A stretch of 64,000 nucleotides of DNA, taken from NCBI RefSeq assembly GCF_902459465.1, contig NC_047064.1, forward strand, positions 22,072,001 through 22,136,000. The letters run 5' to 3'. The notes beneath the pieces are model-generated. The model did not search any database. It was not told where the DNA came from and saw only the letters and a list, made by a program, of their open reading frames with translations. The translations under genes and the position numbers were made by a program. This DNA comes from Asterias rubens. Its lineage: Eukaryota. Below, one piece after another: positions 1 through 64,000 of this stretch (the first letter of the stretch is position 1; each line of letters begins with the position of its first letter).

Positions 1-609
1 GGTTTGTCTGGCCTCCCTTATTTATGTTCTTCCCGAAATATCATATTATGATTGTCCTGTGAGGACTGTTCCTTGTGAAACACGCGAAGGTGGTCTTAAA
101 TCACGTAATCCGGAATAACGGAAAACATGTGGGCGGGAGAGGGGGTGTTTCAAAATGGTTGCCGCTTGTGTGTGACGACTTTTTAGACCGACTATCATGA
201 CACTGTCGGAGATATGGTAAAGCCAGACATTACGTATATCTAATGAAACCATTTTGATGTAATAGTGAGACAATATGCCTGTCTGTATCCTTACGAGTTA
301 TGGAAAGGACAAATTCTATACTGGTTCATTACTGACCCCATTTTGTGTTGACGCTTCTTATCTTACCAAAGTATATCTGTGCTAGTGGTCCATGAAATAT
401 CATGTACTGGGCTTAATGTAGCACAAACATATCTGGTCAATCCAGAACCTTGGTCTCGAATAGTCTACCCTAAACCATGTTTAGGTCCCTCCTCCTATCT
501 TCCGCATCTTAAACTTCTTTTCTCTTCATTCTTTTTCTTGAAAACCACTTATGAGAAAACTTGCTCTCGATTCAAGTCAGATAATAACACTTTCCCTTTG
601 GGGTTTCAG

Positions 610-3600
610 AGCGGAACTGCCTTTTCTTTGGGGGCCTTTACAGAGAAAGAGGACGAGATGAGGAGCCAGGCCTTCCAGGTTGGGGCGAAACTCGGCTGCA
701 GTGCGTCTGAGAGCGTCGCTCTTGTGGACTGCATGAGGGAACAGGACGCCTTGGCACTTGTGGCGGCTTCAATTGAGGTTTGATTTTTTATTTTTTTTTT
801 TTTTATTATTATAAAATGTTTCTTAAACCAAGCATGCCTCATAAGTCAACTTAATTATTCTAGCTCGCCATATTGAGATAACTTCCTTCCCCTAATACAA
901 ATTGAGGATAATTACCGAGACAAACCAGTGAGTGCTCTCCCCTCTCATTCAGAATCAGACAACAAGAAAAAGGTACAGGATCATTACATGAACAGATAAG
1001 CTTCAAATTTTCAACGCTTACATAGCAAAGTTGCCAGAGTCTCATGGACACTGAGGGCGCACAAAGAACAGCTATCGTCCAATCAAAGTCTGCCTCCTTT
1101 AGGCTCAGTGAGTGCTCACATGTTTGTTTTAAAATCAACACACAAGTTTAGAAACACTTTAGGTATACCCCGTTAATGCAGTTCTTCTAACTTGATCTTC
1201 TCAGACAGCCTTCCGAACCAGTGCCGTTAACGACGGAGAATTCCTCTCTGACACCCCGGTCAATCTCTACTCCACCGGGCAGTACAACCACGTCGAGATC
1301 CTCCTGGGGTCAAATGCTGATGAGGGGACATCGTTCCTTCTTGGCGATCCGAAGTTTGCGGAGTATTTCACGTCGCAGGTGGCGCCTGTTCTGAGCAAAG
1401 ATGATTTCGAATTGTATACGAGTCAAAACCTCGTATACGCTTTTGGTAAATATGATTGGATCTCTGTGCATTTAATTTTCTTGTCAAAAACAAAATGAGG
1501 AGTTAAAAATGGTGCACCACTACACAAATCCAGGAGGAGACTTTCTTTTGACTTGGTAGCCATTTTATGATAACCAGTTTGATTTCATTTGGTCCGAGAG
1601 GGACCGATTAAACTCTCACAAAATAGCTCAAACTTTGCGGACTTTAAAACTGACATATGCAACCAACTGCTATGTATACGCACAAGCGATTACTGTGTCC
1701 GGTGTTTATAATGTAAAGTGTGTCTTTAAGGCAGTCGAATTGGACGATCTATCTGCTTGGAAACTATTGATGGCGCACTATATTGTGAACAACAACCTCT
1801 TACGTAACTGGAATTGTGTTCCTTATGTTATCACTATTGATATCAGACTCAATTTGATATGATTTTGTTTAATTACTCAGGTTCAACAGACGCACCGTTT
1901 ATTGCGGATTCAGTCAGAATGCAGTACGTTGACTGGTCTCAGGCCGACAACGAGACTGCCGATTACTTCAACTCCTTTGTAGAATTTGCCGGTGACTTTG
2001 CATTCGTGTGCCCAACTGACAATGTTGCTCGCATTCACGCCCAAGCGGGCGATACTGTGTTTCTGTATCAGATGACGCAAGTCCCTACCGTGTCTATTTA
2101 TAACGTCGGTGGCTTGCAGCCGGGATGGTTAGGAGCGACTCACGCCGAGGATTTACCGTTCGTATTCGGCATTGTGTTCGACCCTGAGTTTGCTCTAGTT
2201 CTGTCTCCCTTTGTGCCTGGTCCAGAGAAGGCACTTTCTGTTAAATTTATGGAATACTGGACAAACTTTGCCAAGACTGGGTAAGAAAAGCTTCTGCACG
2301 TGTGACTTGTACTTTGTATTCAAAAGTATTTAATCCAACCATTTATATTATTTTAGTAAGGCTGAAAAAAGTGTTTGTCATTGTGTCTTCTTTCCCCGTG
2401 TGAAAAGGTACGATTATATCCTTTCAATCTTATAGTCACTATCATCTGTACTTTTCTTTACCACAGAAATCCTGTTACAGCAGACGATATTTGGCCCCAA
2501 TTTACCATCCCAGAGTTGGTATACAAGGAGCTCAACGTTGACATGGCAACAGGACGCGCCCTCAAGAGTGACCAGTGCCATTTCTGGAACACTTATCTGG
2601 TGCAGCTGCAGACCATGTTTGGTAAATGTTTAAATGAAATACCCACCACCACTCCTCAATCAATTCTAGGACTATTGGTAGGGTTGAAAACAATAACAGT
2701 GGCAGACAGAGCTGTGTACAATGAGAGAGTTGAGATATGGAGGAACCAGTTTTCTAAACGTGGTTGCTAAACGCCATGTTTTGGCCCAAAGGCAACACGA
2801 CCCAATGTGGAGTCTCAACTAGCACCCTTAAAGACACTAGACACTATTGGTAAAATTGTCAAACACCACTTCTCACTTGGTGTATCTCAACATATGCATA
2901 ACAAAACAAACCTGTGAAACTATGAGCTTGATTGGTCGCCGGAGTTGCGAGATAACTATGAAAGAAAAAACACCCTTGTCACACGAAGTTGTGTCCTTAA
3001 GATGCTTGATTTCGAGACCTCAAAATTCTAAACCTGAGGTCTCGAAATCAAATTCGTGGTAAATTACTTCTTTCTCGAAAACTATGTCACTTCAGAGGGA
3101 GCCGTTTCTCACAATGTTTTATACCATCAACCTCTCCCCATTACCCCTTACCAAGTGAGGTTTTATGCTGATAATTATTTTGAGTGTCCACTGCCTTTAA
3201 TACCTATGTACATGTATGTGTTATGTTGTTGTTGATTGAATGGCTTTTAATCGCAATTTGTAGCAAATCTCACCATACATAGCTCTGGTGGGCTGATACT
3301 ATAGTGCGCCGCCTGAACTGTAATTCCTCTAACTATTATAGACGATGTGACCTATGTTTACATTCAAACCGCCCTCTGTTGACAAAACACTACGTACGTC
3401 ATGTTTCGCCGGGCACCGAGTTGCGTAGTCACAGTAAGTTTGCGTACACTTTCTAGCTTGCTGCCAAAACACAAAGGTTCAGTTAGTTATATTTATTTAT
3501 ACGGTTTTTATTTCAGCCAACATGGATGATGTAGAACGGGAGTGGAAAGCGTCTTACAGAGCCTGGAAGTACACCGACATGGCCGACTGGAGAGAGCAGT

Positions 3601-3632
3601 TCAACCAGTATAAAGCACTAACTGGCAATTGA
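610..3632 (+). CDS. Carboxyl/cholinesterase-like paralog P1 (5'-partial; last 5 exons) with C-terminal WAT exon
   Basis: GT-AG exons 610-777, 1205-1445, 1881-2280, 2467-2621, 3517-3632 join in frame (1080 nt). Motifs GSNADEG (catalytic Glu), GATHAEDL (catalytic His), YWTNFAKTG. The last exon encodes NMDDVEREWKASYRAWKYTDMADWREQFNQYKALTGN*. Upstream exons lie outside the window. Confidence 0.9.
2828..3200 (-). mobile_element. TTAA-flanked non-autonomous DNA transposon (Kolobok/T2-MITE-like), same family as 58170-58557
   Basis: Begins ttaaagacactagacactattgg and ends gtgtccactgcctttaa. The internal sequence is the reverse complement of the 58170 copy. Confidence 0.7.
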
Positions 3633-4754
3633 TTGCTGAAGAAACTTGCATGTTGACAAAATCATGTGCTTAATATAGACCGCCCTCTTGGACGTCAGAA
3701 AAAGAGGTGAAAATGCCGGCCTATTTGGAACTTCATGATCACTTTACTTTCTGTCCAAATTATTTGTGTTAATTTCCACCTTTTAACAGAACAAACCTCT
3801 TAATACTCCTAAGTCATATTTCACCAATCCGAGTTCAAATGCCTTGACCAATTTATGGTCAAAATTATTTGTATTTTTGTCATAAATGACCCCAAACTTA
3901 CGCCGAATCCTAGTCAAATCTCCCAATGACCATTTCGCACATCTTATACCCGGGTGTGTTTATGTGTTATGGCAGTAGATAGGTGTAAAACAACCACTTA
4001 TCTGTCATACTTCCTAGAAGAAAAAAAATTACCACAAGTAATTGTTTCCTTTACTCATTACCAATCTTCCAATTTATAAACAATTTAAGGAAATATTATA
4101 GTTAATAGGGAAGTTCACTGTACATGTAAAGCATCGACTACTTTGGATTATTTTCTAAATGTTTTATTTAGTTACTGTTTTCCTTCTGGAAAAAAAACCT
4201 TTAGCACAACTTTTACCTTCACTTTTGTGCTATTATTTTAATCTGTTTTTAAAAAATTGAACTTTTAATATAAACAATCTAGTTTGGATACTTTTGTCCG
4301 TACAGTGAAAACATTATGCATGTAATTTGTTGTGTTTTACCCTTACACCTATGTGTGTTATTTAGCACTGTATAATCAGTACTTGCCTGAGTTCTGTGAA
4401 AAATGAAAAAATGATTATGCACTATAACTAAATTAATACCGAATAAATGTTACTGGGCCTATTATTCCAAACGTCAATGTCTTTTTAGTATTTGGTGATT
4501 TCTTTTTTGGGGGATGTGGTACATGCATTAAGTTTGACATACAAACAGTATTAGGGTTCAATGTTGTCAACCGGGCTTCCGTGTACGAGGTTGTTTAACT
4601 AACTCATACCCACGGCTCTCGTAACACCATTTGTAAATGTCAACGTAACATAAAGAATGCACTTTATCTTCGTATAGTCCAGCAGATAGTGCAGAAAATG
4701 TTAATTTATGATAAATAAGAATAATGCTCACACTCTTACATAAATAATGGTCAC

Positions 4755-5260
4755 TTCATCAACCGACTCGAGCTGTGGTACGGTGTTTCTGATCAGTGGA
4801 GTGTTCCCTTAAGCAAGACACTAAACTCATATTGCTTCGAATGGGACGTAAATCTGTTGGTACAGTGTGCTAGTGTGCGTTAAGTTCATTGCAATTTTCT
4901 TTCGTCATCAACACAAAGAGTACAAGTTGATCTGGGGCTGTCAAGGTTACACAAACTGTTAATGGAAGATGTGTACAACCAGACCCCTGCATCGAAAAGA
5001 GAAGGGGTTCACCCTAGTATTCATGGTTTGATTGGTTGCATTGCAAAACAGCACATTGTAAACCATACGATGCTACGCAATGGAAAACAATCTCATACTT
5101 CAAAACTTTAAAATGTACATGTACATGTACATGAATATGTTGCCCCACAATACCTTGCAGGATACGTTATAATAATGGTAGAGTGCACTAAGAGGTCACT
5201 GAGTGACGAATTTGAGCGCTATATTAGAAGCCACTATTACTAGTGGTGCGTTGTGGCCAC
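4755..5260 (+). mobile_element. Probable SINE-like repeat
   Basis: Contains gactcgagctgtggt (also seen at ~34815), a ccttaagcaagacact core motif typical of deuterostome SINEs, and a gagcgctatat...ctattac 3' end. Boundaries are approximate. Confidence 0.35.
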
Positions 5261-5683
5261 TGTAACGAATGATACGGCAACTCTTTCGTCCAATGGCTAA
5301 TGACTAATCAATGACCAATTCAACGGTAACAGTTATTGGTTAACGACCGTGACCCACTTGCCTCATCTTGCATCTTGTTCTGCACACACCTTGTGTGGTA
5401 TTCAAGTATTCAACCAACGTGAACTTTACTCACAAACGTCACCTTACAAAGCCAAAAAAATATATTGAAGGCCGTTCGATCATTCACATGCAAATTAGAG
5501 CGCGACAATGAGTTTCCGAACCTTGGCATGACTCTTCAGTTTTGTGTGGAAACCGGGGCAGCTATTATTGTGTGGCCAACAGGCTAGCTTGTAAAAGCTG
5601 CAGCCAGTTTTGAAGGAAAAGGGTTAAACTTTCACCGACAAGCACTGAATCTGGCCCAGTTTGCAACCCTCAATATACTCAAT

Positions 5684-11210
<5,527 letters not shown>

Positions 11211-12070
11211 TTTTACACCTGGAAATACACAGACATTGCCGACTGGAGAGAGCAGTTCAACCAGTACAAAGCACTAACCGGCAATTGATTGCAGATAAAG
11301 CCGCACAGTAGAAGCCGCATAGTAGAAGCCCCCTTAATAATTTGATGTCCTCAATTGATTCCTCATTAAACTAAACATATTTTAATTGTTTATTAGTAAA
11401 ATCATGTTTACTATTCTTCTTTCGCAAAAAGCCCTGTTACGTCATCAATTGGAGCTCAGTTGACATCAAAGTATTGTCATTTTTACACATGTCAGCAACG
11501 GTAGAAGTGTTTCTAGTTTTTTAAATTTTGAGGTTGGGGCAAACGTTTTGATTGAGTTTTATAATTCAGTAGTGACACATATCACAATTTCATTTAAATT
11601 ATAAACAAACGGATTATTAACAAGTTTAGGTATAGCATTTCAATTTAAAATTGAAGTGATTCAAACTCAAAATTCACCCGATCACGTGGGGCCTGACTAT
11701 TTTTCGGTCAAAATTACCTAGAGGATGTGTCAATAATGACCAACAACTGACGCAGACTTCCAGTCACAATCTCCCTTTTTTCACAAGTTCCTGGGTCAGC
11801 CGGACCCTTGAGTGGGTCAGTCCCATGAGACCAATTCTGACCAGGGAGTCCTTAGTGTACAGACAGTAGGGAGGTGTGAAACAACAACTAGTCCGTCTTG
11901 ATTCTAGAAAAATTCACCACAACTATATCAATTTTACCTATAATGCTCGACGGTAATGTTCCAGTTTATTGATTTGTACATAATGATATAGGCTATTATA
12001 TGTAAAAAGATGAAACAAGAGACCGATACAGAAACTGGAAGTAGGTCAAGACGTGTAACGTTAATGTGAA

Positions 12071-12257
12071 GCAACGGCTTTTGGCTGTTGTTATCTTGTA
12101 CTATTTTGCAACGGCTTTTGGATGTTGTTATCTTGTACTATTTTGCAACGGCTTTTGGCTGTTGTTATCTTGTACTATTTTGCAACGGCTTTTGGCTGTT
12201 GTTATCTTGTACTATTTTGCAACGGCTTTTGGCTGTTGTTATCTTGTACTATTTTGC
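12071..12257 (+). repeat. 37-bp minisatellite, 5 copies
   Basis: gcaacggcttttggctgttgttatcttgtactatttt starting at 12071, 12108, 12145, 12182 and 12219. Confidence 0.9.
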
Positions 12258-12864
12258 CTGTCATATTTCCAAGGAGACATTTTACAAAAACTTTATTCGT
12301 ATGCTCACTTGTCATGTCATGTGATACTCAAAGCATGCATGTTAAACTGTTTATTACATTTATTTACATGTTGGGGTGCGTTTTTTATTTATTTTTCATT
12401 TTTTTAAAACTTTTATTTTATAGTTGTAGTTTTATATAGTTTATTGTATTGTATATTTACCAAACTATTAGACAGAAGTATATACATAAAGAACGAGGGT
12501 TCAGACCGGGATAGCTGATGTACCACCTTCTTCTTTTATGTTTTGCCCACTTAAGTGCCAACGTTCAGATGTTTCTCACTGGCATGGTGAATCAGTCGCT
12601 GCTACGCAATACTTCCCACTTCATACTGGGAAAATTCCCACGTAGAAAACTATTCCTCCAGAACTTTATAATTTATTTCTTCTATGTACACATTCTAGTC
12701 GCTGAGCAAACATCAAAACATTAAAAAAAAAATCAAATGAATGCGTTGAATAAACAAACACCAACGATCAGGGCATGATTCAGCGGTCACAATCAAGTTT
12801 GGTGCCGCTCATTCAGCTCTACGCTCGGTGCAGCTCTGTGCTTGGTACCCCCTCTGTCCTTGGT

Positions 12865-13165
12865 AGCAAAAACATGTGACGTCACACTCTGAGGCTCGTG
12901 AATAACGCCAGAGAGTGGCCTCTACTAGCCTAGATTAATCTCCGAATCACCTTTCACCTACATTCATTTCACATCGATTCGCAGTCAAATCCTTGCAGAC
13001 GACCGAAAGTAAGCTTTTCATGTGTTTTGATTGGTCTGAGGTGATGTTTGTCAGCTGCACCCACATCATCTAGGACCAATTAAAACACATATAATTATGT
13101 AAAGCTTTATTAAAACGTCACTGCACGTTCATCCAATGATTGTATCCAATGAAATCACTGGTTCC
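12865..13165 (+). mobile_element. Interspersed repeat, second copy at ~32966-33185
   Basis: Shares acat.tgacgtcacact...aacgccagaga...acgtcactgcacgtt...tgtatccaatgaa.tcactggtt with the copy in P5 intron 2. It is absent from the homologous P4 upstream region. Confidence 0.6.
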
Positions 13166-13486
13166 AAAGAGCAGGTATATATAATAATATGTGAAACAGG
13201 GGCAAGTAGGGGGCCAGTCTATGTGCTATGGTGCTCGGCGTGCTTAGATTGATACAATACTCATACATCGTAGGGACAACCTTGTATGAAAATCCCTCAT
13301 TAGACGCGTACTATTGTGATGACAATAGAGTTCCAGGCACGTTAATAAGCAACTTATATGGCATGGTCTATTCACTGAATTTGATACAATATAATCCGTT
13401 TCGCAAACAAGCTTATGTCACGTTGTACAGTTTGTATGTGCGGCTTCTTTTTGTAGCATTACAAAAATTGTGTTGTATGAACAAGT

Positions 13487-16400
13487 ATGGTTGGTCAGGC
13501 TTTTCCCGTGTCGGTGGCCTTTTTCCTTGGGTTGTTGGTGGGCTTTGAAGCTTCCCAACCGCAGGTCACTGTAGAGCAAGGTGCCCTCTTTGGTACCACC
13601 GAGACTTTCCAGGAAGATGAGTTCATCAATATCACCAAGAACATCGATGTCTTCAAGGGGATACCGTTTGCAGAGCCACCCGTTGGAGCGCTGCGATTCA
13701 GGGCACCGGTAGAGAAGAGTAGTTGGGGAAGCGAGGTTTACAACGCCACGTACTTCAGAGCTGCATGCGTTCAGGATTCGGCATACGTCACCCCATATGG
13801 CTTGCAGATGAGTGAAGACTGTCTTCATGTCAATATTTACGCGCCAAATCCAAAACTTGTAAGTCTGTTTCAACACATATCGTCTGTCAAGTCATCAGGA
13901 ATATAACTTAAGTTTTAACAATGACTTTGCAATAAAAATGAGTTATACATTGCGAGAGGAAGTCTCGCGACTATTCGGTTTTTGGGTGTCCGTTGTGCGA
14001 GATTGGAAGTATAGAACCAGAAGCTCTCAATCACAATCCAGATAGTGCGTTGTGCCAGACTTGCCAGGCATTAAGCCAAATAAAACCTGATGAGGCTTTG
14101 CATGCAAGGTGCATGGTCTTACCATGGAGGTATAAATAGAAACGTTCTTTCTCCAACCCTTATTCAAAACCCTAACACAAACCCTCATACATATGAAGTC
14201 CCACTCACCAAACCATTACATCTTTGCATACAACCCCATATAGCACTACCCAGCAACATTGACATACTGTCCCGCCCTCACACTAAAGAATACCCCATCC
14301 TTGTTCACACCTTTGTGAGGTTGTGGCTTCATAAAATAATACGTGTCGTATTATCAACCACGTGTAGGCCTACACTGTCTTAAAATGTATGTTTGGTAAA
14401 CATTTCCGGCTCTGACACTTTCGGGTCAGCTTGACCTGGGTCCAAGTGACCTGACCCACATCCGGTTAAAGCTTGGCCCACAAAATGGTATTAAAAAATT
14501 GGATTCTCACCCAGATTCTGCGTCGGTTTGACCCATTTTCATTTTATTCCCTGGTCATATTTGCCTAAAAATGTGTCAAGCCCCACGGTAACTGAATCCT
14601 GGTCAAATCTGACCTAGGAGTTTTTAGAGTGTACATCTCAAGCCCTTGAGTTGTATGACGTCAGCCCCCCCCCCTCCACCCCCCCCCCCCCCCCCCACCC
14701 CATGGATTTTCAGCTCACCATCAATATATATTTTTTTTCTCGATATCACTATCCCTTTCAAGTCCCTTTCAGCTATTGGTTTTGTTTTCTCTATTTACAG
14801 CCAGAGGGCGCTGCTGTTATGGTTTACATGCATGGTGGCGGTCTTAAAGTTGGTAGCGGATCACTCCCAGATCTCAGAAGCCAACCATTGGTTGCTATAG
14901 GTGACGTCATCTTGGTCACTTTAAACTATCGGCTGAATGTGATTGGCTTCCTAACTACAGGTGAGATCCTCAAGTTTGCTCAAATGGGATTTTCCAGTCT
15001 AAGGGGAGAAGTGGAGAAAATCATAGAGCACGTACGCCTAATTGTCTTTAGATTCACATGTTAAATTCACATGGTCACTATTTCTGTTCTTAAATGAATA
15101 AAAAGAAGAGATGTTTTTAGATTTTTCATAGCGTAAAATCAGGAAATAAGTAGGGCTATTGTTAGTGTGGTTCAAACATTTTATACGCTCACTGATTAAG
15201 TTGACTACCACTCGCACAACAAGACTTTCTTTCTCTACTTTCAGTGAAACGATGCTACAATTAATATTTGATAATTTTCGTTTTTTAATGTTCATCGTCG
15301 GTTTTCAGGTGATGAAGTTTCTCCAGGAAATGCTGGCCTTAAAGATCAAGCTCTTGCCCTCCAGTGGATCAAAAAGAACATAGAAGGTCAGAGTTCAATA
15401 GGTCACTTTAAAGTCGTTTCTTTCAATATGCTTTCGTTGGTTTAGAGGCTTCACTCATTTTGCAAATAAATTTATAAGTCTCCCAGCCTCTTGAAACCAG
15501 AAAAACATATTTTCAGACAACTAAAATTCAAATTTGTTCAATTGTTTTTGTCAGGTCAGCCGTTAAAAATATTTGATAATTATCACAGAAAAGCACCCCA
15601 GCCCCCCCCCAATAAAAATAACAATAAGACATAAAAACATAGGCCTATACATTAATTTTCCCAACAGATATTTTGCGACTTTTCATGAAGAACTTCACCA
15701 CTTCCCAAGCCAAATAGGAACAACTTTAAAGCCTAAATTTATCTAGCCTCTTCGAAGGGTGAAGCACATAACTGCCAGGTTGTGATAACTTGTCATAATT
15801 ACACAATCTATCATTTGCATGACCTACAAAACGGATCAAAAGATTTGGATAATCAGTAGGCACATGAATTTTGGCATATTTAGATGAGTGCACCCTGAGA
15901 ACATTGAGCAAGAGAGTGGTGGATAGAACGCCCGCTATCATCTCAAAATCTCACCTTGTAATGTCTTCCCAATTTCCTTGACAGCTTTCGGTGGTGACAG
16001 TGAACGCATCACCATCTTTGGTGAGAGTGCTGGATCAAATAGCGTCAGCGCTCATCTACTGGCCAAGCAGAATGAGGGATTGTTTCATCAGGCTATAATG
16101 CAGGTACAAACACTGTTCACAGTATCATTCAAAAAAGATTGTAAAATTCGTTCAGAGAAAGTACTTGTCTATTCATATTGCTTCCGGTGAAAAAAACCCA
16201 TAACTGTTTTAATCTACATCTACCGAGTTCTCATCAAAGCCTATTCAGCATATTGATGTGAACATCCATCATAATGGTAAATAATGCAAAAGTGAACTAG
16301 GAACTTGGTATCAACTTAACTGGAATATCATACATTGAGTAAGCTTTCATATTTCTTCCACAGAGCGGAAATGTTCTAGCAGAGTGGTCCTTCCAGGAGA

Positions 16401-18327
16401 ATCAAGATATAATGCGACAGCAAGCGTTTCAACTTGGTGCTAAATTTGGCTGTACGGCTGAGGACACGGCTGGCTTAGTTGAGTGTTTGCGAGAGCAAGA
16501 CCCGACGGCTCTTTTCACCACGTCAGAAGAGGTATTCCCTTGACATTAGACGTTCCCCAATTGTCAAAAGAAGATGTGTTGCATCCAAATTGTCTATATA
16601 CAAACTAGCTAGCAAAGCTATGTTTAAACCTGTGGGCATACGTTAAACTTAATGTTTGTACAATAAGGCCTTTTTGTTGATGATTCTTCAGATAGCGTTT
16701 CTAACCGCCCTGGTTGTTGACGGTGAATACATCGAGGACAAACCTCCCATTATCTACTCCACTGGGCAGTACAACCATGTCGACATCCTTCTTGGTACAA
16801 ATGCTGACGAAGGGGCGTTCATGATGCTCTACGATTCTCTGTTTTTCCCCGAATATTTCCTCAGACCTGATCCTCCTTTTGTGACTAGAGACAACTACGA
16901 GGAGATTATAAACCGGCAAGTCGAACTTTACTACGGTAAGACTCTCCCACACTGTCATGTCATAAAGTAGGGTTAGGTGGGGTCACCTCCTTAGATTGGG
17001 TCACCTCCTTTTAAGGTAGGGTCACCTCCTAAGGTAAGGTCACCTCCTAAGGCAAGGTTACCTCCTTAGGTGGGGTCATATCCTTAGATGGGGTCACCTC
17101 CTGAGGTTGGATCACTTCGCGAGGTTGGATCACATCCAGAGGTGGGATCATTTCCTAGGGTAGGGTCACCTCTAATATTTTTCTGAAATGTATCTTGCAG
17201 GAGCCAATACACAGATAGCAGACGCTATCAGACTGCAGTATGTCGACTGGTCCCAAGCGGACAATGTCAGCGCAGACTATTTTGAAGCAGTGAAGAACTT
17301 TTATACTGACTTTTTCTTTACGAGCTCAACCGACTTAGTTGCTCGTTACCACGCGCAAGGGGGCAACGCCGTCTACATGTACCAGATGACCCACGTCCCT
17401 AGCGCATCTTACTGGGATGTTGGAGTGGGGGTTGGGCCCGGCTGGTTGGGAGCATGTCATGCCGAGGATGTCCTCTATGTCTTCGGGGTTCCATTCATCC
17501 CGGAGGCTGCGGTCAGGCGATCGGAGTTTCAAGATGCGGAGAAAGCACTCTCTGTGAAATTCATGGAGTTCTGGACAAACTTCGTCAATACTGGGTGAGT
17601 GCCAAAAAAGGAGATATAAGCACGCAAAACAATTAAACTTACAAGATTAAGAAGGGCAGCCAAAGCATCATTACAGGTTAACCATTAATGTGCCTGGAAT
17701 CCTCATCATTATTTTTGATGCGGAAATTAATACTAATAGAATTGATCGCTGATGCTGTTTTGACGGTTTTGGGTTGTTGTTCTTTACAGGAACCCAGGAA
17801 CAAAGACTCCTGGCTCTTTGCCAGCCTCTAAGGACGATTACTGGCCTGAGTTTACCATCCCTGGACTCGGATACAAGGAGCTCAATGTTAACATGGCGAC
17901 AGGTCGCGCCCTCAAGAGTAACGAGGCTCATTTCTGGAACTCCTACATAGTACAACTTCAGACCATGCTGGGTAAATATACATACTCAAACACCATAATA
18001 AAAAGGGTCGTGCTACAATTCGTCTGCTTGAAATATTATTCATAAAGGTTATGAGTAAAGCTTGCCCGTACTGGTTTTAAAAAATAAACACTTAATATGA
18101 CATCACCAGGATGCACTTTGGCAAAACTCAACTTTTGTTGTTATTTTGCAGAATATGAAGCTAATGGCATGATATGTAAATGTTTGATTTATTCCTGTTT
18201 AAATGCAGCTGATATGAAGACTAGTGAGCGTGAATGGAGAGAGTCGTATAGCGCCTGGAAGTACACCGACATGGCCGACTGGAGAGAGCAGTTCAACCAG
18301 TACAAATCAGCCACCGGCAACTATTGA
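13487..18327 (+). CDS. Carboxyl/cholinesterase-like paralog P3, secreted, 611 aa, intact WAT exon
   Basis: Exons 13487-13858, 14801-14960, 15309-15386, 15985-16103, 16364-16531, 16692-16935, 17201-17594, 17790-17971, 18209-18327 (1836 nt, in frame). Signal peptide, HGGG, GESAG, GTNADEG, GACHAEDV. Confidence 0.92.
14372..14630. mobile_element. TGACCC-rich MITE-like element (CACT..AAAA / TTTTAGAGTG ends); related fragments at ~6560-6790, ~11690-11860, ~37430-37530
   Basis: TA-flanked cactgtcttaaaa ... tttttagagtg termini and many internal tgacc/ggtca motifs shared with the other fragments. Confidence 0.4.
16968..17172 (+). repeat. Degenerate 18-bp minisatellite (~11 copies) in P3 intron 6
   Basis: Units of the type gggtcacctcctaaggta with many substitutions. 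Confidence 0.8.
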
Positions 18328-18656
18328 TTAACTATCGAATAACTATGGATTAATTATACCAATTATTGAATAAATCGATCAGTTACTGAATCAACAAACT
18401 CTCGAGTCTCAAATTTATTACCTCATTGGTAATGTTACATATTTATATCTAGTTAATAATGAGTAGGGTAGATGGCCTTACCTTTCGATCCACACCGGAC
18501 CTTCTTCAGAGGCAATTGACTATATATTATAATATAAACATGTTAATCCTGCGTTGTGAAGCAAAGATGGACATCGATAGAGGATAATAGGTCATTAAAT
18601 TGTGACACCACAGTTTGTTTGGCAATATTAATCTTAGCTCTTTGTGGAATCAAGTG

Positions 18657-18779
18657 CAGCCGTCGATTTCACCAAACTTTTCAAAAGGACTTTAGGACGA
18701 GTTCAGTTCCGTTTGTGTGGACGTTATGACGCAATGAACCCATCCTAAGATGGAACTTAGCGTTTCGTGAAATCGGCTG
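18657..18779. mobile_element. Palindromic MITE, gatttcac...gtgaaatc family (other copies ~25021-25170, 42891-42970, 43268-43403, 46341-46512)
   Basis: Terminal inverted repeat cagccgtcgatttcac / gtgaaatcggctg and internal ttaggac motifs. Confidence 0.6.
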
Positions 18780-18877
18780 CAGAATACCTTCATGGTAAAG
18801 GTAAAACTGTTCAAGAGTTTCTGCCAGAATTAAGAGATTTTACTTTTTTTTTTACTTTAATAAAATTGTGTGATCTA

Positions 18878-19755
18878 TTAAAGTCACCTTAAAGAGGTAT
18901 CTTGTCAAAATAAAGCTTTTGTCACTAAAATATGTGTATTGATGAGTGGAATATGAATAAACAATTAACTAAGGTTTACAAAATATTAGTTTCTATGTTA
19001 TTTACCAATTTGAAGAAGAAAAATACCGACCCGAGAGGGCGCTGTTCGTGACATCTTCCCCACCAGCTGGACAAATTGTTGAGATGGCGTCATGTTTTAG
19101 AAAATAACTTTTCTCTACGTGTCAACATGTGTAGTGTATTCCATATTAAGGACTTTTCGTTTTCGACGACGGATGGTTCTGCGACGGGTAAGATGACATT
19201 TGGCGTCATCTGCGCATGCGTCGGCTTTGAGGACGGTCGTCCCTCAATTTCTACGACAGTACTTTGGATGAATCTTCTTTGTGCTGAAAACGACAACGTT
19301 TAGCTGAACAACCGTCGCAGAACCATCCGTCGTCGAAAACGAAAAGTCCCTATTCTCGAAGCACGACGGCTCGAAGTGTTTGCTGCACAGCGCTGGAAAA
19401 GACGTCGGACCGGACCACTTTGCAAACTGACCCCAGCTTTAGTTGTTTTGCTGCATCCAGCAGCAATACACCTGGTCGACATTGCTGGAAAAATGCAAGA
19501 AAAAAAAACTTGGTAGAAACGTACAAACTCACGACTAGGACTTGAATGTACTTGCACGTACGTGTGTTCAATGTTCGATCGAGGCAAAGTCTGCCTCGAT
19601 TTACGTCACAAAAGGGGTAGGCGGAGTCACCCCCCAAACAACTTTTTTTTTTACATTTAAATCGTTAAAAACAATTACTCAAAAAAATATGTTATTGTTC
19701 AGAAACATATACTCTAATGTTTGAAACATATATATATATTTCCAGGTGACTTTAA
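18878..19755 (-). mobile_element. Internally deleted Kolobok-like DNA transposon with THAP-domain remnant
   Basis: TTAA|AGTCACCT ... AGGTGACT|TTAA termini. The minus strand from 19482 reads MSTRCIAAGCSKTTKAGVSL and, after a frame-shifting deletion, WSGPTSFPALCSKHFEPSCFE (THAP C..C and LCSKHF motifs). Confidence 0.75.
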
Positions 19756-20648
19756 TGGTATGGTCATACTTTGGTGACCCCGAAAAAAGTTGTGTGACTT
19801 TTTATCTGTGTAAATTCCTTACAGAAGCTTGCTTGCTAAAATTATATTAATGGAAGTGAGCATCCTAGGGAATAATTTTCCTGACTCCTTTGATAATTAG
19901 AATACAAATAATGAATGTTGATGAGTGTAATGGTGCAAACATTTTCACTAGTTGAAAGATTTAATGTTCATTTCAACGAGGCGGGGCCGAGCTGGATGGA
20001 ACTTTCCATCTTTCAAGGAATAAAATTATTCTCACTATTGCAAGAATGAAAACAATTCATATTTCAATATATACAATATCCAAGTGGATCCTTGTAATTT
20101 TGATTGGAGGATACAGCTTTCAAAACAAGGCATTTATTTGGGACATAATGTGGTGTGTTACGCCCCCCCCCATTCAATAGAACACATCAGATGGAACGTA
20201 AAATGCATGGTGATGAGTGACGTAGCGTTACAGTAGTAACTGTTATATAACATCCATAAAACCGAAACATGTGAGGTATATCTCGCATACCGGTCACCCA
20301 CATTACACCCCGCTGCTCCACTGGAAAAGTGGAGGTTTGTGCCAGCAGTCACAATAATGTATTTCCTCTGAAGTAAAGGAAGTTCCAGACCCCTTACGTG
20401 GTCCTTTCTTTTATGTTGCTTGTTTGTACATAGTACTAGTAGACTTTTGCATTTGAATAAACAAACATCAACGACCAGTTCATGATTCAGCCGTCACAAT
20501 CGTGTTCGCAAACAAGCTTATTATGTCATGGTGGTATTAAAAAGAACCTTCCATTCTTATAACAAACAGAACGATAAACTGGAGGTGTTGTGAACGGTGT
20601 GCGATTTCTTTTGGTAGCATTATAAAATTTGTGTTAAATTGTACAAGT

Positions 20649-23600
20649 ATGGTTGTATTTGGTCAGGCTATACCCGTGTCGGCGGCCTTTTTCCTTGGGT
20701 TGTTGGTGGGCTTCGTAGACTCCGAACAACCTCAGGTCACTGTAGAGCAGGGTGCCCTCTTTGGTACCACCGAGACTTTCCAGGAAAATGGGTTCATCAA
20801 TATCACCAAGAACATCGATGTCTTCAAGGGGATACCGTTTGCAGAGCCACCCGTTGGACCGCTGCGATTCAGGGCACCGGTAGAGAAGAGTAGTTGGGGA
20901 AGCGAGGTTTACAACGCCACGTACTTCAGAGATGCATGCGTACAGAATCCGGACGGAGTTTTTCCATATGGCTTGCAGATGAGTGAAGACTGTCTTCATG
21001 TCAACATTTACGCGCCAAATCCAAAACTTGTAAGTCTGTTTTCAAAACGAATGTCTTTGCATGGCGGAGGTTTTCACAATGATTTTGAAGTGAATTGCGA
21101 GAGGTCACTGTAGCTGTGATATCTCATTTTGTTTCGTCTATTTGCAGCCTGAGGGCGCTGCCGTAATGGTCTATATGCATGGTGGCGGTCTCAGATCCGG
21201 TAGCGGATCACTCCCAGATCTAAGAAGCACACCATTGGTTGCTATAGGTGACGTCATCTTGGTCGCCATCAACTATCGGGTGAATGTATTTGGCTTCCTA
21301 ACCACAGGTGAGATCTCCAATTTTGCTTAAAGGGCCGTTGGTGGTCTCCATAAAGTTTCATTAGTTTTTTTTGTGGCTCGGTGGTAAAATAATACTTGTG
21401 TGTCTAAGTTCTCAATGGAGAGGAATAAGAACTTGGCTGCGCGTTCACTGAGATGAGCTGTTAATAGATCTTTGTCATGATGCCTCCATCTTGGTAATGT
21501 TCCTCATATCAAATAGCAATAATGTATGCTAATAATCATTTTGCAAATAGCAACCAGACTATTTTGTTCTTCCAGCATCGGTTTAGTTACATTGATATTA
21601 AATGGGAGAAATTCAAGATGGCTGCATCGTGATAAAGGTACTCTATACTGCATCAAGTTACTGCTAGACTCTCTCTATTTCTTAGGTGTAATGGAAGCTA
21701 CAGTTCTTCTTAACACGATATTTTGTTTTTTAATGTTCATTGTCGGTTTTCAGGTGATGAGGTTTCTCCAGGAAATGCCGGCCTTAAAGATCAAGCTCTT
21801 GCCCTCCAGTGGATCAAAAAGAACATAGAAGGTCAGAGTTTAAAGGAACATGTTGCCTTGGATCGAACGCGTTGGTCTTTGACAAGCGTTTGAAACCGTT
21901 TGTTATGCATATTATGGTTAGAAAGATATTTTAAAAGTAAAATAATTATCCACACAAGTATCATTCGGAATTGCACGGTTTTCCTTTTACGTCGCGAACT
22001 AACACGGTCGGCCATTTTGTGGAGTCAAATTTTTTGACTCAACAACCAACTCGCCCGATCCAAGGCAACAGTGTTCCTTTAATATAGGTCACTTTAATGT
22101 CATTTCTTTTAAAAGGCTATCGTTGATCAGATTATTTGTCGAACGAGTATATAGTTATCCAGTGACCTATAGCCTGGGCCGAATTTCTGTCACGCCCTAT
22201 CTCATATCAATGCCTCACAGCTTCTCATTTCAATAACAGCTTTTGGAGGAGATAATGATCGCATCACTATCTTCGGTACGAGTGCTGGATCACAAAGCGT
22301 TAGTGCTCATCTACTGGCCAAGCAAAATGAGGGGCTGTTCCATCAAGCTATAATGCAGGTACGAACATTGTTCAAAGTATCATTTCAAAGACATTACCCG
22401 TTTGTTTACAAAATTCAAACAACTCGTCAATGAAACCCCAAAAAAATTAAGAACGCTCCGATTAAAAAATGAACAAGAAAATAGGACTCATCACTTGAAT
22501 ATCATACTTTAAGTGAGTTTTCTTTCAATGTGAATATATAATCAGGGTAAATATACAACAAAATTGAACTGGGAACTGGGTCTCATCACGGGAATATTGA
22601 ACTGGGAACTGGGTCTCATCACGGGAATATTGAACTGGGAACTGGGTCTCATCACGGGAATATCATACATCGAGTGAGTTTTCTTTTTCCTCTCCAGAGC
22701 GGAAATGTTCTTGCCGAATCGATCTTCCAGGAAAATCAAGATATAATGCGACAGCAAGCGTTTCAACTTGGTGCTCAATTTGGATGTACGGCTGAGGACA
22801 CGACTGGTTTAGTTGAGTGTTTGCGAGAGCAAGACCCAACGGCTCTTTTCACCACGTCAGAAGAGGTATTCCCTTGACATTAGACGTCCCCTAATTGCAC
22901 AAACAACTGAACCTTTATTTTTTTGTTCCAGCATTAGGTTACAATGTGTCATGGGGCCAATTTGACAAACATAAGACTGGTCTCAATTCGATTCCTAAAC
23001 TTCTGTGCAAATTTGAATCATTTAAATATCCAATCTTACCAATGCTGTGCACGCTTAACAGCCTTTTGTTGATGATTCTTCAGATATCGTTTCAACCTAG
23101 TGTGGTTGTCGACGGTGAATATATAGAGGATACACCTTCCAATCTGTACTCCACTGGGCAGTACAACCATGTCGACATCCTTCTAGGGACAAATGCTGAC
23201 GAAGGGACGTTCGTCATGCTCTTCAATCCTCTATTTTTCCCCGAGTATTTCCTCAGACCAGATCCTCCTTTCGTGTCTCAGGAAAACTACGAGGGGATCA
23301 TCAACCGGCAAGTCGGTATTTACTACGGTAAGACTTTCCCACACTGTCATCTTTGTAAAGCAGGATGGTCAGCTCCTGAAGCAGGGTCACCTCTTAAAGC
23401 AGGGTTACCTCCTAAAGCAGGGTCACCTCCTAAAGCAAGGTCACCTCTTAAAGCAAGGTCACCTCCTAAAGCAGGGTCACCTCCTAAAGCAGGGTCACAT
23501 CCTAAAGCAGGGTCACCTCCTAAAGCAGGGTTACCTCCTGAAGCAGGGTCACCTCCTAAAGCAGGGTCACATCCTAAAGCAGGGTCACCTCCTAAAGCAG

Positions 23601-26140
23601 GGTCACCTCCTAAAGCAGGGTCACCTCCTAAAGCAGGGTCACATCCTAAAGCAGGGTCACATCCTAAAGCAGGGTCACCTCCTAAAGCAAGGTCACCTCC
23701 TAAAGCAGGGTCACCTCCTAAAGCAGGGTCACCTCCTAAAGCAGGGTCACCTCCTAAAGCAGGGTCACCTCCTAAAGCAGGGTCACCTCCTAAAGCAGGG
23801 TCACCTCCTAAAGCAGGGTCACCTCCTAAAGCAGGGTCACCTCCTAAAGCAGGGTCACCTCCTAAAGCAGGGTCACCTCCTAAGGGAGGGTCACATCCTA
23901 AAGCAGGGTCACCTCTTCAAGCAGGGTCACCTCCTAAAGCAGGGTCACCTCCAAAAGCAGGGTCACCTCCTAAGGGAGGGTCATATCCTGAAGTAGGGTC
24001 ACCTTCTGAAAAAGGGTCAGATGTTAAAAGTATAGTGTCATCTCCTTAGGAAGGGCAAATTCTAAGATAGGGTCACCTCCTAATATAATGTTCATAACCT
24101 CAGTAAGGGCACCTAGTTAGGTAGGGTCGCTTACCCATTACTATGTTTATGGCACTTGACAATGTTTCCCCATGCAAACCGTTACTTCACAATTATTTCA
24201 TACAGCTTACCTATTGAGACACATGGAGATTGCACTTTCTGTTTTTATTTAGTTTTGATCAGAAAAAAAGGGAAACCTTCTACAATACTCTCGAGAGAAA
24301 AAAAAGGTATCTTTCATGCCCTTGAATGGTACAATGCCACTGTTTTTGTAGGCAGAGGTTACTTGGTCTATAAAGATTCTTTTTTCAAGAGAATCCAAAC
24401 AAATTAATATCTTGCAGGAGCCAATACACAGATAGCAGACGCTATCAGACTGCAGTATGTCGACTGGTCTCAAGCCGACAATGCCAGCGCAGACTATTTT
24501 AAAGCAGTGAAGAACTTTTATACTGACTTTTTATTTGCGAGCTCAACCGACTTAGTTGCTCGCTACCACGCCCAGGGGGGTAATGCCGTCTTCATGTACC
24601 AGATGACCCACGTCACTAGCGTGTCTTACAGGGATGTTGCCGTGGGAGTCGGGCCTGGCTGGATGGGGGCAGGTCATGCCGAGGATGTACTCTATGTCTT
24701 CGGGGTTCCATTCATCCCGGAGGCTGCGATCAGGCGATCGGAGTTGCAAGATGCGGAGAAAGCACTCTCTGTGAAATTTATGGAGTTTTGGACAAACTTC
24801 GCCAATACTGGGTAAGTGCAGCTTAAGTGAGTAAATGAAATGAAGATAGCTCCTGGCCTGAAATTTGTGCTATTGAGTCTAAGAAGGCTATCAGATGGTT
24901 CAGATCGTTTGAAAGCTTTACAAAAAATAACACATGATAACAAATATACTGTTGGAAACAATACGATGGTGTACGCGAGTGTGTGGAATCCGATGGTGCT
25001 GTACTCCATGATATTAGACCCTGGGTGGATTTCACAAAGAGTTAGGACTAGTCTTATCTCGACTTAGGACGAGTTACTCGTGCTAACTTAAGACTACCTA
25101 TACACTTTTTAAATCTCTTAGGACTAGTCCTATATAAAGTTAGGACTTGTCCTAACTCTTTGTTTTGCTAACCGGTATAGTGTTAGTGCGCAAGCGCGAT
25201 GTATACAATTAATTACAAAGTTCTAGAAAAAAAATTCAATCGGTCCTGGCCGAATGCCATAGCTCTGCTTATAAGAACAACCAATATTATTATTAGCTCA
25301 GCCAAAAAAAATTACGTTTTAACAGAATAACGTTAAGTTTGATCATTGACGGTTGTGATCTTTCTGCTTTATACAGAAACCCAGGAACAAAGACTCCTGG
25401 CTCTTCACCGGCCTCTGAGGACGATTACTGGCCCGAGTTTACCATTCCTGGACTCGGATACAAGGAGCTCAATGTTACCATGGCGACAGGTCGCGCCCTC
25501 AAGAGTAACGAGGCTCATTTCTGGAACTCCTACGTAGTACAGCTTCAGACCATGCTGGGTAAATATCCACACTCAAACGCAGAGACGTGCTTTTCTTCGG
25601 GAGTGAAGAATAGTTTCGAGAGTTTAAGATCTCAAAATTATTGTTCATGAATTATACAATAATAATAATGGGGTCTTAAACAGCACACGTATCCACCAAG
25701 GATGTATTCAAGAATCAAAGAGAAACACATTCTTCTGAAGACGAGCAGAGTACACTGTTCGAAACGTCGAGACAAACCGGCTCTTTTCAGAGCCAACACT
25801 CACACATGGTTGTACCCGTAAGTTTACTATAACTTATAGTTTCTTCTTAGAAACACTTTTGTTTACAACAAAATCATAATGTTTACAAGGTGACTACAGC
25901 GTATTGACCACCCACTGCCAGAAACACTGCTGCAAACTGATAAGTGTATCTGGGTTATTTGACGTACATTACACAACACACAACACAAAAATTTTTAACA
26001 TTTGATTTATTCTAAATGCAGCTAATATGGAGGCTAGTGAGCGTGAATGGAGAGATTCGTATAGCGCCTGGAAGTACACCGACATGGCCGACTGGAGAGA
26101 GCAGTTCAACCAGTATAAAGCACAGACCGGCAACTATTAA
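20649..26140 (+). CDS. Carboxyl/cholinesterase-like paralog P4 (recent duplicate of P3), 614 aa, GTSAG nucleophile elbow
   Basis: Exons 20649-21029, 21148-21307, 21754-21831, 22240-22358, 22698-22865, 23084-23327, 24418-24811, 25377-25558, 26022-26140 (1845 nt, in frame). HGGG, GTSAG, GTNADEG, GAGHAEDV, WAT last exon. Confidence 0.92.
22565..22663 (+). repeat. 33-bp tandem repeat x3 in P4 intron 4
   Basis: tgaactgggaactgggtctcatcacgggaatat at 22565, 22598 and 22631. The equivalent P3 intron has a single diverged copy (~16294-16330). Confidence 0.85.
23355..24080 (+). repeat. 18-bp minisatellite (cctaaagcagggtcacct), ~36-40 copies, in P4 intron 6
   Basis: Seen directly; it accounts for the PKAGSP and LKQGHL ORF repeats. 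Confidence 0.95.
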
Positions 26141-26810
26141 TCAACTATCGAACAGTCCATTATTAATTAAATAATTATTGAAAAATTGTAGATTTAACAA
26201 ACTATTATGAGGATTGGTAATGGGGTCTATAACATACGATTTATTTTGATTAAGCTTTTCAATAAAAGAAGAAACATGCAAATCCAGTGTGGTGTGGGTG
26301 AGTGTGATTAGGTACACATTAAAACCGCGGACCAATAATAAAAAGATGAAAACAGGGTCCACTCTTCGGGAAACGTGTACAAAACCAATGAGAGCTGTTG
26401 CTAAAAAATGTAAACAAATGAAAGACAATAGGGGGTCCACGGTTGCAGCTCAAACGTCGAATTGTGTTGGAATTTGGTTCAATAGTAAAACCCTCTTTAA
26501 AAAAAAAAAACTTCTTTCAGCACGTATGGGGGACACACATCAAGTGACCGGCAATTTTGGAGTTTCTGATAATCATTTAAGTTTCAGTGGTGTCCGTTTA
26601 TGAATGCTGCAACCAGAGACGCAGTTGGTACCCACTGCCACCTCACAGAAAAAGGGGATTGCTTTGGTGGTCTTTATGAAAACGACGTAACAGTTGTTTT
26701 ACTATTTTTACCAAGCAGGCATTCCATTTAACCGCTCCTCAGGTAACCTATACTATCTCGTGTCTCCTACACCAGAATTTATATTAAAACTACTATTTAT
26801 GAACCTACTG

Positions 26811-27114
26811 AGCCCTTTTCACACTACTCTGTTCCCCGGGGTTGACCCCGGAAATAACGGTCGGCCTTTTCGCACCGTGGTCGCCAAACCCCGGTCTGAC
26901 CCCGGTCTGACCCGGCACATTGGCATACCCCGGGGAAAAGCCAACCCCTGCTCTAAGCGTTAAAACCCCGGGGTATTCTTAAAAAGTGCAAGCGGAACCC
27001 AGCGTAGAATAGGGACACAGTGTGAAAGTGCATCAGGGTTTATAAACTGAGGGGTAAATCAGTCCCGGGCTTCCCCGTGGCTGTATTCCACGGATACACA
27101 GTGTGAACAGAGCT
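26811..27114. mobile_element. PIF/Harbinger-like MITE
   Basis: Imperfect TIR agcccttttcacact / gtgtgaacagagct and internal ccccgggg palindromes. The TIR resembles that of 38421-39331. Confidence 0.45.
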
Positions 27115-27317
27115 TTTGAATCCCTTTATTTCACCCCTTCCGGTCATTTTTAATAACATTCCACTCTTTAAAAACACAATGAGTCTGTTTAATGGTAAAT
27201 CTCCCAAGTAGTCACCCAACCGGAACAGTCGGCTTCATGTTGGTATCTTCACATCATGGTGAATGATGTAGGCCTACCTGCCTGCTTTGTTAAGGTAAGA
27301 CATTAGGTACAACAACA

Positions 27318-27645
27318 ATTTAGACATGCACACGATTTTGAGATCATATTTTTATTGTAGGTAGGCCTACATGTCATGATGCATATGCAGTGCTGCATGC
27401 TATGGGTTCTTACATTAATTGGTTACTTAATTGCGCCAACGTAAGCCCTACATGTAATTCTGTTCATTTCTTGCACCATTAAAATTTAGACATGCACAAG
27501 ATTTAAAGATAATATTTTAAGTGTTGGTAGCCTACACGTATTATGCAGTGTTGCATGCTATGGGTTCTTACATTAATTGGCTACCTAATTGCGCCAAGTT
27601 GACTATACGTAGGCCCTACATGTAATTCTGTTCATTTCTTGCACC
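27318..27645 (+). repeat. Local tandem duplication (~165 bp x2)
   Basis: aatttagacatgcac...ttcttacattaattgg...ccctacatgtaattctgttcatttcttgcacc occurs twice. Confidence 0.75.
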
Positions 27646-27854
27646 GTATTATGGTTTCAGCGTCAGGAATCGCTTCATACATTGGCTATATACATGGATG
27701 TGTGGTACATTATTGTAGGTCTATAGATTAAACCCATAATACAACGATGGTCTTAGAACAGTAGAAATAAGACCAGACCAGTCCCCATGGCTTTGTCCAT
27801 CATACCTGAAAAGTGACATTATGTGTGCCCTAAAGTCGGCAGAGGGCGCTATAA

Positions 27855-29400
27855 TTTCAAATATGCGCACATCACTCCTCTGTTAAAATCAAATAAGCTT
27901 GATCCAGAGGACTTGAACAGTTATCGACCTATCGCTCACTTGAAGTTTCTCGGAAAACTGCTTGAACGGCTTGTGGTCTCTCAGCTTCAGGAATATCTGA
28001 TGATTAATAACTTGTTTGCTAGTGCTCAATCTGCATATAGACCAAATCATAGTTGTGAAACTGCTATTGTTAGAGTCGTTAATGACATTTTGATGGCCCT
28101 TGATAGTGGTAATGATGCCATTTTGCTGCTTCTTGACTATTCAGGTGCTTTTGACACTATCAGTCAGCCTATTTTATTTTCACGCTTGGAGAAAAGATAT
28201 GGGATAGGCGGAAATGCACTGAAACTACTCACTTCTTACCTTAAAAACAGAAGTCACTCTGTAGTTATTGGAAGCTCTAAATCTCATATTTATTCATCCA
28301 CCCATGGTGTCCCTCATGGCCCTGTCTTAGGCCCTTTGGCATTCACTTTGTATTCAGCACCACTGCAGGACATTATTTCTCATCACAATTTGAAATGTAT
28401 GATGTATGCAAATGATACTCAAGTTTATGTATTCATTGAAGATGGTAAACAATATGATGCGGTTCAAAAACTACAGGCTTGTGTTTTAGATATAAAATAT
28501 TGGTCTGTTCAGAATGATCTCAAACTTAATGCAGATAAAACTGAGGTTCTTCACTTTACCAGTAAATTCAGACAGAGTCATCAACTCGAGTCTTTCATCC
28601 TTGATGACATGGCTGTCATTACAGTGGCAGATTCTGCCAGAAATCTTGGCGTCAAACTTGATAACCATCTTACAATGCATGCTTATGTTAATGATACCTG
28701 TAGAGCTGCTTCATCTGCTCTTCATAAAATTGGTACAATACGGTCATTCTTAAACAAGAAATCAACAGAAAGACTCGTCCATGCACAATTGTAATGTTTC
28801 GCATTGATTTTTGTAACAGCATTTTGTATGGTCTTCATGATGTACATATTAACAAGCTTCAGAGAATCCCAAACTCTGCTGCTAGATTGGTGACACGTAC
28901 TCAAAAGCGTGAACACATTTCTCCTATTTTGCATGATTTACATTGGCTTCCGATAAAACACCGTATTCATCATAAGATACTTTCATTAACTTTCTTATGT
29001 TTGCAAGGTTTAGGCCCAACTTATCTCCAGGAACTCATCCAAAAATATCATCCAGTTCGCAATCTCCGCTCTAAATCCAGGTCTCTCTTAGTTTGTCCCT
29101 CGACTTTTACTAAATTTTATGGGGCCAGAGCTTTTGCGGCAGCAGCAGCAGAATTATGGAATAGTCTTCCGGACACCATAAAACAAGCTCAAACAGTGAA
29201 TTTATTTAAGACAAAGTTAAAAACACATTTATTTTTTCAATAGCCTTCAGTGCTTCTTTCTGTATCAACTAAATTTTGCTTTTGTATTTACTTCACATCT
29301 CTATTAACTTTTACTTCTCTTTTGTTTTCTTCTCAAAGCGCATAGGGACTTCTCTGTGATTGTGATATGCGCTCTACAAAAATGGTTCATTATTATAATT
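27855..29400 (+). mobile_element. 5'-truncated, inactivated CR1/L2-group LINE (RT domain and 3' end)
   Basis: YRPIAHL.FLGKLLER, QSAYRPNHSCETA, LLDYSGAFDTI, PHGPVLGP (from PQGS) and YAND (from YADD). Frameshift near 28790, followed by LHWLPI...R.F...A.ELWNSLP...FKTKLKTHLF. Confidence 0.9.
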
Positions 29401-29925
29401 AAAATCGTCCGTAGTCCGCCAAAAATGCGTTTACTATTCCCCCGCCAGGGATCTATTACATTGAGGGCGTGTGGATGTAGTTGAATTCTACTCGTGTTTA
29501 ATTTTACAAAAAGAAGATCAGAAACTGACTAATATAATGAGCGTTAAAATACAAAGACAATAATTTTTCAGAGCATAACTTAATGATTTAGCCTGAACCC
29601 TTTTGATAGGACGCATAATGTGCAAACACTATTGCTGTTGAAAACAGGGAACACGACGTGGTAAAGTTGTTCATGGTTCTCACTGTGGCAAATTGGCCAC
29701 ACACGTCCCTGTAATTACATGGCATATATAATGATAGATACTTAGTTTATTTGTGTAAGCTGTAGCCTGGTTACCTTGAAAAGTAGAACTCTATCTAAAC
29801 AATGATTGAAGGTTACCTGGGGTTCTGGTGAGTTGTTTTACAACCCAACACTTGTTTACAAATTAATTAGCCAAACAGCGACTTGATTTATGGCTATAAA
29901 CAATAATACACAAATCCTATAGCAA

Positions 29926-29931
29926 TATAAA
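29926..29931 (+). promoter_or_regulatory. Candidate TATA box of P5
   Basis: TATAAA 68 nt upstream of the P5 ATG; positional plausibility only. Confidence 0.3.
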
Positions 29932-29993
29932 TCCACTGGCGGACTATAACTACAGATCTAAGGACACTAACTGACTTTGAGAATTAGTGAAAA

Positions 29994-32900
29994 ATGGCCG
30001 CGTTGGTTCAACTTTCTTTGCTCGTGTTTGGTGTTTTGGGAGTGGAGTGCCAGCCCCGTGTTAGCCTGGGCGGTCTCGGTACTCTACTCGGGGAAACGGT
30101 CCACTATCTCCGGGAGGGCTACCCGGCCAAAGACGTCTACATCGATGCATTCCGTGGGATCCCGTTTGCCGAGAAACCCGTCCGGTTCTCGAAGCCGCGA
30201 GCCAAGGAATGGTCGGGGGAGTTCAATGCGACAACCTTCAAGGAGAGGTGCCCGCAAGCGCTTACAGAGGGAACCAGTGAAGATTGCCTGTACCTTAATG
30301 TGTGGGCGCCAAACCCAAAGGTAAATGACGTGTACTGTTTACCATAATTATTTTGAAAAAGGGCATCAGTAATGATAGAAAACAACAGATCAAGTTTTGA
30401 TAAAACAGAATAACTCAGTTTTTGTGCTAGAACCGTGGACATTGGATGTGCACATTTTGCACAAATACAAAAAATGTCAAAGGCATTAAAACTGCCTTTG
30501 CCATTTTCAAAAATTACTTTTAGACCTTATAATCCCCTATGTTTTTATTGATTAATTTGTTTTGGGTAAAAGGACGCAATTGGAGAGGTGTGTTGGAATG
30601 TGGACAAGAGTTGCACATTAATTTATTTTACTTCGACGCGCAATTGGAGAGGTGTGTTGGAATGTGGACAAGAGTTGCACATTAATTTATTTTACTTCGA
30701 CGCGCAGATTTTGATTGCCCCGATCGAGATTTGTTTCAAATGCTTTTCATTGTATCCATTTAGTATAACGCATTTGTCCCAAGAGAAAATGTTGGTAAAA
30801 TAATAACATTTTGAAAATAGAATTTTGAAACTTTTTGATTAATATTCTACCAATGTTTTTAAAACAATAAAACAAATCTCGAATGGCCCATTAGTCAAAA
30901 ATCTTTCTCATGACTGACTCTCATCGCAGACACATTGCCTGTCGTACTCTTGATGTCAATAAATTTGATAACTAAATGTTAAAGTCATCTAAGATGGGCG
31001 AACGTTAGCCATTCAAAGAGGAATGTGGGATATGTGACGTCATGTCGATCCAACCAAACGTGATTGCGAACAGTTCTCAAAAAGTGATTTGTTGAATAAT
31101 GTACACAATAATAATTCTTTTGTTTCCTCCCTTGTTGCAGTGTTTGTAGACTTGATTCAAGACCCGTTCTCGTGCGAGAGGTTCCTAAGCATATCTGCCG
31201 TCAAAATGTAGCTATGTGGTTCCGAGAATGGCGCGGCACAGGTTAAGCGATGGGACTGAAAATAAAAGGACTCCCACGGGATTGGGACTTGAGTCAAGTC
31301 TACAATGTTTGAAGTTGTGTTACCTAAAGATGTTAAGGACATAAACCTATAAGCATCCTGCATTATCAATGATTTACCAAATAGAACCATAATGAACCAT
31401 ACAATGATTGCTTGAAGGCTTAGGTTTGATTTATAATCAAAGATTGCTATCATTTAGAGTGTAGGTTCACATGACATGTTAAAAAGGGGGATGTCAAATT
31501 GATAACACAAACTTAAGGGGTGGTGCAAACTTTTTGTTGGTGTTGGTTTTTGTTTGTTTTTAGGGGAGAGCATTCATTCAAGGTTTTAGGGTTTGTTTTT
31601 CGAATCCAAGATAATAATAGATTACTTAAATAATTATTATGTTTTGTTATGTTTCACTCATCACAAATCATCCAATTTCCATTTTTGCTGAGATCGTGTG
31701 CACCATCTATACTTGTTTTGATCGCTGCGATATAAACAAGCAACTCTGTTTTTGTTGGGAGTGAAGCATCCCCTTTCTTTACTTTAACAAATATTTTAAA
31801 CGAAACTTTTTCTCTGGACTATTTCCGATTTTAAACTTAACAACCAGTGAGCTAGGAATCAATCTGAAAGGTTTTAGACAGCGATTATTATTTCCTCCGA
31901 GGCTACAGATTATAAAGTTGATAACATTTTGTTTCTGATTTCAAAACCTACCTAATTGATACCCAACTACCTCTCTGCTTTGACTGTTACATAATGGTAG
32001 ATAGATCCTATGATATCAGGTCATTTGCATAGATATTGAAGGAAATAGATCCTCAGTAAATAAATGAGGCAAGAATGAAGGCTGAACATCGATTCAAAAA
32101 ACCCAAACCCTCGATGTCAGGAAAAGTTAATTGTTATAACACTCTATGTGTGGTACTGTCATCTGACAGCACCCTCCTATTCAATTTCCTCTTTGGGGGC
32201 ACGCACAACGGGTACAAAATCCCCACGCCATCACCATTTATATAGATTCTTATATTATAATAAAAACTAAATTATTTATTTGTTTGTCCTATTCTTGTGA
32301 AATGCGAGTATCATCCAATGCCTGTGATAAAACTTATAAGGATACCTGACAATAACTGATTGGTTAATATCCTCCATGGTCAAGTTATGAGAGTCAACAT
32401 TTTGGAGAAGGAGCGGGGGAATGGTGGGGGAATGAAGAACACAAAATAATTGAACTTGACTTGCATTCCAACACATCCGTAACAAAAACACCAATAAATA
32501 TATAGTAACGAATGTTCACGCTTAGATTTTCCAAGTTCTAACTTGTTTTTTGTGTGATTTTTGTAGCCTTCCAAAGCAGCCGTTATGGTCTTCATCCACG
32601 GTGGTGGATATGTGTCAGGGGCAGGCGATTACAAAGGTTACCACGGCACACAGCTCGTGGCGTATCAAGACGTCGTTGTTGTGACTTGTAACTACAGACT
32701 AGGCAGCTTCGGCTTTCTCACCACAGGTAAAAACAACCACCACACTCAAAACAACTTAAGTTTGTGAGGATTTTTTTAAATTCAAGAATATTACGTTTAG
32801 ACTTTATTTTAGTTCGGTAATGAGCTTCTCACAGACTGGTGACCATGTCCAATGCCGAACTGCCTTTTTATACTTTCTTTGTGATCATAGAGGGCGTTGT

Positions 32901-35900
32901 AGGCGTGGTTTGGACTAGTATAATTGGTAATTAGTTCTGGGGATGGTACCCCGCTTTAAAGCCTGAACATCTGACGTCACACTTCGACGATTCTGATTAA
33001 CGCCAGAGAGAGGCCTCAAGCTTCGGTCAATCCCCGTCCATAATCACCTTTTATCTAGATTCATATGCGGACGACCAAAAGTGCAGCTGCGAAACGTCAC
33101 TTCGGACCAATCAAACACGTAGAAAGCTTACGTCACTGCACGTTTATTCAATTAAATCATTGTATCCAATGAACTCACTGGTTTTGAACAGTTGTCTTTA
33201 TCCTTAACGCTTGCAGGTGATCCAGAGTTACCAGGGAACTATGGGCTATGGGACCAGCGCGAAGCACTGAAATGGGTGAAGGCACATATAACTGGTAGGT
33301 CAGAGGTAGTCATGTCTATGTTCAAACGCCGTTTCTCTTGTCCCTAATAAGAAGTACTGAGCAGAGTGTGGGTTCGAGTCCCAGTCGTGGCATTTGCGTC
33401 CTTGTGCAAGATACTTTACCATATGCCTTGGTCCTTCGATTGAGACCTTATAGCTCCCGTGTACTTAGGATTGGTAAAATAACCCAGAACACTTATCGTG
33501 GAAGAGTACGATGCATTCCAGTGTTTCTGCTTCACATAGCACGCACCCTTGTTTACTAATTCTATTGCAACTTCGATGAACACTTGTAATGAGTCAAAAT
33601 TGTCACAGGTTTGTTATGTTATGCATAATGTTTGGATACACCAAGTGAGAACACTGGTCTTTTACTGATAATTACCAAAGGTGTCCAGTGCCTTGAAGCA
33701 CCCTCTCAAAGTTGGCATTACACGCCCTGTGGCGACCAGCTTGAATTATTTCATATAAGCAGTGGGTACTAAATATAAATTTAATTACTTTTAATGAGGT
33801 CCCAGAATTATTGTTGAATGTTAACTAATGCATATGCAGTGTTGACACTGTTATTTGTTTTTATTCTGGTTGTAGCTTTTGGAGGTGACTCTGACAGGAT
33901 AACCATTTTCGGACAGAGTGCTGGTGCTGGGTCGGTCAGTCTTCTGACACTGGCGGAACCAGCCTGGGAGTTCTTCGACAGAGCAATCGTACAGGTATGG
34001 AACACACCCCACATCGAGCTCATTAGCTCTTTAATCAAAATCAGTTTCTTTAAATCTACAAGTATGCCCCCTATTATATTTCAATAATAACGTTTTTTAG
34101 TATACTTTTCCTTACGTCCTGCTCTCCTCGTACTGGAATCACAAGTTAAGTATTCCATTATTTTTCCCAGCTGCAAATCCCAGAGATAGTTGAACGTTCT
34201 TGATATCCTAGGCTGGATCATTTCATTTTTTTTCAGATGGGAAGTCAGTTCACAGGTTGTTTATACCGGTATAAAAACCAATCCCATAATACAATTTCTG
34301 TGCATCTTTATCCGATGTCTCTCCGGGCAATCCCGGTGGTCTTGTTAGTAAGACATTGCTCTAGCATTGCAAAGGTCGTGGGTTCGAATCCCACCGAGAT
34401 GCCTGTGATTTGTTATTTTCACAGAGCTCGGGAAAGTGCTGAGTGTACAGTGTTAAACACACATAAACCAAAATTAATAAGCTTACGTTTTGTTGTTGAT
34501 TTTTACGCAGAGTGGACAAGCTTTGTGTCCGTGGTCTTTGGAGTTGGACAAGGCAAAGGCTAGGCAGGATGCCTTCGAAGTCGGTAGGAATGCCGGGTGT
34601 GGGGAGATTGAGACCAGTGCAGAGCTTGCTGAGTGTCTACGGGTTGTTGACACCGAAAGACTCAATGCGGCGACAACTGCGGTGAGAAATTCGGATGCTG
34701 AAGTTTGATGTTTTGATTGTCGGTGTTGTTTTTCATTTCAATACAGTCTCGTGGTATTTAAAGATAACCACTCATACATAGTGCGTGACGTGGCTGAGCG
34801 AATAAGAGCACCGGACTCGAGCTCTGTGGTAGTCTCCCTAACAACACAGTCACAACCCACGAAGATATGCAACACATTGAAGTGATAAATATTGCAAATA
34901 AGACTTACCTGCAATAAGACTTATTTAATAATAATCTTATTCTTTTTCCCCAGGTCCTTCTGAAAACGAGGAATGTCATTCCATTCGTTCCGACAGTTGA
35001 CGGTGAACTCATTACAGACAATCCCCTCAACCTCTTTACCAACGGCAAGTTCAAACAGTGCGATATCATGACGGGAGCGATGAGGGACGAGGGGACCATC
35101 TTAGCTGCCAGAGCTTTTCTCAGTCAAATCAACACGACTCACCCAATGGTTACCCGTGAAGAGTTTGAATCCAAACTGAGCACGTATGTCTACAGATTTA
35201 CTAATGATATGATCCTGGACTCCATCAAGCAAGAATATTACAACTGGGCAGATGTGGAGGATCCTGATACTAATTTCTTCTGGAGTTTTGTCCGGATCAC
35301 CACAGATGAGGCATTTGTGTGCCCGATAGAGGCTGGTGCACGAGCCTATACCAATGCTGGTATGAACACCTACCTGTATCATATGACGTACGTGCCGTCA
35401 GTTCGTAACTTCGGTGAGAATATTCCATGGGTTGATGTCGTCGCTCACTCTGACGAGATCACGTTTGTATTTGGGCATGGGTTGTTCGTGGAAAACCCAG
35501 TCAACATAACGGCAGTAGAGATGAATATGACGCTGGATTTAATGAGATATTGGACTAATTTTGCCAAAACTGGGTAAGAAATCATGAGGTAATTTCATCA
35601 AACCTGGCTCACTTTCATAAAGCTGTTAAGCAGGAAATACGGCTCGGCAAATTTATCTGCTAAGCAAAATTTATTTTTGGGGCGGCACCAATTTACAATG
35701 TAAACTTATCAGAATTTGGGCTGGTACAGTTACTGCTAAGCAATACGAACTTGTCTGTGTTTATCGATTTGTTGTGCTTACAGGCTTTATGAAATTGGGC
35801 GAGCCCCGTACATTACTAAAGGTTTTCTGCTGACGGGTCGCCCCTCTTTTTAAATAGGAATCATTTTTGACGAATCACTTTTTATAATAACATGAGTCAA

Positions 35901-37177
35901 AAGGTTTTTAGTAACTACTTGCCAGTGCCGAGCCTCCATACACTCGTTCCAAAGAATTCTAAAAGAAAATCTAATTTAAAGAAACCTAATACCTAAAAGT
36001 AGCTGAGCTGACTTACGGTCTAAGCAAAAGGATGGCTTGGGGATTATTATGATTAACCCAAAACAAAATTCTGGCTGTTAAAACCGTTTCCACAAAGAAC
36101 AGACATAATCTGTGCTAAGCATGCAAAATTGATTCAAATAGGCCCACATCACGTGCCATCTCTCTTGCTTCTTGTCACTATTCTAGATTTCGTGTCGGCC
36201 TATAAAATTGTACTTTTTAAGTGTGCAAGTTCTGGGAGAGCACATTTTTTTATGACATTTTTTGTTTTACTTCTGCCTTTCCCTTAACGTCCCCTGCTTG
36301 TTATAATTATTGTTTTGTCAAAAATCTTACAAAAATCATATCAAAAATGTATTAGGACTGAATATCCTGTTGCAATGGTACAAGATTGGATTCAAACAAT
36401 ATTGTCCACAGAAGTTGAACGGCAGGGAAATAATAATATACAACTGATCCTTCGTCTGTTTTACTTCTTTTTTGGTAGAAATCCGAACCTTGAGTTTGCC
36501 AGCCAGTCTGAGAACGAAGAAGACGAGACAAACTGGGCAAAGTTTTCGATTCCTGAGCTGGCGTATAAGGATATTGCACCCTCTATGAAGGACAGTAGGG
36601 CATTGAGGAGTGCTCAGTGTCAATTCTGGAACGAATATCTACCGAAACTCAACTACTTTATAGGTAAGACTACACCCAATGGCTGTTGGAGATTTAAAAT
36701 CCCATGTTGAATGTTTTTTGGCTATTACATTAATACTAATAACATTGTTGGGAAAATTAAAACTGCATGGTCAAAAGCACCCCCCCCCCTCAAAAAAAAA
36801 ATTAAAATAATAATAATAATACATCCAAATTGGAAAACACACCATCTCATAACTAAAACATTGTATTATTTAAAAAGTCACAACTTTTAGAAAATAAGTT
36901 AGTTAATAAAAATCTTAATAATTCAGAATCTTGAACCCATACACTTGAGATAAAGAAAAGTTGTCGAAGATGGCTCATGGCTTTCAGGTAGAAGGGTATT
37001 ACTCTATAACGCCATAGCTTAATGCAAGCCTTGATTTATTTATTTGAAGACGAAACAGACGAAGAAGAGTGGCAATGGCGGGAAGAATTCTACGGATGGA
37101 AGTCGCAGGAGATACCAGACTGGCGCCAAGCGTATGCAGAGTATATGGAGGTCGTTGGAAACGATGTCAATTCTTGA
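29994..37177 (+). CDS. Carboxyl/cholinesterase-like paralog P5 (divergent member), ~595 aa, GQSAG, WAT exon
   Basis: Exons 29994-30320, 32567-32726, 33217-33294, 33876-33994, 34511-34681, 34954-35573, 36479-36663, 37050 (or 37059)-37177. Signal peptide [63 protein letters not shown], then [28 protein letters not shown]. Confidence 0.92.
30576..30703 (+). repeat. 64-bp tandem duplication in P5 intron 1
   Basis: gcaattggagaggtgtgttggaatgtggacaagagttgcacattaatttattttacttcgacgc at 30576 and 30640. Confidence 0.85.
33335..33560 (+). mobile_element. tRNA-derived SINE-like fragment
   Basis: B-box-like gggttcgagtccc followed by ccttgtgcaagatacttta (SINE core-like). Confidence 0.45.
34335..34470 (+). 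mobile_element. tRNA-derived SINE head (not a tRNA gene)
   Basis: ggtggtcttgttagtaagac...ggtcgtgggttcgaatcccacc with A/B-box-like motifs but no complete cloverleaf. Confidence 0.45.
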
Positions 37178-38420
37178 GCTGTTCATGTTTTAGAAACAAA
37201 ATAATACATTATGAGCCCTTATAATTGGCATTACTTATAGAGATGTCTTGTGGAATTTTCAGACTTTTACGAATAAAGGGTTATTGTAAAGGAAATGATG
37301 TATCGCTCTGATTGAATTAAACACTCATAATAATTAAACTATATGGTTTCACTTTCACCGACTCTTGGTACCAGACTTTGTACCGAAACGTAGCTCCAGC
37401 TCCAGATCAGACTCCGTATGGTTGTAGCACCACACTATAAAAACATCCGGGTCCCGTAGGGTCTGACTAATATCTGGGTCAAGAATCTGGGTCAGTGTGA
37501 AACTTGTAGTCTGGGGTCCAACACCTCAGTCTATTGTCCAACTCTGATTGTATTATAAGTCAAATCAGGCATCCTCTTCAATTTTGTTTTATTTAACAAG
37601 CAAACTTATTAGCTATTTCCATGACTCCATGTTTAACCAATCATATTAGAGGATTCTATACATGAGGTATATAATTAAAACTACGACTCCCGAGGCGAGG
37701 CGATCCCCGGGGCGTCCTCTTTTCCTGAGGCACAGCGGCCGACGCATGCGGATGTGTACGGGTCGTCGAGTCGTGCGACGTGTTACGCACAGCGTATACG
37801 GGTAGGTTTTGTCCAGAGCGGCGTATTTTTTGTCGGACAATTCGACTGCCTTGAGCAAGCTTAAGGCAATAGAGAGGCATGCAAAAAAGTGAATGAATTA
37901 TGGTGTCCACAGCAACAATGCATGCTGCATTTTGTGTGAGTCACCTCATACGAAGCCTTATGGGCAAACATACATCTCCCTGATAACAGGCATATTGCTA
38001 TCGTGCCATACCACTTAACCAGACAACAGGTACCTGTCACAAAAGCAACCCCATGTCCGCTTACCCGAAATTACATAAGTATCGCTGGAGACGCCGAAAA
38101 AGGAAATACTCCTCCCCCCCCCCCCCCCCAATCTCCCTCGTTACCTATGGAAAGAGCTCTTGCGATGGCATGCGCATACTACTATACTATGTACCACGAG
38201 GGCGTTCAATCAAATCAAACCAGATCAGTCTAGTCCTTCATCGGTTTAAACTGTAGTCTAGGTTCCTAGACCATTGGTGTTGCGTGGTCACACACAACCA
38301 ACGTTCAGATTATGCACGGCAAAAACTGTACACGCTTGTAATGAACGAACGCTAGCGGGCGCTCTGTTTCTCTGATTTCCTTTCGTTCATTACATGATAT
38401 CGTGGATTTTGTTCCCCTAG

Positions 38421-39331
38421 AGCCCCTTTCACACGACAAAAATATAGCCAGGGTCCCTTGCTACAAAATTTACGAGCATGGATCGTTTATGTGTTATCTC
38501 TGTGTGCGACTGATTTTGTGAGCTTTCACACTGCAGACAAAATAACAACCCTTGTGTGCCATGATAGTATTGGTAATCCTGATCATCTCAAGTGGTAATT
38601 AGCACCCACAATCGCATGCGCTGTATGGGCAACTTCACCCAGGACAGACGTCGGTCAATAAACAAGGATTCATAGATACCTCAGACAGTTTCGCTATTCC
38701 TATTGGTGGAGAGCGCGTCACGTGGGTGTGTATAAACCTTTGTTTATGACCGGTAAAAAGTGTTAATTCATGGGCGTGACACGCGACCTTGCACCTGTTC
38801 TTTTAAGACAGTTTCTACATTCCTATTGGTCGAGAGCAACGGCTGAAACAGTTGTGCCAGATCACGCGATACGCGCGACGCGCACAGCATTCCCTTACAA
38901 GGAGTTGTTTACCCGAGGGCGGCAGAGGGCGTTACCATTTCATAGCTGGAGGGGTGCTGTGTTGAAAGAAATCAATGAACAATTTTATTATAAGTTTTGG
39001 ATTTATTTTACCTTTTGACCAAAAAGTGATGATGTTTTTGACCGAAAAGGTATTTATGAATAGTTGAAAACCTCTTCACCACACATTGATTCTCTTATTC
39101 ATTTCACACGATAGCGCATATTGTCCTTGGTCAACACTTCCGCTAGTGTAAGATTTTGTCGTAGGTCCGGACCTCCGACAAAATGTATCAATGTTGGACA
39201 AGATTTTTCAAGGGACCCTGGACACTTTAAAAATTGTTGTTCTTTCACACGAGGTAAAATTTATAAAATTTTTACAACCATGCTACAATTTAGCAAGGGA
39301 ACCTTGCTATTGCTCTCCCGTGAAAGGGGCT
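38421..39331. mobile_element. PIF/Harbinger-like non-autonomous element immediately upstream of the SELENBP1 first exon
   Basis: 12-bp TIR agcccctttcac / gtgaaaggggct with TA-containing flanks (tag / tat). Confidence 0.5.
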
Positions 39332-39554
39332 TATCACAGGTAAAGCAACGGTCGCACTGTATGTGTAATCCACACAGGAAACTACGAGCGACTTGACAAA
39401 AGGCTAATTCGGATAAAGGCCGACGAACGAGAGCTCTGAAGAGTGCACCGTCATTATTATCGTCGGTGTTGCTTGATCTCGCCGATAGCTGTGAGGAGTA
39501 GGTGCTGTGTTCCGTTGTTCACCAGTTTGCCCGGACGTTTTAAGCACCGTAAAA

Positions 39555-42500
39555 ATGGCTGGACGTAAGTTTACACTTTTATTGGTTATTTTTTACACTT
39601 AAATCAAGAACTTTGGAAGAGTTGGTGGCGGCGTTGAGCACCATGCTCAGCGCCTGGTTCCGTGTATGCATTGCGAATGTACTGTACACACAGAACACAA
39701 CAGCATCGGATCGTGTGACATTGAAGACTAAAAACACTCGCTCGGTGTTTTTCACAATTTTTTCTCTCAAAAACTTGTCGACTGAAGCTTAAACTAGGCT
39801 AAAGGTAAATTACATAGGCCCTGCATCTTCATTCACAGTGAGTCCAATAGGAATTCGTGACATGGCCAAAAACTTGATCTAACAATGACAATTATTGCTG
39901 TGAATGTAATATTATAAATAAAGGAATGTTACTTTTACTCACTGTTACTGTTTAGCATGGAGGTAGAAATAGACCTTCCATGCTGTTAGCATAGAGGTAG
40001 ATAATTCTACCTCCATGCTGTTAGTGTTAGTAAGAAACAAATCGTGAAGATCACAGATTTACATAAAACTTACTCGGTCTAATGATGATGATTATGATGA
40101 TAGTAGAATATTATTCCTTGAAATTCTATTGTTGTCTGAAATGTCGCATGTTGAGAACAAATATAAGTTACTTATATTATAAGTAATTTAATTTCGCGCT
40201 TGGAGTTTATTTATTGCTCAGTGAGCGTTTTGCTCATTTTTTGCATAGATTTCATACCAAAAATTAATAAAATAGTTAGTAATCGATTTTTCACTATTTG
40301 CCAGCAAATGTTTTATTAGCAAAACCAATTCTGTAATGTCCCTTCAAAAAAGCCTGCTGGTGTGTTCTGTTGAGAACTCATGCCAGAACAAGAAAAGTCA
40401 CAGCACATTCTTATTTAATTTAAAACTATTGTTTTATTATATTTTTTTGTTATAATAAGATTGCTTGTTTCAAGGCCACCAAGTCTGTGTGTTATATAAC
40501 AAAATAATAGGGGATAAATCTACAAGTTTGATCAAGGGATTATACACATCGATGTATGCTTAACTGGAAGCAAAGAACGACGAATTAACTTAATCCCAGT
40601 CACCATCACTTAACCATTGTCTGTGATGTAAGAACACTTAATGTGTGTTTTTTGAATAGCAAGTAAACTTACTCGGTAACTGTAATTAATGTGGGGTTTC
40701 ACATTTGACATTATTTTTTAGGAAAAGTTTCCGTATGGCGCCACCACTTTTTCATTTGATATGAAATAATATAGTATCTAATTTACCTCAATGAGATATC
40801 CATTTTTGTAAAAATGAGTGATAAAGTGGTGGCGGAAAGTTATCCATTTTTTATTAAATTAAGGCTTACAAACTTCTAGTGTCCCTAAAAACAACCACAA
40901 CATCCGAACGTACATTATCGGTATCTGCTCCCAAACTCTGGAACTCTAATAACCAATCCCAGCTACAGAATCTCTGGACTTGTGCAACATTTTTTGACAC
41001 TTTCGGAACAGAAAAAAAAAGTTCACAGATTTACAAATAACTTACAGGGTTTACAAAAGGTAATGGTGAAAGACTTCACTTGAAATATTATTCAATGAAA
41101 TGCTTTACTTTTTGAGAAAACATAATTATCAATTCTCGTTTGTGTGGATCAATGTATTCTACTTTTAAAACATCTTTCCAACCATACTTATGCATTTTAT
41201 AAAACACGGTTACAAACGCTTTTTATAGACCAACTCGTCCAATCCAAGGCCACATGTTCCTTTAAATGCATGGTTACAAGGGTAAAGATCGCGATCCATT
41301 CCTGCACAGAAAATGGGCCCCTCAACTCTTGCTAAAAAACATGTCGAAATATACCATTGTTATCCATTAGATTTGTTTGCATAACTGTGGGAAGAGGAAT
41401 TAAAATTCCAGATTAGGTACCGAGACGCCAAAGCTTAGTTTTATATTTTATTTCATTGTTGTTGTTTTTGTACTTGTCATTCTGTGAACGCTTTGCAACC
41501 TTAGAAAAATATGTATGGATATTCTTGTACATAACTCATTTTTTGGCAGAGATTCATGGTTTGGTGAATAAAGTGGTTGGTTTTGGCGAAAACAACTTGT
41601 TATCCCTTTGATCACCATCAGCGCATGGAGACTGTATTGACCGAGGCGCCACTCGAAAATAGGAGTATTGTGTACAGGCCACCATGACGGTAACCTAGCC
41701 CCGATGGTTGGACTTTGTTATCGTCACTATAATCATAAACCAGTTCTATTGTGTGCTGTCTGACAGCTTCTGTACACAGATTTTCTTATGAATTATGTTA
41801 TTTGTGCATCGCTGAGTATTGTGGCGATAAAACGTTAACCTTTTGAATATGCATATCAGAATCAGAGCATGACTGGTAGGACATCGCTAAACAAACAATA
41901 ACATAATAGCAGTGCGTCGGGTGAGTTGGTAATTATTTAAGCCGGAGACCTATAACAAAAGAGGACAATTTAAAATAGGGTCCATCCACGGTTCGGGAAA
42001 GGTCCACAGTTGGAAAACTTGTATAAAACCAATGGGAGCTGTTGCAAAACAGAAAACAAAAGAGGGAAATTGGATGTCCACGGGCATGCAGTGTGCACTT
42101 TGGCAAAAAAATATTTTAAAAAATATAAAAAATTACGCCGCCCCCATCATACTGGGAGAAATTTCATTTTTCTAAGAAAATTCCACCTTTTCATGGAATC
42201 GCCCCAAAAAATGTGTAATTTTTTTGTAATGTTATTAAAAGATGTACTTTGCCATGCATGCGCCTTTGAACAGCTTTGTCTGGAATTGGCGCGTTATAAA
42301 TCATTTTCTATTATTAATATCATTTAAAAAAGATCAAGAGGACACTTAAAAAAAAAACCCGATGATTTCTGAGATTTGACATTGCAATCATACAAAAAGT
42401 AAAGTTAAATGGAAGTTTAAATAATGTCCATAAGATTACAGGCCTAGTTATAATAGTTGTTTCTTATTTTTGTTGACTCACGTCACGTACGGTTATTGTG

Positions 42501-45500
42501 CATGAAAACTGCATAAGAAGACAGTGCCACACCCTTGAAGACGCGCTGCAAGACATTGATCGCTTGACTAATGTTTTAAAGCACGATCTTTGAAAACTCT
42601 GATGATGGAAACAGAGAACAGCAACTAAAAAGCTGAATCTGGGGAAACCAAAGACTGGCTTATGATTTATTACAAATGTGGGTTAAAATTACTTACATAG
42701 ACGCGCAGTCGGTTATAATACACATTGACGTGCAGCTAGGATGAATTGAATTGAATGGTTTTTTCGTCAAGTATATAAAAATACATGAAATTTAGTAGTT
42801 AACAAACAAAGTAGTTAAACGCCTAAGGCTGATCATTCATTGAGGAGATGGACAGAGTATGCCGCAGTATGGTATGAAGGAGTTAAGGTACCAGGGGTGG
42901 ATTTCACAAAGAGTTAGGACTAGTCTTATCTCGAGTTAGGACCAGTTATACTTGTCCTAACTTAGGACCAGAATGACAGTGGTTGCCCCCCATGATGACA
43001 CATTTTTGTTCGATTCAATTCACTTTTATTGGTCCTACCATGGAGGATATTCATTTTGCATACATGCAATACAAGAAAAATTAAAAACACACAATCATAA
43101 ATAAAGACTGGAAATAAATAATATTAATTAATCAGAAAACTACACAATAAACCCACTGAACAACATCTAAGCAGAAAGTAAACAAAGTAGTTAAACGCCC
43201 GAGGCTGATCATTCATTGAGGAGACGGACAAAGTATGCCGCAGTATGGTATGAAGGAGTTAAGGTACCAGGGGTGGATTTCACAAAGAGTTAGGACTAGT
43301 CTTATCTCGAGTTATCACCAGTTACTTGTCCTAACTTAGGACCATCCATGCAATGTGTATATCTCCTAGGACTAGTCTTAAGTTAGGACAAGTTAGGACA
43401 ACCCTTTGTGAAATCGACCCCTGTTTGTTTTGCATCGAAGTGACTGCCATCTCCTACCACTTCTTTAGTTTGATGAATAATTTGTTTAATGGATGGTTGG
43501 TGTTACTTTTGACTGCCTCTGCTTTAGATCCAATCTTCTCTTTTGAATTGAAAAAGCTCGAAGAGTTCTTCTAGTTTCGTTGTATCCATCCCATAGACTG
43601 ATTTCACGGATTTCTGACAGCATTCCCCACCACTTGAAAATTGCCTTGCCTCGTCAAATAATAATGTCCTAGAAAACCCAATATTTATAAAGATAAATTC
43701 TCAGTTTTTTTTATTATTCTTAAATTGACCTTCTTTCATTTGATTCCAGTATGCAAAGGGAAGGGACCAGGCTACCGAAGCCCCCAGGAGGCCATGAAGG
43801 GACCAAGGGAGGAGCTTGTCTACTTGCCATGTATCTATCGCAACACAGAAGTCAAGAAACCAGACTACCTATCAACCGTTGATGTCGATCCCAAGTCGAC
43901 CACATTTTGTCAGGTAGGATTGCACATCTACAGCTACATCTATCCAGCTACTAACTTGTCAAAGCCTATTCAGCATCTAGACAAGGGTGCGGCTGCCGAC
44001 GGTGGACAGTTTGTGTGCTCAGTGGGTGCCAATATATGTTCAAAAATAGAGATGAATTCATGACTAACCAGTCAAACTTCACTCCAGGGCTGTCTGGCTA
44101 GCAAGTTCATTGTTGAGAAGCATCTATATTTTGTATGATATAACAGGTACTTGTGAAAAAGCTTACAGGCCAGTGAAATGATAAACTACCTGGTGACTAG
44201 AAAATTGAAGGGTAAACCATGAATTGTCTGTTATAATTTTATACTTTTGTTTAAATTCTCTCCTCATAGGTGATCCATCGTTTGCCGATGCCTCATGTCA
44301 ACGATGAACTTCATCACAGCGGCTGGAACACCTGCAGTAGTTGCTATGGTGATGAGTCGATGTGTCGCAACCGTCTCATTCTTCCATCACTGTACTCCTC
44401 TCGTATTTATGTGATTGACACTGGAACCGAGCCACGTAAACCCCGCATGTTCAAGGTAAATTGGATGTTGTAGATGTCACTTCCACCTGGGCCCAATTTC
44501 ATGGCTCTGTTTGTTATAAGCACAGAATCGGCGCTTACGGAAGCGGGGAATTCTGTGCTTACGGCAAGTGTATTTCACGGGTTTTGGCTTCTGCGCGTGC
44601 GTACTCAATGTTACTAGGCATTCTACATTTATAAGGCTAGCGCAGAAATTCGACGTTCGCAGTAAGCAGGGAATCGTGATCATAAGCGCAGAATTCGGCA
44701 GTCAGCAAAGCCATGAAATTGGGCCCTTCTCACTTGGTCCTTTACTGACGGCTACTTTTTTTTGCTCCTCCCCCAATTTGTTTTGCCATCTCCAATTTTC
44801 TACGAACTAAAGTACTGTATTTTTCTTGATAATTTTACCTTGATATCAGCATTGCATTGACAAAACCAATCTATGACCCTACGTTTTTTTTTTTATGCCT
44901 TTATTTCTAGCTCTCATTCTTCTGGTTCAGGACCAAAATATGACTCAGTTGTCTGTACCTTCTTGTATGTTTGTTTTCCTCTCATGTCTTTAGGTTATTC
45001 TTGAACAGTGGTCCACTGTGCACAGGGAATTTACACCAAAAAACATCGGATGTGTGAAAATGGACATACCATGGGGGAAAAGCCACTCTTACTCTGGAGT
45101 AGGGATAAACATTTAAACCCTGGAGTACATGCGTTATTGAAATCACAACCGGAACCATGTGGACTTGGGGACCTAGGCAGGGACGCTGTGAACATTCGCT
45201 GGTGTAACTGGGGGGGGGGTGGGGGTGCTGTATTCCACAGGGATAAGAGATACAGTGTATAAGGGCCAAAGGGGTCAGGGGGAGGTGGAGGGATGAGGCT
45301 GGTTTGACTTCAAAAAGTAGAAAACACAAATGACAAGACCAAATGGGAAGAGGGAGAAAAGTTATTAATTTGTGAATGTTTTAAATTTCTAACAATTAGG
45401 TTGTTGAACCGGAAGAGGTCGCCAAGTCAGGACTGGCTGTCCCACACACCACTCACTGTCTGGCAGACGGACAAATCATGATTAGCTCAATGGGTGATGC

Positions 45501-48500
45501 TAAACAACCCGGGGAGGGCAAAGGTTAGCTTTTGAATAAGCCATTGGTGTGTTAGATTTGAAGATTGTCTGGTAGAATGATGTTCTTGATCTTAAGTTGC
45601 CACATTGAATTCCTAAGACTATCGAGACAGTTGGTATGTCACATTCAAGGCAAGGTTTTGCAAAGTTACGTAAGGTGAACACCCAAGTGACCCAAAAGTG
45701 CTTGAACTTTTTATGGACTACAATAAAATTTACTTTACTTTATGCGAGATACAGTGTTATTCCAAAACCATCATGATCATGATATTGTTCCTTGTTTCCA
45801 CTTGCACATGACGCAACTACTCTCTTTCATGGATGTGATTTATCCAGTTTTTTATTAAGAATTTTTTTATAAAAATAAATAAATAAATATTTAATAACTA
45901 AGATCAATTTCATAAGAAAATGAAGATAAAACAATAGGAACACCCAGATTGCAGGGTAGGGCTTGAAAAACAAAGATAAAAGTGTATTTATGCAGGTTTC
46001 ACACTTTGAAGCTTTTGTGCTCGCAAGCTTTCACACTTAGCGCTGTTAGTTTTTTTTTTTTTCAACAGCCAACAGCCTCTTTGTTTTGATGACTTTGTAG
46101 GTGGATTTATAATCCTAGACGGGAAGGACTTCTCCGTTACTGGGAACTGGGAGAAAGAAGGGAACACCACACCATTTGGATATGATTTCTGGTATCAGCC
46201 GTTTCATAACGTCATGATCAGCACTGAATGGGGAGCACCTAAGGCCTTCCTGAATGGTTTTGATCCTGCAGATTATGCAAACGGTAATTAAACAAAATCT
46301 TAATATTTTAGATGTTAACTTTGCATGGCTATGTGTTAGCAGCTGTGAATTTCACAAAACTCTTCTTAACTTAGGATTAATCTTATGACTTAGGACGAGT
46401 CCCAACCCTGCACTGTAGCATGCAGACCTTAATATTAATCCTAAGTTAGGACGAGTTACTTGTCCTAACCCGGGATAAGACGAGTCCCAACACTTTGTGA
46501 AATCGACGGCAGGGCTAGTAAACACCACTTCTCAACTTGCCTTTTGGGCTATTAAAAACTGTGCAACCTACTTGCTTAAAATGTTCATAATATGTCTTTG
46601 ATTTAGATGTGAATAATACACTTTTTAAATTTTTAAATATATTTTTGAGTTTTATTTTTGAGTTTTATTTGCCTATCATACTGACTGAGGATGCTACCAT
46701 TAATGCATCAGTCAGAATGATACATTTATGACAATACATGTTTAAAATCAGGGCTACTAAAACTTCCCGTTAAACCCAGAGTTTATTAGTCCGGTTGGCT
46801 ACTTAACAAAAAGCTTCAGACCCAAGACCGGAGTATGAAAATTGCAATCGATGATGTTAAAGCACTCAGTCAGCGAAATATTACACAAATTAATGTAAAA
46901 TGTCTTATTAACAAATTTCAGGTCTTTACGGTCATACTCTTCATGTCTGGGACTGGGAGAAGCACACCTTGATTCAAGACATCGATCTAGGAGATGAAGG
47001 AGCTATTCCTCTGGAGATTCGCTTTCTTCACAACCCTCTTGCCACCGAGGGCTTCGTTGGATGTGCACTCAGCTCCAATGTCTTCCGATTCTTCAAGACT
47101 AAAGTAAGCCAGTTGGATTAGTACAACATTGAGTCCAATTAAGAGGGGGGGGGGAACTATGGGTTCTTATATACATTAAAGGCAGAGTGTACTTTTGGTA
47201 ATTTACTCCACAAGTTAGTGAGCATAAAAACTTACTTGGTAAAGAGCAGTAGAGAGCTGTTGACATTATTCAACATTGTGTCAAACTACCCATCTTTGTC
47301 AGTTCGTGGCGTTGCCAACATTTTTATTTGAAAACCACTTTTCAAACAAGTCAAATTCCCTCCAGAAACTCCCAGTTTGGGCATGACAGCAATTAGTGCA
47401 ATCAGAGTTGTGCATAAAACAAAGTTGTGTCTTTCGATACAAAGTCACTCTATGTATCCAATAACATTTATGAATCTAAATAGGGTGTTTTTCCAAACTA
47501 CATTGAACGCTTTTTTTGTATGTTTTAATTATTCTTAGAAAGGTGACTGGGCTGCTGAGAAGGTGATTGATATTCCAGCTAAGAAGGTGGAAGGTTGGGC
47601 CTTACCTGATATGCCAGGTAAGTTACCAACATTTATAGTCTCTTGCAAAAACAGCAGAACTTCTGAGATGGGTTAAATATGAATTGCTGGTAGAAACATT
47701 GGCTTGGAGGAGAATTGATTTATAAGACTTAGAAAGACCCAGTCAGCTCAGAGCAGAAAGGACTTGACCTAGAAAGACCCAGTCAGCTCAGAGCAAAAAG
47801 GACTTGACCTAGAAAGACCCAGTCAGCTCAGAGCAGAAAGGACTTGACCTAGAAAGACCCAGTCAGCTCAGAGCAGAAAGGACTTGACCTAGAAAGACCC
47901 AGTCAGCTAAAAGCAGAAAGGCCGATGCTCAGAGCAGTGACTTTCACCCCTGATTATAACAGCTGGTCACTGGGCCATTTTATTTAACTCTTTCAACCAT
48001 GAATCATGTGCTGCCAAATATGTAGGGCACCACAAGCTAAATCAATCACAAGAACCATCTCTGACCTCACAGGTACCCATTTACCCCTGGGTAAAGAGAA
48101 GCAACTACATAAATGGTAAAGCATCCTGCTTTATTATTATTATTATGGTTTATTTATTAACTGCACTGGCGGCCAAGCAGGTCGAAAAAGTACATAAAGA
48201 AAAAGAAAAAAAAAAGAAGAAGTACATTAAAAAATATAAAAATATATATATCGTCAGCGTTCTCACGAAGTAGCACCGTACGTGCTTAAGGATTTTTTTT
48301 TCCCATTTTTTTTTTTGTTACATTTCTGTTGATAATTCATGAAGACCTACAATTTCATAAAGTTTCAAAGCTCAGACAGCTTTACTTTGTTAATTAAGCT
48401 AATTAGTGTTTTCACTTTTTGCACAAACGTGGCATTTTTTGTTTTCACAAAGTAGCACCCGAACCCCTGTTTACCGTTGTAATGCATGTACGCACTCCGA

Positions 48501-51500
48501 GTCAAAGTGTGGTAAAAACGTTTTAACGAAGTAGCACAGCAGTTGTGTGAGCGCGCGCGCTGACCTAGTTTCAAAAAGTAACACAAAATGCTGTGTTGTA
48601 GTATAGGCGGGTGCTACTTCGTGAAAACGCAAAAAGACGTATTTCGCACTTTTTTGGTTTCACGAAGTAGCACGGAGCTTCTCTCGTGTCTGTGTCCATA
48701 ATTAATTATGCAAATGAGTCAAAATAAGGTTAATTGTTAAGTTCTAGTCATCAAGTATCTACATTGAACAATTTAAATGGAAATACTTTGAAGTTTTGAA
48801 GGGAGGCAGGTTTCTAAAAAGTGTTCAACTTCAGAGGCCGTTTTCTGTGATTGCTATTTTTTGCTGGTATAGCAGTGAGTGCTACTTCGTGAAAACGCTG
48901 ACGATATATAAATATGTAATTATTTTAAAATTAATTGCAAGAACAACCCAAAAGCACATTTAAAAGCTTGAATCAACACTGGTGGTCAGGCAGAACGTAT
49001 TACAAGTAAAACTGGTACATATAGAACACAACTTTACAAATATAATTTGAAAAACTACAAGATTACAAACCACAATAAAACCACAAAAGCAATTACAAAA
49101 AGTTCCAAAGCTAAATGAGAAAGGCACTGAAAAGATCAGGCATGCAACTCTTCCGCGTTTCCGCGGAATTCCGCGTTTTTGTTTCATTTTTTTTTTCTTT
49201 TTTTTTCCGGATTTATTTTTTTAGCCTAATATATGCCTGGCATTAACAGTGTACAACTACATTCATGTAAAATAAGCCTAGTACATGCTAAAAATGCACC
49301 TAAGAAATATTAAACCTCAACATTTTCTAGGGTACTATTGTGGGTACATGTATCATGTCCCATGGCGTTTCGGCTGCCTCGCTCCGCACTTGCGTTGTGC
49401 CTTTGAAAATTTTCCTCTTTTTTTTTCAACAGGCAGTTGCATGCCTGAAAGATTAAATACAAAAAAAAACATAAATGCACAGCAAATGTATGGTACTCAT
49501 CTGGAACCAATGAATCTATGGCAAACTACGAATTTATGCAATGAATCTATGGCAAACTACAAATTTATGGCAAACTACGAATGATGTAGGGGATGGTGGA
49601 CATTTTGTATCTATCTGTTCGGCACTTGGGCATGAGGAGACCAGACAGGGTACTAGACCTTAATTGTCTCCTAGAGATACTCTCTCGATATGGTGGTAGG
49701 AAGTCCCTGAATCTAGCTGAGTGAAGTAACTTCGCACCAAACTTGTACACTTAGGTCTTCACGCCTGGCTTTAAGGGATTGGATACCAAGTGTAGCTAGT
49801 GTTGAAGTGTACGAGCTGTACTGGTGTCCAAGAGTGATACGAATCGCACGTTTCTGAATACTCTCAATGGAATTCGCTTGTTGGACTGTAATTGAACTGT
49901 GCCAGACCTGGCAAGCATACTCCAAGATAGGCCTGATGTAACAAGTATATATAATTATCATATCTGAAATAGGCACATTGGATTTTTTGAGAATGCATAA
50001 TGTATACAGTCTACGAGAAGCCTTAGAGACTATATCTTTAATGTGAATGTCCCATCTCAAGTTGTTCTGAACAGTAACACCGAGTAATTTCTTGGATGTA
50101 ACACAGTGAAGCTCTACTGCATCTAGGGTATTTAAAGACAATGGAATGTCCCGCTTTAAGAAGCTAATTGACATATGGTATGGCACTTTGAGGAATTTGG
50201 CTTAATGTCGTTGTTCTTACACCAATCTGATAGTTCATCGAGGTGATTTTGCATGTTAGACTGTTCACCATGCTGAACGACTTCACCGAGAGTCAAGTCA
50301 TCAACATACTTCCAACGTCTGCAGCACCCTGCTGATGCGTCGTTTATCAAAACCAGGAACAAGATCGGACCCAATTTTGTGCCCTGAGGCACACCACATG
50401 AGATTCCCTGACTGGAGGAAAGGTGGCCATTGAGTTTGGTGTTCTGGGTCTGCTCAGCAAGGAAACTGCAGACGACAGGAATGATGGATCTCCTGACTCC
50501 AAGATCAATCAGTTTTCTAACATAATGGTTGACACGGTCAAATGCTTTAGTGAAATCGACAGTACACAGGTTGGCATAGTGACCTGGTTGACACAGTCAA
50601 ACGCTTTAGTGAAATCGACAGTACACAGGTTGGCATAGTGACCTGGTTGACACGGTCAAACGCTTTAGTGAAATCGACAGTACACAGGTTGGCATAGTGA
50701 CCTGGTCTATCAAGTCCTTTCTGAATAAAGTCAAGCATATTCTATGAGGTAGTGCGAAGTGGAACTCCCTTTGACATAGCCGAACTGCTTGACACTGTGA
50801 TGACTCGGCCACCAGGGCCCAATTTCATAGAACTACTTTTAAAAGCAGAAAATATCACTTAACAATTATCTGCTGAGCAGAAATGAGCAGGATACCAGTC
50901 ACAAATTGTACATGTGACATGGTAGTTTGGCTGGTAACCATATTCTGGTAAGCAACATTTCATTGTGCTTAGCTACTTTTTGTGCTTAAGCAGCTCTGTG
51001 AAATTGGGCTCTAAACTTAATTCGATCACTGAACTTCTCTGCCACGACTCGCCAAAAGACAATGAAGTAGTATACCTTTAACATTATTGTATTAAACTGT
51101 TTTTTTTCTGCTTTAGGTCTGATCACGGACATTCTGATTTCGATGGATGATCGCTTTGTGTATTTCAGTAACTGGATTCATGGGGACATCAGACAGTATG
51201 ACATCACAGATACTGCTCATCCAAAACTCGTTGGTCAGGTAGGTAGTTGATGATTCGCAGGACTTCATAAATATAAACCCTCCTTTGCTAAAATATACTT
51301 TCCTTCCCTCATGACTTAAAGGATTTGGGTACTTTTTGTACACAAAACACAATGTCCACAGATTTATGTTTAACTTACACCATTTGAAGATAATTATTGT
51401 AGAAAGCTTACCTTGAAATATTACGAGCTGAGGTGTTGTAGGTTTTTGAGAAACGAGTGAAACAATGTTACGGAAATACAATTTAGTGCTAAAATAATGA

Positions 51501-54500
51501 ACGCTTTTAGAGACAATTTTGTTTTTTGTGACTTGTTTTACTCATTTCTCAAAAACTACAGCACCTCAGCAAGTAATATTTAAGGGAAGCCTTCTACCAT
51601 CATTATTTTCAAACTGTGCAAGTTAAATGTAAATCCTACGGACATTGTGTTTTGTGTCCTACAAAACGTACCCAGAGTATAGCTTTGGTTTTTGGAACTA
51701 ACAACTTGAGACTTGTGAAATTTGGACTTGTGACTTGAGCAACAAATGACTTGTGGTTTGACTGGCGTTGAGAACAAATGACTTGTGGTTTGACTGGCGT
51801 TGAGAACAAATGACTTGTGGTTTGACTGGCCTTGAGAACAAATGACTTGTGGTTTGACTGGCCTTGAGAACAAATGACTTGTGGTTTGACTGGCCTTGAG
51901 AACAAATGACTTGTGGTTTGACTGGCCTTGAGAACAAATGACTTGTGGTTTGACTGGCCTTGAGAACAAATGACTTGTGGTTTGACTGGCTTGAGAACAA
52001 TTGACTTGTGGTTTGACTGGCATTGAGAACAAATGACTTGTGGTTTGACTGGCATTGAGAACAAATGACTTGTGGTTTGACTGGCATTGAGAACAAATGA
52101 CTTGTGGTTTGACTGGCCTTGAGAACAAATGACTTGTGGTTTGACTGGCCTTGAGAACAAATGACTTGTGGTTTGACTGGCCTTGAGAACAAATGACTTG
52201 TGGTTTGACTGGCTTGAGAACAATTGACTTGTGGTTTGACTGGCGTTGAGAACAAATGACTTGTGGTTTGACTGGCCTTGAGAACAAATGACTTGTGGTT
52301 TGACTGGCCTTGAGAACAAATGACTTGTGGTTTGACTGGCCTTGAGAACAAATGACTTGTGGTTTGACTGGCGTTGAGAACAAATGACTTGTGGTTTGAC
52401 TGGCGTTGAGAACAAATGACTTGTGGTTTGACTGGCTTGAGAACAAATGACTTGTGGTTTGACTGGCGTTGAGAACAAATGACTTGTGGTTTGACTGGCG
52501 TTGAGAACAAATGACTTGTGGTTTGACTGGCGTTGAGAACAAATGACTTGTGGTTTGACTGGCGTTGAGAACAAATGACTTGTGGTTTGACTGGCTTGAG
52601 AACAAATGACTTGTGGTTTGACTGGCTTGAGAACAATTGACTTGTGGGTTGACTGGCCTTGAGAACAAATGACTTGTGGTTTGACTGGCCTTGAGAACAA
52701 ATGACTTGTGGTTTGACTGGCCTTGAGAACAAATGACTTGTGGTTTGACTGGCCTTGAGAACAAATGACTTGTGGTTTGACTGGCCTTGAGAACAAATGA
52801 CTTGTGGTTTGACTGGCCTTGAGAACAAATGACTTGTGGTTTGACTGGCGTTGAGAACAAATGACTTGTGGTTTGACTGGCGTTGAGAACAAATGACTTG
52901 TGGTTTGACTGGCCTTGAGAACAAATGACTTGTGGTTTGACTGGCGTTGAGAACAAATGACTTGTGGTTTGACTGGCGTTGAGAACAAATGACTTGTGGT
53001 TTGACTGGCGTTGAGAACAAATGACTTGTGGTTTGACTGGCGTTGAGAACAAATGACTTGTGGTTTGACTGGCCTTGAGAACAAATGACTTGTGGTTTGA
53101 CTGGCGTTGAGAACAAATTACTTGGTTTCAACACTGACATTGATCTTTTCTATTTTAGGCATTAGAATCCCTTTTTCTAAAGTTATATGTTTTTTTCCAT
53201 TACTTTTAATCTGCAGATTTTCCTTGGAGGATCGGTATGCACAGATGGCCAAGTGAAAGTAACTGACGATAAAGAGTTATCTAAACAGCCTGATCCATTG
53301 TTCATGAAAGGTAAAAGAGTCAATGGTGGTCCTCAGATGATCCAGCTTAGCTTGGACGGCAAACGGCTCTATGTCACCAACTCTCTCTACAGTGCATGGG
53401 ATAAGCAATTTTATCCAGATATGTGCAAGTAAGTTGTTATCCACACCTGTTCATGTTTGTTGTCATTTAGTCTCGGAGAAAAGACTCTGCTAGGGTCAAA
53501 ACATCAGGTCAATTAGTATTTTTTACAATAATAAAAATAATACTGTCTGAGTGTCTATAGCACTTTTTCACACCCGTAGGGGCATATTTAAGCACTCGGT
53601 ATGTTTTCCTGCAAGGTGTGTGGACCAACGTTTTGAAGTATGAGACCTACTGCTTTATAGACCTTTATCATAGTGTGGCCATCTTGATTTTACTTCATTC
53701 CAACTCATTGTAACCAAACTGAGGCTGGACGAACAAATAGTCTGGTGCCATGTTTGCGCAATGAATGTTAGCATTCATTATTGTTATGTGAACAGGGAAC
53801 ATGACCAAGTTGGTAACACAGCGTGATAAAGGACTTTATCTTCCAGTACGCGCTAATCCACCTATCAGAGGTTCCAACTACTAGGGGGATATAGTCCTCT
53901 GTTTTATATCTTCCAGTACGCGCTAATCCACCAATCAGAGGTTCCAACTACTAGGGGGATATAGTCCTCTGTTTTATATCTTCCAGTACGCGTTAATCCA
54001 CCAATCAGAGGTTCCAACTACTAGGGGAATATAGTCCTCTGTTTTATATCCTACTTCCTCTGTTTTTATTACACAGTGCGTATTGTGAATGTCATTATGT
54101 CATGCTCCATATACAGACAGTGCAAAAATAACATTCTATACTTTGTGCGCGTGCATGCTGTTCGTCGCGAAATAACACTCTGAAATTTTAAACTTTGCGG
54201 TTTGCAAGTGAGAATGAATTCGTTATCACACGGGTGCATGGAAATACAAAAAAATATAGCGCGTCTGTATCCCATATCCAACTCATGGGATGAAGAAGCG
54301 CTATATTTGTTCGTATTCCACTCCTGGCGCTTGTGTGATAACTTATAATAGCACAATGTAATGGTTTACAAGGTGCTGTGGCACAATATGCTGCCAGTCA
54401 GTCAGACCAGGAATACCAGGACAAACCCCTTGTCTTTATGATAAGTGCACTGGGTTGTTTTAAGTTCATTACACAACACACAGGGTGTACAGCTTTACAT

Positions 54501-55033
54501 CCCATCTGAAGGACACAACAATAGTGTTAAGTGTAATGTTCACAGGACTCAGGAAAGTACTAAGTATACAGTTCTTTACGCACATTAGTATATGGGTAAA
54601 AAGCAAATAATATACTTTGAATGCTGTTGTTGTTTTTTGTTTGAGAAGAAAGAATTATCAATATTTTTTGATAATATTTTTTGCAAGATAGAATTAGCTG
54701 TTGCAAACTGACTCCCTCTCTATTCATTTTTTTTCCCACTACACTTAGTTTCCTGTTTATGTTTGTTATATTGTCATTTAACCTTCAAGAAAGACTTTGC
54801 TAGGGTCAAAACGTCATGCCATTCACTATTTGTTTTATTTTTGTTTTGTCAGGAGTGGCTCTGTGATGCTACAGATCGATGTCAATACTGAGGTAGGTGG
54901 CCTGACTGTCAACAAAGATTTCTTGGTTGACTTTGGTAATGAGCCAGAAGGTCCGGCCCTCGCTCATGAGATTCGTTATCCAGGAGGTGATTGTACTTCT
55001 GATATCTACCTAGCTTCAACTGCTAGCCTGTAG
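39555..55033 (+). CDS. SELENBP1: Selenium-binding protein 1 / methanethiol oxidase, 480 aa, 10 coding exons
   Basis: Exons 39555-39564 (ATG GCT GGA C|gtaagt; inferred), 43750-43913, 44270-44455, 45400-45523, 46101-46283, 46922-47103, 47539-47617, 51117-51238, 53217-53428, 54853-55033 total 1443 nt in frame. Hallmark SBP56 motifs: [87 protein letters not shown]. Confidence 0.95.
42806..43340 (+). repeat. Direct duplication (~165 bp; 42806-42970 and ~43181-43340) including the left part of a MITE
   Basis: aaacaaagtagttaaacgcc...gtatggtatgaaggagttaaggtaccaggggtggatttcacaaagagttaggactagtc occurs twice. Confidence 0.8.
43268..43403. mobile_element. Palindromic MITE (caggggtggatttcacaaag TIR)
   Basis: 20-bp TIR with one mismatch (ctttgtgaaatcgacccctg). 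Confidence 0.75.
44489..44726. mobile_element. MITE, gggcccaatttcat family (other copies ~35603-35790, 50815-51010, partial ~62494-62640)
   Basis: Perfect 18-bp TIR gggcccaatttcatggct / agccatgaaattgggccc. Confidence 0.8.
47730..47920 (+). repeat. 40-bp minisatellite, ~4.7 copies, SELENBP1 intron 7
   Basis: agaaagacccagtcagctcagagcagaaaggacttgacct at 47731, 47771, 47811, 47851 and 47891. Confidence 0.9.
48248..48907. mobile_element. TA-flanked MITE with long TIR and internal repeated aagtagcac motifs
   Basis: tatcgtcagcgttctcacgaagtagcac / gtgctacttcgtgaaaacgctgacgata (one mismatch), inserted in a (TA)n context. Confidence 0.75.
49508..50812 (-). mobile_element. 5'-truncated, frameshifted CR1-group LINE (RT fragment) antisense in SELENBP1 intron 7
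   Basis: [34 protein letters not shown]...[24 protein letters not shown]. Short tandem 3' tail at 49508-49582 and a 59-bp internal triplication at 50527-50703. Confidence 0.88.
50815..51010. mobile_element. MITE, gggcccaatttcat family, abutting the LINE 5' truncation point
   Basis: gggcccaatttcatag ... gtgaaattgggct. Confidence 0.7.
51735..53125 (+). repeat. 32-bp minisatellite (~43 copies; 31-bp variants) in SELENBP1 intron 8
   Basis: gagaacaaatgacttgtggtttgactggc(g/c/a/-)tt. The 32-bp period explains the 32-aa repeat in three minus-strand frames. Confidence 0.95.
53835..54050 (+). repeat. 70-bp tandem repeat x3 in SELENBP1 intron 9
   Basis: atcttccagtacgcgctaatccacc.atcagaggttccaactactagggg.atatagtcctctgttttat at 53838, 53908 and 53978. 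Confidence 0.9.
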
Positions 55034-57368
55034 AGATTGATCGTCACCAAGTAAAGCCCGCGAATACTTCCTGCGATATGAATGTTGACGTCACAAATTC
55101 ACAACAAATGATTAGCATCAGTTGAAATTTTGTCAACTCCTGTGAAACATTCACAGCGAAAACAGAGATGTTGTGCAAAATACACTTCACATTCACATTT
55201 GCAGGAAGAATCAACCAGGCATAAGGCATGGTGTAACCCACCTACATCTTCATCATGATCTGGGAATCTCAGGGGTTTTTTTTGGGGGGGGGGGGGGCTG
55301 GGTAGGGTGGATTGGGGTTTACGTCAGTACATTGGCGTCCATTTTCAGTAGTTGTCAAAGTGTTTGTGATCCGACACTACATGAAGATACAAACCAAATG
55401 CAAATGCACAATTAGTCAATTGTTTTACTCATTGTTAAAACAACAAAAGCATTTCCAGCAAAAATATGTCAAGGGGAAGTTTTCTACTATGGGCATCTTT
55501 ATGCTATTCGGGTAAATCTGTGAAAATCAATTTTGTGCACATGCCTTAAAGAACAGCTTGAATGAAAACGGCAACAAGTGACCTTTTTTGAAATTCATTC
55601 CAAATGTGTTCAGTCAATAAAGAAATTGGGTCCACATGAGAGTAAACAGATTTTAATTGTAAACAAAGCAATCAATTTGACTACCCCCTCCAGTGTTTTT
55701 CAGAAAGATTCGCGAAAAGCCTTGTTAGGTCATTACCTGTTTTGTCATTTGTGGGAGCTCTGTTTTGTTGCAACAGAGAGGCATAACAAAGCATTGTTTC
55801 ACAAATTATTTCAAAGTATTGTTATTTTGACGCACTCTGTTTCTCAAAATTCATAAGGTTGGGGCCTAATTTTGGTGATAATTAAGAAAATGTTTAGAGG
55901 TGTAAAATTATCAAACTTATAAACAAGATTGACTGACAACCTGTGGAAAAAAATGTTACTGAAGTAGCTGTTTAAGATGCGTGTATGACTTAATTTCTAC
56001 GTACAATATGAGGTCACAATACTAAACATGCAAGATAGCGAAACCTTAAGATGATGATCTTCTCTTTTTAAACAGCTACCTGAGCGGAATGTTTTCAACG
56101 GAAATGGTATTTTTACTTGTTTATAATGCACTTGTTCACCATTTTAATGTAATTTTGATATGTGTACACTTCTGAACTTTTTGTAATTATCGGTTAAAAA
56201 ATCTGGCCCCTACCTCAAGGTTATTTGAAAAACTAAAAACACTTCTGCCGTTGAGAGCGGGCGTCAAAGGACAATGCCGCTGACGTCATTTGTGGGAGTT
56301 TTCTTTGTTATACATCCACGCTGCAACAAAGCGGCTTTATCTACGTTTTGAGAGTGATTACGTAACGGGGCTTTTCGCAAATCTCGCAGAAAAGCTCTGG
56401 ATAAGGGCATACAAAATGATTGTTTTTTTACACAATTGAAACCTATTTATAATCATATGACTCGATTTCCTTATTCATCAAAAACATTTTAAGTGGAATT
56501 CAGCAAAGTTCACGACTTGACATTAAGTTCAAGCAGGTCTTTAAGAAAACATGCTAAGGGATTGTTTGCTTCAAAAATTAACTTTGAAAAGAGGCTGATA
56601 GAAATATCCTGCTACAAGGTCACAAAGTTCAAAAGTAGAAGTGAGTAACTATCAAATGAATTATATGATATTTTCAAATTTTCTTTTTAATTTACAATAT
56701 CTGCAATAAGTTAAGAGATGATAGATGCCAATTTATTTTTGTAATCAGTATATGCAATTAACGATTGATGAAAATGAAATGAAATGAAAGTAATCAATCT
56801 ATTTTTGAAGATAATGTTACTGTGGAAATGGTTTATGAATAAATAACTTAATTGGTTTTTGAGATGTTCAGAACTAAAAATTTAATGTTTAAATATTTAC
56901 TTGGGAGGCTTGCGCATTTATTGATACATATTTGAATATGTTATATAATCAATTTTAGAAAGGGTTTGCGTATATTTGTTGAACCATTTCAACTGTAATC
57001 ATCCCGAGCAGCACTGCAGCTGTTGATATTATCAGTATAACATTTTTAGAAACAATTCCCTTTAAAGGAATATGGTTTTAGAGAGGAGAAAGTTATACAA
57101 AAACATTTCAATCTAAGAAATGTTTCCCAGATTGTTTGTTCCAAACATGGATTAATCTTCCTGTGTGGACTAAATTTTATGCAAAATCTCAAGATATTGG
57201 ACACTACGATGCTAATAAAATTACTCTGTATTCAATTTCCGATACCTTGTTTGAATAATAATAATGGCAATATATCAATGTAATACATTTTTATTAATTA
57301 AATTAAGTTTTTGGCAATGGTCTTTCTTTTTGTATGAAGTTTTCTAAATTTTGTATTTTATATGAATA

Positions 57369-57730
57369 TTAAAGCCATTGGACCCCGTTCGGTACAGAAA
57401 AAAACAAAAAAAGTTCACAGATTTACAAATAATTTACAGGGTTTACAGAAGGTAATGGTGAAAGACTTCCCTTGAAATATTAGTCCATGAAATGCTTTAC
57501 TTTTTGAGAAAACGGTAAAACAATATAAATTCTCGTTAGCGAGAATTACGGATTTATTTTAAACACATGTGATGACACGGCGAAACGCGCGGAAACAAAA
57601 GTGGGTTTTCCCGTTTTTTTCTCTCGACTCCGATGACCGATTGAGCCTAAACTTTCACGGGTTTGTTGTTTTATATATAAGTTGTGATACTTGGACAATA
57701 CTGTTTACCGAAAGTGTATAATGGCTTTAA
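57369..57730 (+). mobile_element. TTAA-flanked MITE (ttaaagccatt...aatggctttaa); related fragments at ~40995-41130 and ~51320-51670 (minus)
   Basis: TTAA ends, a short TIR, and shared internal aagttcacagatttacaaataa...ggtaatggtgaaagactt. Confidence 0.7.
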
Positions 57731-58169
57731 CACTAATGAAAAATAAATAAAACTTTCCACTGAAACTAAAAGAGCTAAGTTCATTTTAAATGTTAATAAC
57801 ATGGTGTGAGGACGATGTTTTTTTCAATTTCCAGTTTTCATTTCTTGTACACTCGGAAATGCTGATAAAATTACTTTGAAATCATTGTGCTGGTCTTGTT
57901 TGAATTTAAAATGACGTAATATCAATAAAACACCTATTTGTGTTGATGAAATGTTAGCTTTGGTGGAGGGCTGTTTTTTTTTTAATTTTGTATCTTTTTT
58001 TCATTTAAACTATGACAAATTACAAATAAAAATTCATTTTTGAAAGGGAATTTGTGACTTTGTTCTGGTTATTTGTTTATTTGTTATATATTTTATAGTT
58101 ATACTTTAATTATCCTATGGACCTTTTCATTTCCAAGTTGTCTATGCCGCATATCACATTATTTTATTC

Positions 58170-58557
58170 TTAAAGGCAGTGGACACTATTGGTAAATATT
58201 CAAAATAATGATCTGCATAAAACCTTACTTGGTAACGAGTAATTGGGAGAGGTTGATTGTATAAAACGTTGTGAGAAACAGTTCCCTCTGAAGTAAAGTA
58301 GTTTTCGAGAAAGAAGTAATTTTCCACGAATTTGATTTCGAGATCTCAGAATTAGATTTTGAGGTCTCGAAATCAATCATCTGGAAGCGCATGCAACTTC
58401 GTGTGACAATGGTGTTTTTTCTTTCATTTTTATCTCGCAACTTCGACGACGGATTGAGCTCAAATTTTCACAGGTTTGTTATTTTATGCATATGTTGAGA
58501 TACATCAAGGGCGAAGACTGGTCTTTGGCAATTATCAATAGTGTCCAGTGCCTTTAA
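58170..58557 (+). mobile_element. TTAA-flanked Kolobok/T2-like MITE
   Basis: ttaaaggcagtggacactattg ... caatagtgtccagtgcctttaa (TIR with one mismatch). Confidence 0.78.
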
Positions 58558-61500
58558 TTGCATGATAGTGGCAATTCCAGAAAATTAAATAAAACTTCCT
58601 CCTTGTAAGTAGTGTGAGGGACAGGAGGTTTCATTTAACATAGGACTGTGTTCAAAAGCACCAAATGGTGGTGAAGAAAGTGTTTTATTATTGAAGATCC
58701 GAATAAGCTAGGGCCAATTTTGTGCAAAGAACAATTAATTTAAATTTCACTTAGTTTCAACAAGTGGAAGGAAGGGCAGGGCTTGTGAAAGGGGGGGGGG
58801 GGGGCGTTAAAAATAATTTCTTAAGGTTTTTAGTATTGCAATACTGTTTTGTTATTTCATTATTGTTTATACAAAGTCTTCATGAGGGGAATTCGCTCAG
58901 ATACATCAATTCTTTACTTCTAAAAATGCTCAAAAAGTGCGGCTTCAAAAATTCTTGTTCCCTTTATTAAAGTTGACAAAAAATTAAATAAAGAACAGTG
59001 GGATGGGAGCCTCTCCTCCGATTGCTCTCTATTTTGTTTATATATTTGTATTGTATTTTTGTATAATTATTATTAATAGAATTATTGAATCTTTGAATAG
59101 CCATCTTGAGCTCTCTGTGCTCATCCATAGTCTGTTTTTTATTATATATTTTTTTTTTTAGCAGTGGCATTCGGTGCAAGATTGTTCTTCCCATGATTAT
59201 ACGTGCCATATTCAGATTGCATCACCGTCAAAAAATACACATTAATTTCCACATTCGTTACCATAAATTATCTTTGGAATAATAAAAGTTAGACTTTTAA
59301 ATTTAGCGCTAAACCCGGAAGTATTCATGCATTTTACGCGGGGCGCTTTTGAAGGGCAAATATTCATCTGATTGGTCAGCGATTCCTAATTTGCATGATG
59401 TCACTGGCTTGCTGCTAGTGAAATTTTACCCTGACTGTTGTTGAGCGGAGGGCCTATTCGGAATGATCGTCTGACGAAAATCCCGTGGAATCACATCCAT
59501 CAGATCTCCAATCACGGTAAATGTCACTCTGTAAATGTATTGTATGTTATTGAAACAAATACTGTGGTAATTTTTACTAATTATTAAATTACAGCGGTTG
59601 ATTTTCAAAGGATATTCGTTCGACTCTATGCTGGCATATCTCGATTTGTAGCTCTGTGTATGTGTACAATACGCACGGCCAGCCATCCAGCGTAAACTGT
59701 ATTTGTACGGTGTGTTTTCGTTGTGTGGTTTCACCACTCGTCGTCATTGACCGTTTTACCCTCGGTAATGTTTTTTGTAATGTATGTAAAGTTGTTTGCT
59801 ACTGATTCTACCATAAAGAGTGCTATGTAATCTATGACTTGTCCCCTTTATTCTCTTGTTTTAATTTTCAAAGTTTATTCTTAAATTAAGGCGTAAATGG
59901 AGTTTTGAATGGTTGTTTCGAGTCGAGTTCTTGTCGCTGTTTGTGCCTCGTCGATCGTGTGCGCGAAACATAGCGAACATCACAGCTGATCACTCAACAC
60001 CATTCCACTTTCGTTGAAATTTGTCATTACTCGAAAGCACCAGTCTTTGCTACTATTTAGGAAAACTGTATCTATATATTGCATAGATTTCTATTTTATG
60101 GTGAAATTCCATTACTGCGGGCGGTTATTCCAGTTTTTGGCAATTTTTCGGGTACAAAACATTCATGCGTTCAGTACGGAACGAAGCATTGGTAAAAATC
60201 ATAACATTTTGAGTTTCGCTCCAAATTTCGTCGGGAGAAATTTAATATTTCTGGGTTTTAAAAAAAGTTTTAAGTCCTTTAGGAAGATGCCATATTTATA
60301 TAGATTTTTGACACACCAATTATTGTCGTGAAATTAGTGTACTTTCTTGGAGAGAAACAGATATTTGGGTAGTATCTTTGGCAAATTTGACTGAGTGGTT
60401 TCCTTATTGCAGGTTTTTATACACACAAGTTGTTTACTGGTCTCAACCATAACTAAAATAGGGGTGTTCTACATCAGACACATTTATTCAACGTTTTGTT
60501 TTTAAATAAACACGATGTTATATTTAATATTTCTCTACAAGAGTACTTTACACAAGATTAAAACTAACAAGAATTTTTTTTTTATTGCTGTTTGTGTTCT
60601 TATGGGCCGTTAAGAATTTTTTACTAGTCTTCATTCCAACCTTGTTTCCCATTTCAGATGGTAGAAATAGCGTGAACCCAGTCGCCATGTTTGCTCGAAT
60701 TTGTAAGCGTTGCAACCCGCCTTGCGTTGTCGTGTTCAAGAATAAAATGCATTTTCACGAAAACCTAATTACGATTCTAGATTCTTCGTAGCAGTGTAGC
60801 TGCTTTATTTGAAACTGTTAGTATTTTCTTCAGTGTTTCTGATAATCCTTTCTGGAAGATTGTAAATACTGGATAGAATATTTTGTTAAATTGGTGAACA
60901 GAAATTTAGTGGGTAGCTTCAGTGTGGCAAATCTGCCAAAAACATGGGCAGCTGGTTTTTTTTTAAACAAAAAAACTGTCATGCTGTCTGTTTATTGTTT
61001 TTTTTTTTTTTTTTGTATTTTAAACTATCCATGAGTGCTTTCAGATTCTTAATGTTTCATTCAGATTAATGATAAAAACGAAAATTTGTGAACCTGATTC
61101 AAAAGTTAATTTTCTAATGATTGGCTTTTAAAATTGTGTTTAATTAGAAATCCCAAATTGAATACTGTGATTTGTTTTTAAAAGATAATTAATATTATGA
61201 ACTGTTTTTCATGGACGGTAGTTTTTGTTGCTTGCAAACGTTATTTGTTTTCTTTCAACTTTCTATGAAATGATATTGGCGTAATTAATGCAAAAAAGGG
61301 TTACGTTTTAGACCAAATGCTGAAGAACACCCCCCCCCCAACACACACACACACACGTTAAAAATTTTAAATATTGTACAACTAAAAGTAGGAACATTTC
61401 CCTGTCATTTCTATTTTTCCTGGCTAACAGTCTTTTTCCCAAAACAATTTTGTATTATTTGTATCAATTTGGTCTCTTCTGCCCCAAAATTATAAAGCAG

Positions 61501-62010
61501 TTTAACAGGTACATGTAAGCAAACTTAAATCACAGCAAGGTAGTGCAGTATTTTCTCCTAAAATCACACTTAAATCCCACTTGTGCAAAATCGCCCTATA
61601 GCTTAGCTTGGAATGAAAGTTTCAGATTTGCGTTCGTTTTTTCTTTTCTTATCCTGCTCTCCGATCTGCAGTCTTGTCTTTTACTGCGCACCATTCGTTT
61701 CAACATCCACAGAATTGTCAATCTCAGGCCCCTGATGGACATTGTATAGTAATCTCTCGTGATAGTGCTGGGCGACGCAATTATTGAGTCTTGGACACAA
61801 GGTTCCGTTTATTGGCTGAAATTATCTAGACACGTTGCCTTCCGACACAAAGAGAGAAAAATGCAGTTGAAATGCCGTTACAAAATAGCTGGTTAAAGCT
61901 GCTGTCAATGTTTATACCAAAGATTGATCTTTGATTAATACTAGCAAGTGATTTGCAGGCGCTCCGTAAATATTTTTGTCCTGGCGCTCAACGATTTTTG
62001 TTCGAGCGCT

Positions 62011-62188
62011 NNNNNNNNNNNNNNNNNNNNNNNNNNNNNNNNNNNNNNNNNNNNNNNNNNNNNNNNNNNNNNNNNNNNNNNNNNNNNNNNNNNNNNNNNN
62101 NNNNNNNNNNNNNNNNNNNNNNNNNNNNNNNNNNNNNNNNNNNNNNNNNNNNNNNNNNNNNNNNNNNNNNNNNNNNNNNNNNNNNNNN
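62011..62188. other. Assembly gap (run of N)
   Basis: Contiguous Ns. Confidence 0.99.
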
Positions 62189-63439
62189 CCATCAGTGTAA
62201 AAAACACTGTTCACCCTGAGGGCTCTGTAGAAGAGCAAAACACAGAACAATATATAAACAAAACATTTGGTATTTTGAGAGTTTTTGGCCGGTGCCACGC
62301 CCGTACAAAACCGCGTGTGGAGAAACCTGAAATTATTAATTCGGCTGGTTTCCTTATTAATGTAAGCCTAATTTTGCTCTGCTTAGCTACTATTTATGCT
62401 TAATCGGCTCTCTAATGTAAGTGGAAAAATGTTTGATGTATACAGAATTTTATACAAATTCTCCAGCTGAGAAAACAAAGCAGCTGCTGATCAAGACCCA
62501 ATTTTATGAAGCTGCTTTTTTTTTCAAGCATAAAAAGTTATGCTTTCAAGAATCAGGTTACCATCTAAAATACTATTCTACATAGAACAGAATGTAACTG
62601 GTGTCCTGCTTAGTTGTGCTTAGAGCAGCAAAATGCAACTCTTTAAAATGGAGGGTCCTTTCCTACATGTAAGTTCAGCAGTAAAAAAATACAAGTCTCA
62701 TGTGAATTTGTGACATCCTCTGGCGTATAATATTTATAAAGTAGTGTATTCTGTGCGAATAACTAGTGAAACAATAAGAAGAACTTGACGTTTAGGTTTG
62801 CAGTGAAGATCGCAGTAATTCGATTATAATTTCTTTGTGTTTCATGTCAATGAAATTTCTATTCATACGCATCCGCTGTTTGTCAGGTTTGATGGTAGTG
62901 AACATACCGCGGTGTGGAACGTAATTACCTTCAAACTTTAAAACAAACAACACCTTCAACATTTGCTGAAACATAGCTGGGTACATGTATATACGTACAG
63001 GATGGATAGGAAATTATAGATAATTGGGTCACGTCTTAAATTATTGGTTGTTTCTTCACCTTGAACTTGGACCTTGATCTTTGTACATTCTTAGGAAGGG
63101 AAACTTCCTCCTTGCCAGCGCCCACCCCCCCCCCCCATTTACGATGATTGCCCTTCCGCATTAAAGAACTATATCTTATGTCCCTTCCAACAGAATGTAC
63201 ATGTAAGCAGGTTTTGTTGTAAAAATACACAATTTGCAAGATTTGAACTAGACATGGAAGGAAAACACAGTGCCATTATTTAAAACACAGTGCGGTCCCT
63301 TAACAGCACATGACTGTGCTTAGACTGCCCTCAAACGGGGATTTGGAAAGAAAGTGACGAGTGAAACGACCACAAAGACAAAACGGGTTTAAATACGAAG
63401 ACCTGGAAAGCACTTCATAGTCTAGCCCCAGTACATAAA

Positions 63440-63670
63440 AGAGACATAATGTGTACAAACCATCTGGGATCCAATCTGAGATCATCAAACAAACTACTAT
63501 TGAACATGCAGACATGTAGATCTCATTCTTCATCAGGAGATAGAAGCTTTGTTTCATGTGCACCAAAGCTATGGAACAATCTCCCTTATCATCTCTATAA
63601 ACTTGACTCCTTCAAGATCTTCAAAAGACAGCTTTAGACTCATCTCATTGAATCTGCTTCTATTTAGTCC
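63440..63670 (+). mobile_element. CR1/L2-group LINE 3'-end remnant
   Basis: NLRSSNKLLL...GDRSFVSCAPKLWNNLP...FKRQL is typical of the ORF2 C-terminus. A similar remnant lies at ~40860-40970. Confidence 0.7.
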
Positions 63671-64000
63671 ATTGCACTTGTCTTCTCCACATGAAATTGT
63701 GCAAACTTTTGTCTTAAATTTGTCCTTTACTTTGCTATGGCGTCTCGGAATAGGCACGTTAAATCGGTGGTTCCATTTTCAAATCTTGCTCCAGTCGGCT
63801 TGTCCTTGTTGTTTTTAACTTGTCTCATACTTGTATAAAGCATTAGGGCTATTACGACTAATTCTGCTGTTTCTGATTCATCAAAGCCACAGCCTTAAGA
63901 TTTTCTATTTCTAAAGTTTGTGGTATGAAGAGAACATGACTGGAACTTGTCTGTTGGCAAGATGCCTCAACTGTATATGGTGTGTCTTATGATGAATTAT

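Follow-up and report, generated by a model that had tools for sequence, protein, structure and literature searches.

Reviews regard the WAT tail as characteristic of acetyl- and butyrylcholinesterase. Vertebrate butyrylcholinesterase builds its tetramer around polyproline peptides that it scavenges, not on a dedicated anchor, and such tetramers form on assorted polyproline peptides (PMC8518539). This enzyme, which hydrolyses choline esters, retains the gorge aromatics along with Trp82, Asp70 and a 28-residue omega loop, whereas the starfish genes analysed here lack the loop, the Trp and the Asp and still carry the tail. We put the probability at roughly 0.7 that these genes, P1 to P5, encode secreted non-choline esterases of an echinoderm family, with predicted polyproline tetramers built by their tails.

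A tandem array of esterase genes in Asterias rubens

Five cholinesterase-like genes matched by PF00135 lie on one strand (+) at positions 610-37177 of the 64-kb stretch of DNA that was analysed (the window; all positions below without a C3 prefix are within it). They are the last five in a tandem row of ~12 genes at C3:21,997,826-22,109,177. Gene models spliced with a starfish homologue as guide have GT-AG introns throughout and keep the frame, and they align to NCBI models from A. amurensis with no gaps or nearly none. Together with the PF00135 matches, these models bear out an earlier note on this DNA, which had claimed five tandem esterase paralogs with tail exons.

P1 (610..3632) is represented by its 3' part, as the gene starts upstream at C3:22069951. 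Its exons in the window lie at 610-777, 1205-1445, 1881-2280, 2467-2621 and 3517-3632, the last being the WAT exon including the stop, and its identity with A. amurensis P0167 is 96%. P2 (5684..11288; 597 aa) has nine exons, at 5684-6043, 6847-7006, 7263-7340, 7650-7768, 8294-8461, 9019-9259, 10010-10406, 10588-10742 and 11173-11288 (WAT exon). Each of its introns is seen in spliced contigs of one to four runs (X5, X1, X6, X9), RNA contigs place the end of exon 1 at 6043 and the start of exon 2 at 6847, and the alignment to A. amurensis P0166 is gapless at 94.7% identity. P3 (13487..18327; 611 aa) also has nine exons, at 13487-13858, 14801-14960, 15309-15386, 15985-16103, 16364-16531, 16692-16935, 17201-17594, 17790-17971 and 18209-18327 (WAT exon), with 97.7% identity to A. 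amurensis P0169 over 611 aa. P4 (20649..26140; 614 aa), 88% identical to P3, has its nine exons at 20649-21029, 21148-21307, 21754-21831, 22240-22358, 22698-22865, 23084-23327, 24418-24811, 25377-25558 and 26022-26140 (WAT exon). The divergent paralogue P5 (29994..37177; 598 aa) has eight, at 29994-30329 (alternative end 30320), 32567-32726, 33217-33294, 33876-33994, 34511-34681, 34954-35573, 36479-36663 and 37050-37177 (WAT exon). P5 exon 6 is matched by PF00135, and 93% of its sampled words are present in run X6 and 100% in X19-X21.

The reference assembly places an in-frame TAA at 11208-11210, inside the P2 tail exon. Position 11209 is, however, a C in four transcript data sets from as many studies (runs X5, X1, X6 and X9), giving TCA, a Ser codon, and spliced transcript contigs from three studies carry the P2 junction 10742|11173 onto the tail exon. 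A natural tail-less variant of P2 was therefore rejected, since the TAA is missing from all four transcript sets.

Catalytic domains, the lost choline site and the echinoderm family

The columns of the catalytic triad hold Ser, Glu and His in P2 to P5, while P1 shows the Glu and His within the window. HGGG, with the GGG of the oxyanion hole, is found in P2 to P5. P2 and P3 have the nucleophile motif GESAG, P4 has GTSAG and P5 has GQSAG; the catalytic acid lies in NADEG or RDEG, and the His is present in 5/5 genes. The description of these esterases as catalytically intact thus stands for the triad and HGGG of P2 to P5, with the qualification that P4 and P5 have altered nucleophile motifs and that only Glu and His of P1 fall in the window. 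Further changes affect the active site of P1 (G122A, W236G) and P4 (W236S), both cysteines of the third disulfide are gone in P3 and P4, and an upstream paralogue has a dead triad. Activity may be altered or low in P4, with GTSAG and W236S, and in P5, with GQSAG. Hydrophobic N-termini point to putative signal peptides in the array esterases.

The first Cys loop spans 13 to 19 residues and contains no Trp, compared with the 28-residue omega loop of cholinesterases, and its sequences are as the earlier note gave them. The P2 remnant (5957-6007) has 17 residues, and the corresponding loops lie at 13766-13822 in P3, 20937-20993 in P4 and 30249-30287 in P5, all on the + strand. W86 (human numbering; W84 in Torpedo) and D74 are missing in all five array genes, and both are kept in 27/27 true cholinesterases of the alignment. 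The gorge and acyl-pocket set (Y124, Y337, F338, Y341, W439) is mostly replaced in P1, P2, P4 and P5; P3 retains F337, Y341, W439, W236 and F297, without Y124. That these are non-choline esterases is supported insofar as they are not the animal's cholinesterases, with W86, D74, Y124 and most of the aromatics missing. Judging from the residues present, efficient turnover of choline esters is unlikely without W86, though weak activity is possible.

The true cholinesterases of A. rubens are found elsewhere: chromosome C14 carries three genes with the full choline-binding set. These have an EMWN loop, and their PF08674 scores (38.1, 32.9 and 31.9 bits) are the best WAT scores in the genome. In phylogenetic trees, which the earlier note had proposed, the array genes belong to an ambulacrarian clade (96-98 SH-aLRT) that is distinct from that of the true cholinesterases (98-99 SH-aLRT), and vertebrate CES form a clade of their own (support 100). 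The array is thereby set apart from both cholinesterases and CES, but the branching order among true cholinesterases, vertebrate CES, neuroligin and the array clade has supports of only 32-62, at which the trees do not discriminate between a single inheritance of the tail and its loss in CES.

Relatives combining the short Trp-less loop with a WAT tail occur in all five echinoderm classes, in Acanthaster, Patiria, Strongylocentrotus, Lytechinus, Diadema, Amphiura, Antedon, Anneissia, Apostichopus and Holothuria. They share 40-98% identity with the window genes and group with them in one clade. P1 to P5 are members of this existing family, already annotated automatically by NCBI as "cholinesterase 1-like". 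Because of that name, the array genes could be mistaken for the source of the cholinesterase activity that serves as a pollution biomarker in echinoderms. Our literature search found no paper on these genes of echinoderms. An in silico survey by Johnson and Moore from 2012 reportedly covered the sea-urchin set, and its abstract is said to report that cholinesterases and carboxylesterases are not sharply divided in the echinoderm genomes studied.

WAT tail exons and their predicted assembly

A six-frame regular-expression search for the tail pattern W-x3-F/Y-x2-W-x7-W-x3-F/Y-x2-Y was run over the whole 64 kb. It returned exactly five matches, at 3543, 11199, 18235, 26048 and 37076, all on the + strand and one behind each esterase gene, so that the three Trp and three Phe/Tyr are present in 5/5 tails. 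The tail exons lie at 3517..3632 (P1), 11173..11288 (P2), 18209..18327 (P3), 26022..26140 (P4) and 37050..37177 (P5, the most divergent tail). Each of the five genes has a phase-1 last intron (G|CC, G|CA, G|CT and similar), which agrees with the separate phase-1 last exon of the earlier note. In a true cholinesterase gene, as in the array genes, this intron precedes the first Trp by nine codons, and the TG|NP phase-2 intron and this phase-1 tail intron have the same positions and phases in both.

Profile matches are uneven. Against a PF08674 (AChE_tetra) cut-off of 25 bits, the P1 tail scores 32.8, P3 23.1, P4 22.4 and P5 10.1, and 1VZJ is the top PDB match for the tails of P3 (E = 0.11) and P5 (E = 0.033). 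The P5 tail keeps the aromatic pattern and recurs, with a Cys added, in the Amphiura relative P0216. Vertebrate tails are spaced W-x6-W, which raised the idea that W-x7-W marks a non-working WAT; this was rejected, because true cholinesterases of A. rubens and amphioxus have the same spacing, which is common to the array tails and to echinoderm and amphioxus cholinesterases. On sequence evidence, the array tails are homologous to the cholinesterase WAT exon.

The tails end in ...KALTGN, ...KSATGNY, ...KAQTGNY or ...VVGNDVNS, and neither a Cys nor a KDEL-like signal was found in the tail ends of P1 to P5. The absence of an ER-retention tail is thus confirmed, although some echinoderm relatives have the tail plus an RDEL or KEEL ending. 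The missing C-terminal Cys, also reported earlier, is true of P1 to P5 but is confined to starfish within the family: all starfish members lack it, most members from urchins, brittle stars, crinoids and sea cucumbers keep it, and true cholinesterases carry it after the helix.

Array tails are held by purifying selection. Tail dN/dS is 0.08-0.48 in 26 of 27 computable paralogue pairs, 25 of them at a dS of ~0.25-2; the young pair P3/P4 has a tail dN/dS of 0.99 at very low dS. The six aromatic positions that point towards the PRAD in the solved complex are all invariant in eight tails of the P1-P4 type, at dS ~1.

A complex of four P3 tails with one polyproline stretch (4:1), the partner being taken arbitrarily from an ORF that is probably non-coding, was predicted with a score of 0.65, versus 0.02 for the best control. 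Runs share at least 60% of contacts and the partner has a pLDDT of at least 57; in calibration, the mark was reached by 51/78 solved complexes and by 2/108 mismatched pairs. The predicted contacts with polyproline fall on W9, Y13, W16, W24, F28 and Y31 of the P3 tail. This four-WAT model, suggested in the earlier note, places the conserved aromatics on polyproline, with a score that may stem from the prediction model having learnt the solved structures 1VZJ and the butyrylcholinesterase tetramer. A whole-genome PF16101 search gave no PRiMA homologue above the cut-off (best 28 bits versus 38.6), and its best match is a bare proline run in a short, probably non-coding ORF. The PRAD pattern of Cys-Cys followed by five prolines had 884 matches in genome DNA versus 509 in the reversed control; this search was uninformative because poly-C tracts swamped the matches.

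In the reading we prefer, the enzymes, which keep the COesterase fold and the Ser-Glu-His triad, with the omega loop cut from 28 to 13-19 residues, would hydrolyse esters other than acetylcholine. They might serve in digestion, in detoxification or in the breakdown of signals. Four tails would wrap one polyproline-II helix to give soluble tetramers resembling plasma butyrylcholinesterase, on polyproline peptides from many proteins and with no dedicated anchor. Since starfish members have no Cys after the helix, assembly would be non-covalent, and no disulfide would join it to an anchor. Most paralogues have almost the same tail core, and co-expressed paralogues could therefore mix, conceivably including the triad-dead upstream copy. 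A bolder extension, which we hold to be doubtful, is that WAT and polyproline form a mix-and-match system in echinoderms, with subunits of mixed specificity and dead subunits, maybe with a PRAD protein unrelated to ColQ and PRiMA; the module would then be older and broader than its role at the synapse.

Catalysis could be the same and the tail be kept for another job, as an amphiphilic signal for quality control, retention or degradation or as a contact to membrane or matrix, rather than as an organiser of tetramers around polyproline. In vertebrates the T peptide also marks unassembled subunits for retention and for degradation, which it promotes, so selection on the tail need not mean tetramers. 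The Cys by which tetramers and anchors are normally locked is lost in all starfish members, which points the same way, as do the lack of a PRiMA-like partner in the whole-genome PF16101 search and the KEEL and RDEL endings beside the tail in some relatives, which hint at an ER role. We nevertheless consider such a job unlikely, because the six PRAD-facing aromatics have stayed invariant at a dS of ~1, the predicted complex puts exactly those aromatics on polyproline, and butyrylcholinesterase itself needs no dedicated partner.

Less probable still is that some copies are decaying duplicates. P2 with its reference TAA, P4 (GTSAG, W236S) and P1 (G122A, W236G) would be the candidates, and the P3/P4 tail dN/dS of 0.99 at very low dS fits such decay; yet every reading frame is intact, P2 is spliced and expressed with its stop missing from four transcript sets, and A. 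amurensis orthologues are 95-98% identical with no frame breaks. We give marginally less credence, and very little in all, to the array genes being working cholinesterases that use other aromatics for choline binding and contribute to the tissue cholinesterase activity of echinoderms. The best solved relatives of a P3 orthologue are AChE and BChE, at ~310 bits and with an alignment that extends through the BChE tail, P3 keeps five of the aromatics, and the NCBI name is cholinesterase-like. Against this, the W86 loop is deleted and W86 and D74 are gone from 5/5 genes, three other genes in the genome hold the full set, and the array lies outside the true cholinesterase clade.

Comparison with known esterases

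In this large family, found across the echinoderm classes, the tail is kept under selection and the choline site is lost. If the tails tetramerise, WAT and polyproline would be a general means of oligomerisation, older or wider in use than synaptic anchoring. The purpose of soluble tetramers could then be studied in echinoderms as a natural system, with the starfish-specific Cys loss and the dead paralogue as natural experiments.

Vertebrate CES, which is ER-resident, and CEL share with the array genes the fold, the triad and the absence of the choline-binding Trp, and the first Cys loop of CEL is about as short as that of P2. Neither has a WAT tail, unlike the array genes, and neither is among the best 60 solved matches; CES ends in HXEL, whereas the array tails end in TGN, TGNY or DVNS. 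Among echinoderm "cholinesterase 1-like" proteins from outside the starfish, the tail Cys is mostly kept and some end in RDEL or KEEL. The A. rubens C14 cholinesterases (NCBI "acetylcholinesterase-like", P0259 and P0285) share the tail pattern and the last two introns with the array. Their catalytic domain is encoded in one large exon, where the array genes use seven or six, and they belong to a different clade. They have the complete choline-binding set and, behind the helix, a Cys, neither of which the array genes have. The tail of vertebrate butyrylcholinesterase has the W-x6-W spacing and an inter-subunit disulfide Cys, in contrast to the W-x7-W and absent Cys of the array tails. What the soluble G4 form of that enzyme shares with the array is a secreted serine hydrolase of the COesterase fold with the same triad, and a WAT helix on its own last exon behind a short penultimate exon.

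Gene models and expression of the array

When the window was searched in six frames for the cholinesterase-tail aromatic pattern, there were five matches, all on the + strand (positions 3543, 11199, 18235, 26048, and 37076), and a COesterase-like exon set lies a few hundred bases upstream of every one. Spliced models of these five tandem esterase genes, P1 to P5 (610-37177), were made against a starfish homologue; P2, P3, and P4 have nine exons each and P5 has eight, and P1 is truncated by the window start. All introns are GT-AG, all frames are open, and in each of the five genes the last intron is in phase 1, nine codons ahead of the tail's first Trp. The pattern matches and GT-AG models thus confirm what the earlier note had observed, namely, five esterase genes with a phase-1 last exon encoding a WAT-type tetramerization helix. 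Aligned end to end with Asterias amurensis NCBI proteins, P1 scores 96%, P2 94.7%, and P3 97.7%. Among paralogues, identity is 88% for P3/P4, 77% for P1/P2, ~60% between P1-2 and P3-4, and ~40% between P5 and the rest. The five genes form the 3' end of ~12 same-strand array genes on contig NC_047064.1 (C3:21,997,826-22,109,177). An ORF from another part of this A. rubens genome has 100% identity to a protein of that species.

The window has ~40% G+C and one N run of 178 bases (62011-62188). Between P4 and P5 lies a reverse-transcriptase ORF of a non-LTR-type element (27823-29243, + strand; PF00078, 90.7 bits). The gene next after the array encodes a selenium-binding protein, of which one exon is at 43725-44063 (+ strand; PF05694 SBP56, 69.3 bits); downstream of the array there are also a retroelement-like fragment (49713-50186, - strand) and a 32-bp tandem repeat (51734-53124, ~44 copies, 97% identity), the source of long spurious - strand ORFs. 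Intron 6 of P4 contains an 18-bp minisatellite of 36 copies (23367-24019), which is outside the spliced model and, read on from exon 6, would give PKAGSP repeats. A second COesterase cluster, distant from the array (C8:5,338,051-5,465,988), has at least 15 genes with unbroken open frames of ~500-590 codons; in the one gene read there, the motifs are of the GQSAG type and the acid is Asp.

Contigs from four public sequencing runs, representing four studies, cover the P2 exons, with no depth in several intronic bins. They have joints at all predicted introns, the joint onto the tail exon (10742|11173) being found in three runs. These joints and empty bins indicate that the contigs are transcript-derived and that P2 is expressed and spliced as modeled. 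The assembly places an in-frame TAA within the P2 tail exon (11208-11210), whereas all four runs have C rather than A at position 11209, giving TCA (Ser) as in the A. amurensis orthologue; the stop is either an allele private to the reference individual or an assembly error. For P5 exon 6, 93% of sampled words occur in run X6, the source of spliced P2 contigs, and 100% occur in three further runs.

Catalytic residues and the choline site

The esterase exons match PF00135, and the classical cholinesterase residue columns were taken from an alignment of 77 proteins. All of P2 to P5 have Ser203, Glu334, and His447, and the part of P1 inside the window shows the Glu and His. At 13-19 residues, versus 28, the first Cys loop is so short that the Trp-bearing segment is missing, and Trp86 is absent from all five genes. 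Asp74 and Tyr124 are likewise substituted in all five, and Tyr337, Phe338, Tyr341, and Trp439 are substituted in most; at Glu202, P4 has Thr and P5 has Gln. The choline-binding set is kept in 27/27 true cholinesterases of the alignment, which come from vertebrates, amphioxus, hemichordates, echinoderms, and arthropods. The short, Trp-less loop of the earlier note is therefore borne out, and its reading of these proteins as non-choline esterases is judged right given the loss of Trp86, Asp74, and Tyr124. As far as sequence can tell, the array genes would encode non-cholinergic esterases with an inherited cholinesterase tail.

The third cholinesterase disulfide has lost both Cys residues in P3 (17201-17594, 17790-17971) and P4 (24418-24811, 25377-25558), through Cys409 to Ser and Cys529 to Ala, and the same paired loss is seen in the A. 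amurensis orthologue. Other substitutions were noted along the array. Acyl-pocket Trp236 is Gly in P1 (window 610-777 and C3:22070541), where the oxyanion motif is IHGGAF, and Ser in P4 (22240-22358, 22698-22865), which has GTSAG. An upstream member (C3:22023582-22030123) has its nucleophile motif replaced by GQGTG and its catalytic His by Tyr, but its WAT exon is intact.

The tetramerization tail

With PF08674 (AChE_tetra; cutoff, 25 bits), P1 scores 32.8, P3 23.1, P4 22.4, and P5 10.1 bits. When the P3 and P5 tails were compared to all solved structures, the top match was 1VZJ, the AChE tetramerization domain, albeit with an E value of only 0.03-0.1 for these 40-residue queries; BChE and AChE tails followed, aligned at the corresponding position. 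The alignment of full-length human BChE with the full-length P3 orthologue continues through the tail. In a true cholinesterase gene of A. rubens, the catalytic exon ends in ...NFARTG in phase 2 and is followed by a ~185-bp exon and then by the tail exon with a phase 1 start; both final introns are at identical places and phases in the array genes. Taken together, these comparisons argue that the array tail is a true WAT homologue. The gap of seven residues between the second and third Trp was considered as a sign of a defective tail, and this is ruled out by the same spacing in A. rubens cholinesterases and amphioxus ACHE; vertebrates have six, and W-x7-W is the invertebrate-deuterostome form.

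The array tail is under constraint. Eight P1-P4-type tails gave 27 computable pairs, of which 26 have a dN/dS of 0.08-0.48 (dS, ~0.25-2 in 25) and the young pair P3/P4 has a value of 0.99. All six aromatic positions are invariant across the eight, and four of them (array gene g, P1, P3, and P4) share the identical stretch WKYTDMADWREQFNQYK.

The earlier note had also raised a complex of four tails with a proline-rich partner (PRAD). A complex was predicted from four P3 tails and a 34-residue segment, 11 residues of which are proline, encoded in another part of the genome; it scored 0.65, compared to 0.02 for the best control, with at least 60% contact agreement among three runs and a partner pLDDT of at least 57. 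In the calibration of the prediction tool, the mark used was reached by 51/78 solved complexes and 2/108 mismatched pairs, and this 4:1 job was flagged as unlike that calibration. Each tail is predicted to contact the proline run through W9, Y13, W16, W24, F28, and Y31. Because the solved WAT/PRAD complex has this geometry, the model may simply be reproducing that known structure, and the prediction is evidence of likeness, not of binding. No PRiMA homologue was found in the A. rubens genome, and a genome search with a PRAD-like motif pattern gave no usable signal. Plasma BChE assembles into tetramers on polyproline peptides that it scavenges from a variety of proteins (PMC8518539), so tetramers need no dedicated anchor. 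Tail-driven tetramers of the array esterases are plausible; mixed tetramers of paralogues are speculative.

An echinoderm family beside true cholinesterases

In two quick-search maximum-likelihood trees with SH-aLRT support values, all true cholinesterases form one clade (98-99) and vertebrate CES another (100). The array genes fall outside both, in a distinct ambulacrarian clade (96-98) along with hemichordate esterases that have HDEL-type tails; the branching order of these large groups is not settled by the two trees. P1 to P4 are within a starfish subclade (100), and P5 clusters with genes of Patiria and Amphiura (99). Relatives combining the short Trp-less loop with a WAT tail are found in starfish, sea urchins, brittle stars, crinoids, and sea cucumbers. 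The 150 best representatives from a library of 1.84 billion proteins included no such relative from outside echinoderms except one metagenomic protein. This esterase family is already annotated in public databases, and its sea-urchin members were reportedly surveyed in silico by Johnson and Moore in 2012.

The missing tail Cys, from which noncovalent assembly had been proposed, is real and specific to the starfish lineage: it is absent in all starfish members, kept in most members from other echinoderm classes, and present in starfish true cholinesterases. Some database proteins of this family join a WAT-like tetramerization helix with an ER-retention-type ending (KEEL, RDEL, or RNEL), namely, P0163, P0165, and P0168 of Acanthaster and P0182, P0192, P0197, and P0201 of Amphiura.

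With an omega-loop segment as the genome query, the top three matches were all on contig C14, at ~1.17, 10.08, and 5.27 Mb. Each of these genes has one open exon of ~510-540 codons, whose 28-residue loop includes EMWN; next come a ~185-bp exon and a Cys-containing WAT exon. The genome's three best PF08674 matches (38.1, 32.9, and 31.9 bits) lie one downstream of each. NCBI names them acetylcholinesterase-like, and they share 46-50% identity with vertebrate AChE and BChE. Since these three genes have both the EMWN loop and WAT, the array genes are not the sole cholinergic-enzyme candidates of A. rubens and, judged by sequence, are poor ones. The long-standing equation of WAT with cholinesterase is visibly contradicted by a large, selected, and easily testable echinoderm family. 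The two kinds of gene also differ in structure: the catalytic domain is spread over seven or six exons in the array genes, whereas it is contained in one exon in the C14 cholinesterases.
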